A stretch of 59,695 bases of DNA, from contig NC_057718.1 of the NCBI RefSeq assembly GCF_004010195.1, positions 105,811,461-105,871,155 of the forward strand, in the 5' to 3' direction. The position numbers were made by a program, and so were the translations under genes. Positions 1-59,695 of this stretch are shown here, piece after piece (within the stretch, counting starts at the first letter, position 1; each line of letters begins with the position of its first letter). This DNA is from Chiloscyllium plagiosum (taxonomy: Eukaryota). The notes beneath the pieces were generated by a model. It worked only from the letters and a program-made list of their open reading frames with translations, was not told the DNA's origin and made no database searches.

Positions 1-260
1 TCTAAACCCTGGAACATCCAGCAACCATTCCTGCCCCTGAGAAACCCATGTCTCTGTTATGGCCACAACATTATAGCACCAGGTACTGATCCATGCTCTA
101 AGTTCATCACTTTTATTCCTGATACTCCTTGCGTTAAAGCAAACACACTTTAACTGATCCCTTGGTTCCTTCCCAGGAAAATCCTTCCCACTAGCTGGTC
201 TACCTCTTGCTATTGCCTCATCTGCATCAACTCACCTCCGATATACAGCTCAGGTTCCCA
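1..260 (-). mobile_element. CR1 LINE fragment, start of ORF2 APE endonuclease
   Basis: 1-150 minus strand translates KCVCFNARSIRNKSDELRAWISTWCYNVVAITETWVSQGQEWLLDVPGFR (NARS and ITETW motifs). Confidence 0.9.
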
Positions 261-390
261 CCCTGCTGGAAGGGCAGTGTCGAGGGTTTTGGACAGAGGG
301 ATTAGGTTTAATGCCTGAAAGTGACGACAATGCGATCAGTGCAGCTTCTTCTGTACTGCCCCAGAGAAATCCGCCATGACTTTGTGCTCA

Positions 391-665
391 TCCCGGGTTC
401 GATTCCTGCCTTGGGCAACTGTCTGTGTGGAGTTTGCACATTCTCCCCATGTCTGCATGGGCTTCCTCCCACAATCCAAAATGTGCAGGTCAGGTGAATT
501 GGCCATGCTAAATTGTCCACAGTGCACAGGGATGTGTAGGTTAGGGGCATTAGTCAGGGGAAATGTAGAGTAATAGGGTAGGGAAATGGATCTGGGTGGG
601 ATACTCTTCAGAGGTTCAGTGTGGTCTTGTTGGACCAAATGGCCTGTTTCCACACTGTAAGAATT
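391..665 (+). mobile_element. HE1-type V-SINE, 5'-truncated
   Basis: B-box ggttcgattcc, V-domain tgtgtggagtttgcacattctcccc...cctcccacaatccaaa, CR1-like 3' tail ggcctgtttccacactgta. Confidence 0.88.
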
Positions 666-1649
666 GTATGATTGCATTGTATGACTCTCATAGTTTCATT
701 AATAAGTACATGAAATATCAGACATTCAGAAGAACCTTGAAAATTGAAGCATTAGTTTATCACTCAATTTTAGTTTAGTGGCTGCATCATTTGAACTCAC
801 CTTAATAGCGACTGGTTAGATAGTAATTAAAATCTTCATAAGGTGTTTTTTAAAAAATACAATATTTCCACTTCAAATACCAGTTCAAATTAAGGCAGAA
901 TGTAACATATCTCTTTGCAAGATTAAAAGAACGTATATTCACGCTGCCAGTTCAGACTAAATAGAAATTTAAATGTTCCAGCCCAGCAGACTATCCCACT
1001 AGCCCTATTCTTCAATAACCATCAAGGTCACAAAGCTAGCGGAAAGAGTGGGCTGCATACATCAACTCTAGCAATTGCACAGACAAAAAGATCACAGTTC
1101 TCAATGTGTCTAATTTATTTAATACTAACACCTGGAGAATTTTAATTTGTAGATGTTGCCAAGATAGTAGCCTATTGCAATCTACATTTTAATAAAATTA
1201 GAACATAACACTGGATTCAGATGAATAACTTTACTCAGTATCCTGAAAATTTAATACAATTTGCATACAGTGGTCAAAGATCGTCTTCAATATTGTGTAC
1301 TTAGAAGAAGCTGAAGACAAGTTTTACTCAGCAACACAAAACATTTTGTAGCAAATATTTAATATGTTAATAAAATCAAGTCATGCATATAAGTCAGCTT
1401 TATCAAATTGATTATCAATTGACTATTTCAGCTTTTCCCATCATTTATAGTGCTTAAATTGCAGTGTTTCACGAATAAATTAACTACCCCAAACTTTGAA
1501 ACCCACTCTATGAAACTCTTTCAAGTCACAAGGTCATTTTAAACTCGACATTACAGTGGCTTTTGGTATCAGTCCAAAACATGGAGTTTTTTTAACACTC
1601 ACTGGTCATGCTTAATGCCTGTTTACTCAAATCGCATCTCTGCCTTATT

Positions 1650-1960
1650 TCTGAAGTTATTTGTATTGTTAAGCAGGGATATACAGGATTTAGGGAGGTC
1701 AAATGCAAGAGGAAAGTATACATTGACGTACAGAGGGATGTTGGGGTGCAAGTCCACAGCTCCCTAAAAGTGGCAACACAAGTGGATAAGGTGATAAAGA
1801 AAGCAATGCTTACTTTCATCAATCATGATCCTTTAACAATTGGGAATAATTTCTCTCAATTTGTTCTGTCCAGGTCCGTGACGTTGAGCACCTCTGTCAA
1901 ATCTCGTTCACAGCCTTCTCTTTTCTAAGGGACAGTGTCCCAAAAAATACCAACTGTCTG
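1650..1960. mobile_element. Two old CR1 fragments (plus 1650-1825, minus ~1826-1960)
   Basis: ORF 1608..1928 contains QRDVGVQVHSSLKVATQVDKVIKKA; the second piece is more degraded. Confidence 0.7.
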
Positions 1961-2399
1961 CAAAGTAGCATAGTTGATCCCATTCAGCTGGCTTCTTCAG
2001 TGGGTTCAGAAGCAGCAAGAAGATGGGTTGGGGAGTGCGAAAGTGCTGCACATCAGAGAGTAGGGAAGGGAAAGGATCAGCAGTGACCAAGTGGGTCACA
2101 GAGCAGTAGGTTGAGAAAACAAGACCCACGACAAAGAAGGCACTAAAAGTAGAAAGGCACATTTTTCTTTTATATGTCTAAATTTAGATTATTTTGAAAG
2201 TTATTTCATTTAACTATGTAAGAATTAAGGAATGTGAAGTATTTCTTACAGGATGCAACATTTGAATGATTTTTCTTCTGATTAGGAGGATCCTTCAGAA
2301 CCTAACTACAGCTTTTACATTGCTTTTAATGGGAAATGTGATTTGTTTAAAGTTGGTTTCACATTAAAGTCACGATTTGTATGCGTGTAACCACAACTT

Positions 2400-2655
2400 T
2401 CAAAAGGATTGTCTGTGTCTGTTTTAAGCGACGTTAATTGAGGTACACATTTATCAGAATACCACTGTAATTCCACTTTACTTCAAAACAGCACCATCCA
2501 AGAGAGCAGATGAGGGCCTCAGACAACTGACAGATTACGCAGCACCTTTACTCTTGTATACTACAGCAGGAAATTAATCCTCTGTACTCAAGTTTTCTGT
2601 AGTGGAGTTTGAACCTACAGCAACTCAGCTCAGATACAGAAGAATGCTGAGCAAT
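2400..2655 (-). mobile_element. Degraded Deu-domain SINE (SacSINE1/AmnSINE-like)
   Basis: Resembles 11860-12200 and the reverse of a tRNA-like head (agtggagtttgaacctacagc). Confidence 0.55.
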
Positions 2656-2973
2656 ACCTGGTCCTGCTGCTTTCCCTTCCTGAATCTGTATTTCTGTACA
2701 AGATCCAGTTCCACTTCCAAGCTGGAGCTCCAAGGTTGTGAAAGTACAGATCCAAATGATGCAGCAGTGCCAAGCAGAGACTATCTTTAAATTACTTCAG
2801 GGAGATTGGGTGGAACTTTAACCAGGCCATTTGAAAGATCTCCAAGTACAGTGCTGGTAATCAGGTAGATAGCAATTTTATTTGTGTCAATGTGCTAAAG
2901 GAGGTAAAAGTTGACAACGTTCTTTTAACTAGTACTAATGAGTACTAATATCTCAAGATTTACCATTATGATT

Positions 2974-3077
2974 CTAAATGGACTCTGCTATCTCTCCACA
3001 GATGCTGCTAGACCTGCTGAGCTTCTCTAGCAATTTCTATTTTTCAGATTTCCGAAATCCCTAGTTCTTTGTTTCAT
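2974..3077 (+). mobile_element. PLE terminal remnant (family C) with 15-bp TSD
   Basis: tctctccacagatgctgctagacctgctgagc, shared with 27410-27505 and 40708-40800; flanks tttaccattatgatt (2959-2973) / tttaccattaagatt (3078-3092). Confidence 0.7.
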
Positions 3078-3294
3078 TTTACCATTAAGATTGTGGATTC
3101 AAGTATGAAGAGAAAATACTTGAACTCTGTTGATAATCCTAAATAATTAAAGCTGCAAACTGGAAGTGACCATCTTACCTAATTTACAAACTACAAAAAG
3201 AACAAGACTCGATTTAACACTATGTTAGGAGCAAAGAATCTTTTAGCTTGTCAAAGCAAAGCAAAAGCAAAACTAATGCAGTTATGGCACAGTC

Positions 3295-4278
3295 TCAGAG
3301 TCATGATGTCATACAGCACAGAAATAGGCTCTTCAGCCCTACCCCTCCATAGTGACCAGGTGTCCTAAAGTGAAATAATCCCATTTGCCTGCACTAGGCC
3401 CATATCCCCATAAACCTTTCCTATGCATGTACTTGTCCAAATATCTTTTAAATATTATAATTGTGCCCTCCTCTACCACTTCCTCTGGCAGTTCATTCCA
3501 TATATATGCACCACCCTCAGAGAAAAAGTTGTGCCTCAGGTCCCTTTCCTTCTCACCTTAAACCTATGTTGTCTAGTTTTGGACACCCCTACCCTGGGGA
3601 AAAGACCTTGGTTATTCACCTTATCTATGTCCCTCATGACTTTATAAACCTCTGTAAGGTTACCCATCAGCCCTCTAAGATCCAGGGAAAATAGTCCCAA
3701 CCTATCCAGCCTCTTCTTATCACTCAAACGGTCCAGTCTCTGTAACATCCTTGTATATCTTTGTGCACCTTTCCAGATTAAAAACATGCTTCCAAAGCAG
3801 GGTGACCAGAATTGTATGCAGTACTTCAAATATGGCCTTACCAATGTTATGAACAACTGTAACATGACATCCCAACTGCTGTACTCAATGTTGTGATTGA
3901 TGAAGGCAAGAACGCCAAATGCCTTTTTCCACTATCAAGTCTCTCTGTCATAGAATTTTCAAGGAACTATGTACGTGTATCTCTAGGTCTCTCTTTTCGA
4001 CGACACTCCCCAGGGCCCTACCATTAACTGTGCAAGTCCTGCCTTGGATGTCTTACCAAAATACAACACCTCGCATTTATCTGAATTAAACTCTTATCTG
4101 CCATTCCTCAGCCCACTGGCCCAATTAATCATGATTGTGTTGTACTCTTAGATAACTTTCTTCACTGTCCACGACACCACCAATTGTGGTGTCATCCACA
4201 AACTTACTAACCATGCCTCCTATATTCTCAGCTAATTATTTATATAAATGATTAACAAAAGTGGACCCAGCACTGGCC
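3295..4278 (-). mobile_element. CR1 LINE 3' ~1 kb (RT C-terminus and tail)
   Basis: ORF 3536..3865 TLVRPYLKYCIQFWSP...RLDRLGLFSLD; resumes briefly at ~4800-4835 after a PLE insertion. Confidence 0.92.
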
Positions 4279-4287
4279 ACAGCATGA

Positions 4288-4797
4288 ATGATTTGGAGAT
4301 GCTAGTGTTGGATCCACATGCACACATATAAGTTTGTGAGGTGAATTTGTACTTGCAGAAATACATTTTATTTTGCTCAAAAACTGCATGAATCCATGTA
4401 AGATTCTGTAAATACGTTTTTAGATTAGAATCAGTCTGAACATTGCGGCACAGACAGCCTCACACAGGGAAACTCACGCTTTCAATACATTTTCTGGGCC
4501 GACATTACACCAATTGTTAAAGTTCACTTGAGAATGTAACTTTTAAAAAACGTTTTGCGATTTACATATGAAAGAACTGAAATTGACATGATCATTCTAA
4601 AAGATGAGACACTTAACAAACAATCCAGGTCTTTTTCAATATATAATTTCAGTTACATCACATTGTAAACTTATGCTATAAATTCTGTGTCTTACAATTT
4701 TATTCTCCACAACCACCTGATGGAGCGGTGCTCCGAAAGCTAGTGCTGCCAATTAAACCTGTTGGACTATAACCTGGTGTTGCGTGATTTTTAACTT
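4288..4797 (+). mobile_element. PLE family A 3' region with a short inverted terminal piece, nested in CR1
   Basis: Homologous to 6590-7240 and 23270-24640; ends with a degenerate hammerhead motif (4714-4745) and aaacctgttggactataacctgg. Confidence 0.75.
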
Positions 4798-6244
4798 CAG
4801 TACGAACAACAACTCTCTACCACCACCTCGTGGCTTTACAAGATGTGCAAGGTAGAATTTGGCAAGTGATTATGCTCATTTCTGATATCAGGATGTCATT
4901 CTCCATGTATATTAAAACCACCTGGCTTTGCCAGCAGCAAAGTAAATTCCATGGTTAGGATGGTAAATGAAGAGCATGACATCAGGATGATATCTTTAAG
5001 TGGATACAGACGAGAGTAACACATAATGTCTTGCATCTTGCACAGTACCAGTTGCCCAGCTTTGATGACTACTTCAAGAATTGGTCAGAATTTTACAAAG
5101 AATCTAACATAGTTTCTATATCCCACAGTCTTTAACATGAGCAGTTTATGATGAATACTGTGCAAATCTGAAACTGTATTAACTGTGCACATATCCAAAA
5201 GAATAGCATTGTCAGCATACCTTATAATAACATTGCCCTCATAGAGGCTCACAGGTTCAAATCTAGGTATAGGTAAATTCAATGAAATAAGGTGAGCACT
5301 AACCGATTCCCCTGTACTATATAGGACCGGTAGCTGAGAAATTTGTATTCCAGTTCAATGGAATCAAGTACAAGGCTCACAGACCATAGGATCTTTAATT
5401 TTTCATTACAATGGATTATGTTGCTTGGAATGAAACAAACATTTGCATCCTAAAGATTACAAATCAGAAGAAAATCTGACTGCTGAGCCACGTAAAATGG
5501 CTTTCTCCCTTTCGCTATATAAGTGTACCATGTGTCAGGAAAATAAAAAGACATACGTAAACAACTATTGTGGCTAAACATCTGTCAGTGCATTCAAGCT
5601 CTCAGCACAATATAAAATTGGAAAAATAATTTACAATAAGTTGATAATTAGTGTTCAGGTGCCAGTTTTCATTACCTCGGTTACATAAAAGAACAGGCAG
5701 GAAACCATAATACCATGTGATTTGTGAATGATGTTTATCATCATAAACTATTGACTCATAACCATACTGCAGTAAATTGATTGTCAATTAATTATCCTTA
5801 AAACAGTCTCACCAGGGACACAAAATAATTTCTCATCGATGCAATGATTTCAGAAACAGGCAAACACAAAGCCCAAAGAAGAACAATCTACTTCAGAGAC
5901 ATATTCTCCTACTTGGAGGTGACACAAGATCATTGAGAGTATCAACACCTGACTAGTACCAGCAAAATAAGACAAAGAACTCAAAGCTTCAGGATTATAG
6001 GATATGATCGCTGGCCTTAGCCAAAACTATAACATACTGACACGTATACACAATGAAGAAAGTAGGATAAGAAAATGTGAAACTAATTTCTAATTTTTAG
6101 GCTAAACAACTACTCATAAGCAGAGCCATGACAGAAAATACTGTCAATGCTGAGACGGGTAAGAAGCTTCTCATGGATATCGATTTGGGTCAGGGACATT
6201 TCCACCCAAGTCTGAAAGTTTCAGGTGGGCACATAATCTGGACT

Positions 6245-6570
6245 GTTATCTGAGTGCAATACAGAGTGATCCAGTCAATCCCACTTCCCACTCTGTCTGA
6301 ACAGCGCTGCAAGTTTATTATGTTCTTGTGCTCATCCAATTTCCTTTTGAAATCAATCATGGTTTCAGCTTCCATCCTGGTGAAAAGTGTGTTCCAAATC
6401 ACTTCCATGTGCAAGGATTCTTTCTCATATTCCCCCTGCAACTCATGTCCTCTATTTTAAATCAATGTCCTCTAGTCCTTGTACTAATGGAAAGCTTTCT
6501 CAGCTTCCACTTATAAACACAACGTTCAATACTTCTATCAAATCTCCCTTTCGTTTCCTTTGCTCCAAAA
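6245..6570 (-). mobile_element. Old CR1 3' fragment
   Basis: ORF 6190..6441 WNTL...EAETMIDFKRKLDEH. Confidence 0.75.
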
Positions 6571-6589
6571 TATAACTTCACATTAAAGG

Positions 6590-7240
6590 CAGTCTTGAGG
6601 ACAGGCAACAATGCAAAGTGGCCAAACAGAGGCTGATAGCCTCTGTACCCATGGGACGGCCTCAACCTGGACCTTGGGTTCATGTCACACTACAGGTGAC
6701 CCCACTGCACCACACACTCTCTCACACAGACATTCCTACAGACCCACAGGCCCACACAGATCCTCTCTCATACACTCACACATACACCCCCTCACAGACT
6801 AATACTCCATTACACACTCTCACATACAAATTTGTGTGGTGAATTTGTACTTACAGAATTACATTTTATTTTGCTCAAAAACTCCATAAATCCACATAAA
6901 ATTCTGTAAATCCCATTTTAGAAATAGAATCGGTCTGATCTAACATTGGGACACAGACAGACTTTAACTTCACACCTTCAATGCATTATCTGAGCTGAGA
7001 TGGCACCTATTGGTAAAATCCATCTTGAGAATGTAACTTTAAAAAAGGTCTGGGATTTACACATGGAGGAACCAAAACTAACATGATCATTCTACCGAAA
7101 CTAACACTAAAAGATGATTTGGAGATGCTGGTGTTGAACTGGGCTACAAAGTTAAAAATCATACAACACAAGGTTATAATCCAACAGGTTTATTTGAAAG
7201 CACTAGCTTTCTGAGCGCTGCTCCTTCATCAGGTGGTTGT
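6590..7240 (+). mobile_element. PLE family A: ORF C-terminus, CA-rich UTR, plus an inverted terminal repeat (7113-7240, minus)
   Basis: AKQRLIA...DLGFMSHY-like end; the inverted piece carries a hammerhead motif at 7201-7235. Confidence 0.75.
7201..7235 (-). ncRNA. Minimal hammerhead ribozyme motif (PLE family A)
   Basis: Minus strand CAC-CUGAUGA-A-GGAGC-AGC-GCUCA-GAAAG-CUA-GUG; one stem II mismatch. Confidence 0.55.
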
Positions 7241-9104
7241 CAATTTTCTTTTCAAGAAAACGTTTCATACAATATTTGACTGCATAATTCATAGTCCAAA
7301 CATTTATTAACCACTAAATTAAATAATATGCAGTTTTTATAAAACTGCACAAAATTTGTGTTTGACTCATACCAGTTGCTTCTCATGTTTCCCACACCTA
7401 CAGGAATACAAGAGAAAGTTTTTGTCACTGGCTAATTGTTGAGAGAGTGACTTGTTAAAAAAAGCTTTTAAGCACTGAAATCTGATCTAAAAACAGCAGT
7501 TTGCCACTTGCCAAGTACACTATCTGAAAAGTTGAATGCCAAGATCCTTGATTATTAGACAAAGCTTCACTGATGACTCCATTGTGTTACACAGTGCTGC
7601 TACCAGACAGATTAAAAGGTTCTTAGGCTGTCAAGTTATCTGATCTCAATCACTGGGGAAACAGGACTTTACAATTGGCTTCAGTATCCTGGGCAGCAAA
7701 TGAGAACGTCTTCCAGCTGTTGTTCCCTCCTGCCACTCCAACACTTTGTACACTTAAACATCTGGGAACATTATATGCAAGGCAGACACTTAGTGATGCT
7801 TGACTCCAGAAAAAACAACAAACGCTGACACTTCTAGACCATACAGATACTTCTGGTCCAGCAAACCGGTTAATACCATTTATAATCATAAATCCTAATG
7901 TTGGAAACTCAACGGTCATGGTGCACACAGCATACAAATAATTATAAGAAATCTGACTGATATGTACTTAGTAATGACAAGTAAACTAATTACAATTTGT
8001 AAAAATTAATTTCCATTATAAACACAACATTTAAAAGTATTTAAAGTCTCCCCATCCAATTTAAAACATTGAGTCTTTCTGCTGATAGGAATGTTAGAAT
8101 AATCAAAAGCAGTTGACAGTTTAGAACCTAATTACCTCAAATGTTAGCATGTTTTGGCAGTTCCATAATAAGCAATCACAGCCAATTTTTGTAGGAAGCA
8201 AAGTGACAAATTTTCAAAGCCCAGCTTTCTAGCTATTTTCAAATAATCACCAAATTCTTCTTGCAGCATTTTTATTCAATCTATCATAAGCTCCAGTAAG
8301 CAATATCAGGCTCCAATAGGCATTGTTGAATTGTCTGCCATTGCTAAGATAAAATACAATCTACAGCTCAAATAATTCTATCTAGGGATTAACATGTCTG
8401 AGGTTCAGCCAGAGATTGTGCGCATGGATCTTGCATTTCATCATTTCCCCATGGCATAACAACTTTTTCTTACTGTTTTCCATTTATTCTTCGATGCAGG
8501 CTCAAGAAAGCATAGTCTCACTGCTGCATTCAGTTCATCTCATTGAGCAGCCACCCAATAATCCAGCTGACCTGTTGGTTTTGGTCTTCCAGAGTCACTT
8601 AATTCTGAATCCTGTAATTACACTGTACAATAAATAAATGCTGCCCCCTAGTTGCCAACTGGTAACATAAACCAAAGGTGTTCTAGCCATTTAGAGTTAT
8701 TGAGTCATATGGCAAATAATAATTGAATTTTGTCATGAGATTGGCAGAGCCTGACTTACCTACCTTTATGAAAACAGCCAAACATTTCTCATTCAAAATA
8801 TTGATATCAGTGACAATTGAAAGATGATCCAGGGCTCAATCTGAAAATGATGACTTAACTCAATTCCCACCCCACTCAGGATTTCCCTACTTTACAATCT
8901 TTATTTGAACACTTCTAAAGTACCAGTTCGGGAATCCAGGTTACCTTGTCTTTTTGCCAAACTGTTATCTGGCTTTAGATCTGCTTTCTACAAGTCCATA
9001 ACTGAAAATGCGTGTGGCGTCTATCTTACTGTATTGTGTGTCTGTGTGTCTGCATTTATGTGTTCATTTGTCCACTGGATTTGCATCTTTTAACCACATC
9101 AGTA

Positions 9105-9540
9105 GTATCTAGAACTAGGAGACAGAGTCTAAAATTTAGGCCAGACTGTTCAGGACATGTGATAGGAAGCACTTGCACACACAAAGGGTGTTAGCGATTT
9201 GGAACTATTTTTGAGATTTGTAGCTCAGGTTGATGATAAGTCTGTAAGTTTGCTCGCTGAGCTGGAAGATTTGCTTTCAGATGTTTCATCACCATATTAG
9301 GTAACATCATCAGTGAGCGTCTCTGGTGAAGCGCTGGTGGTATGTCCTGCCTCCCTATCTTCCACAAATGGCAAATGATACTACTTGTTAATTTTAAATC
9401 TAAGATAGATAAACCTTTTGTTAAAGTATTAAAGGATATGAGTTTACGGCAGATATATGGAGTTGAACCACATACCATCCACGATTTCACTGAACGGTGG
9501 AATAGGCCCTAAGCAGCTGTATGGCCTCCTCCTGTTCCTA
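9105..9540 (+). mobile_element. Old CR1 3' end interrupted by a PLE family B remnant (~9200-9350, minus)
   Basis: tctagaactaggagacagagtctaaaa and the tail ggcctcctcctgttccta flank a segment homologous to 34020-34165. Confidence 0.7.
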
Positions 9541-9877
9541 ACTCAAAAAATGATCTGTAAGTCCGTTCATAGGATATCTTCCTGAACTGTTCATGATGAT
9601 TATGTCAAATACCTGTTTAATGCACTTTTTGTTGCACACTGAATTTAAATGATTATTCTGATCTGAACACTGTGAGAGTATACACTGTAAATATAATCTT
9701 ATAGAGTTTCTATTGCCCTAAAACAGAGATTTGTTTTGGTCAGTGTGTACTCCATTTCTTTCATCGCCGGTAAACGTAGGGTACTGTTCCCTTCAGTCTG
9801 CACAGCATCAATAAACCGCATCAGAAACACCAATATAAACCACAAACTCCCCAAGCATATTCAATTTAGAGCTAGGT

Positions 9878-10152
9878 TCCATCCTTAGCTGGCCTGGCCT
9901 TCATGTCACTGAAGACCCACTGCAATGTGGTTGACTCTTAACTGCCCTCTGGGTAATTAGGGATGGCAATAAATAAAAATGCCCACATCCTGTGCATGAA
10001 TAAAATCTGCCAATCTTATATGGCTTGGCCTACATATGACTCTATACCCATAGCATAGCATGTGGATGACTCTTAAGTATCATCTAAAATGGCATAATAA
10101 GTCACGAGGTTGAAGGGTAATTAGAGATGGGTACCAAATGCTGGCTTTGTCT
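9878..10152 (+). mobile_element. Two tandem 3' halves of a SINE with an L2/CR1-clade tail
   Basis: aatgtggttgactcttaactgccctctgggtaattagggatggcaataaat, with a diverged second copy; homologous to 46140-46795 and 50380-50730. The tail resumes at 11090 (acacccacatccc). Confidence 0.65.
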
Positions 10153-11088
10153 GATTGGTGGAGCAGTGGGTGGTGAAAGGTTAGAGGGAGGTAATGGCGC
10201 GTCTGGAGCCAGAGCGGGTTCGGCTTCTTCTACTGCAAAAAATACGGAGAGATGGCATTGAGGGTGAGTTGGGGGTTAGGAATTGGCTGGCTGGAAGAAG
10301 ACAGAGGGTAGTACTTGATGGTAAAGGTTCATCTTGGAGTGCAGTTACTAGCGGTGTTCCGCAAGGATCTGTTTTGGGACCATTGCTGTTTGTCATTTTT
10401 ATAAATGACCTGGAAGAGGGGTTAGAAGGTTGGGTGAGCAAGTTTACGGATGATACGAAAGTCGGAGGAGTTGCTGACAGTGAGGAAGCATGTGGCAGGT
10501 TACAGAAGGATATAGAGAAGCTGCAGAGCTGGGCAGAAAGGTGGCAAATGGAATTCAATGTAGCTAAATGTGAGGTGATTCACTTTGGGAAGAATAACAA
10601 AAAGATGGGGTACTGGGCTAATGGTCGGATACTTGGTAGTGTGGATGAGCAGATGTTGCCTGGTATGGTAGGAAGATCGTATGAGGAAAGGCTGAGGCAC
10701 TTGGGGCTGTTTTCATTGGAGAAAAGAAGGTTTAGGGGTGATTTGATAGAGGTGTACAAGATGATTAGGGGTTTAGATAGGGTTGACCATGAGAACCTTT
10801 TTCCATGTATGGAGTCAGCTATTAGGAGTAGGCATAGCTTTAAATTAAGGGGTGGTAGGTATAGGACAGATGTTAGGGGTAGATTCTTTACTCAGCGAGT
10901 CGTGAGTTCATGGAATACCCTGCCTGTAGCAGTGGTGGACTCTCCCTCTTTATGGGCATTTAAACGGGCATTGGATAGGCATATGGAGGATAGTGGGCTA
11001 GTGTAGGTTAGGTGGGCTTGGATCGGCGCAACATCGAGGGCCAAAGGGCCTGTACTGCGCTGTATTTTTCTATGTTCTATGTTCTATG
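10153..11088 (+). mobile_element. Internally deleted CR1 LINE with a 270-aa open frame and (ttctatg)n tail
   Basis: ORF 10194..11006 [21 protein letters not shown]...KFTDDTK; terminal repeat ttctatgttctatgttctatg. Confidence 0.93.
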
Positions 11089-11738
11089 TAACACCCACAT
11101 CCCATTTAAAGTAAACCAAACTAAAAGGACCAAGGAGTTTCAGAGCATGGGTAAACAAGACCCCAAAAGCCAGTGTGGGTCATTGGAAGCTGTATTTTGA
11201 CATGGGGCCGGAGAAGATAGAAACAGGAGTGAACAACAAGGCAATGCGGAAGACAAGGAAAAGCATTTTAAAGTAATAATTGAGATACACAGAGTCAGTA
11301 ATTCTGTAGGTGCTGATTAGCGTTGACCTACATCAATTTTATGAATGGGCTTTCCTGATTTTCAACTAATAAATGAACTATATCATCCATGTCTTCAGAG
11401 GAGCAGATTTTACAAAGTTAGTGTAGCAGCCCAATGTTTTATTTCACCAAAACAATATCTTCATCTCATAAGAAGATTGTTTACAATCATTTTTCAGTTA
11501 GCTGCAAGAGTTTTTATTTTTCAAGCACATTAACCAGATTTATCTTACTGTAAAAGCTCTGCAATAGCATAATCAAACCACAGTGCGGCAGTAGAAACTT
11601 TGGAAACATTATAAAAGTACATAGTCAAGATGAACCCCCTCCCTCCGTGGTAACAGTTCCTTCCACATTTATACTTCCTTCACTCAAATGAAGGAAATCC
11701 AAAGATAGAAACTACTTTATTAATCTAAATCAAATAGG

Positions 11739-11927
11739 CAGATTGGGCTGAACAGGGCTTAATGAATTCCAAAATATAGAAAAAAAACTTGTCATTCTCA
11801 AAAAAAATCAAGTGTGGCATAAGATTATCATGACAAGAATCTGCACCCATTTAATCAATAAATATAGATTTCTATAGTGCTTTGCTCAACCTCCAGACAA
11901 TCCAAAGTGTTTTACAGCCAATTCTGA
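11739..11927 (+). repeat. Donor copy of a perfect 189-bp direct duplication
   Basis: Identical by eye to 12792-12980. Confidence 0.95.
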
Positions 11928-12200
11928 AGTGTGCTCATTAACACATTGAAAGGAATATGATGGCCAATCTGCACAATGCAAGTTTTCACAAACAGGACCA
12001 GTGTAGCGAACAGACAATCTTCTTTTTGTGATGTTGGTTGCAGGCTAAATATTGATCAGGATATCGGGGATAAATCCCCTGATGTTCTGCAAAATTTATT
12101 GCCATGTTTACGTCTTTGAACACAGAGGCTTGGCCTTAATTTAAGATTTCATTTCAAAGATTCATTAGAGGTTGGCCTAGATTTGTGCTCTGGCCTCTGG
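11860..12200 (-). mobile_element. Deu-domain SINE (SacSINE1/AmnSINE-like)
   Basis: tggccaatctgcacaatgcaagttttcacaaacagg...gtgatgttggttgcaggctaaatattgatcaggatatcggggataaatcccctg resembles the Deu core. Confidence 0.75.
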
Positions 12201-12279
12201 AAAAAACCATAAAACTCATCTTGTCAATGTCGCATATGAATGGGAGTGGTGCCACTGTAACGTTCCCATTTAAAAAAAT

Positions 12280-14358
12280 TATCCATGTATATGTTGGCAG
12301 GTAAAGGGATGGCTGGAAATGGGAAGCCTTCAAAATGAGATAACGAGTGTCCAGAGACAGTATATTCCTGTTAAGGAGAAAGGAAAGGCTGGTAGGTGTG
12401 GAGAATGCTAGATGATGAGAGAAATTAAGGTTTTTGTTAAGAACAACAAGGAAGCATATGTCAGGTACCAAGTGAATCCTTAGAAGAGTACAAGGCAGTA
12501 GGAATATACATAAGAGGGAAATCAGGGGGGCAAATGGGAGATATAAGATAGCTTTGGCATATAGAATTATGGAGAATCCAAAGGTATTTTATAAATACAA
12601 TAAGAACAAAAGGATAACTAGGGAGAGAATAGGACTCGTCAAAGATTAGCAGCCGAAGTGTGGAATTGCAGGAGATGAGGGAGATACTAAACGAGTATTT
12701 TGCATCAGAGATTACTGTGGAGAAGGATATGGAAGTCACAGAATATGAGGAAATAGATGGCGACATCTTGAAAAAATGTCCATATTATAGACAGATTGGG
12801 CTGAACAGGGCTTAATGAATTCCAAAATATAGAAAAAAAACTTGTCATTCTCAAAAAAAATCAAGTGTGGCATAAGATTATCATGACAAGAATCTGCACC
12901 CATTTAATCAATAAATATAGATTTCTATAGTGCTTTGCTCAACCTCCAGACAATCCAAAGTGTTTTACAGCCAATTCTGATGCTGGATGTCTCAAAACGC
13001 ATAAAAAAGGTGGATAAATCACCAGGACCTGATCAGGTGTATCTCAGAATTCCGTGGGAAGCTAGCGAAATGATTGCTGGGCCCCTTGCTGAGATATTTG
13101 TATCATCGATAGTCACAGGTGAGGTGCCAGAAGACTGGAGGTTGACTAGAAATGTGCCATGATTTAAGAAAAAGTGGTAAGGAAAAGCCAGGGAACCAGA
13201 GACCAGTGAGCCTGACATCGGTGGTGGTCAAATTGTTGGAGGGAATCCTGAGGGACAGGATTTACATGTATTTGGAAAGGCAAGGAGTGATTAAGGATAG
13301 TCAACATGGTTTTATGTGTGGGAAATCATGTCTCACAAACTTAACTGAGTTTTTGAAGAAGTAACAAAGAGGACTGATGAAGGCAGAGCGGTGGACATGA
13401 TCTATCAGTAAGGCATTCGACAAGGTTCCTCATGGGAGACTGATTAGCAAGGTTAGATCTCATGGAATACAGGGAGAACTAGCCATTTGGATACAGAATT
13501 GGCTCAAAGGTAGAAGACAGAGGGTAGTGGTGGAGGGTTGTTTTTCAGAATGGGGGCCTGTGATCAGTGGTGTGCCACAAGGATCGGTGCAGGGTCCACT
13601 GCTTTTCATCATTTATATAAACGATTTGGATGTGAACATTTAAGAGGTATAGTTAGTAAATTTGCAGATAACACCAAAATTGTAGGTGTAGTGGACAGCG
13701 AACAAGGTTACCTCAGAGTACAACAGGATCTTGATCAAATGGGCCAATGGGCTGAGGCATGGCAGCTAGAGTTTAATTTAACTGTGAGGTGCTGTATTTT
13801 GGAAACACAAATCAGGGCAGAACTTATACACTTAATAGTAAGATCCTGGGGAGTGTTGCTGAACAAACAGCCCTTGGAGTACAGGTTCATAGTTCCTTGA
13901 AAGTGGAGTCATAGGTATATAGGATAGTGAAGGCAATGCTTGGTATGCTTTCCTTTATTGGTCAGAGCATTGAGTACAGGAGTTGTAGCTGTACAGGACA
14001 TTGGTGAGGCCACTTTTGGAATATTGTGTACAATTCTGGTCTCCTTCCCAGCGGAAGGAAGGATGTTGTGAAACTTGAAAGGGTTCAAAAAAGATTTACA
14101 AGGATGTTGCCAGGGTAGGAGGGCTTGAGCTTTAGGAAGAGACTGAATAGGCGGGGCTATTTTCCATGGAATATCAGAGGCTAAGGTGTGACTTTATAGG
14201 TGGTTTATAAAATCATGAGAGGCATGGATAAGGTAAATAGACAAGGTCTTTTCCCTGGATTGGAGGAGTCCAGAACTAGAGGGCATAAGTCTAGGATGAG
14301 AGGGGAAAGAATTAAAAAGGACCCAAGGGGCAACTTTTTCATGCAAAGAGTGGTGCAC
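12280..14358 (+). mobile_element. CR1 LINE ORF2 (linker and RT), frameshifted, lacking its 3' tail
   Basis: ORFs 12935, 13152, 13538, 14200: [34 protein letters not shown]. Confidence 0.93.
12792..12980 (+). repeat. Inserted copy of the 189-bp duplication, within CR1 ORF2
   Basis: Interrupts CR1 between gtccatattataga and tgctggatgtctcaaaacg. Confidence 0.95.
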
Positions 14359-14361
14359 TTA

Positions 14362-14820
14362 GGGACTGGTGGATATTACCCCTTATGTAAGTTTATGTTA
14401 CCCGTTATCAAAATCGCAACTTCCGTTCCTCTCTTGCCCCCCTTTCTAACCTTCCTATAGCATTTGTATCCTGGAACATTAAGCTGCCAGTCCTGTCCAT
14501 CCCTGAGCCATGTCTCTGTAATTGCTAAGATATCCCAGTCCCATGTTCTTGACCGTGCCCTGAGTTCATCTGCCGTCCCTGTTGGGCCTCTTGCATTGAA
14601 ATAAATGCAGTTTAATTTATCAGTCCTACGTTGTTCTCTGCTCTGTTCCTGCCTGCACTGACTGTTCGACTCGCTCCTTTTCCAAACTGTACCAGTCTCC
14701 AACTGATTGGTTTCCTCACTATCTTCATGGGTCACCACCACCCTCCCTCCCGGCCCCACCCCCCACCTTACCAATTTAAATCCTCCCGAGCAGCTCCAGC
14801 AAATCTCCCTACCTATATAT
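14362..14820 (-). mobile_element. CR1 5' ORF2 (APE endonuclease) fragment, inverted relative to the adjacent RT segment
   Basis: ORF 14376..14774 CIYFNARG...DILAITETWLRDGQDWQLNVPGY. Confidence 0.9.
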
Positions 14821-15167
14821 TACCTCTTTGCTAACTTTGAATTTCCCCAAAAGTGTAAGATGTCAGAATTAACGTGGAACGCACCTACATGATAACACCA
14901 TAGCACCAGTCTGCTTTAAAATAAACAAATCCATAATTTACCTGAAAAGCGCAGGGTAGTCTATGCCTTTGAGGGGAACTGAAATTGGTGAGAAAAAAAA
15001 ACGAAGTAATAATAGTATTGGCATCTTCTGACAGATTGCATAATCTGTCCTTCTGCAGTAGTTTAACTACGAGCATAAATTAGATTAACTTCTATTATTC
15101 TCTGACATCGCCATTACAATAGAAGCTGATTCAGATATAGAGAACTATTCAGTGGAGTGTCGAGAAA

Positions 15168-15635
15168 TTATAGAATGCCTGCAGTGTGGAAGCAGGCCAT
15201 TGAGCCTATCAATTCCACTCTGACCTCTCCAAAAAGCACCCCACGCAGACTCATCTCCCAACCTTATCCCTGTAATCCTGCATTTCCTATGGCTAATCCA
15301 TCTAGCCTACACATTCCTGGACACTACTGGCAATTTAGCATGGCCTATCCATCCTAACCTGCACATCTTTGGACTGAGAGAGGAAACTGGAGCATCCGGA
15401 GGAAACCCACACAGATGGCGGAGAACATGCAAACTCCACACAAACAGCCGCTGGAATCGAGCCCAGGTCCCTGACACTGTGATGTAGCAGTGCTAACCAC
15501 TGAGCTACCAAGCTGCCCCTTATCCATTTTCTTGAAATGGGGAAAATGTGCAAACTCCACTCCAGTCACCCAAGGCTAGAATCAAACCTGGATCCCTGGC
15601 ACTGTGAGGTGTCAGTGCCAACCACCGAGCCTCCT
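15168..15635 (-). mobile_element. HE1-type V-SINE (15168-15512) plus a second partial head (15540-15635)
   Basis: Reverse complement of ggtagctcagtggttagcactgct (A box), B box and V-domain. Confidence 0.88.
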
Positions 15636-15959
15636 GAACTACCCTATTGGCTCACCAGAAATCCTGCCTCAGAAACCACTCAATCCAGGTGGGATATAAA
15701 TTGTTATTCCAAATTATATTTGCACTGCAATCAATATCTCTGCACATCTCTGTCTCACCCTTTACTGTTCAGAATTCATATTCCACTATCAACGAAAAAG
15801 ACAACAGCACTTGGAAGCATGAGCCAGCACAAGTTCACAAACATTTAAACCAGGTGTTCCTACAGTCTGCCCGTAAGTTTCCAAGGCCTGTGATGCTTAC
15901 ACTGGGTCCCTGTTCACATTCACCATGGGGATGACGCAAGAGTTATTGATGGGACAAGG

Positions 15960-18015
15960 GCAATTATAATGCAATTAAGCAAGAATTAGGATGCAGAGTA
16001 TGGGTTATCAAAAAGCAGGGGATGGGGACAATCAAAATGTAGATCTGGTTTAAGGAACAGATATTGTGTGTCCTTGATAGCTATGTCCCTGTCAGGCAGG
16101 GAGGAAGTGATAAGGTAAGGGAACCGTGGTTTACTACAGAAATTGCATCTCTTGTTAAGCGGAAGAAGGAGGCTTATGTGTTGATGAGACAAGAGGATTC
16201 AGATGAAGCGATGGAGAGTTACAGATTAGGTAGGAAGGATTTAAAGAGAGAGTTAAGAAGAGCAAAGAGAGGACATGAGCAGCTTTTAGCAGGTAGAATA
16301 AAGGAAAATCCTAAAGCTTTCTATAGGTATGTGAGGAATAAAAGGATGATTAGGTAAGAATAGGGCCAGTCAAAAACAGAAGTGGGAAGTTGAGTGTGGA
16401 CCCTGTAGAGATTGGAGAAGTGCTAAACGAACATTTCTCATCCATTTTCACTCAGGAAAAGCAGAATATTGTAGAGGAGAAGAATGAGATATGAGACATT
16501 AGACTAGAAAGGATCGAGGTTAGTTACAAACAGGTGTTATCAATTCTCGAAGGACTGAAAGTAGACAAATCCCCTGGGCTGGATGAGATTTACCTGAGGA
16601 AGCTAGGGAGGAGCTAGCAGAGCCTTTGGCTTTGATATTAGAGTCGTCAATGTCTACAGATTTAGTACCTGAGGACTGGAGGATTGCAAATGTTTTGTTC
16701 TTGTTCAAGAAGGGCAGCAGAGATGACCCAGATAATTATAGACCAGTGAGCCTTACATCTGTTGTAGGAAAGATTTTGGAAAGGATTACAAGACATAGGA
16801 TTTATAATCACCTAGCAAGCAACAATTTGATTTCAGATAGTCAACATGGTTTCATCAAAGGCAGGTCGTGTCTCACAAACCTCTGAGTGTTTTGAGAAGG
16901 TGACCAAGCATGTAGATGAGGGTAGGGCAGTTGACGTGGTGTACATGGACCTCAGTAAAGCCTTTGATAAGGTTCCACATGGTAGGCTATTGGAGAAAAT
17001 GCAGAGGCATGGAATTGGGGGTGATTTAGCAGTTTGGATTAGAAATTGGCTTTCTGAAAGAAGGCAGCGAGTGGTGGTTGATGGAAAATATTCAGCATGG
17101 AGTCCGGATACTACTGGGGTGCCACAAGGATCTGTTTTGGGACCACTGCTGTTTGTCATTTTTATAAATTACTTAGACGCAAGCATAGGTGGATAGGTTA
17201 GTAAGTTTGCAGACGACACTAAAGTCAGTGGAGTAGTGGACAGTATGGAAGAATGTTGCAGGTTAAGGAGGGCTTGGATAAACTGCAGGATTGGGCTGAG
17301 AGGTGGCAAATGGAGTTCAATGCAGCTAAATGTGAGATGATTCACTTTGGCAAGAGTAACAGGAAGACAGAGTACTGGGTCAATGGAAAAATTCTTAGTA
17401 GTGTGAATGTGTGAATGTCCATGTACATAGATTCCTGAAAGTTGCCACCCAGGTTGATAGTGCTGCTAAGAAGGCATACGGTGTGTTAGGTTTCATAGGT
17501 AGAAGGATTGAGTTGTGGAGCCGCAATGTCATGCTGCAACTATACAAAATGCTAGTGCAGCCACACTTGGAACATTGTGTACAGTTCTGGTCGCCCCATT
17601 ACAGGAAAGATGTGGAAGCATTGGAAAAGGGGCAGAGGAGATTTACCAGAATGTTGCCTGGTCTGGAGGGAAGATCTTATGAGGAAAGGCTGACAGACTT
17701 GGGTCTGTCCTCATTGGAAAGAAGAAGGCTAAGAGGGGATTTGATAGAGACATACAAGATGATCAGAGGATTAGATAGCGCAGACAGTGAAAGTCTTTTT
17801 CCTAGGCTGATGATGTCAGCTTGTACTAGGGGGCATAATTACAAATTGAGGGGTGATAGATTTAAGATAGATGTCAGAGGCAGGTTCTTTACTCAGAGTG
17901 GTAAGGGCGTGGAATGCCCTACCTGCCAATGTAGTTAATTCAGCCACATTAGGGAGATTTAAACAATCCTTGGATAAGCACATGGATGATGATGGGATAC
18001 TGTAGGGGGGGTGAT
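15960..18015 (+). mobile_element. CR1 LINE ~2 kb, RT domain, degenerate
   Basis: ORFs 16064, 16626, 16846, 17411: [43 protein letters not shown]. Confidence 0.94.
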
Positions 18016-18049
18016 CTGATCTCAGACTCAACTCCACAGTCATGCTTGA

Positions 18050-19300
18050 TCCCAATAATCCTTTAACCCATTACTAATTAAAAATCGGCTTATCTTCTCC
18101 TGAAGTTTATTCCATGTCCCAGCATCCCACTATACTCTGGGGTACTGAATTCCACAGATTCACAATCCTTTAACAGCAGTAATTTCTTACCATCTCTGCT
18201 TTAAATTTGCTACTCCTTATCCTAAAATTATGACAGCTTGTTCTAGACTGCCTCCCTCTTTACATCAACTTTGTCAATCCACTTTAGCATCTTATATATC
18301 TTAGAGTCATAGAGGCATAAAGATGTGCAGCATGGAAACAGACCCTTAGGTCCAACCCGTCCATGCCGACTAGATATCCCAACCCAATCTATTACTACCT
18401 GCCAGCACCCGGCCCATATCCTTCCAAACCCTTCCTATTCATATACCCATCCAAATGCCTCTTAAACGTTGCAATTGTACAAGCCTCCACCACTTCCTCT
18501 GGCAGTTCATTCCATACACATACCACCCTCCGTGTGAAAAAGCTGCCCCTTAGGTCTCTTTTATATCTTTCCCCTCTCACCCTAAACCTATGCCCTCTAG
18601 TTCTGGACTCCCCGATCCCAGGGAAAAGACTTTGTCTATTTACCCTATCCATGCCCCTCATAATTTTGTAAACCTCTATAAGATCACCCCTCAGCCTCCG
18701 ATGCTCCAGGGAAAACAGCCCCAGCCTGTTCAGCCTCTCCCTAAAGCTCAAATCCTCCAACCCTGGCAATCCTTGTAAATATTTTCTGAACCCTTTCAAA
18801 TTTCACAACATCTTTCCAATCGGAAGGAGACCAGAATTGCACGCAATATTACAACAGTGGCCGAACCAATGTCCTGTACAGATGCAACATGACCTCCCAA
18901 CACCTGTACTCAATACTCTGACCAATAAAGGAAAGCATACCAAACGCCTTCTTCACTATCCTATCTACCTGCAACTCCACTTTCAAGGAGCTATGAACCT
19001 GCACTCCAAGATTAGATCTCCTCTTGTTCTTCTCAACTCTAGCGGGTTAGGTCTAAACTGTTCAATTTCTCTTCATATGACAGGCCTTTCATTTCTGAAA
19101 TTAATGAAGTGAACCTTCTCTGAATTGCCTCCAATGTAACTGGGATCAAAATTGTACACAGTATTCCAGATGCAGTCTCACCAATACCTTGTACAATTGC
19201 AGCACTTCCCTGCTTTTATACTCTATTTCTTGAGCAATAAATGCTAAAATTCCATCTGCCTTACTAATTACCTGCTGTACCTGCATACTAGCTTTCTGCA
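18050..19300 (-). mobile_element. Older CR1 with a younger CR1 3' end (18302-19011) nested in it
   Basis: ORFs 18395..18799 and 19146..19379; ttaga repeated at both ends of the insert. Confidence 0.88.
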
Positions 19301-19902
19301 ATTCATAGCATATGTTCCAATAGTAGTGAAAAGCACTATAAAAATGTAAGCCTTTCTTATATCGAGGAAATTCTGACATTACAAACTGTTAAGTAACAAG
19401 TGACATCCTTATCACATATTCATCTCACTCTTACTTCCCGAACATTTTTTTTTATTTTGACCTTAACTATTCCAATACATATTTTTCAACAATATATAAT
19501 ATATTCCAAGGCCTCTGTTAATGCTTCTCCATATTCCAGACTGTGGCGAGCACTGACAGATTTAATTGACTTTTCTCTAATAAGGCAGCACATCACCTCT
19601 GTTTGACTTTCCCAATCACTTAATTAGTCAAAATCCAGGAATTCATATAGGTCAAGTTGCTAAAATAACCAAAGCACTACCACCCTTTTTTAAAAAATAT
19701 ACACAAATGCAATTTGATTTCATGGTGCAATTCTTTGAGGTTGGTCACAAATCAGCTGGATCAGGTGCCAGAAAAGTTTAATTTATAAGAGCAAAGAAAA
19801 TGGGTCTACCTTCTGGTAGTGCTACTTGGTTTGGAAAATACGTAACATTAACAATCCAACCTGTAAAGCAGTGAAGTAACAATAATACAACACTAAACTT
19901 AC

Positions 19903-19956
19903 ATTTTCTATAACGAAAGTCCATTCTTTATCTTCAAATTCCTCAGCATGTGGATC
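19903..19956 (-). CDS. EHBP1: EHBP1 coding exon (54 nt): DPHAEEFEDKEWTFVIEN
   Basis: Acceptor ttcacttttcag|GAT CCA CAT ... GAA AAT|gtaagt donor; phase 0/0; continues the previous exon in frame. Confidence 0.97.
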
Positions 19957-21292
19957 CTGAAAAGTGAATATAAAATTATTTTACAGTTACTATAATTCCA
20001 GTTTTAAAAATGTCCATATGTGATGTGAACAGCTTGTAATTGCATACAGACAAAATAAACAGAAAAAAATGGCTGTTTGCCACTTTGTACAATGGGTGAG
20101 AATTAATCAGAAGTACAAAATGCTCTCAGTATTTTTCTACATGCAGGAGTGGAAAATGAACAAAAGCATTATATAAAAATAAATACATGTAATTTATTTC
20201 TAAGCAGGAATTAATCTAATAAAACATTTATGGTCAACTGCTTATCAATTAATCTGCAATAATCATCTTGCATCAACTAATGGTATACTTTGGCCAGTAC
20301 CCAAAACCTCACCCATGGCAATGGACAAGACAGCATACAGAGTTCTTATGGAACTGCCAGAGGCATCAACTACTATCAAGAGATAAGCCCAAGGCTTCTT
20401 CACATTACAGTTCTACAGAATAATTTCCATTCACTATTAATGACAATGCAGTGCATTTGGTTGTTTTGAAAAGTATTCTTATTAGTGCTGTTTTTATTGT
20501 ACAAGTCAGAGTATATTATTTTTAAAAATAACAAAGTACAAGACAAATTAAACCCTTCAAAATAATTGTTTTGTTTTTCATAAAAGCACTACTCAAACTC
20601 CTCAGTTAAATAACAAATTATTCATTCACTCCAAACAATTCCCATATCTTAATACTATTTGACAATAATGGAGTGTGAATTTGTAACAAAATATAGTTCT
20701 GTTTGCACTTTTATCATTTCATTACAATGAATCATGGAAACCAGATAAAAAAAACTGCAAGTTAGGACTGCAAACGAGCAAGAACCAGCATATACCAACA
20801 TATTGAAATTGCTTTCTCCAAGAGATCAGTTATGTTTTTCTGCAATAGTACAATTACAAATGACAAGGCTTTTCCTACAGGAAACTGAAAGCTGTAATTA
20901 TGCACATCAGTTCATGCTGGAGATGTGTTACATCCACAGACTGCATAGCAACTGTTATGTAAAATATATTAGATGTTGAGGTTGCTAGGCAGATTACTCA
21001 GTTTAACATTTTTTGTTTCATCAGTAGCTGATAGCATTATAAATACACACAAATGGCAAGCTATTTTGAAAATGATTTGAAGCTTTAGTTTATTATATGC
21101 AGAACAGCATTAGTTGTAAACATGAGCTAATGATGCTTATTTTAGCTGTCGTTTTACCATTTCATTGATTTGACCCATATTTTGCTAAGGCTCAGGTACA
21201 AGCTTGTTTTGTCATAAAGCACCACTCTAGCTAATTAGCCTTCTAATGTGGAAGCTGGTACAGCAGAAACAGGAGATTAGAAGTTGCTATAC

Positions 21293-21388
21293 CTTGAAAA
21301 GAGTCACAGTGATTTCAATGTTTTCAGGAACAGGCCAAACCACAACTCCTCGATATGGATTTTTAATTCCTGGTTGCCAGCTATGAGC
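21293..21388 (-). CDS. EHBP1: EHBP1 coding exon (96 nt): AHSWQPGIKNPYRGVVVWPVPENIEITVTLFK
   Basis: Within ORF 21287..21469; acceptor tttctgtttccttttgaag|, donor |gtatag, phase 0/0. GIKNPYRGVVVWPVPENIEI fits EHBP1 rather than EHBP1L1. Confidence 0.97.
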
Positions 21389-21539
21389 CTTCAAAAGGAA
21401 ACAGAAAGCAAAAACATTTAATAATTTATACATATCACAAATGTAACCCAAAATTTCCATTAAAGCCATAAAGCATGTTTAAACAATATTATAACCTACA
21501 AATTATAAAGACAATCCCAAAAATGCAGAGTAACACACA

Positions 21540-22330
21540 TAGAAAGGATTGATAGGCTAGATCTCTCTTCTCCTGAGAAAAGGACAGTGGTGACCTACTA
21601 GAGGTCTTTCAATTCATGAAAAGTTTTGATAAAGGGAATAGAGAGAGAATACTTCCCTCAGCATAAATGAAAAATCATTCATATAGGATAGTCACCAAGA
21701 ATGTTGATGGGAGATTTAGAAGAAACATCTTTTCCTAAGCAAGAGAATGTGGAACGTGCTACCAGGGGAGCAGGTGAAGCCAAAGGAGCAATTAGACAAG
21801 CATGGGAGAGAAGTAAATAAAGGACTGCGAATGATAGGCAGAGGTGAAGAAAGATGGAATAAGGTGCAAATGTAGCACACACCAGCACCAATTGTTGGGC
21901 CAAACAGCCCATTTCCGTAACATTAAGGGTGTGAAATCTTGCATTTTCTACCAAATTGCATTGCATTGTACTTATCTGAGTTTAGCACCATATGCCATTG
22001 CTCTGAGCCAAACACAGAAGATCCTCTATACCAACCTCACCAAATGTAATGTCATCACCAAACTGAAATACTTTGAAGAATACATTTACAAAAAGATAAA
22101 GAATACAGCCCGAGATCATGCCTTCAAACCAACGTGATTTTGCCCTGCACGCTAGATCCTCTGATCTACATCACCTATTCAAACTTTCAGTACAATGGTC
22201 TGCTATCCATTCCAGATAAAATGTTATGTAAATCACACTGTTCTCCATGAGATCTGTACTTGTAAAACCATTTCAGTAAATTGATTAGTTAACATCTTCC
22301 CCTCGAGTCCATGCTAGCACTCTCTCATCC
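21540..22330. mobile_element. Old CR1 fragments in the 1.1-kb EHBP1 intron (plus ~21540-21900, minus ~21990-22330)
   Basis: gaggtctttcaattcatgaaaagttttgataa, tttagaagaaacatcttt and gaatgtggaac motifs; heavily degraded. Confidence 0.6.
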
Positions 22331-22485
22331 TTTAATCCACCTTCAGACTTGACAGTTCTAATGTAATTAACTAAAAATCCTTTTCCAGATGACTGTTATA
22401 TTTTTGTTTTAAAACTCATTACTAAGTTGTTTGATAAATTCAAACAGATTCCTGATACTTCCACCTAAAAAGATTTTATGTATAC

Positions 22486-22543
22486 CTTGGAAGATTTCCG
22501 TCTGCTTCTTCTTGTCCAAACCACTACAAGCTTGTCAGGTTGC
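22486..22543 (-). CDS. EHBP1: EHBP1 coding exon (58 nt), NT-C2 domain: (W)QPDKLVVVWTRRSRRKSSK
   Basis: Minus strand reads ttcattttattag|G CAA CCT GAC AAG CTT GTA GTG GTT TGG ACA AGA AGA AGC AGA CGG AAA TCT TCC AAG|gtatac. AG/GT boundaries; peptide matches the vertebrate EHBP1 N-terminus as I recall it. Not in the ORF track. Confidence 0.96.
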
Positions 22544-23269
22544 CTAATAAAATGAACAGTAAAGAAAATTAGCTCATCAATTACTTCACAGAAGCAATAT
22601 TTTCTAGCAATTTATCGTTTGTCAACGATGTCCACAAGCTTAACAAATATTGAACCATATTAAATATCGAGTAGCATACTGTTTGAAGAAAACTAAAGAA
22701 TATAAATCAACTTATTTACAGTGTTCTCAATGTAGAAAAATATCCAAGGCTGCTACAGAAAGGTGTAATGAGACAAAATGGACTAGTGATGTATAAGTGG
22801 ACAAAGTTGACAGAGTGTGTAAAGAATGGGTAGGGTTGGGATGCATGCATGAGTTGTCAAAAACTGGAGATTACAGAGACAGGAAGCAACAAGGCTATGA
22901 AAGGATTAATATTTTAAACTGGAATTATCAGGAGAACAGAAGGCCACAAATGAAGGCAAGGAGAGGAGTGATGGATGAGTAAGTCCTGGTGAAAGATGGG
23001 ATATAAACAGCATGGAATATATAAGTTGAGGATTACATGGAGTAAAGTTTGATGAGGAGAGACTGGAATGGTAGAGACTGGAAATGCCAACATTGTGTAA
23101 AATAGTTCAGGGGAAGGATAGCTTGAGTAGTGCAAAAGACATGCTAAAGTGTGCATTCACATTTCTTATTTTATTACAGGACAAAAGGAGGTCATCTAAC
23201 AAATAATGTCTGCACAGAATCTTCAATATGCAGTTTCTTTTTGCTTGTGCATGAGATGCAATAGTGTGG

Positions 23270-23765
23270 AGGAGCCACTGTTGGACTGGGGTGGACAAAT
23301 TAAAAATCACACAACACCAAGTTATAATCCAACAGGTTTATTTGGAAGTACAAGCTTTTGGAACGCTATTCCTTCAAAAGGTAGCTGTGGAGCAGGACCA
23401 TAAGATACAGAATTTACAGCAAAAGATTACAGTGTCATGCAACTGAAATGATATATTAAACAAACATAGCTTGCTGTTAAGTCTCCCATCTTTTAGAATG
23501 AGTTACAGGTTTCGGTTCATTAATATGTAAATCTCAGAATTTAAGTCACATTCTCGAGATAACTTAAGGTTTATAGAAAAAGGTGACATCTCAGCTCAGA
23601 TAATGCATTAAAGGTGTGAGGTTAGAGTCTGTCTGTATCCCAATCTTGAGTCAGACTGGTTCTATTTCCAAAGTAGGAATTCATAAAATGGATTGAGTGC
23701 CTGCGGATTGTTTGCTTTTTGAGCAAAATAGAATGTGTCTGCAAATACAAATTCACCCCATAGCC

Positions 23766-23812
<47 letters not shown>

Positions 23813-24140
23813 TGCATGTAAATATGTGTGTGTGTGTGAGTGTGTGCAAGTGAATGTGTGTTTGCATGTGCAAGTGCTTGGTAGTGTGTGTAGGTGTGAC
23901 AGAGTATAAGCCTGAGAGAGGGTGCGTGTGTGGTTGAGAGTGAGGGGGATGTATGTGTGTTGTATGAGAGAGGGTATGTGTGTCTGTATGTATCTGAAAG
24001 TGTGGGGGAGAAAGTGTGTGTTTTGGCGGGGGGGGGGGGGGAGGAGGGGGAGGGGAAGAGAAAAAAATAGTGTAGTGGTGTTACCTGTCGGGTAACATGA
24101 ACCCAAGGTCCCGGTTGAGGCCATCCTCACGGGTACCTGA
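23270..24140 (-). mobile_element. PLE family A 3' region with internal (GT)n/(GA)n and G-rich tract
   Basis: Reverse complement of 4310-4797 and 6640-7100; microsatellite at 23766-23870. Confidence 0.78.
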
Positions 24141-24640
24141 TTAAGGAGCAGTGCTCCAAAAGTCTGTACTTCCAGATAGACCTGTTGGGACTACATGAGA
24201 TGAAAGCCAGCATTTATTTCCCATTCCTAATTGCCCAAAGTCAATCACATTGCTGTGATTCCGGAGTCTGTGTAGGCCAGACACAGAAGAGATGACAGAT
24301 TTCAATCCTGGACTGGGGTGAACAAAGTTAAAGATCACACACCATGTTATAGACAATGTTATAGATATTTATATATTAATGAATCGAAATCTGCAACCCC
24401 ATTCTAAATGATTAAAGACTTAATGGCAATCTAGGTTTGTTCAATACATCGCATCAGTTGTATGACACTTTGATCTTTTACTATAAATTCTGTGCCCCTT
24501 GATCCTGCCCCACTAGTTACCTGACGAAGGAGCAACGTTCCAAAAGCTTGTACTTCCAAATAATCCTGTTGGGACTATAACATGGGGTTGTGTGATCTTT
24601 AACTTTGCCCATCCCAGTCCAACACTGGCACCTCTACTTC
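24141..24640 (+). mobile_element. PLE family A terminal repeats (inverted relative to 23270-24140) with a SINE fragment at ~24195-24303
   Basis: ctgacgaaggagcaacgttccaaaagcttgtacttccaaataatcctgttgggactataac...cccagtccaacactggcacctc. Confidence 0.7.
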
Positions 24641-25463
24641 CTAATGGGTCTGAACAGAGTAAATACAGAGAAATTGATTCAGCTTATAAAAGGTTTGAGA
24701 ACCAAAGAGCACAGATTTAAAATGATGTGCAAAATCAACAAATGGTCAGAGAACCAATGCAGAGATAATGGCCTCCTTCAGCACAAAAACAATTTGGAGA
24801 TTCTATTTGACACTGAAACAATATTTAAATTTACTGTTTCTCTCTCCACAGATTCTACCTTAACTGCTAACTTGAAAATTCCAGCATCAACAGGGCTACT
24901 TTTGTATTTTTTGATATTGAAACGTCTAGGGTCAACTGAAGTAAATTATGTCTTGAGTACAAACATCTGTTAAGTATTACAATAATTCTAAATAAGGTAA
25001 TTTGGTGCTGCGCATTTTGCAGTGCTGGGATAGTAAACTATTTGGTAGTTACTATCTTGGTACAAGCCCAACACGGATGAAAGCCCAGCACTAAACCATT
25101 CTACTTAAATTTTCCAACTCTGATAGACTTTTATGAGAAATATGTCACATTCTAAATCAGATAAAAAGCAAATAAAACAGATGACAGCAAATGTCGTGTG
25201 AATTAATCTCCAGGAATAGGTCCAACCAGAGCTGGCAACTATGTTATTGTGATTTTGAATTTTGCTCACGAGTTTCTCTTAAACAAGCAATTACAAGATT
25301 ATATTATGGCATGTAGATTAGAAACTTGTTACTTTAAAACTACTTCAATCAGTCTAACAAAATAAACAGTGTGGATTTTTACGGTAAACATTAAAAATTG
25401 TTCAGTATATGTAGGATCACAATATAACCTATTGACACAATTACAGAATAGGCTACAAACAAT

Positions 25464-26762
25464 TAGAGTCATAGAGATGTACGGCATGGAAACAGACCCT
25501 TCGGTCCAACCTGTCCATGCTGACCAGATATCCCAACCCAATATAATCCCACCTGCCAGCACCCGGCCCATACCACTCAAAACCCTTCCAATTCATATAC
25601 CCATCCAAATGCCTCTTAAATGTTGCAATTGTACCAGCGTCCACCACCTCCTCTGGCAGCTCATTCCATACACATACCACCCTCTACGTATAAAAGGTCT
25701 CGTTTATATCTTTCCCCTCTCACCCTAAACCTATGCCCTCTAGTTCTAGACTCCCCGACCTCAGAGAAAAGACTTTGTCTACTTATCCTATCCATGTCCC
25801 TCATAATTTTGTAAACCTGTATAAGGTCACCCCTCAGCCTCTGACATACCAGGGAAAATAGCCCCAGCTTGTTCAGCCTCTCCCTATAGCTCAAATCCTT
25901 CAACACTGGCAACATCCCTGTAAATCTTCTCTGAACCCTTTCAAGTTTCACAACATCTTTCCGATATGAAGGAGACCAGAATTGCACGCAATATTACAAC
26001 AGTGGCCTAACCAATGTCCTGTACAGCCGCAACATGACCTCCCAACTCCTGTACTCAATACTCTGACCAATAAAGGAAAGCATACCAAATGCCTCCTTCA
26101 CTATCCTATCTACCTGAGGAGTTCGTGGTTGTGGCGTAAGCATGGATCTAGCACAGGATCATTTATGTAAATGACAAAATGTAGAGGGCCCAGCACCGAT
26201 CCTTGTGGCACTCCACTGGTCACAGGCCTCCAGTCTGAAAAACAACCCTCCACCACCACCCTCTGTCTTCTACCTTTGAGCCAGTTTTGTATCCAAATGG
26301 CTAGTTCTTCCTGCATGCCATGAGATCTAACCTTGCTAATCAGTTTCCCATGGGAAACTTTGTCGAACGCCTTACTGAAGTCCATATAGATCACATCTAC
26401 TGCTCTGCCCTCATCAAGCTTCTTTGTTACTTCTTCAAAAAACTCAATCAAGTTTGTGAGACATGATTTCCCACGCACAAAGCCATGTTGACTATCCCTA
26501 ATTAGTCCTTGCCTTTCCAAATACATGTCCATCCTGTCCTTTAGGATTCCCTCCAACAACTTGCCCACCACGGAGGTCAGACTCACCGGTCTATAGTTCC
26601 CTGGCTTGTCTTTACCGCCCTTCTTAAACAGTGGTACCATGTTTGCCAACCTCCAGTCTTTCGGTACCTCATCTGTGACTATCGATGATACAAATATCTC
26701 AGCAAGAGGCCCAGCAATCACTTGTCTGGCTTCCCACAGAATTCTCGGGTACACCTGATCAG
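25464..26762 (-). mobile_element. Young CR1, RT and 3' end, with an internal deletion and filler
   Basis: ORF 26110..26754 (214 aa, RT motifs) and ORFs 25661, 25453; ctctatgactcta tail. Confidence 0.95.
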
Positions 26763-27279
26763 GTTAGTCTTGGTACTAATGATTCCTCGTGTCCTGGTAA
26801 GTATTTATTATGTATTTTTCTGATGCTTAAGCATTAATTACATCAAGCTTGTCCTCCAGAGCACAATTAATTCTAATGGAGGTAAAACATAACAGGTCAG
26901 TTGCTCCTATTTCACCCACATTCAAACTCAATTAAAGCTCTGGACAAAAGGTAACAACTTCACAAAAAAAAAACAAGGGTCAGAAAATTACTCAAATTGT
27001 ATTCACAGTTATTTCCCTAAGTAAAAGGAGGTAGTTAAGAATCTGGGTCATAACTTGTAAGTTGGCAATCAGTTGTAAGTAGATTATTACAAAACTACTT
27101 TTCATTAAAAAGACGTCATATCAAAAGATCATGTTAAGATACATAGACTTACCATGAGGAACCAAAAGGTATGCAAACTGGTGCTATTAACCTTCAAATT
27201 TTTGTGAAATCTTAATACAAGCTACTGAAACAAATATTTTCAGTAATATCAACAGACTGGAGGCTAGAATCAGTTTAAA

Positions 27280-27960
27280 ACATAAACGTAGAAAAAAAAG
27301 GAGTAGGCTATTCAGCATTTCAAGCTTAGTCCACCAATCTTTATGATTATGGCTGATCAGTCAACTCTATTCTGAAGAAGGGTCACTGAACCTGAAACAT
27401 TAATTCTGTTTTCTCTCCACAGTTGTTGCCAGACCTGCTTAGTTTATCCAGCAATTTCTGATTTTGTTTCTGATTTCCAGCACTTGCAGTTTTGTTTTTG
27501 TTTGGTTTAGTGCCCTTTTCCTGCTTTCTTCCCTTATCATCTGAACTCATTAGACACAAGCATTAGATTTAACTCCAACCTGAAAATATTTAACAGTTTA
27601 GCATTTTCTGTGGCAGAGAGCTTAGTTCTCTCTGGGTGAAATAATTTCTCCTCATCTCAGGCCTAAATGGCCTACCCCACATCATCAGACTGTGACCCCT
27701 GGTTCTAGCCTCCCCAGTCATCAGGAACATGCAACCTGCATTTATCCCATCTTGTCCTGTTAGAATTTCATAGCTTTCTAGGAGATCCCCCTTCATTCTT
27801 CTAAACTCCTGTGAATATAGTACTAACCAATTGTCTCTATTCATATGTCAGTCCTGCCATCCCAGAAATCATTTTAGTAAACCTTCGCTGCATTCCCTCT
27901 ATAGAACATCTTTCCACTAATATGGAGACCAAAACTGCAACAACCCAGGTGTGGTCACAC
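27280..27960 (-). mobile_element. Old CR1 3' end interrupted by a PLE family C remnant (27369-27505, plus)
   Basis: ORFs 27590 and 27837; insert begins ttctgaagaagggtcactgaacctgaaac. Confidence 0.75.
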
Positions 27961-28009
27961 CAAGACCCTGTGCAATCGCAACAAGTCATCCCTTCAATTT
28001 TGTTTAATC

Positions 28010-28575
28010 TATGCACAGGACGTGAACGCCACTGGCTAGCTAGCATTTATTGCCCGTCCTTAGCTAACCTTGAGAGTGGTAGCAACTTGCCTTCTCAATA
28101 TGCTGCAGACTATTTGACGCAGATTGACCCATAATGCCATAAGGGAGGAAATGCCAGGGTTTTGATGTAGCAACAGTGAAAGAATGGTGATATATTTCCA
28201 AGTCAGGATAGTGAGTGTCTTGGAGGGGAACTTGGACATGGTATTCCTAAGTATCTGCTGCACTTGTCATTCTAGATGGAAGTGATCATGTGTTTGCAAT
28301 ATCATGCCTAAAGGTCACTGGTGAATTTTTGACAGGCTTTGAGGAGATGAGTTACTTGTTGCAATATTCCTAGTCTCTGACATGCTCTTGTAATAACTGT
28401 GTTTATGGTGTGAGTCCAAATGAGCTTCTGGTCAATGGTAACTCCAAGCATGCTGACAGTGGGGGAATTCAGTTATAGCAACACTATTGCATATCAAGGG
28501 GGAGGGGGGGGTGTTAGATCATCTCTTATTGGAGATGGTCATAGCTTGCCATATGTGAGGCACTAATGTTACTTG
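28010..28575 (-). mobile_element. L2/CR1-clade LINE 3' end
   Basis: cactggctagctagcatttattgccc tail; ORF 28060 KTLTILTWKYI. Confidence 0.65.
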
Positions 28576-28750
28576 TGTTATGGACCAGGCCGGACCCCTC
28601 AGAACATTTGAAGAAGGTAGCCCAGACCCTAACTTTGCTGGTTGTTTAAAGCAGGTTAAAAGTGGATATTCCAGGAGAGAATCAGCTGGTCAAACGACTT
28701 AGTTTTAAAACAAAACAATTTATTTACAAGATTACTGAATAGAACACAGA
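28576..28750. mobile_element. Possible LTR fragment
   Basis: Starts abruptly with TGTTATG and has a reverse-strand AATAAA (tttatt, ~28719); no partner LTR seen. Confidence 0.3.
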
Positions 28751-28754
28751 ATAA

Positions 28755-29100
28755 AGAAAATTTACAGCCCAGGAATAGAGCCTTCGGCCCTCCAAGCCTG
28801 AGCCGATCCAAATGTACTGTCTAAACCTGTCGTCCAATTCCTAAGCATCTGTATCCCTCTGCTCCCCACCTACTCACGCATCTGTCCAGACGCATCTTAA
28901 ATGAATCTACCGTGCCTGCCTCTACTACCTCTGCTGACAACGCGTTCCAGACACCCATCACCGTCTGTGTAAAGTACTTGCCGTGTGTATCCCCCTTTTC
29001 ACCTCTCAACTTGAAAGCATGACCTGTCGTTATTGAATCCTTCACCCTGGGAAAAAGCTTATCTCTACCTACCCGGTCTATACTCTTCATGATTTTGTAG
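28755..29100 (-). mobile_element. CR1 3' fragment (different subfamily)
   Basis: ORF 28821 YKIMKSIDRVGRDKLFP...WNALSAEVVEAGT. Confidence 0.85.
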
Positions 29101-30159
29101 CTTCTGTTTAATATCATTTCTAAAATCTTTTTCGACGTGCCTTGGGATTTTTTTTTGCTGAAAGCTGCAGAACAAATGCAAGTTGATTTTTTTTGTTTGA
29201 AGTCAACAAGGATCACAAAAGTCTCCATATCAAATATTGACGTATAAGCAGGTAAAATATCACATTCACATTCTATATGGCATCCCCAACATTAGCAAAA
29301 TATGAAGCCTTTGAGGCAGACATGTCTGGACAGGACTGGATATGGTTATCATACAATGATGAAAGTTCCCAGTATCTGAAACTTGTTTCATCAGGTATTT
29401 TAAAACATTGTGAAGAATTATTTTTTGCAATAGTTCTAACTTGGAATTATCTATAGCAATTCTTCCTACCAGTGAGTAAGCTATAGCAGTTGTGTAAATT
29501 TATTGGCAACGTTTGGATCAGGCCATGACTCTGAGACTCAAACTGAACTCCTAGCCAGATCCACTTATCAAGATCTAATCTCCAGAGTGGCTTTGTCAAT
29601 ATGACTGTTCATTTTTTAATCCTTTTTAATTGCTTGATGCTTCATCTCTTGTAGGTGGAATGTCCACAACCTTTGTATTGTTCTGTTTCCTGGATATCTG
29701 GGTATTTTTGTGTGCTACAGTACTTTAAGGAACAGAGAATGTGGCATCACGTACTGATTCTCTCTCATCTCCACAGGATTCCGGGCCTCCGGAAAATAAA
29801 AAAAACAATAAGTCTATTTTTAGGTTTGAACTGTCAAGCAAGTTTAAGAATAATAGAACAAGCAGTTAGCAGTAACAAAACATATGTTCACAGTTGTTAG
29901 CAACCTTACAAGCTTCTCTTATATTAAAACAAAAGGTGAATAATTCACATATCTGTGTTCAACTTTTTTTCATTTGTATTCTTTCTTCCATATTATGATT
30001 CAGCTCATTCTCTTCAGAAGGAAAAAACTGCTGGTTAACTGGTGTACACAAGAGATCCCCAGCTAATTTTTGAATAGATGGGCTTCAGATCGCTTTCACA
30101 GGTCAGCGTAACATCGAGGGCTGAAGGGCCTGTACTGCGGCTGTATTGTTCTATGAGGA

Positions 30160-30360
30160 GGGGAGTTTTCCATAGATCCTGATCAATATTTATACCTTAA
30201 GTCAACCAATTCTCAGCTCATTGTTTGTGGAGCTTTCTGTGCACAAATTGGCTGCCACATTGTTAGCATGTGACTATGCTTCAAAGATCCTTTATCGGCT
30301 ATAATGCACTTTGGGACCTGCCTTATGTTATGAAAGATGCTACATAAATGGAAGTCTGTA
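30160..30360 (+). mobile_element. Deu-domain SINE 3' half
   Basis: ttgtttgtggagctttctgtgcacaaattggctgccacat; reverse complement of 11860-12080. Confidence 0.7.
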
Positions 30361-30919
30361 CTCAGACCAGAATACGGATATCAGAATATGGATGTAGGAC
30401 CTTCAATCTACCTGCTATATAAGAATGTAAGAATTAGGAGCTGGAGTAGGCAATTCAGATCATTGAGACTGCTCGGCCAGTTGATAACGATCTTGGCTGA
30501 TCTCATCTTGGACTCAGTTCCACTTTATTGCCCGCTCTCCGTAATCCTTCAACCCGCTAGTATACATATCCAGTACTGATTATGCTGACATAATGTCAAC
30601 TTAAATAGTGTTTTTATTGCACGGCTTCCTGAAGAACCCTATTAAGGACTCTGAAAATCAGTATCAAGCAAGTTTTGAGTTTCTGCTCTATAGAAATAAA
30701 GCAGAAAATATACTATGGCTTCATAGCTAGATGGTCAGAAACATGGGCAGCACTGACAGGGAAACCAAAAGCAGTTATTTCATAAAAGCATACAACAATC
30801 TGAGTGAATTCAAGTTGGACATCGAAGTCCATCATTATTGAGATTAAGACCATTTCAGATTTCCCCAGATTTTGTTCAGGTCAAATTGCAGCATGGGAAT
30901 TAAACCAAAATTTAACAGC

Positions 30920-31830
30920 AAAAACATTACACTGGAATTGTATAAAACATTGGCTAGGCGGTAGCAAGAATATTATGTGCATTTCTAGAATTCACATTAT
31001 AGCAGGGATGTGATAGCATTGGAGAAGTTGCAAAAGAGATTTACCAGGATGTTACCTGGACCAGAAAGTTTCAGTTATGAAGGCAGATTGGACAGACTGA
31101 GGTTGTTTTCCTTAGACAATGAAAGAAAACAAGACTAAGATATACAACGTTATGAACAGCTTATATAGGGTTGACAAAAAGAAACTCCCCCTTGATACAG
31201 CAATCAATGACCAAGGGGCATAGCTCTAAGAAAAGGGGCAAAAGGTATAGAGGAGATGTGAGGAAAATTGTTTTCACCCACAGGGTGGAGGGAATCTCAA
31301 ATTCAATGTGCATAAGGGTAGAAGAGGCAAAAATACTGATAACATTTAAGAAGTGTTTAGATGTGCATTTGCAATGCCAAGATATATTCATGAGCGGCAC
31401 GGTGGCTCAGTGGTTAGCACTGCTGCCTCACAGCACCAGGGTCCCAGGTTCGATTCCAGCCTCGGGTGTCTGCCTGTGTGGAGTTTGCACATTCTCCTAG
31501 TGTCTGCGTGGGCTTCCTCCGGTTGTTCTGGTTTCCTCCCACAGTCCAAAGATGTGCAGTTCAGGTGAATTGGCCATGTAAAATTGCTTATAGTGTTAGG
31601 TGCATTAGTTAGAGGGAAATGGGTCTGGGTGGGTTACTCTTCGGAGGGTCGGTGCGGAGTTGTTGGGCCGAAGGGCCTGTTTCCACACTGTAGGGAATCT
31701 AATCTAATATAAAAGTAATGAATTTAAGTGCTGGAAAACAGGATTAGAATAGTTAGGTGGTTGTTTTGACTGGCATAGACGTAATGGGCTGAACGGCCTT
31801 TTTATGTGCTGTAGACCTCTTTGATTCTAT
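30920..31830 (+). mobile_element. Old CR1 3' end with a full-length HE1 SINE nested at 31392-31708
   Basis: ORF 31171 RGDVRKIVFTHRV; HE1 A box, B box, V-domain and (aatct)n tail; CR1 tail resumes at ~31710. Confidence 0.88.
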
Positions 31831-32585
31831 GGCAGCACATAACAAGTGTGAAAGCCAGTAACTAGTCCAGCATGCCACAAAGAACTAATGCCTAGCTGAA
31901 TTGTCCCAACATTTGAACAATAAGTTCAAATTTCATTTAACTGAATCTCAAATGAAAAGTTTTCAAAAACATCCAGTTTTCAGACAGCTAGATTTTAGAT
32001 GTCCAGGCATACCATCCTCCCTTCCTGTTGTATTAGCATTACAAACCAACAGGTCAAAGTAGTCACTTGCAAATTTGCTCAAGGGAGAAGCCAAGTGGCC
32101 CACTCAGTTCAACTACAAACTTGACATGTAATGTATTCAAGTATGTCTGATTTCATACAATTGTCTAGTTCTGCACAGCATTTAAGATTTAGCTCAAGAT
32201 TATTATTCTCGTAGCAACATGTTCATTTTACATTAATTGGAGGAGATGGACAGGGACATTTTAAATAACTGATTAAAATCACAATAGCTGCAACAGCTTA
32301 AAACATCTGGTGAATGCAAAAATAAAACTGACATTGAAATAAAAGGTTTGTTGCCTTTCTCTTTTCTCAATTTTCACCCCTCTTCTCCCATAGGTGTTGA
32401 TTCGTTGCTAAATTAACAATTGATGGGTTGGGGAGGAGTCAGATAGGAAATTTTCACGTGAGCTGACATGCAATTTTACTTCAAGAAGATTCACAATTCT
32501 CACCTGTTAGCTTGACACACGCATGAATTTCATACACAGACAATTTTCCCCTCCCAACACAGTACGCTGAGAAAAATTTTAATTA

Positions 32586-32668
32586 GCAAATTTGAGAAGA
32601 TTTATAGCTAAGGTTGAGGTTCTAGATGAAAACGAACCTTCCAGCTCAGTAGGCAAACCTACATTCAT
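32586..32668. mobile_element. 83-bp PLE family B mini-insertion (two inverted terminal pieces), 12-bp TSD
   Basis: aaattttaatta at 32574-32585 and 32669-32680; interior matches 34090-34165 in both orientations. Confidence 0.72.
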
Positions 32669-33659
32669 AAATTTTAATTATACTGACAGTAGGTCAGTAT
32701 TAAGAAAGTGGGATTTATTAACGATTTCCACACTGAAACTGGTGGCTTATTCTGCTCATTACTAGCTTGAACTAAAAACTCTCTTAAATACTGAATCATT
32801 CAGGCTGCTTTCAATGATAGGGGAACTAAAATTATAAAAGTAACTTTGGAAAGAACACAATAGGTTTCTGATTTGTACACAAGTATTGAAATATATTGCA
32901 GTTAATAGCAATGTTTAGCAACAACCATTATGGTGAAAATCAATACTTCATTTCCAAAAACAGCATACATACATGGCAAGCTTAAATGCTTAATAAATAT
33001 CAGTAGAATCCAGAAAAATGGACAATAGATTTCTTCATTATAAGTAATGTGTCTTATGGCTTTGCCCATTGTGCAAAGAATATGGTTTTAATCCCAGCAG
33101 CAGGAATGGAAAATATCTGGTGTATTTCAAGGATCTATAGTAGCAGATGATTGGATGATTGCATATTGCCTGCAATTATCCCTTTGACAGAAAAGGGATA
33201 AGGCTCCAGAATTTGGCAATAACACATTTAAGCTGCTGGAATTTGGCAATATGAAGGGATTGTTCAGGTTAGTATTTACTATATTGTGGAAAGTAACACA
33301 GAACTAGAATTAGGCAGGTGGGAAGTATTTTGTAAGATTTAACTCACTGATAAATTCCTGGTGCCTGTGAGCAGCAAAGGGAGTAAAGCATGGCAGCACT
33401 GAGTTAGGATAGCAGGCAGTCAAAGTCTGCCAGCACCTGTCAGTAATTCTGGAATCTTTCAAAATAGTACATTGGTGATTGGTTTGTGGAATTTTGTATG
33501 TCTTTCAGTGTATGCTTCAGATGTCACTGTTCTCACAGATGTTAACATTAGGACACTCCCATGTCAAAGCAAGGAACAAAGTGTTAGTGATAATATCTTT
33601 CATTTTCCATTCAAAATTCAGCTTAACAAATAACCCAAATTAAGATGAATATTGATAAT

Positions 33660-34168
33660 GGATGAAAGTTGAAGGTTCATTTTCAGGTGTTCCATCACCA
33701 TACCAGATAAGATCATCAGTTAGCCTCCTGTGATCATCAAAGAGCCACAAAAAAGACATGGCCCACTCTCACTAGTATCCTTACATACAGATGAGGAAGG
33801 ACACCACTTTGACTGGGACAACACATCCATCCAAGGACAAGCCAAACAGAGACACACATGAGAATTCCTAGAAGCATGGCTTTCCAACCGGAACTCTATC
33901 AACAAACACATCAACTTGGATCCCATTTACCTCTCTCTGAGAAAAAGAACAGCAAATGACATTTCCACAGGAAATGGCATCACCAACCCAAGGAATCCTA
34001 AACACATGAATAGAAAGCAGGTCACGAACACCAGTGCTTCACAGGAGACTCACTGAAGAGGTTACCTAGTATGGTGACGAAATGTCTTAAAATGAACCTT
34101 CCAGCCCAGTGAGCAAACTTACATCCAGAACCTCAACCCGAGCTACAAATTTTCTCAAAACTCACAAG
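33660..34168 (+). mobile_element. PLE family B: endonuclease C-terminus and terminal repeat, 5' inverted piece, 10-bp TSD
   Basis: Translates RATKRHGPLSLVSLHTDEEGHHFDWDNTSI...EFLEAW..N.NSINKH; tattgataat at 33650-33659 and 34169-34178. Confidence 0.85.
34050..34088 (+). ncRNA. Minimal hammerhead ribozyme motif (PLE family B)
   Basis: CUGAAGA-G-GUUACC-UAGUAU-GGUGAC-GAAAU-GUC. Confidence 0.55.
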
Positions 34169-35141
34169 TATTGATAATATCTGTTTTATCTCTCAATTAA
34201 ATATGCTTTCTGAAGCTTTAGAATTACAAAACTCTGATATATACAATCATCACAGTTCTGACTCCATGTAACAATACCCTCTCTGTTTGAAGAAAACGAA
34301 CATTTACCTGAATAAAACTTTTGAAATGCACTCAACTTTTCATAAAAGTATTTTGACAAATAACTGTATAGATTTCCTATGGACAAAGTCTGCATCTATT
34401 GAGACCTATGCTAAGAAGGTCAACGAATAAGCAAGTGGTGCCCATAACCCAATCTGCTTCAATCTGATTCCTATGGGGAACATGGGAAGCTGTAGCTGAA
34501 GTTCAGCCATGACCTTGCTGAATGGGGAAGCAAGTTCAAAGACCCAAACAGCCTACTCTCATCTAATTCTCATCTAATGCACATCAATTCCCATTTTTGT
34601 TTATTTACTTTCAAAGTAAAATGATACAGGACTGAAAAAAAACACAAATAGAGTGCGAGATTGTCCTTATTAACAAGTAATGCAAATATTTATAAAACTC
34701 AAGTTCAGGAAAAAAAACATTACTTAGAAAACTCTGAGAAAATGGGTTACAAAACCTAGTCAGTAGTGTTCTTTTTACTGCAATTGAGTATCTGTATTGC
34801 CTTTGGGTTCATATGTAAGTAAATTGCTAATATATTATTTTATACAATACAGCAAAAACATTTAAGACATAAACACAGTACCAACATTAATACAAGTTAG
34901 ACTTCTGCCAATTACATCAGAAAATATTCCAAAATGAAAGGTTAGTGGGAAATGTTGTTTTACGGACAGGTTTAATTCCCAGATCAGCAAAAATTCTTAA
35001 TGTAAAGAACTCTCCCTTCCTTCCCTGCCAATAAAACTGCTGCCGCTAAATGTCTACCAGGAACAAGTTAAAGCTCCTTAAACCATAAAACACTATAAAA
35101 TAACAATAAATTTCAAATACTTGGCTACATCAACTTTAATG

Positions 35142-35490
35142 CAGCACGGTGGCTCAGTGGTTAACACTGCCGCTCTCAGCGCCAGGGACTTGGGTTCGAT
35201 TCCAGCCTTAAGTGACAATCTGTGTGGAGTTTGTACATTCGCCCCGTGTCTGAGGGGGTTTCCTCCAGGTGCTCTGGTTTCCTCCCACAGTCCAAAGATG
35301 TGCAGGTTAAGTGAACTGGCCATGCTAAATTGTCCATAGTGTTCAGGGATCTGTCAATTAGCGGCATTAGTCAGGGATAAATATAGATGATAGGGTAGGA
35401 GAATGGATCTGGGTGGGTTACTCTTCGGAGGGTAAGTGTGGACTTATTGGGCCTAAGTGTCTATTTCCACAGTGTTGGGATTCTAATTCT
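35142..35490 (+). mobile_element. Full-length HE1-type V-SINE
   Basis: gcacggtggctcagtggttaacactg, ggttcgattcc, V-domain and tail. Confidence 0.92.
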
Positions 35491-35764
35491 AAAAGAAACA
35501 TTGATCATCTTGCAATTTGACGTAACTCAAAGTATTTACAGTGAATATTAAGAATTACAATTGTGTACTAAATGTTATTAATTTATTGCTGTTTGCCCCA
35601 CTTTTACCATCTTGGGGCAGTGGGACTAGTTAAATTACTCCGACATAGAGCCAAAATGAATATGATAGCCAAATGCTCTCCTGTGCTGTAACTATTTTCT
35701 GATTTCTAGTGCGTCTTACAGGTAGGACGATGGGTGAAAGATTAAAAATGCATATAATAACTCT

Positions 35765-36125
35765 GAGGCTGAGGGGTGACCTTATGGAGGTTTATAAATC
35801 ATGAGGGGCATGGATAGGGTAAATAAACAAGGTCTTTTCGCTGAGGTGGGGAGGTCCAGAACTAGAGGGCATAGGTTTAGGATGAGAGGGTAAAAATTTA
35901 AAAGGGACCTAAAAGGGGCAACTTTTTCACACAGAGCTGCCAGAGGAAGTAGTGGAGGCTGGTACAATTACAACATTTAAAAGGCAGCTGGACGGGTATA
36001 GGAAAGGTTTAGAGGGAAATGGGCCAAGTGCTGGCAAATGGGACTAGATTAGGTTAGGATATCTGGTGGGCATGGACAAGTTGGACTGAAGTGTCTGTTT
36101 CCGTGCTGTACATCTCTATGACTGT
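35765..36125 (+). mobile_element. Young CR1 3' end
   Basis: gaggctgaggggtgacctt...catctctatgactgtg; reverse complement of 18302-18700. Confidence 0.9.
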
Positions 36126-36129
36126 GTTT

Positions 36130-37665
36130 TTAATTACTTTGTGGAATGCAATTTTTAATGCTCTTCTTTAATTGCTTGAGAAGTTGGTGAGCTACCTTTT
36201 TGAACCACTGCAGTCCATCTGGTATATTCTTAGTTTATGTATAAAGTTTGAACAGTGGTGTTTGGGAGGAAGTTCAAAGATTTTGATCCAGTGACAGTGA
36301 AGAATAGAGGTACAGTGTGGAACTTTCCCATGCCTTAAGTGATGTTGGTAACGGCAAAAAATGGAAAATACAGTGAGAATGAAAATGTCTGATTCTAAAT
36401 GTCAGGGGAAAAAAATCTAATTTTCCCCTTAACGTTTCAACAGTGAATTCAGAATCTCACTTGTAAACCTTCTTTCCAAGTATTTGTATCTCATTAATAC
36501 CTAACCTCATTTTTTATAAACAGTTTGCAATTCCCTTTTCTCTCCTGAGGAATTAGACAGTGACATTTCCAACTTGGATGTAAGAGTGGTTACCTGGTAG
36601 ATGCAGCTCACCGCTTGCTTGTCCAAGCCTCCATTCCAATGCCCCTTCACCAATATGACATTGGCTGTGGAGCATTTAATGTCCTCCTCCACCCTTCAAC
36701 CAGTGAAGTTGATATCATCAAACCATCAGGCTCATCGCTGATGATCTTGGAAGAACTCTGAATACACTTCAGGCCTTCACTTTGGAACTCAGGGACACGT
36801 TTGGCTTGCTTGCTCCTGGACACAATTTCTCTGTACTTATTCACTAAAATTCCTCAAATTTTAACAGCTCCATCACCCATTAACTTTCTCTATTCCAAGA
36901 AGATCAACACTAACTTCTCCTGTCTCCATTTAACATAAGTCTTTCATTTTTATACCATTCTAGTAAGTCTTCTCTGCACCCTCTCAAGATCCTTACCAAA
37001 ATGGGATGCCCTGAATTTGCCAAAAAATCTCCTGCTGTGATATAACTTTTATATTGGTTTGGCAGCAATTTCTTGCTTTTCATTATTTATAATGCCAAGG
37101 AACCCTTTTGCTTTAACATCCTTCACAAACTGGACAGCCATCTACAAAGCTTTGCATACATACAATTTCAAGTCCCCCTATTCCTGCAGCTTGTAAATTG
37201 TCCCAGTTTGTATTCCCTCTACTCGTTCTACGTATGAAATTCACTTCTCTGGCTTAAACTTTGTTTTCCATCTGTCTTTCCCTTTCACTATGTTATTATC
37301 CTTATTGTTAACTATAGTGGAGCTTCATGTCATCTGCAAACTTTGAAACTGTGGTATACTTCCAAGTTCAGCCATGAATGCATATCAAGAAACAGCAGTG
37401 GCTCTAATGACGACCTCTGGGGAATACTTCCTCCTATTCTAAATATTAGAATAAAACAAATGTAACATTTTGGTTTTAACTAGAAATTGTCAAAGTCAAA
37501 CAGTTAATTGCAGACAGCTTTGATTTAGAACATAGAACATACAGCGCAGTACAGGCCCTTTGACCCTCGATGTTGTGCCAACCTGTGGAACCAATCTGAA
37601 GCCCATCTAACCTACACTATTCCATTCTCGTCCATATGCCTATCCAATGACCACTTAAATGTCTA
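36130..37665. mobile_element. Cluster of old L2/CR1 fragments and a CR1 tail (37527-37665, minus)
   Basis: gtcatctgcaaacttt (KFADD on minus) at ~37330; agaacatagaacata tail; degraded L2-like pieces at 36130-36830. Confidence 0.6.
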
Positions 37666-38569
37666 TTACTGTTAAATAAACAATAAATAAGAATAAATTA
37701 TCAAGTGGAACAATACAGTCCTGGATAGCACTTTTGTCCCTGCTTTTATAAAGAGCAGTTATCTGATTTTACTTTCTTATTCATTAAGCCATAGATTGAT
37801 GTAAGCGATAAACGTGGTAAGACAACCAAATTACTTTTAATAATCTGTGAATTGATCAGAGAACTTCAAAGCATATTGTTTTTGAAAATAACTTTTTAAG
37901 GCCTGCTAAAAAATCTGAAGACTTATCAAAATGTAAAATATTATAACTTTTCCCAAATATCAATATACTTAGGTTTTGTTTCTACAATAAATGTAGCAAT
38001 TAAATCCCAGAACCAGTAATTACTGCTCAGAATTTCAGAGACAACTGTTTGCTCAACTAGTCTGACCAAAAAAATCGGAGAACCATTACCATGCTGTTTT
38101 CTGACTGATTTGTTTAGTCCCAAAGTACTAATGTCTCTTCCCATGATTCCAGGACTTACTGTTGTCACTGCTTCTCAGTTCGAGGACTCATTACTACCAC
38201 TTTGGCATCAATTGCCCTAGTCCTCACTTCCAGCTGCATTTCTGCACTAACTTTTAACGATAAGTAGTCTACCAGTAATGAAGTGAGAGTCAGAAGGCAA
38301 ACAATCGTTGAGAAGGAGTAAGAATGTAAACTGGCTAAAATACTCAAACATTAACAGATTAGCAGTAATCACTAAAGACATCGCAGAACATTTTCCTTCA
38401 CCTCGCATAAAGCGGGCTCAATACCTGCCCAATTATTTCACTAATTATTGATGTAAGAATCATTGATCTTACACTAATAATTGGAAAAATAATGGAATTA
38501 TTGGAATCATTTGGTTTACATACAACGACTTAGTAACTGCCAGCACACACAGAAGAGATTCCTGACTTA

Positions 38570-39655
38570 AAGATGTACAGCATGGAAACAGACCCTTTGG
38601 TCCAACCCATCCATGCCAACCAGATATCCCAACTCAATCTAGTCCCACCTGCCAGCACCTGGCCTATATCCCTCCAAACCCTTCCTATTCATGTACCCAT
38701 CCAAATGCCTCTTAAATGTTGCAATTGTACCAGCCTCCACCACATCCTCTGGCAGTTCATTCCATACCCGTATCACCCTCTGCGTGAAAAAGTTGCCACT
38801 TAGGTCTCCGTTATATCTTTCCCCTCTCATCCTAAACCTATGCCCTCTAGTTCTGGACTCCCCGACCCCAGGGAAAAGACTTTGTCTATTTATCCTATCC
38901 ATGCCCCTCATAATTTTGTAAACCTCTATAAGGTCACCCCTCAGCCTCCAATGCTCCAGGGAAAACAGCCCCAGCCTCTCCCTATAGCTCAAACCCTCCA
39001 ATCCTGGCAACATTCTTGTAAATATTTTCTGAACCCTTTCATGTTTCACAACATCTTTCTGATAGGAAGGAGACCAGAACTGCATGCAATATTCCAACAG
39101 TGGCCTAACCAATGCCCTGTACAGCCGTAACATGACCTCCAAACTCCTGTACTCAATACTCTGACCAATAAACAAAAGCATACCAAATGCCTCCTTCACT
39201 ATCCTATCTACCTGAGACTCCACTTTCAAGGAGCTATGAACCTGCACTCCAAGGTCTCTTTGTTCAGCTACACTCCCTAGGACCTTACCATTAAGTGTAT
39301 AAGTCCTGCTAAGATTTGCTTTCCCAAAATGCAGAACCTCGCATTTATCTGAATCAAACTCCACCTGCCACTTCTCAGCCCATTGGCCCATCTGGTCCAG
39401 ATCCTGTTGTAATCTGAGGTAACCCTCTTCACTGTCCACGACACCTCCAATTTTGGTGTCATCTGCAAACTTACTAACCGTACCTCTTATGCCCATATCC
39501 AAATCATTTATGTAAATGACAAAAAGTAGAGGACACAGCACTGATCCTTGTGGCACTCCACTGGTCACAGCTCCCCAGTCTGAAAAACAACCCTCCACCA
39601 CCACCACCACCACCATCTGTCTTCTACCTTTGAGCCAGTTCTGTATCTTAATGAC
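38570..39655 (-). mobile_element. Young CR1, 3' 1.1 kb with an uninterrupted 325-aa frame
   Basis: ORF 38639..39616 with intact KFADDTK and C-terminus. Confidence 0.96.
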
Positions 39656-40707
39656 TAGATTTTTTTTTAAAAGGTATATCCCAGTGCAATGTGAAATGCT
39701 ACAATGATATATCCAGAAAATATTTTACAAAATTCTAAACCCAAGGCAGTTTCAGAAACCTGGCTGCAAGGTGATCTGGATTGGGACCTGAATTTTGAAG
39801 GATACAGAACAACCTGCATAAGGGTTATATTAGACCTGCCATTGTGCAATGAAATAGAATAATTATCTCAGTGAAAACATTCCTCGGTAGCAGTGACCAT
39901 AACTGAATTTTATTTGACGAAGAGAGGAGTGCATCTGACAGTACTTTCTAAATGAAGGCGATTATGAGGATGTGAAAGCAGAGGTGGATGAAGTGAATTG
40001 GGAAATTAATTTAAAGAATAGATCAACAGAGGGGCAGCACTAGGCATTTAGTAGGATCGCCAGAAGATTCTGTAATTTATTTATTCTGTGCAAGAAAAAT
40101 TCCAAGAGACAGACCCACAATTCATGGCTAACCATAAATGTTAAGGATAATATCAAACATGTACAAAAAGCACAATTATAAAGACAGATATAAGGTCAAA
40201 AGATTAGACAGAAATTTTAAGAAGCTGAGAATAATCAAAGCCTGAAATATAAAAAATAGGTATGAGATTTTCTATAAATATTTGAAAAAGAAAAGTTAAC
40301 AAAATGAGCATTGGTCCTATAAAAAATGACTGAAGAATTAATGATGGAAAATAAGGAAATTGCAAACAAATTGAACAAGTACTTTGCATCGGTCTTCACA
40401 ATAAAGAACACAAGTAACATTTCAGAAGCAACAGTAAATCAGGCAATGGAACAAAGGGACGAACTCAGGAAAATACAATCACCAGAGAAGTGTAACTGAG
40501 TAAGCCATTGGGGCTGTGGATTGAGAAGTGTCCAGGCCCTGATGGACGTCAGCCTAGTTCAAAGAAATTGCTGGGGACACAGTTTTTAATTTTCCACAAC
40601 TCCCTTGATTTGGAGATGGTCACAATAGATCGGAAGATACCAAAAGTAACTTCTTCCATCAGAACAGGAGGAAGAAAGCAGGAAAGAAAATGTCAGGTAT
40701 CTTAATA

Positions 40708-40924
40708 AAAGCAAATTACTGCGAATGCTGGAATCTGAAACCAAAAGAGAAAATGCTGGAAAATCTCAGCAGGTCTGGCAGCATCTGTAAGAAGAGAAAA
40801 GAGCTGACGTTTCGAGTCAAACTGACCCTTTGTCAAAGCTTTTTTTAGCCTAGTATAAATACCTCCCTATTTCTCCCTTTTTTTTTAGCTTTGAGAAAGG
40901 GTCAGTTAGACTCGAAATGTCAGC
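40708..40924. mobile_element. 217-bp PLE family C mini-element with two back-to-back hammerhead motifs, 14-bp TSD
   Basis: caggtatcttaata at 40694-40707 and 40925-40938; 40802-40840 and 40887-40924 are inverted copies. Confidence 0.85.
40802..40840 (-). ncRNA. Minimal hammerhead ribozyme motif, U3-A8 variant (PLE family C)
   Basis: Minus strand AGCU-UUGACAA-A-GGGUC-AGUUU-GACUC-GAAAC-GUC-AGCU. Confidence 0.6.
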
Positions 40925-41656
40925 CAGGTATCTTAATATTGATCACAGAGAAAATATTAATAACTATTAAAGAAGTTGTAATCAGGGGCTTAGAAAATTT
41001 CAAGATAATCAGATAGACTCAACATGGTTTTGTGAAAGGACAGTCACGTTTGACCAATGCATTTGGAGTTCTTTGAGGTAACACATGCTATGAATAAAGG
41101 GGAATTGGCGAATGTGCTGTACTTAGATTTCCAGAAGGCATTTAATAAAGTGCCACACCAAAGGTTATTGCGGAAATAAAATCTCACGGTGTAGGGAGTC
41201 ACATATTGACCTGGATAGAAGATTGAATATTTGATAGGAGGCAGAGAGCGGGCCTTAATTAATCTTTTTCCAAGTTGATAAGGCAATGATTGTTGTACCA
41301 CATGGATCAGTACCAGGATCTCAACAATACACAATTTATATAAATCGCTTGAATGAAAGGACAGAGACATGGTTGCCAAATCTGCCATGACACAAAACTA
41401 GGTAGCAAAGTAAGTTGTGCAGAAGACACAAGAAACGTACAAAAATATATAAAAAGATTAAATGAATGGGGAAAGATGTAACAAATGGTGTACAATGTGG
41501 AAAAATGTAAAACTGTCAATTTTGAAAAAAAAATTCTTTAAATGGTGAGAGATTGCAAAACTGAGATGCAGAGGAATCTGGGCATTCTCGTGCATGAATC
41601 ACATAAGGGTAGTATGCAGATACATCAAACAACTGGGGAATTCCACAGAATGTAAT

Positions 41657-43035
41657 CAGAGTCCGAGAGTTATACAGCACAGAAACAGCCCCTTCAGTCC
41701 AACCTGTCCACGAAGACCAGATATCCTAAACTGATCTAGTCCTATTTAGCCCATATCCCTTTAAAGCCTTTCTATTCATATACCCATCCAGTTGCCTTTT
41801 AAACGTTGTAATTGCACCCGCCGCCACTATTTCCTACGGCAGTTCATTCCATACACACCACTCTCTGGGTGAAAAAGTTGCCCCTTCGGTCCTATTCAAA
41901 TGTTTCCCCTCTCTCCTTAAACTTATGCCTTCTAGTTTTGGACTCCACCACCCTGGGAAACAATCTTGTCTACTTGCCCTATCCATGGCCCTCATGATTT
42001 CATAAACTTCTATAAGGTCACCCCTCAGCCTCCAACACTCCAGGGAAAATCTGGAGGCCTATCTGGCCTCTTCCTATAGCTCAAACCCTCCAACCCTGGC
42101 AACATCCTTACACATTTCTTCAGAACCTTCTCAAGTTTCACAACATCCTTCCTATAGCAGGGAGACCAGAATTGAATGCACTATTCAAAAAATGACCTAA
42201 TTAATGCCCTGTACAGCTGCAACTTGACCTCTCAGCTCCTATCGCAATGCACTGTCCAACAAAGGCAAGCATGCCAAATGCCTTCTTCACTTCTTGTCTA
42301 CCTGCAATTTCGAGTTCAAGCAACTATGCACCTACACCCGGGTCCCTTTGCTTGGCAATACTTCTAGGGTCCTACTATTAACTGTATAAGTCCTTTCTTG
42401 GTTTGCCTTACCAAAATGCAACACTTCATATATATTTAAATTAAACACCATCTGCCATTCCTCTGCCCATTGGCTCATCTGATCAAAGTCACATTGTACT
42501 CTGAGATAACCTTCTTCACTGTCCACTACACCACCAATTTTGGTGTCATCTGCAAACTTACTAAGCATATTCTTATATTCATACCCAAATCACTTATACA
42601 AATGATAAAAAGCAGTGGACCCAGCACTGATCCTTGCAGCACACCGCTGGTCATAGGCCTCCAGTCCAAAAAACAACCGTCTACTATCATTCTCTATCTC
42701 CTACCTTCAAGCCAATTTTGTATCTAATTGGCTAGCTCCCCCTGGATTCCATGAGATCTAATCTTACTAACCAGTCCACCATGTTGAACCTTGTCAAACA
42801 CCTTTAAGTCCATGTAGACAAAATCTACCGTGCTGCTTTCATCAATCTTTTTTGGCACCTCTTCAAAAAACTCAAGTTAGTGAGATGTGATTTCCCATGC
42901 ACAAAGCCATGTTGACTATCCCTAATCAGTCAGTCATATAGCACAGAAACAGACTCTTCCTTGCTTTTCCAAATGTACACAAATCCTGTTCCTCAGAATC
43001 CTATCCAACAACTTACCCACCACTGATGCAGGCTC
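41657..43035 (-). mobile_element. CR1 RT and 3' end
   Basis: ORF 42332 [19 protein letters not shown]; same subfamily as 38570-39655 but more diverged. Confidence 0.92.
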
Positions 43036-43079
43036 AGTGCTAAGAATTACTGCCTAGAAATTACAGGGCATCAGCCCAA

Positions 43080-44535
43080 ATTTTTAAAATGCCCCTGGCC
43101 ACAGGCCAGAGGACTGCAGGATAGCTAATGTGGTTCTCCTTCACAAAAACAGGGAACTATCGGCCAGTGATTCTAACATTAGTAGTAGGAAAACAATTGG
43201 AGAAAGTAGCAAAGGTAAAAATTAATCTCCATTTAGAGAAGCAAGGTTTGATCAGGGATAATTAGTATAGCTTTGTCAGAGGAAGGTCATGATGAATAAA
43301 TCTTTTGGAATTTTGCAAGATAACGACCATGTGTTTGGATGTTTAGTGTCATAAAGCCATACAGCATGGAAACAGACCCTTCAGTCCAACCAATCCACGT
43401 CAACCATAATCCCAAACTAAACAAGGCCCATCTGCCTTCTCTTGGCCCATATCCCTCCAAACATTTCTTATTCATATACTTATCCAAGTGTCTTTTAAAC
43501 ATTGTAAGTGTACCTACATCCACCACCTCCTCTGGAAGTTCATTCCATACATAAACCATTGTGTAAAAATATTGCCCCCATGTCTTTTTTAAATCTTTCT
43601 CCTATCACCTTAAAAATATACCCTCTAGTCTTGAAATCTGCCACCAAAGAGAAAAGCAACCTGCCATTCAACTTATCTGTACTTGATGCAGTTTATAAGA
43701 ATTTCAGCAGGGCTTTTGATAAGGTACCAAATACGAAACTAACAGAGATGGTAAAAGCATATGGGATCCAGGATCCAAATGGATGCAAAATTAGTGACAG
43801 GAGACAAGAGGGTGGCGGTTGAAGGTTGTTTGTGTGAGATCGGAGGCCTGCATTCAATGACCTACCAGAGGGAACAGTGCTAGATCCCTTAGTGTTTGTG
43901 ATATTCAAAAATGATGTAGATGAGACTGTAGGTGGGATGATAAGTGAATTGCACAAAGATTGACCAGGCTATTGACAGCGATGGAGGAGGTGTTAGGTCA
44001 CAGGAGACTATAACTGGACTGGTCCTTTGGGCAGATCAACGCCATATGGAATTTAATCCTGATAAATGTGAGGTGATGCTCATTGGAAAAAGGAACAAAC
44101 AAGGGAGTACTCAACAAATGGCAAGACACTAGGTAGCTCACAGCAACAGAGAGATCTTAGGGTACTTGCCACAGATCCACGAAGGCAGCAGAACAGATTA
44201 ATAGGGTAATTAAAAAGGTATATGTGACTTTGCCTTTATCAGCCTTGGCAGAGATCATAAGACCAAAGAGGTTGGAACTATGCAGAATTTAGGTTAGGCC
44301 ACAACTGGAGTAGTGTGCAGTTCAGGTCATCACACTACAGGACGGATGTCACTGCACTGGAGAGAGTGAAAAAGAAATTCACTAGTATATTGTCTGGGGT
44401 GGAGCATTCCAGCTATAAAGAGAGGTTGGATAAGCTCGGGTTGTTTGCTTTGGAGTAGAGAAGGTTGAGGTGGGAGCTAATAGAGGCGTATAAGATTATG
44501 AGGTGCATGGACATGGTGAATTAAAAGCAGCTGTT
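43080..44535 (+). mobile_element. Old CR1 RT interrupted by a CR1 3' end (43345-43680, minus)
   Basis: YKNFSRAFDKVP, WADQRHMEFNPDKCEV; nested ORF 43287 WNELPEEVV. Confidence 0.85.
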
Positions 44536-45640
44536 GTCCTCCACCCCATTTCCATCTCCAGCAACAAACTGCAAACGCTCGTTTACCACAAACCCGCAGA
44601 CTCCCATAACAACCTGGACTACACTTCCTCCAACCCAGTACCCTGCAAGAACTCCATCCCATTCTCCCAATTCCTCCACCTCCGCCACGTCTGCTCAGAT
44701 GAGGAGATATTCCACTCCCATGCATCCCAGATGTCCATCTATTTTGAACAACATGCTTTTCCACCTTCTGTCACCCAGATAGCCCTCCACTGCACCACCT
44801 TCATTCCCTGGTCCGCTGCTCTAAATCCACCCACCTCTAAATGCAATAAAGACAGAGTCCCCCTTGACCTCACCTACCACCCCACCAGTCTCTGCATCTA
44901 ACACATCATCCTTAAACACTTCTGCCAACACAAACTAGACCCCACCACCAAGACCATCTTCCCTTCCCCACCCCTCCCCGACTTCCACAGGAATCATTCA
45001 CTTCGCCAAACCTTGGTTTGCGCCACTCTCCCTATCAACCCTCCCGAACCCCCAGGTACCTTCCTCCGCAACTGTAAAAGATGCAAAACCTGCTGGCACA
45101 TCACCCCTCCCACTGCATCCAGGACCCCATTCAGCCCTTCCAGGTAAGAGAGGTTCACCTGCCCATTCCTCCAACCTTGTTTACTGTATCTGGTACTCTC
45201 GATTTGGACTTCTCCAAATCAAGGAGACCAAATGTAAACTCAGGGCCAACATTTTGCCAAGCATCTCAGCCAGGCCTGCAGGGTATAGCCTGACCTCCCA
45301 GTCACCACTCATTTTAATTTCCCTTCCCACTCCCTTTCTGACATGCCCAACCTTGGCCTCCTCCATTGCCACAGCGAATCAGACTGCAAATTGGAGGAAC
45401 AACACCTCATCTACCACCTGGGCAGCCTACAACCTGGAAGACTCAATACTGAGTTCTCCAATTACAAATAACCTTCCTCCCATCTCCTTACTCCCTTCTA
45501 AACCCCTGGCCGTCCCTTCCACTCCACTGATTGACCCTTCTTCCAGCTACAAACCAGATTCATTCCTCCATTGACCAACCAGGTCACACCATCTACCTAT
45601 GTTCACTTATCCCTACTTCACCACTCCGCCCCATCCTCCA
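44536..45640 (+). mobile_element. PLE family D-type: RT C-terminus, linker and degenerate GIY-YIG endonuclease
   Basis: ORF 44503 VYHKPADSHNNLDYTSSNPVPCKNSIPFSQFLHLRHVCS; CKRCKTC; LEEQHLIYHLGSLQP. Confidence 0.88.
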
Positions 45641-46139
45641 GTGAAAGATCATTTTGTTGAAATAAAAGAGCAAAATATTAAACCAGATTTCAGATTCTGG
45701 GGTTTGATTTATTCAGTAGACACATCAGCTGAGACTATAGCAGTAATATGAATTTTAAAATGCGAAATTCTGCCTCCAACTCTGGAAATGTTGCATGAAG
45801 AATACAGCCTAGCAATGAGATATTTTAATTTTAAACTGACAATGATTTGAATACACAAACTCAAACAAAATTCAGTCAGATTGACAATTGTTTTTAAAAA
45901 TGGGGGTCACATAAGCCAGAATAATAAAATTTAATAAGGTCTATAAAGGGAACTGGATAAAATCCTCAAATTCAGTATGAATAAGCATAGGGTACTGTAA
46001 ACTAAAACAAATAGGTGACTAACACCAAAAATTACAAATTCAGTGTGAAGCCAAGAGACCTAAGAGTGCTAGTAGCTGCAAATTAACAAATTTGACTACT
46101 GCACAATAACAATCAAAACAGATGTGGGGGGGGAAGAGA

Positions 46140-46795
46140 TAGTGGTGAAGCAGTAATTACACTATCATCCAGAAGCCCTGACAAATGCTGTGGGTTCATA
46201 GGTTCGAATCTCACCACGACAGGTGGAATTATTCAATTCATCTGGAATATAAAGCCAGTCTCTGCAGTGTCCTTTACAGAGGGGGAACCACGGTGGATAC
46301 AGTGCTTTATTTCCCCCTCGAGCTCTATTTTGATTTAGTTCCTTCCTGCTTTTCCTACCTCTCCCTCACTTTTGATGGCTTGCTTTGATCGTAATGAGTT
46401 TTCCATGTACAGTAAATATCTAATTGGCTAAATGGATGAGTTACTGGTGGAGTTTAACAGTTTAAAACAAAACCAAAATCAGGGTGCTTTTGTAGTGAGA
46501 AAGCCATTAGGTTGTGTGGAAGAGCACTTAGATCATAGAGATGTACAGCAACTCATCCATGATAATCTGGTCACAGGGACGATGACCATTAAATTATTAC
46601 TAATTATTACTAAAATCTGATCTGGTTATTCAACCTGTTTAGGGATAGAACTCTGCTATCCTTACCTGATCTGGTATACACGTGACTCCAGACCTACAGT
46701 ATTGAGGGAGCAGGCTACTTAGTTCATGGACAATTAAAGATGGTTAATAAATACTGGCTTTTCCAGTGATAATCACATCCCATGAAAGAATAAAC
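46140..46795 (+). mobile_element. tRNA-derived SINE with L2/CR1-clade tail, interrupted
   Basis: B box ggttcgaatctc at 46201; tail aataaatactggcttttccagtgataatcacatcccatgaaagaataaa. Confidence 0.55.
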
Positions 46796-47177
46796 AGTAT
46801 ATATTTAAGTCAGCACTCATCAGGAGATATTCTGAAATTACAGAATGCATTGAAAATCATACAATTGAAATAATGCATCTAGGTTTAATCTCCAAGACAG
46901 GCTTAGAGACATGGAGACTGAAAAACCTCAGAGTATTCAGCCTTTAAAAACTATTACTAGAATTTTATACAGGCTTCATAAGCTACTAAATCATTTGAAC
47001 AATAGAGTCTACTGCTCATATTAAAGCATGGCATGTGCTCACAACTTCCAACTGATGAAAGAGAACTTATATCCAGAAACCTTATTGAATTCTTTGAGGA
47101 TGTGACAAAACATATTGAAGGCAGCACAGCAGTGGATGTGATGTACATGGATTTTAGCAAGGCATTTGATAAGGTTC

Positions 47178-47302
47178 GATGAGAAAGTGAGGACTGCAGA
47201 TGCTGGAGATCAGAGCTGAAAATGTGTCGCTGGAAAAGCGCAGCAGGTCAGGCAGCATCCAAGGAACAGGAGAATCGACGTTTCGGGCATAAGCCCTTCT
47301 TC
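47178..47302 (-). mobile_element. 125-bp PLE family D terminal insertion in CR1, 6-bp TSD
   Basis: aggttc at 47172-47177 and 47303-47308; removing it restores CR1 gcatttgataaggttccccatgg (AFDKVPH). Confidence 0.88.
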
Positions 47303-47306
47303 AGGT
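47273..47306 (-). ncRNA. Minimal hammerhead ribozyme motif (PLE family D)
   Basis: Minus strand CUGAAGA-A-GGGC-UUAU-GCCC-GAAAC-GUC; core and stem II intact, helix I weak; activity untested. Confidence 0.65.
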
Positions 47307-48427
47307 TCCCCATGGTAGGCTCATTCAGAAAGTAAGGAGGTATGGGACACAGGGAAACCTGTCTGTCTGGATACAGAATTGAATGGCCCACAGAAGACAG
47401 AGGGTGGTAGGAGATGGAAAGTATTCAGCCTGCAGCTCAGCGACCAGTGGTGTTTCACAAGGATCGGTTCTAGGACCTCTGCTCTTTGTGATTTTTATAA
47501 ATGACTTGGATGAGGATTGGAAGGGTGGGTTTGAAACTTTGCTAATGACACGAAGATTGGTCAAATTGTGGATAGTGTGGAGGGCTGTTGTAGGTTGCAA
47601 CAGGACATTGACAGGATGCAGAACTGGATTGATAAGTGGCAGATGGAGTTCAAGCTGGAAATGTGTGAAGTGATTCACATTGAAAGGTCGAATTTGAAAG
47701 CAGAACACACGGCTAAAGGCAGGATTCTTGGCAGTATGGAGGAACAGAGGGATCTTGGGGTCCATGTCCATAGATCTCTCAAAGTTGCCACCCACGTTAA
47801 TAGGGTTGTTAAGAAGGCATTTGGTGTGTTGGCTTTCATTAGCAAGGGGACTGAGTTTAAGAGCTGCGAGGGTGAGCCCTGGTTAGACCACACTTGGAAT
47901 ATTGTGTTTAGTTATGGTCGCCTCATTATAAGAAAGATGTGAAAGCTTTAGAGAGGGTGCAGAGGAGATTTACCAGGGCATTTCTCATGGGAACGAAGAA
48001 GGATTACAGGGGACTTGATAGAGGTGTACAAGATGTTGACAGGCATAGATAGCCAGAGACTTTTTCCCATGGCAAAGATGTCTATCACGAGGGGGCATAA
48101 TTTTAAGGTAATTGGAGGAAGGCTCAGGGGAGATGTCAGAGAAGGTTCTTTACAGAGTGGTGGCTGCGTGGAATGCACTGCCAGCAGTCGTAATAGAATC
48201 AGATACATTAAGGACATTTAAGTGACTCTTGGATAGGCAAATGGAAGATAGTACAATGAAGGATATGCAGGTTAGTCTGATCTTTGAGTAGGATAAAAGG
48301 CCAGCACAACATTGAGGACCGAAGGGCTTGTACTGTGCTGTACTGTTCTATGTTCTACATATGATTGCAGGCTTGACTTGATTAGCTTTGATGGAATAGG
48401 GCAAATGGTACATAGGACATTTTATAT

Positions 48428-48735
48428 GGCGGCACGGTGGCGCAGTGGTTAGCACTGCTGCCTCACAGCGCCTGAGACCCGGGTTCAATTCCTGCCTCAG
48501 GCGATTGACTGTGTGGAGTTTGCACGTTCTCCCCGTGTCTGTGTGGGTTTCCTCCGGGTGCTCCGGTTTCCTCCCACAGTCACAAAGATGTGCAGGTGAA
48601 TTGGCCATGCTAAATTGCCTGTAGCGTTAGATAAGGGGTAAATGTAGGGGTATGGGTAGGTTGCGCTTCGGCGGGTCGGTGTGGACTTGTTGGGCTGAAG
48701 GGCCTATTTCCACACTGTAATGTAATCTAATCTAA
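48428..48735 (+). mobile_element. Full-length HE1-type V-SINE
   Basis: A and B boxes, V-domain, (aatct)n tail; atatgg at both ends (48424-48429, 48735-48740). Confidence 0.93.
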
Positions 48736-50309
48736 TATGGATGAGCTCAGTTCAGCCCAATGGCTCTCATCGACAACTGAATGATGCCGTGATATTACAA
48801 AATAGCAACATAAACACAACAATTTCATTTCAGTAGCAGCCTTTAATAAAGAACAAAACATCCCAAGATGTTTCACAGGAAGACTGGGGGGACAGAGAAA
48901 GAAAAAGAGAGGCGGGGGAGTAGAGACAGAGAAAGTAGGAAGATGGGAAGAGAGAGAAAATAAAATCGTGGCCATGATCAGATTAGCCATGATCTTATCA
49001 AATGATAGAGCACACTCAAGGGCCAAATAGCCTCCTCCAGCTCCTAATTTGTATGTTCATGTGCATGCACGCATCTTAGACATCTCCAAGAGATATTAGT
49101 TCCAGCAGCAGTTTTCCTCAAGGCTAAACAATCACCGTCTGGACAGCATAAAGTAATATTTCACATTTTAACTAATACCCCACTACATAAACTTAAATGT
49201 GTGGGAAATTTTCCAAAACATTTACTTCATAATCTTCAATTTTACACAAAATTCTTCTCATTCTGTGGATAAAGTGGAATTTGTTTCAAATGTAACAGAG
49301 TATTTGGAAGAAAATTAGGATTGGAATTTTAAAACTTTAAACAAGTACCACATGTCACATGTGTTAAACATTAATAAAAGCACAAGACCAAAATCTTAAA
49401 ATAGGCTGAAAATAAAGATTCTAAAAGCAAGCCAATTTTTTTTAACAATGACTTTATCTGGAATAATGATTTTAACTTCAATTTTTAAAAAATTCTCACA
49501 TTCTAGCTTTTAAGATTTTTCAGTGTTATTGCAAACTAAATTTGACACTGGCAGAGGCACCTAATTCTCAAACCAACAATAGAAAAATATCACTGTTAAG
49601 GTCTATAAGTGGTTTATGATGAAATCAGTCATCTATTCAATTCCTACTGACTTTGCCAGAGCTGTTGAGGAATTTGAAGATTCTAATTGGATGGACAGAG
49701 GAATGAAATTATTCATTCATTTGGCACTTTATAAAAATGGGAGCGCTCATATTTTGCATGTTGGTCCATTAGGACTGGAAACCAGAAACAGATGCTTTTG
49801 CAATAAAAATCAAGACAAGGTGGCAGAATGAAGGTATAAATGAAAAGCTATGCCACCTGACTCCTATCATAAAGATGGCATAACAGTTTGTACAGAGATT
49901 ATCCCAAAATTTAATAAGGGCAAAAAATCTGATTTACTCCAAAATTTGGGAAACGGCATCTGATAAATAAATAGGAGTGAGAAAACTCATTCAATCTGGG
50001 CAATGAAAAAAAGACAAAAATAATCCAAACAGTGGTTTAAACTGCTTCACACCAGAGAGAAATTAGCTAGCAGAAGAAATCAGCAGGAAAGAGAGGAGGA
50101 TAGAGAAAATTTGAAACTGGCTAGGACAAAGAGCTACCAAGGTGAAAGGTGAACTATTTCTGAAATTTCCTTTAGGTGGAGCAGTGTCAGAGGTCAAAAA
50201 TGAAAGGTTGGCGGGGAGCAAGCTGAAGTGGTAAGCTAAACGGGAATTCAAGATCATTCTTGAAGACTAAGTTGGAATGTTTGGTTAAACTATTGCCAAT
50301 CCTCAAAAT

Positions 50310-50730
50310 AAAGGGAAAATTTTGCAGATACTGAAAGCCCAAAGTACAAACAGAAATTGATGGAGAAACTCAGCAAGTCTTTTTTAATTCACTCACAGCA
50401 TGTGAGCATCTCAGGCTAAACAGCACTTATTGCTGATCCCTAATTGTCCAGAGGGCAGTTACGAGTCAACCACATTGTGGGTGCTGTGGGTCTGAAGTTA
50501 CATGCAGGCCAGTCTAGGTAAGGATAACAGATTTCCTTCACTAAAGGACATTAGTGAACATATGAGTTTTTCCAACAATCAACAATGGTTCACGATCATC
50601 GTAAAATCTTTAATTACAAATTCTTTATTGAATTCAAATTTCACCATGGTGGGATGTGAACCCAGGTCCCCAGAACATTGGATGAGTTTCTGAATTAATA
50701 GCCTAGTGATACCACTAGGCCATTGACACC
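50310..50730 (-). mobile_element. Short PLE family C tail followed by a near-complete SINE with L2/CR1-clade tail (50380-50730)
   Basis: gagggcagttacgagtcaaccacattg is the reverse of 9925-9950; head gtgggatgtgaacccaggtccccagaacatt. Confidence 0.7.
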
Positions 50731-51299
50731 AGAGCAAACATGTTGACTCCAAAGTGACTCGTCAGAACAGCTGAAATCTTCGTCATCATCTGTGTTCCGA
50801 AGCCTGCTTCACTAGTCAATACGACTGTAGCTAAAGTCACTGTGGCCTCAACTCCACATTCTTGCCTACCCTGATAATATTAGTAATTAATAATCTAGGA
50901 CAGAAGAGAAGTATCAGACAGATCACTCTAAGCTAAGTGACAGTGAAATGCTTCTGATCAGAATTTCATAATATGCTCAATATGGAGAAGTCAGCAATAG
51001 GATTGAAAAATAAAATATTCAAATAATGGTAAAAGGTGTCAATCCAAATATTCTGGTAGCCAGTCATTGTAACAGTGTAGACTGGAGTTGCACGGCAGCA
51101 CCTTGTGGAATTCTCAGTGCAGCTGATTGTGGGGGTGGGGCAAGTATCCAGGAAATTGAGAATTCTGATAAGCAATTCCTCTTCATCAGAAACCTTCCGA
51201 AAGGCCTCAGCCAGAGAATCCAGGCCGGTCCAATTCACTTAAACTTGATAAATCTTAAACTTAATCCAAGAAATGTTAGAGGATTTAAAAACCTACCTA

Positions 51300-51865
51300 G
51301 ACAAAGTCTTTTCCCTGGGTCAATGAATCCAGAACTAGATGGCATAGGTTTAGGGTGAGAGGGAAAAGATATAAAAGGGACCTAAGGGGCAACTTTTTCA
51401 GAGGGTGGTATGTGTAAAGAATGAGCTGCCAGAGGAAGTGGTGGAGGCAAGTACGATTGCAACATTTAAAAGACATCTGGATGGGTATATGAATAGGAAA
51501 GGTTTGGAGGGATATGGGCCCGGTGCTGGCAGGTGAGACTTGATTGGGTTGGGATATCTGGTCAGCATGGACCTCTGTGTGAAGTTTGCACGTTCTCCCC
51601 GTGGCTGCGTGGGTTTCCTCCAGGTGCTCCGGTTTCCTCCCCCAGTCCAAAAATGTGCAGGTTAGGTGAATTGGCCATGCTAAATTGTCCGTAGTGTTAG
51701 GTGAAGGGGTAAACGTAGGGGAATGGATCTGGGTGGGTTACTCTTCGGAGGGTCAGTGTAGACTTGTTGGGCCAAGGGGCCTGTTTCCACACTGTGAGTA
51801 ACCTAATCTAATCAAGTTGGACCGAAGGGTCTGTTTCCGTGCTGTACATCTCTATGACTCTGTAA
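51300..51865 (+). mobile_element. Young CR1 3' end with a 5'-truncated HE1 SINE nested at 51573-51813
   Basis: CR1 tail split as gtcagcatggac | aagttggaccgaaggg around a V-domain and (aatct)n. Confidence 0.9.
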
Positions 51866-51919
51866 CTCCTGGTTAACTATTAGATTTAACACGTGACTCA
51901 GCAACGACCACAAGATGCA

Positions 51920-53425
51920 TTAGAAAAATTAAATGGGACTGAAAGTGGACAAAGTCCCGGGATCTGATGGCCTATGGAGTGTTGAAGGATTTGGCTACAG
52001 AAACAGTTGATATACCTTTCAAAATTCTAATAATTCTGCAATGGTGTCTACAGATTGAAAGGTTACAAATATAACGCCACTGTTTAACAAAGATGGAAGA
52101 GAGAAAGCAAGGAGCTATTGACACCATTAGTAGGGAAAATACTGGAATCTATTATTTAGGAAAGAGGGAGTGCAATGGAGATTCACCAGACTGATTTCTG
52201 GGATGGTGGGTCAGTCCTACAAGGAGACATTGAGGAGAATGGGCCTGTATTCCCTGGAATTTAGTAGAATGATGGGTAATTTGTTTGGAAACATACAAAA
52301 CTTTTAAAGGAATAGACAGAGAAGTTACAGAAAAGATGGTTGCCCTAGACTGATGTCTGTGTTGTGGGAACACAATAAAAGACAAACTATTTAGGACAGT
52401 GATGAGAAGGAATTTGTTCATTAAGAAAGTGATGAATTCTCTACACCAGAGGCAATGGGACCTCAATGATAAAACAGGTTCCAAGACAAACTTCAAGACA
52501 GATTTCTAGTTACTAACAACATCAAAACATATGGGAGGAGTGACTGAATATGGTATTGAAAGATGATGAGTCTGATGCTGAGAGATGATCAGCTATATTA
52601 TAGAGTCATAGAGATGTACAGCATGGAAACAGACCCTTCGGTCCAACCTGTCCATGCCGACCAGATATCCCAACCCAATTTAGTCCCACCTGCCAGCACC
52701 CGTCCCATATCCCTCCAAACCCTTCCTATATATTCTAGAATGAAACAGCAGGACTGAGGGACTGAATGGCCTACTCCTCCTGCTATATTCTTAGGTTACA
52801 TGATACATTGAACATTGATACATTGAAGTTATGTAATGAATCATTATGCCCGTTTCCACCTGCATGAGTTATTGGGTGCATTTACATTAAATCATTAATA
52901 TATACAGAATTTTTTATTTATACATATTAGTGTCATACAGCACTGAAACAGCCCTTCAGTCTAAACAGTCCATAATCCCAAACTAAACTAGTCCCAATTT
53001 CCAGCGCTTGGCCCATTTCCCTCCAAACATTTTTTATTCACGTACGGACCTAAATTCCTTTTAAACGTTATAACTGGACCTGCATCCACTTCCTCTGGAA
53101 GTTCATTCCACACACAAACTACTGTGTAAAAAAATTACCTCATGTCTTTTTTTTAAAACTTTCTCCTCTCACCGTAAAAGTATGCCCCCTAGTCTTGAAA
53201 TCTCCCACCCTAGGGAAAAACACCTTATCTATACCTCCATGATTTAATAAACTTCTATAAGGTCACCCCTCAACCACCTACGCTCCAATGGAAAATGTCC
53301 CAGACGATCTAGCGTCTCCTTGCAATCAAACCCTCCATTCCCAACACCTTGGTAAATCATTTCTGAATCCTCTCCAACTTAATAATCCTTCCTATGTCAG
53401 GGTGACCAGAAATGGACAGGGTACT
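51920..53425. mobile_element. Old CR1 (plus 51920-52790) with a young tail (52600-52730, minus), then a CR1 3' end (52927-53425, minus)
   Basis: aaagtcccgggatctgatgg (KVPGSDG); agagtcatagagatgtacagc tail; homology to 43345-43680. Confidence 0.8.
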
Positions 53426-53449
53426 CTAGAACCTACGGTGGACCTATTC

Positions 53450-54585
53450 CGTCACACAACACACCCAATGGCCTCCTTCTTCAAAGACCACAATTTCTCC
53501 TCCCACGTGGTCAATAAAGCCCTCCAGCACATCTCATCCACTACCCGCATCTCCTCCCTCGAACTCCACCCTTCCAACTGCAACAAGGACAGACCATCCA
53601 CCAGTCCTCACCTTCCACCCCACCAACTTCCGAACACATCATATTATCCTCCACCATTTCCGCCACCTATAAACAGACCTCACTACCCCTAACTGCGTTC
53701 CGTAAAGACCATTCCTTCCGCAACTCTCTTGTCAGGTCCATGCCCCCACCAACTCACTCTCCCCTCCCGGTATCTTCCCCTGCCACCGCAACAATTGCAA
53801 AACCTGCACCCATCTGTCAGAGATTTACCTGCATTTCCACACACGTCATTTACTGTATCGGTTGTTCTCAATGCAGTTTCCTCTACATTGGGGAGACAGG
53901 ACTCCTACTTGCGTAACACTTCAGAGAACATCTGCGGGACACATGCACACAGAAACCCCACTGCCCTGTGGCTGAACACTTTAACTTACACCCCCCACTT
54001 CCCCAAGGACATGCAGGTCCTGGGCCTCCTCCATTGTCAAACCCTTACCACCGGCTGCTTGGAGGAAGAATGCATCAGCTTCCGTCTTGGGACAATCCAA
54101 CCACATGGGATCAATGTTGATTTCACCAGTTTCCTCATTTCCCCTCCCCCCACCTTATCCCAGATCCAACCTTCTAACTTGGCACCGCCCTCTTGACCAG
54201 TCCTCCTTCCCATCTATCCGCTCCACCTTCCTCTCCCACCCATCATTTCCTATGGTGATGTCATTTCCTGTTCTTTTTCTCTGGGAGTGATAAATGGGAT
54301 CCAAATCAATGAGTTTGTTGATAGAGTTCTGGTTGGAATGCCATGCTTCTAGAAGTGACATCACCATAGAAAACAATGTCACCACAGGAAACGACATCGC
54401 CAAACCAAGGAAACCCAAACATATCAATAGAAAACGGGCTACATCACCAATGCTTCATTCGGAGGCTCATTGAAGATGTTACCTAGTATGGTGATGAAAC
54501 ATCTGAAAATGAACCTTCCAGCTCAGTGAGCAAACCAACATCCAGAACCTCAACCTGAGCTATAAACCTTCTCAAAATACGCTAA
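53450..54585. mobile_element. PLE family D-type fragment (53450-54243, plus) followed by PLE family B pieces in both orientations (54243-54585)
   Basis: ORF 53729 LLHCQTLTTGCLEEECISFRLGTIQPHGIN; ORF 54155 LEAWHSNQNSINK; degenerate hammerhead at 54468-54506. Confidence 0.82.
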
Positions 54586-55079
54586 TATAAATAAATCTCC
54601 AGCCCCACTAACACAATGTGACCTAAAGTACTGACTTCGCATATGATTGCAAGGAAAATAGACTTGTTAAATGATAGCTCCTTTCCTAAAAGGTCTTCAC
54701 AAAGAGAATTTGGGTAGTCTAAATGTTGTTCTAGAAGCTGTGCACCCACAACCAAATCAGAGGAAATGGCACATGATCAGTTTTCTAGATTTGGATCTAT
54801 ATTTGACTTGTCAGTAAATCATTGCATGAGTGCAGAAAATATACAGAAGAGAAATAGGCCATTCTTTCCAAACAAGCCATGCTGATGAATAAGCTCTGTT
54901 TGCACTGCTCTAATCTTTTCTCATTTAGATCAATCATATTCCTTTATTCCCTACTCCCTCATATGCTTTTCTGATTTCTACCTAAACTTGCTCCAACCAA
55001 TGTTTCATATCCTCTGCTGAACATGTTTCTTCAGAGTACTTTTTGAATTTCTTAGTGCCCAACTTATACTAATAGACTA

Positions 55080-55905
55080 GGTGAAAGTGAGGACTGCAGA
55101 TGCTGCAGATCAGAGTCAAAAAGTGTGGCGCTGGAAAAGCATAGCAAGTCAGGCAGCATCTGAGGAGCAGGAGAATCGACAATTCTGATGAAGGGCTAAT
55201 GCCTGAATTGTGGCAGGCAAGGGGTCTGAGAGATAATGGGGGAGGGGAGGTGAGGAAACTGGTGAAATTGACATTGATGCAGTGTGGTTGGAGGGTCCCA
55301 AAGCGAAAGATGAGGCATCCTTCCTCCAGACATCGAGTGGCTTGGATTTGGCAGTGGAGGAGAACCAGGATTTGCATGTCCTTGGCGAAGTGGGAGGGGA
55401 AGTTGAAGTGGTCAGCCACAGGGCGGATGGGGTTGTTTGATGCTTGTCGCCCAAAGATGTTCCCTGAAACATTCCATGAGTTGGCATCCTGTCTCCCCAA
55501 TATACAGGAGACCACATTGAGAGCAACGGACACAGTAGATGGGGTGATTGGATGTGCAGGAAAATCTCTGCTGGATGTGAAAAGATCCTTTGGGGCCTTG
55601 AATGGAGGTGAGAGGGGAGGTACGGGCGCAGGGTTTACACCTCTTGCAGTGGCAGGGGAAGGGGAAAGGTGCCAGGAGTGGAGGGTGGGTTGGTGGGGGG
55701 TGTGGACCTAATTAGGGAATCGCGGAGGGAATGGTCTCTGCAGAATGCTGATAGGGGTGGGGAGAGAAGTATATCTCTGGTGGTGGGGTCTGATTGAAGA
55801 TGGCGGAATTGACGAAAGATAATGCACCGTATCCAGAGATTAGCTCCTGGTCCTCAGATACTGCTAACCCGCTGTGCTTTACCAGCGCCACACTTTTTGA
55901 CTCTT
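55080..55905 (-). mobile_element. PLE family D with GIY-YIG region and inverted terminal pieces
   Basis: Minus strand IYCVRCSQCGLLYIGETG and VADHFN...LEEGCLIFRFGTLQPH; 55100-55165 is inverted relative to 55850-55905. Confidence 0.85.
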
Positions 55906-55924
55906 CTATTGATAGACTCCAAGA

Positions 55925-56878
55925 ACTGAATCCACTCAACACTGGAACCCCCCCAAAGGTGCGTACTCAGCCCCCTACTGTACTCACTGCATACCCATGA
56001 CTGCATCACCAAATACCAGACTAATGCCATTTACAAGTTTGCTGATGACACCACCATAGTTGGGCGAATTTCAGATGGTGACAAAACAGACTACAGATGG
56101 GATGTGGAAGACCTAGAAAAATGGTGCTATCAATGCAGGCAAAACCAAGGAACTCATTATTGACTTTCAGCGGGATGTTACTCATGCCCCCCCACCCACC
56201 CCCCACACACACACACACACATTGACAGCACAGAGGTCGAACGAGTGGAAAGTGTTAAGCTCCTGGGAGTGGTCATCCACAACAAGCTTTCTTGGACTCT
56301 TCATGTGGACACACTGGTTACAAAGGCCCAACAATATTTCTTCTTCCTCAGGCAGCTGAGGAAATTTGGCATGACAGCGAATACCCGTGTCAACTTTTAT
56401 AGGTGTGCCATTGACAGCATTCTTTCTGGATGTACTACTACTTGGTATGGCAACTGTACCATTCAAGATCGGAGACGGTTACTCAGAGTGGTGAACTCGG
56501 CCCAGACAATCACAAAGGCCAACCTCCATCTACCAGGCCCGCTGTCAAGGAAAGGCCGCCAGCATTCTCAAAGATTAATCCCAACATGGCAATGTTTTTC
56601 TACAACCTCTACCATCGAGGAGAAGGTACAGAAGCCTGAATACATGCACCAGCCGGTTTCATAACAGTTTCTACCCTACTGTTGTTAGAATATTGAATGG
56701 AATCACAAATTCTTAACATTCTCCTGGACCAGTGATTTTGTTTTTGCTGCTGTTTACCTTTTATTTACTATCTAAGCTACTTAACTATGTGATCTGCCTG
56801 TATTGCTCGCAAGACAAAGCTTTTCACTGTGCCTTGGTACACTTGACAATAAATTCAATTCAAATTCAAATTCAAGTC
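55925..56878 (+). mobile_element. Rex1/Babar-like LINE, RT 3' half and tail
   Basis: VLSPLLYSLHTHDC...YKFADDTTIVGRI; ORF 56245 KAQQYFFFLRQLRKFGM...FYRCAIDSILSGCTTTWYGN; tail aataaa(ttcaaa)n. Confidence 0.88.
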
Positions 56879-56879
56879 A

Positions 56880-58440
56880 ATCAATCAACTTGGTATCATC
56901 TTGTAAATCCTCACCCTACACCCTCTTAAGAGCCCCAACATCAGTTTATAATATGGTGACCAGAACTATGTGCAGTACTCTAAGTGGCATCCAACCAAAC
57001 TGCAAGATTTTACGTAACTTTCCCATTTTAGAACTTTATCTCTAGAAATAAAGTTTGGATCTCCCTTTTTCTTTAAGGCCTTACTCACCCATGCTACATC
57101 TTTTAAAATGGCCTGTGTATATTTACTCAAAACCCTTTTGTCTTATACTCAAGACTTAAACCTTGCAAGTGATAAGTCACCTCCTTGTTCAACCTACAAA
57201 AACATACTAGCTCATTTACCTGCTTTGAACTTAATTTGCCAATTTGTCTATTTGTAAATTTAACAACCTCTTATAATCTGAAGTTCTCAGCATAAACTAT
57301 TTTCTGCCCCTCCCTAAATCTAGGTGTCATCATGAATTTAGAAATTGTTTTCAATTCCAAAGTCTAAATCATTATTGCTGAAAAAGTGTTGCTGGAAAAG
57401 CGCAGCAGGTCAGGCAGCATCCAAGGAGCAGGAGAATCGACGTTTCGGGCATGAGCCCTTCTTCAGTAATCTGAAGAAGGGCTCATGCCCAAAATGTTGA
57501 TTCTCCTGCTCCTTAGATGCTGCCTGACCTGCTGCGCTTTTCCAGCAACACATTTGCAGCTCTGATCTCCAGCATCTGCAGTCCTCACTTTCTCCTCTAA
57601 ATCATTATTGCAAATTATAAACAGCAATGATACTTCCCACCATCTTGTGATCTGAATAACCCCATTTGACTCCTACTCTCTGCCTTAAATTCAGCCAGAA
57701 ATCCATTCACTTACTTGTTTGCCAACTCCACATTTTCAGAACTTATTCATTAGTCTATCATGGTCTATCTTAGCAAATGCCTAGTCCAGATAAATTGCGC
57801 TTGCTGCATTCCTGTTATCTACTCTCACTTATCTCCTAAAATTTAATACAATTAAACAAGATTTTCCCTTCTGAAATCCATGCTGACTACTCATTGTATT
57901 ATTTGTCGTCTCTAGACATTCTTCTGTTCTTTTGCTTTGTCGGGTTACTATTATTTTCCCTTACCAATGATAAAATGACTGGTCTGTAAAGCCCTTAACA
58001 CATTCTATCGCTATTCTTAAATATCAGAACTGCAGCAGCTATCTTCCATTCCTCTAGCACTACACTTTTTCTCATAACTAATTATTCAGGACTCCATATT
58101 ACACTTATTAGCAAAATCGCAGTGTATGAGATAAAAGGAAGTGTGTGGGTGCAGTATTGGTCAAGGGGTAGAAAACAGAGTTATGGTAAGGGCTATTTTT
58201 CAAACTGCAGTGAGGTGTACAGTGGAGTTTCCCTATAGATCTGCACTAGGACCACTGCTATCTTTGATACATATCAATGACTTGGAATTGGAAACACAGG
58301 ATGTATATGCATATTGTAAATGCATATTGTACAGTGTAAAACTCTAAGGAAGAACATAAAACAGTTAAAGTCACTCATGGAATAGGTAGTCATAAGGCAG
58401 ATGTAAATCAATGGGGAAGATAGTAAAGTATAACTGGTTT
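56880..58440. mobile_element. Old CR1 fragments (minus 56880-58070, plus 58090-58440)
   Basis: ggtgaccagaactatgtgcagtactc; ORF 58141 SALGPLLSLIHINDL. Confidence 0.72.
57379..57595. mobile_element. 217-bp palindromic PLE family D mini-element, 16-bp TSD
   Basis: tctaaatcattattgc at 57363-57378 and 57596-57611; ~90-bp inverted arms around a taat loop (57467-57470). Confidence 0.9.
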
Positions 58441-58544
58441 CAATACAACTAGATGCAAACCCAGTACTTCATATGATGCGATTAAGAGTTAGCATATAAA
58501 TGATGAAGAGGGGGGAACCAAAGGCTATACTTGTAAGAGCCAGT

Positions 58545-58730
58545 AGAATGGAATATCTACAATGTGAAAGCAGTCCATTCAGTGCAACAGGTCCACAAAG
58601 CCCCTCCCAAGAGCATCCCACCCAGACCCATCCTCTCCCTGTAACCCTGCATTTCCTATGGCTAATCCACCTAGCCTGCACATCCCCATACACTATGGGC
58701 AATTTAGCATGGCCAATCCACCTAACCTTA
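58545..58730 (-). mobile_element. HE1 SINE 3' half
   Basis: ggcaatttagcatggccaatccacctaacct; homologous to 15168-15360. Confidence 0.8.
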
Positions 58731-58867
58731 CAGCTAACCACAATCATTTTCATCACAGATAGCTCTAAAATCTTAAAACAATGGAGTAACTGCAAAGCAA
58801 ATGGCTCCCTCTTTACAAAGTTTCCATCAACTCTCTATAGAAAGAGCACTCTGTAGTACTATTACAG

Positions 58868-59695
58868 ATTCTGGATCAGTGGTGCTGGAAGAGCACAGCA
58901 ATTCAGGCAGCATCCGAGGACAGGCATTTTAAAAGTTGCATTCTCGGGTTAGCTGTTAACAATGGTGATAGCTGGACAATATGTTGAAGGTTCTGGATCA
59001 GTGGTGCTGGAAGAGCACAGCAGTTCAGGCAGCATCCAAGGAGCTTTGAAATCGACGTTTCCCGCAAAAGCCCTTCATCAGGAATAAAGGCAGAGAGCCT
59101 GAAGCGTGGAGAGATATGCTTGAGGAGGGTGGGGGTGGGGAGAAAGTAGCATAGAGTACAATAGGTGAGTGGGGGAGGAGATGAAGATGATAGGTCAGGG
59201 AGGAGAGGGTTGAGTGGATAGTTGGAAAAGGAGCTAGGCAGGTCGGACAAGTCCGGATCGGTCAAGGGGAGAGTGCGGTCTGGAAGTTTGAAACTAGGAT
59301 GAGGTGGGGGAAGGGGAAATGAGGAAGCTGTTGAAGTCCACATTGATGCCCTGGGGTTGAAGTGTTCCGAGGCGGAAGATGAGGCGTTCTTCCTCCAGGC
59401 GTCTGGTGGTGAGGAAGTGGCGGTGAAGGAGGCCCAGGACCTCCATGTCCTCGGCAGAGTGGGAGGGGGAGTTGAAATGTTGGGCCTTCCACATCCATCA
59501 AAGTTTTACCTGCAAATCCACTAACATCATTTATTGTATCCGTTGCTCCCGAGGCGGTCTCCTCTACATTGGGGAGACTGGACACCTCCTAGCAGAGCGC
59601 TTTAGGGAACATCTCCGAGACACCCGCACCAATCAACCAAACCGCCCCGTGGCACAACATTTCAACTCCCCCTCCCACTCTACCGAGGACATGGA
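58868..59695 (-). mobile_element. PLE family D-type 3' end (minus to ~59484) with a duplicated terminus and an inverted GIY-YIG segment (plus, 59485-end)
   Basis: ORF 59294 AQHFNSPSHSAEDMEVLGLLH...LEEERLIFRLGTLQPQGIN; plus strand IIYCIRCSRGGLLYIGETG; ttctggatcagtggtgctggaagagcacagc at 58869 and 58991. Confidence 0.9.

Follow-up and report, generated by a model that had tools for sequence, protein, structure and literature searches.

Mostly decayed hammerheads of Penelope-like elements in a Chiloscyllium plagiosum locus, and short copies likely reverse-transcribed from capped, uncut RNA

The 59,695-nt stretch of Chiloscyllium plagiosum DNA analyzed here (contig NC_057718.1, positions 105,811,461 to 105,871,155; hereafter the window) carries a ribozyme-like motif in four families of repeats, A to D, which raises the questions of what this motif is and from which RNA, cut or uncut, its many copies were made. 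Judged from their sequences, the motifs are hammerheads of the minimal type I kind, located in the terminal repeats (pLTRs) of Penelope-like elements (PLEs), and most of them are decayed relics. The sequence-only reading of this locus had proposed the same, and it is supported both by the consensus features and by the PLE ORF ends found upstream. PMC4209133 already describes this kind of motif, together with its extra nucleotide, its palindrome and the dimer model. A motif-family copy is present at all 16 sites listed by the sequence-only reading; the shark gene in which it placed them was not confirmed, as the 145 longest of the window's 231 non-repeat frames gave no Pfam match over the cut-off.

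A descriptor search for the boxes plus stem II pairing bears out the motif assignment, with 118 matches in a 1.10-Mb genome sample versus 0-2 in five controls. Exactly one extra nucleotide is found in 117 of the 118 matches and G10.1 in 116, while stem III is a Watson-Crick palindrome in 82 and mostly CA or TG in the others. In the window, the strict sequence-blind descriptor (CUGANGA, 0-2 extra nt, stem II of at least 4 bp, GAAA, NN, UH) finds 5 sites; 200 shuffled versions gave 0.025 on average and 2 at most. Exact family patterns have about 112,000 matches in the 3.56-Gb genome and none for reversed controls, and extrapolation from 78 per Mb gives about 280,000 copies genome-wide. An Rfam scan with E up to 5 returned no matching hammerhead covariance model, and Pfam searches of 10 decayed window frames gave LINE-type matches only.

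The majority stem III is ACGU or AGCU in every subfamily (11 distinct of 12 patterns, A3 having collapsed onto A2), and helix II has 4-5 bp in families A, C, and D. Families A and B have a 3-bp helix I, C and D3 one of 4 bp, and D1/D2 pair 3 of 4 positions; the earlier list of helix I pairings, limited to A, B, and C, omitted the 4-position stem I of family D, which is perfect in D3 and contains a U.U mismatch in D1/D2. Compensatory changes are observed in stem I (UCA/UGA vs CCA/UGG in B, AGUU/AACU vs AGCU/AGCU in C), in stem III (ACGU vs AGCU), and in the core, where subfamily C3 (805 genome matches; 40836 and 40891 in the window) has a fixed U3:A8 pair. This swap is present in 99 of the first 100 subfamily C3 matches listed out of the 805, and the two window sites, previously described as CUGANGA, both read UUGANAA. 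Strong conservation together with these compensatory changes shows selection on the predicted hammerhead fold. The U3:A8 variant, the kinship of C and D, and the information held in the 5' ends of the copies were overlooked in the earlier reading.

Longer copies of A, B, C, and D place the hammerhead repeat directly 3' of the PLE ORF end in each family; for subfamily C3, no ORF was found upstream in 6 loci examined. The PLE ORF matches RVT_1 (E 0.0044) and GIY-YIG (E 0.014) in Pfam, both short of the cut-off, and full ORFs are readable in few copies. In A and D1 the repeat continues into the ORF start, with an ATG near +123 and at +164, respectively; these and all other offsets are counted from the core nucleotide C3, which is distinct from subfamily C3. 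Families C and D, held to be dissimilar in the earlier reading, share the block that follows the ribozyme and, by this criterion, are related. Family B looks Poseidon-type and families A, C, and D look Neptune-type: a cysteine linker before the GIY-YIG domain occurs in C- and D-type fragments and was not seen for A, and the family B translations fit a GIY-YIG domain without that linker. Family A is tentatively placed in Neptune by a C-terminal motif, and the Penelope/Poseidon label of B is tentative as well.

In the window, the core, stem II, and palindrome are all intact at 3 of 16 sites, namely 47304, 57466, and 40836 on the minus strand, and stem I is also kept only at 40836. Stem II, said to stay paired, is intact at these three sites, but its closing pair is lost at 7232, it is broken at 59081, and it is damaged at 27372. 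The sites at 9313, 27372, and 34053 keep the boxes and have lost the palindrome through a CpG-type change, and the boxes are broken at 24521, 57471, 55185, 24137, 54470, and 23380. Family A is represented by a 3' fragment with 3' UTR and pLTR (4315..4797, plus strand; hammerhead at 4717 broken by a 3-nt core deletion), a short copy that spans the predicted start (-8, 7240) and the tail and is preceded by an added G at 7241 (7115..7241, minus; nucleotide C3 at 7232, pair closing stem II broken), and a pLTR fragment that has lost G12 (24367..24634, plus; nucleotide C3 at 24521). In addition, a long family A fragment (23279..24126, minus) contains the ORF end (GLNRDLGF), a CA-rich 3' UTR, and a decayed hammerhead with nucleotide C3 near 23380, so that the copy earlier placed at 23350 belongs to the minus strand; an inverted short arm (24134..24193, plus; decayed core at 24137) lies head to head with it. 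Family B comprises a short copy with intact boxes and stem II and a lost palindrome (9210..9342, minus; nucleotide C3 at 9313), a 3' fragment with the GIY-YIG ORF end (33743..34164, plus; nucleotide C3 at 34053 and no palindrome left, with an inverted arm at 33671-33733), and a pLTR fragment (54379..54584, plus) broken at 54470, where nucleotide C3 has become U and G8 is kept.

The C1 short copy (27370..27503, plus) starts at -2 and has nucleotide C3 at 27372, intact boxes, a damaged stem II, and no palindrome. The subfamily C3 short copy (40705..40840, minus) starts at -4 and retains an intact hammerhead with the U3:A8 core (U3 at 40836), stems I and II, and the ACGU palindrome; a second arm, head to head with it (40847..40924, plus), carries TATAAAT at 40854, with the predicted start 33 nt further on at 40887, and a 14-bp target duplication (40694-40707, 40925-40938) brackets the pair. 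Among D copies, the D2 short copy at 47178..47305 (minus) adjoins a LINE remnant and has an intact core (nucleotide C3 at 47304) and no 5' strand of stem I. A rearranged D copy (55079..55204, minus) consists of a minus 3' part (55079-55185) and a short plus inverted piece (55185-55204), with a broken core and the ORF end upstream to about 55700. A head-to-head pair of D2 short copies (57378..57595) is flanked by a 15-bp target duplication (57363-57377, 57596-57610); its minus arm (57378-57470) starts at -4 with an intact core at 57466, and its plus arm (57471-57595) is decayed. Finally, a D1 3' fragment (58988..59473, minus) bears the GIY-YIG ORF end (RLEEERLIFRLGTLQPQGINVDF), with nucleotide C3 at 59081 and a broken stem II.

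The 5' ends of A, C, and D copies pile up at the front edge of the ribozyme, about 30 nt after a TATA-like box, and not at the cleavage site. Among 222 D ends anchored downstream of the ribozyme, 73 fall at -10..-1, 7 at -59..-20, and 3 at +26..+30; for A (n=94) there are 19 at -10..-2 vs 9 at -59..-11, copies adjoining N runs having been dropped (17/239 D, 1/95 A). In C, 23 ends fall at -6..0 after removal of cross-hits to D, within rows at -30..+36 only, since such cross-hits swamped downstream anchoring. Genome-wide, D2 junctions number about 9,700 at -4 and about 840 at the cleavage site, vs about 665 at a control 2 nt beyond; neither this comparison nor the 3 of 222 D ends indicates an excess of starts at the cleavage site. 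D2 matches at -3 are as numerous as at -4 (10,452 vs 10,227), many of the former sharing microhomology with the inverted arm. Of the D ends at -8..-12, some represent upstream sequence of another subfamily and not junctions. The D box is weak and only TATA-like (TTTATCT), and family B1 has no start-site pile-up despite a TATAAAT box, about 90 of its first 100 copies listed extending beyond -31. The 3' ends form two clusters, at +89/+123 in D2 and at +85-89/+122 in A.

The peak in C and D coincides exactly with the outer stem I pair, as it would if reverse transcription halted at the folded 5' edge of the ribozyme (stem I or a bound protein) on a longer RNA and then added an untemplated C. However, the A peak lies 5 nt upstream of its 3-bp stem I, where it fits TATA+30, and B has the ribozyme with no pile-up in -31..-12. 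Reverse transcriptases are expected to stall when entering a helix and not after unwinding it, which also counts against such a halt, and we regard it as unlikely.

The base preceding the junctions points to a discrete RNA end. In D it is G in 56/100 junctions at -4 vs 12/100 at -3 (first 100 listed; Fisher p = 4e-11), with a background expectation of 27%, and an extra G remains in 35/57 after removal of the 43 rows that an inverted or tandem arm or a longer copy accounts for. Family A has it in 63/77 (23 longer copies dropped) and in 28/42 arm-free junctions among the first 100 listed, and C in 37/79 (21 of the first 100 listed dropped). These counts were made by hand on rows from the beginning of the largest contigs; a script check on fetched DNA gave G in 15/21 at -4 and 3/20 at -3 for D, and in 4/4 at -8 and also 5/7 at -4 for A. 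Among loose ends at -4 in X1 (69) and X2 (49), the majority neighbouring letter is G at low agreement, a weak fit. The -8 junction of family A is absent among the loose ends listed for its reads. Another 119 loose ends at -4, from run X19, were rejected as junctions, their majority line being D1 upstream sequence. Untemplated G at the 5' ends of full-length L1 and SVA copies has been attributed to the cap (PMC3287187); since untemplated C addition by reverse transcriptases can occur at any end of an RNA, the G is better evidence for a discrete RNA end than for a cap.

The pile-up might alternatively be set by DNA-level joining, through an endonuclease preference for ATT or microhomology with the target or second arm near -4. 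The anole PLE protein cuts at ATT (reported in PMC11167929), D has ATT at -4..-2, 3 junctions lie at another CATT site (-75), and CTTC is common to the inverted arm and many of the junctions at -3. Yet no peak occurs at an identical ATTC at +29, pile-ups form where ATT is lacking in C (AGTT, AGCT) and A (ACAACCAC), and microhomology leaves the added G of the arm-free D and A junctions unexplained; this explanation thus appears quite improbable.

In reads of one run, whose species may not be that of the window, the poly(A) tail of family A begins about 30 nt downstream of the cleavage site, at +57/+60; a second run (X20) yielded 0 reads. In the same run (X19), poly(A) reads cross the predicted cleavage site with no pile-up of ends, and neither read alignment contains a read-start or read-end pile-up, the library type being one that cannot reveal 5' ends. 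No RNA record appears among the listed holders of the sequence. The extra G at the pile-up base, the mark of a reverse-transcribed cap, and the poly(A) reads crossing the site most likely reflect short copies made from capped, uncut sense RNA. That in vivo cleavage by the ribozyme supplies the usual linear template would agree with the selection on its fold and with the weak in vitro cleavage of dimers of other PLE motifs (PMC4209133; dimer cleavage by PLE hammerheads is reviewed in PMC6765202), but the lack of excess starts at the cleavage site and the poly(A) reads traversing it make this very improbable. Cut-and-religated circles, which may form, would leave no cleavage-site junction. In nearest-neighbour folding of dimers of 6 copies, the catalytic dimer is never the lowest-energy structure, and stem II swaps instead.

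The short A, C, and D copies were likely reverse-transcribed from capped, uncut RNA that starts at the ribozyme front edge. Each of A-D sits at the 3' end of an RT/GIY-YIG element. RNA polymerase II would use an initiator A some 30 nt downstream of the TATA-like box, predicted at -4 in C and D (the first stem I base) and at -8 in A; by analogy with the anole protein, the element protein would start cDNA inside the RNA, at about +85-90 or +122. Synthesis would then proceed to the cap, adding one extra G as its copy, and insertion of the 95-130-bp product would follow, often as a head-to-head pair. Cutting would be rare, because the predicted stem III needs a second ribozyme copy; a cut would strip a 32-37-nt capped leader ahead of the ORF, which would silence translation or, were the 3' repeat cut as well, might allow circularisation. 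The layout is not universal, since the start site of Drosophila Penelope is followed 46 nt downstream by a 75-nt intron that ends at helix I.

More tentatively, the pLTR may act like a retroviral U3-R-U5, a reading that we consider possible but doubtful. The interval from cap (-8) to poly(A) site (+57/+60) in A would form a 65-70-nt terminal redundancy with the hammerhead, the 95-130-bp copies would be inserted "strong-stop" cDNAs, and long copies would arise via a repeat-to-repeat jump or via a dimer cut at 5' and 3' repeats and a religated circle. Both A cDNA start sites lie past the poly(A) site and hence would be present only at the 5' end of a normal transcript. If so, the PLE hammerhead, whose role has been called unclear (PMC8557442), gains a defined job.

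The minimal PLE hammerheads described in PMC4209133 share with those studied here the core, one extra nucleotide between 9 and 10.1, G10.1-C11.1, a short helix I, the palindromic 15.2-16.2 without loop III, and the prevalence of dispersed truncated copies and inverted pairs; the U3-A8 variant of subfamily C3 has its counterpart there in Schistosoma. The about 112,000 exact matches here compare with about 4,000 in coelacanth and about 9,000 in Xenopus by the descriptor of that work, the available text of which names no shark and does not discuss a start site or extra G. In anole Poseidon PAc (PMC11167929), two internal cDNA start sites, which give a 30-40-bp tail, resemble the two 3'-end clusters observed here, uncut RNA is the main substrate, and no RNA-seq ends are reported at the cleavage site. 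Its hammerhead lies near the ORF start, but that ORF begins at stem II with the cut 26 nt inside it, whereas A and D1 ORFs start about 95-135 nt past the predicted cut. L1 and SVA, which belong to another retroelement class, likewise show one extra 5' G at copies reaching the RNA start (PMC3287187), whereas here it occurs on 95-130-bp copies presumably primed internally.

PLE templates have been suggested to be antisense (PMC3846280); that three families carry the extra G at a constant initiator base speaks for a template that is sense, capped, and uncut, with the ribozyme placed at the very start of the RNA so that a cut would remove the cap. The papers listed in literature searches report no cap-derived G or mapped start in vertebrate PLEs and no shark PLE hammerhead, although subscription papers, Repbase/Dfam, and a supplement of PMC4209133 could contain them. 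At its copy number, the motif scatters ribozyme remnants through the genome and, in family A, poly(A) signals as well. The non-LTR retrozymes (10.64898/2026.07.22.740005), reported from one chondrichthyan, are similarly non-coding, hammerhead-bearing, and PLE-derived; as described there they form head-to-tail tandem units, whereas the window copies are single or head to head. One 177-bp tandem pair occurs elsewhere in the genome.

The sequence-only reading had assigned about 15 relics of minimal type I hammerheads in the window to the terminal repeats (pLTRs) of four Penelope-like element (PLE) families. A family copy is present at all 16 listed sites, and strict descriptor matches exceed chance (5 in the window vs. 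a mean of 0.025 in 200 shuffles); however, only 3 of the 16 copies retain the boxes, stem II, and palindrome together, the majority being broken, and an Rfam scan of the window did not detect the hammerheads. A 1.10-Mb genome sample, half of it drawn from the dense end of one contig (contig C1), contains 118 strict matches compared with 0-2 in each of five controls, at a density of 138 per Mb at that end vs. 78 per Mb elsewhere. Genome-wide, exact matches to the family patterns number 87,125 (D), 18,415 (A), 4,976 (B), 649 (C), and 805 (subfamily C3), against 0 for each reversed control. Stems I, II, and III co-vary across subfamilies, as that reading had proposed, and the hammerhead fold is, judging from sequence comparison, under selection. 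Among the first 100 matches listed for subfamily C3, 99 carry U3:A8 in place of the core nucleotide pair C3:G8 (the remaining one has C3 with A8), and this compensatory core occurs in the window at 40836 (minus strand) and 40891 (plus strand). The same swap is known from Schistosoma hammerheads, and the extra nucleotide, G10.1-C11.1, and the palindrome are described as general traits of this hammerhead kind (Cervera, 2014, PMC4209133); thus, the window hammerheads belong to an already known kind. As no upstream ORF was seen among six loci of subfamily C3, it may be non-autonomous.

The PLE assignment is supported both by these published features and by links to ORFs. In longer copies, the family B hammerhead is tied to the end of a PLE ORF with a GIY-YIG domain without the cysteine linker, whereas those of families C and D are tied to an ORF end with this linker. 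In family A, a reverse transcriptase ORF is enclosed by two hammerheads on one strand, spaced 2,517 nt apart (L111:1974-4491, minus strand, a locus elsewhere in the genome); this element has both repeats and an ORF that is frameshifted and has lost its 3' part, and is resembled by an internally deleted D1 unit at another locus (L120:3653-4429). Pfam scores of the PLE ORFs are below the cut-off, and the clade labels Neptune and Poseidon are presumptive. Since the block that follows the ribozyme is common to C and D, the four families reduce to three lineages. Counting nucleotide C3 of the CUGA box as position 0, the repeats extend into the ORF start in A (near +123) and D1 (+164). An upstream ATG, conserved in D (+46) and C (about +50), opens a short frame between the cut site and the main ORF; in C it is preceded by a splice-acceptor-like stretch (pyrimidines then CAG).

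The predicted cut sites are at +28/+29 in A, +33/+34 in B, +29/+30 or +30/+31 in C, and between +27 and +28 in D. The 5' ends of copies were surveyed from the block 3' of the ribozyme, so that the ribozyme itself was not selected for. Among 222 D copies (those adjoining N runs excluded), 73 start at -10 to -1 (peak at -4/-5), 36 at 0 to +9, 7 at -59 to -20, and 3 at +26 to +30; the peaks are at -8 to -5 in A and -4 to 0 in C, while B1 has no pile-up within -31 to -12. Genome-wide, with patterns that are not equally strict, D2 junctions number ~9,700 at -4 (10,227 matches, ~5 in 100 being longer copies), ~840 at the cut (1,352 matches, 62/100 true junctions), and ~665 at +30 (1,623 matches, 41/100 true). 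Neither survey shows a 5'-end peak at the cut site, which makes copying from cut linear templates very improbable; a stall at the fold is an unlikely source of these ends. Three D2 junctions at a second CATT site (-75) perhaps mark a minor start site.

A G precedes the peak junction in 56 of 100 rows in D (vs. 12/100 one base away), 63 of 77 in A, and 37 of 79 in C, the expectation being 27%; after removal of rows with an inverted or tandem arm as a possible source of G, D retains 35/57 and A 28/42 (all hand counts). Script counts on fetched DNA agree for D (15 G and 6 A at -4; 3/20 G at -3) and give 4/4 G for A at -8, and the extra G is visible in the window copy at 7240. The peak base is an A preceded by a pyrimidine (tcAttc, tcAgtt, ccAc), ~30 nt 3' of a TATA-like box (TATAAAT in both A and C3; C1/C2 have TATAAA or ATAAAT, and D the weaker TTTATCT). 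Untemplated 5' G is likewise found at L1 and SVA insertions, where it is accepted as a trace of the copied cap (PMC3287187). From the extra G, the TATA-spaced initiator A, and this precedent, we infer that polymerase II initiates a capped RNA at the front edge of the ribozyme. TATA and an initiator have also been noted in a rotifer pLTR, in passages that connect them neither with the ribozyme nor with junctions. DNA-level joining at ATT or microhomology, as another origin of the junctions, is slightly less probable than a stall.

The opposite RNA end was observed for family A in X19, a raw poly(A) read run from organism C, which may not be the window's species. Untemplated poly(A) follows +57 in 376 reads and +60 in 458 (L022:1541-1561, a locus elsewhere in the genome; window equivalents downstream of 4717, 7232, and 24521), 12-15 nt past A(A/T)TAAA and 5' of a GU-rich stretch. 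Sense depth across the cut site goes from 345 to ~1,390, with no pile-up of read ends there in these poly(A) reads, which may represent a small number of loci, or host transcripts terminating in a copy. Family D reads represent both strands, and the loose ends listed for them include no poly(A). This evidence on RNA start and end, more than the motifs themselves, gives the finding its weight; thousands of family A poly(A)-signal copies could terminate host transcripts prematurely.

Copy 3' ends form two clusters ~33 nt apart, an arrangement shared with an anole element; the protein of that element begins cDNA synthesis at internal positions of uncut RNA and promotes cutting by its hammerhead (PMC11167929). 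In the simplest account, cDNA would initiate internally on the RNA and run off at the cap, and a 95-130-bp copy would be inserted, frequently two together head to head. Because a minimal hammerhead requires a partner for stem III (PMC4209133, PMC6765202), the ribozyme would rarely cut; cutting would strip the capped leader from the RNA and might thereby either curb expression or lead on to circle formation.

Within the window, target duplications of 14 and 15 bp accompany two head-to-head pairs. Elsewhere, two C1 hammerheads lie head to tail 177 nt apart in a retrozyme-like dimer (L115:1361-1567). Decayed Neptune-type ORF ends occur in the window at 53250-54224 and 44490-45434 (plus strand), with no hammerhead found downstream of either, and at 55238-55700 (minus strand). 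CR1/L2-like LINE remnants lie at 10185-11006, 13027-14368, 16831-18802, 25467-26764, and 38563-39724; repeats cover about half of the window, whose end is 9,011 bases from the end of its contig (contig C9).

Follow-up and report, generated by a model that had tools for sequence, protein, structure and literature searches.

Minimal hammerhead ribozymes of metazoan Penelope-like elements (PLEs) are reported in the main-text portion of Cervera & de la Pena (2014, PMC4209133), including a U3-A8 variant of the Schistosoma element Cercyon; about 1,300 U3-A8 motif hits are counted in Schistosoma. The same text describes opposite-strand pairs of these hammerheads 100-700 bp apart, mostly truncated single copies, and low activity in vitro, and contains no shark example. 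Neither the U3-A8 swap nor the layout is new; U3-A8 and opposite-strand pairs were published there in 2014. Elsewhere, an inverted 5'-truncated copy adjoining the pLTR is given as typical of PLEs (Craig et al. 2021, PMC8557442), head-to-head inverted pLTRs, TSDs of 8-10 bp and a pLTR TATA box are described (Arkhipova et al. 2013, PMC3846280), and the hammerhead of the Anolis Poseidon element PAc works with protein assistance and is not needed for insertion in vitro (Frangieh et al. 2024, PMC11167929). One chondrichthyan genome has also been reported to contain non-LTR retrozymes (Li et al., bioRxiv 10.64898/2026.07.22.740005). We found no published account of a shark U3-A8 PLE family, in weak searches, one of which gave a single review that uses 'shark' only as an etymology and another of which was swamped by papers on hammerhead sharks; the supplements of PMC4209133 might contain one. 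An earlier note on the locus described here, made from its sequence, had taken as established that C3-G8 is a tertiary pair of the active fold and that U3-A8 is a tolerated swap. The literature agrees on both points: excerpts of PMC3884650 document the C3-G8 pair, and those of Perreault et al. (2011, PMC3088659) report natural U3-A8 covariation that is active in vitro. When a type III hammerhead was screened for pairwise changes, however, rescue was obtained by the C3G/G8C swap only (PMC9901934), a result that speaks against selection as the cause of U3-A8.

The locus lies in a window of 59,695 nt, the whole stretch of DNA that was analysed (Chiloscyllium plagiosum GCF_004010195.1, NC_057718.1:105,811,461-105,871,155, forward strand). 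A 217-bp insert (40708-40924) interrupts a decayed CR1-type LINE reverse transcriptase (RT) fragment (40627-41385, +), identified by nhmmer through its likeness to other RT copies of the window, one of which (26110-26763) has a Pfam RVT_1 match; the CR1 label is our presumption from resemblance. The insert is flanked by an exact 14-bp target-site duplication (TSD; 40694-40707 and 40925-40938, +), which occurs only these two times within the whole window and has a crude chance probability of 6e-6 over 30x30 offsets; by reading of the sequence, it is possibly 2 bp longer with one mismatch. When the insert and one repeat were deleted in silico, the single remaining repeat restored the host LINE colinearly, and the empty site aligned without a gap with the RT copy 16673-17210 (nhmmer E 1.3e-20; ungapped identity 36/75, a level matched by 0.95% of 2000 random window positions). 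The gapless alignment and the exact repeat indicate a true insertion into a dead LINE; the 217-bp insert with a perfect 14-bp TSD, proposed in the earlier note, is thus borne out by the exact repeat, the window scan and the empty-site alignment. Nine target bases (40688-40696, overlapping the left TSD) are identical to plus-arm bases 40915-40923 around a predicted cut site, which may reflect microhomology for a second priming event, or chance combined with CpG decay at 40918. The window is full of RT-bearing LINE fragments and tRNA-like SINE copies, and no host gene was identified in it. An ORF fragment at 56164-56664 (+) matches Pfam ALKBH8_N (E 2e-8), which we take to mark the ORF end of a Rex/Babar-type LINE rather than a host gene.

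The insert consists of two pieces joined head-to-head at 40840/40841, 133 nt on the minus strand and 84 nt on the plus strand. The first (40708-40840, -), recognised by its identity to window copies and by sequencing depth, is a Penelope-like 3' end module, in which a minimal hammerhead is followed by a downstream segment of about 95 nt. In global alignment it is 74% identical to the copy at 27372 and 65% identical to the ones at 47304 and 57471, all three with canonical cores. The descriptor scan and the predicted fold define the minus hammerhead (40802-40840) as a minimal type I motif with a U3-A8 core, an extra A after position 9 and a palindromic ACGU, and place its predicted cut between 40806 and 40805. 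The second piece begins with inverted upstream family sequence (40841-40886, +; depth 2e4-7e4, with opposite-strand joints) and ends with a second hammerhead, inverted and decayed (40887-40924, +), whose predicted cut lies at 40921/40922, the piece stopping 3 nt beyond. The two arms (40803-40840, -, and 40887-40924, +) are identical at 35 of 38 positions. Their cores read UUGACAA on the minus strand (position 3 at 40836, position 8 at 40831) and UUGAGAA on the plus strand (40891 and 40896), with positions 3 and 8 both changed relative to the CUGAAGA of 27372, exactly as had been noticed earlier. Both arms contain the core CUGANGA...GAAA...UH in its U3-A8 covariant form, as well as the extra base between 9 and 10.1 and the G10.1-C11.1 pair, and helix II pair probabilities are mostly >=0.98 when each arm is folded in isolation. 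The minus arm keeps the palindromic ACGU at 15.2-16.2 (computed self-duplex -1.7 kcal/mol). In the plus arm, the palindrome is broken to AUGU by a T at the CpG site 40918 (computed self-duplex +2.6 kcal/mol), and part of helix I is missing. As an Rfam scan gave 9 weak matches at E<=10, all unrelated and none a hammerhead, it is this anatomy that supports the ribozyme call.

Several short signals adjoin the hammerheads. A TATA-like box at 40854-40861 (+), 33 nt 5' of helix I, may act as a promoter. A pyrimidine run followed by AG directly before the plus helix I (within 40854-40890) also resembles a splice acceptor, and a second acceptor-like run, followed by ATG, lies directly after the minus hammerhead (40785-40802 region, -); these runs beside both hammerheads may be compared with Drosophila Penelope, in which an intron ends at helix I.

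Four of the 24 listed public sequencing runs were aligned to the locus at 80% likeness, three of them contig sets, from organisms A, B and C, and the fourth a set of RNA reads from A; organisms D-G, which share only 0.11-0.13 of the sequence words, contribute no evidence. Summed contig depth, which marks abundance and is not a copy number, reaches 1e4-4e6 over the element versus about 1e1-5e2 in the adjoining flank bins, marking the insert family as very abundant in all three organisms. Contigs of organism C extend across the left junction by 35 nt and across the right one by 70 nt (contig 16), with about 4% differences. The same site is therefore occupied in a second organism, and the insertion is older than the split between A and C. 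Junction overlaps in organism B (21 and 30 nt) fall below the 31-nt bridging rule. The family letter differs from that of the locus at 40724, 40792, 40819 and 40895 (96-99% of depth). At 40895, 97.5-98.6% of the depth is C in the three runs, so that the plus-arm G at N7 is a private mutation and the family core is UUGACAA. Of the cores reported as UUGANAA, the swap proved, by the tally given below, to be the family state, and the G at N7 of the plus copy did not. Among the 15 listed joints of 123, 4 are strand switches that fit a colinear parent, 10 are other head-to-head joints at differing points and 1 goes back; 8 of the 10 listed head-to-head joints land at 40887-40892, the front of helix I. 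Opposite-strand joints at 40839-41/40883-86 place the upstream segment colinear with the hammerhead in other copies, showing that the normal family layout is upstream segment, hammerhead and tail on one strand. No contig piece among those listed bridges the inversion junction 40840/40841, a result compatible with a unique as well as a recurrent junction.

Core positions 3 and 8 lie outside the 40 listed rows (72 others), and their shares were deduced from the tally of change types, assuming a 3% cut in that tally, an assumption that agrees with what run X1 shows for A>C, A>T, T>G and C>G. In X1, the listing includes every one of the 5 T>C places at >=3%, and neither 40891 nor 40831 is among them, so C3 in the plus arm and G8 in the minus arm each stay below 3%; one A>G place is among those not listed. 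The bounds are looser in run X9, where a single T>C place and a single A>G place are unlisted, and in X13, where one T>C and two A>G places are. The deduction covers contigs similar enough to the hammerhead, sister families being clipped before it. We infer that U3-A8 is the family state, neither private nor mixed with mismatched forms. By this indirect tally in three contig runs, the haplotype count advised earlier found mismatched forms to be rare and U3-A8 not to be private to the locus, that is, neither of the two outcomes that would have spoken against the earlier reading. The CpG of helix III is heavily decayed, with G>A at 40919 in 18-30% of the depth and C at 40918 in only 34-49%, figures subject to a bias in arm assignment. 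A degenerate hammerhead-plus-tail pattern with positions 3 and 8 left free matched nothing in the collections of viruses, prokaryotic genomes and metagenomes.

The two arms derive from one very abundant family, and, as the earlier note had cautioned, share one origin and are not independent evidence. That note had also treated the insert as an element with two divergent hammerheads. The head-to-head hammerhead-type motifs are real; the two-ribozyme element very probably is not, the insert being most likely a 133-bp PLE end module with an inverted 84-bp piece. A mobile 217-bp unit resembling a MITE or a retrozyme, with ribozymes that act on both sense and antisense RNA, would account for the clean TSD that encloses both arms, for the equal length of another insert in the window and for the recurrence of head-to-head junctions in organisms A, B and C. 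We nevertheless consider it very improbable. In a test for a MITE or DNA transposon, terminal inverted repeats at both ends were absent, the left arm lying 95 bp inside the element, so that on this side the inverted repeat is internal. The listed junctions vary between copies, and the insert of equal length belongs to another family with different breakpoints. Moreover, the arms silence each other: in predicted folds of read-through RNA from either strand, they pair together, with a hammerhead helix probability of 0.0 and an opening cost of 28-36 kcal/mol, and, being on opposite strands, they offer each other no dimer partner within one RNA. Since both arms fold into one long hairpin in such RNA, the locus is probably inert, which on this modelling is the most likely state of this copy. 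A transcript that started immediately ahead of the plus hammerhead would stay clear of the hairpin (computed opening cost 1.5 kcal/mol), but the helix III palindrome of that hammerhead is broken. In the RNA run of organism A (about 2% read), 588 of the 590 aligned reads aligned only partly and no depth was seen in bins 40580-40698 and 40937-40987; the reads come from other family copies and are uninformative on this locus.

The insert of equal length (57379-57595, within 57363-57611) served as a control case. It is independent, carries canonical CUGAAGA cores in both arms and has a 16-bp TSD; its arms, each starting 3-4 nt ahead of the core, pair into an almost perfect hairpin about 90 bp long. 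As an unrelated canonical-core family makes an equal insert there, the head-to-head layout is generic, and its occurrence with canonical cores supports the reading of our locus as a PLE insertion. Other relatives lie nearby. A sister hammerhead-plus-tail module at 59081 (-), with the core CUGAUGA, lies downstream of an endonuclease-like fragment. At 58880-59695, the upstream part of the endonuclease-like fragment (about 59487-59638) is inverted, with a partial second tail at about 58882-58914, and 55083-55200 contains another inversion junction, where a minus-strand tail meets a short, inverted piece of hammerhead close to the cut site, beside a longer endonuclease-like fragment. For the 27-kb and 55-kb copies no TSD was found, and the 47-kb copy has only 10-bp candidates with one mismatch. 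A further hammerhead-like family with a longer helix II has four copies in the window, at 34053 (+), 54470 (+), 9313 (-) and 33719 (-).

We conclude that the locus is very probably a PLE end that was inserted in 5'-truncated form, accompanied by an inverted piece next to it. The PLE insertion features are present, namely a hammerhead-bearing pLTR end, an inverted head-to-head 5' copy and a TSD. By analogy with PLE biology, a GIY-YIG endonuclease would have introduced nicks staggered by 14 nt into AT-rich DNA, reverse transcription would have run from the tail up to the front edge of helix I, giving 133 nt, and a second priming or a template switch would have added 84 nt in the opposite orientation. 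On this reading, the source element carried U3-A8 as a fixed state beforehand. No RT or GIY-YIG ORF was found at this locus or linked to the U3-A8 family, and Pfam gave no match on the 7 Penelope-suspect fragments among the 10 fragments scanned. As a lead, fragment 55412-55711, a homologue of the endonuclease-like fragment that precedes the module at 59081, is similar to an atlas cluster that has GIY-YIG in 16% of its members; it, too, is blank in Pfam.

What served as template is a separate matter. The hammerhead plus tail could be a non-autonomous, SINE-like element with a TATA promoter that starts its transcription at helix I; its cDNA would then have been linked to an inverted segment of some longer template. 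The position of the TATA-like box 33 nt before helix I fits such a start, as do the TATA boxes described for pLTRs in PMC3846280, the copies at 47304, 57466 and 57471, which by eye appear to start a few bases before the core, and the joints at 40887-40892 (8 of 10 listed skip joints; 9 of 12 rows in a second tabulation). Equal ends would also arise if the RT stopped at structured RNA, though, and the joint clustering carries no control for mapping bias. No pile-up of read starts or ends is listed in the RNA run (about 2% read), from a library type that is poor at showing starts. We therefore hold the SINE-like origin of the template to be somewhat unlikely. It concerns the template only and is compatible with a PLE insertion.

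The earlier note had read the double change as a sign of selection for catalysis in the parent element. Since copies of one source that have diverged by 2-3% would give the same result without selection, the purity of U3-A8 in the family reflects descent from one source. The conserved core and the complementary swap lend selection modest support, set against an easy CpG route to G8A. In the swap, which could be neutral, G8A would have arisen at the C7pG8 CpG of a source copy and C3U by chance, and the pair would have been amplified since insertion needs no cleavage. The family C at N7 indeed makes 7-8 a CpG in a G8 ancestor, helix III CpG decay is heavy in the family, a lone C3U occurs in a dead copy of another family (54470, with a mismatched U3/G8 core), and catalytically dead hammerheads were no bar to anole PLE insertion in vitro (PMC11167929). 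Against neutrality, the other 11 of the 13 core positions are canonical despite 26-35% module divergence from three sister copies, for which the rough neutral chance is 0.02-0.09, and the chance that the two changes form a complementary pair is 0.006, or 0.06 if G8A came first at the CpG; these estimates are crude, ignoring copy decay and using motifs picked for intact cores. The same swap also recurs in Schistosoma PLEs, according to the main-text portion of PMC4209133. We give neutral drift an appreciable but less than even chance, and lean towards selection for a working core in the source lineage. Since U3-A8 keeps the core pair between 3 and 8, it is, in our view, somewhat more likely than not that the source RNA could cleave, as a protein-assisted dimer through the ACGU palindrome.

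The swap may, on fold modelling, also relieve a misfold onto its own cut site. A canonical core combined with C7 and with AG following the cut would be an exact reverse complement of the six bases spanning its own cut site, positions 15.2-1.2, and is computed to pair with all of them; the cost of reaching the cleavage-competent fold decreases from 6.1 kcal/mol (C3G8) to 5.2 (U3G8), 3.4 (C3A8) and 2.6 (U3A8), as calculated for a monomer with a nearest-neighbour model that has no tertiary terms. The U3A8 arm still mispairs G5 with C17 (predicted probability 0.93). The idea is weakened by the canonical copies 9313 and 33719, which have 5 and 4 such Watson-Crick pairs, at least as many as the U3-A8 arms. 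That U3-A8 was selected for keeping the 3-8 pair while relieving a trap specific to the C7 canonical core of this family is unlikely. If true, it would amount to in vivo evidence that cleavage is required of minimal PLE hammerheads, despite its dispensability for insertion in vitro (PMC11167929). Misfolding that differs among core variants would confound simple cleavage assays of the revertants.

Taken together, the locus is an ordinary fossil insertion, and its interest lies in the family, a natural vertebrate U3-A8 minimal hammerhead beside canonical sister families in one genome, which makes a convenient set for asking whether PLE hammerheads face selection for cleavage. Non-LTR retrozymes are, like this insert, non-coding PLE-derived repeats with type I hammerheads, but form head-to-tail tandem arrays, in contrast to the head-to-head inverted arms seen here (bioRxiv 10.64898/2026.07.22.740005). 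PAc of Anolis shares a pLTR hammerhead located 5' of the start of reverse transcription, an AT-rich target and ATT at the tail junction; it differs in having C3-G8 and an ORF starting at helix II, no ORF having been linked to the present family (PMC11167929). Endonuclease-positive PLE inserts resemble the locus in the 5'-truncated plus inverted copy, the tail at one end only, the TSD and the TATA box, and differ from it in that the present insert totals 217 bp and has no ORF (PMC3846280, PMC8557442). The 14-bp TSD, compared with 8-10 bp for rotifer PLEs (PMC3846280), counts against the PLE reading. By contrast with the published minimal hammerheads of metazoan PLEs, this one has a vertebrate host, with repeats resembling those of a cartilaginous fish, and a helix II of 5-6 bp instead of 7-8; with them it shares the type I core, the opposite-strand pairs, the extra base at 9/10.1, G10.1-C11.1, the palindromic 15.2-16.2 and U3-A8 itself (PMC4209133).
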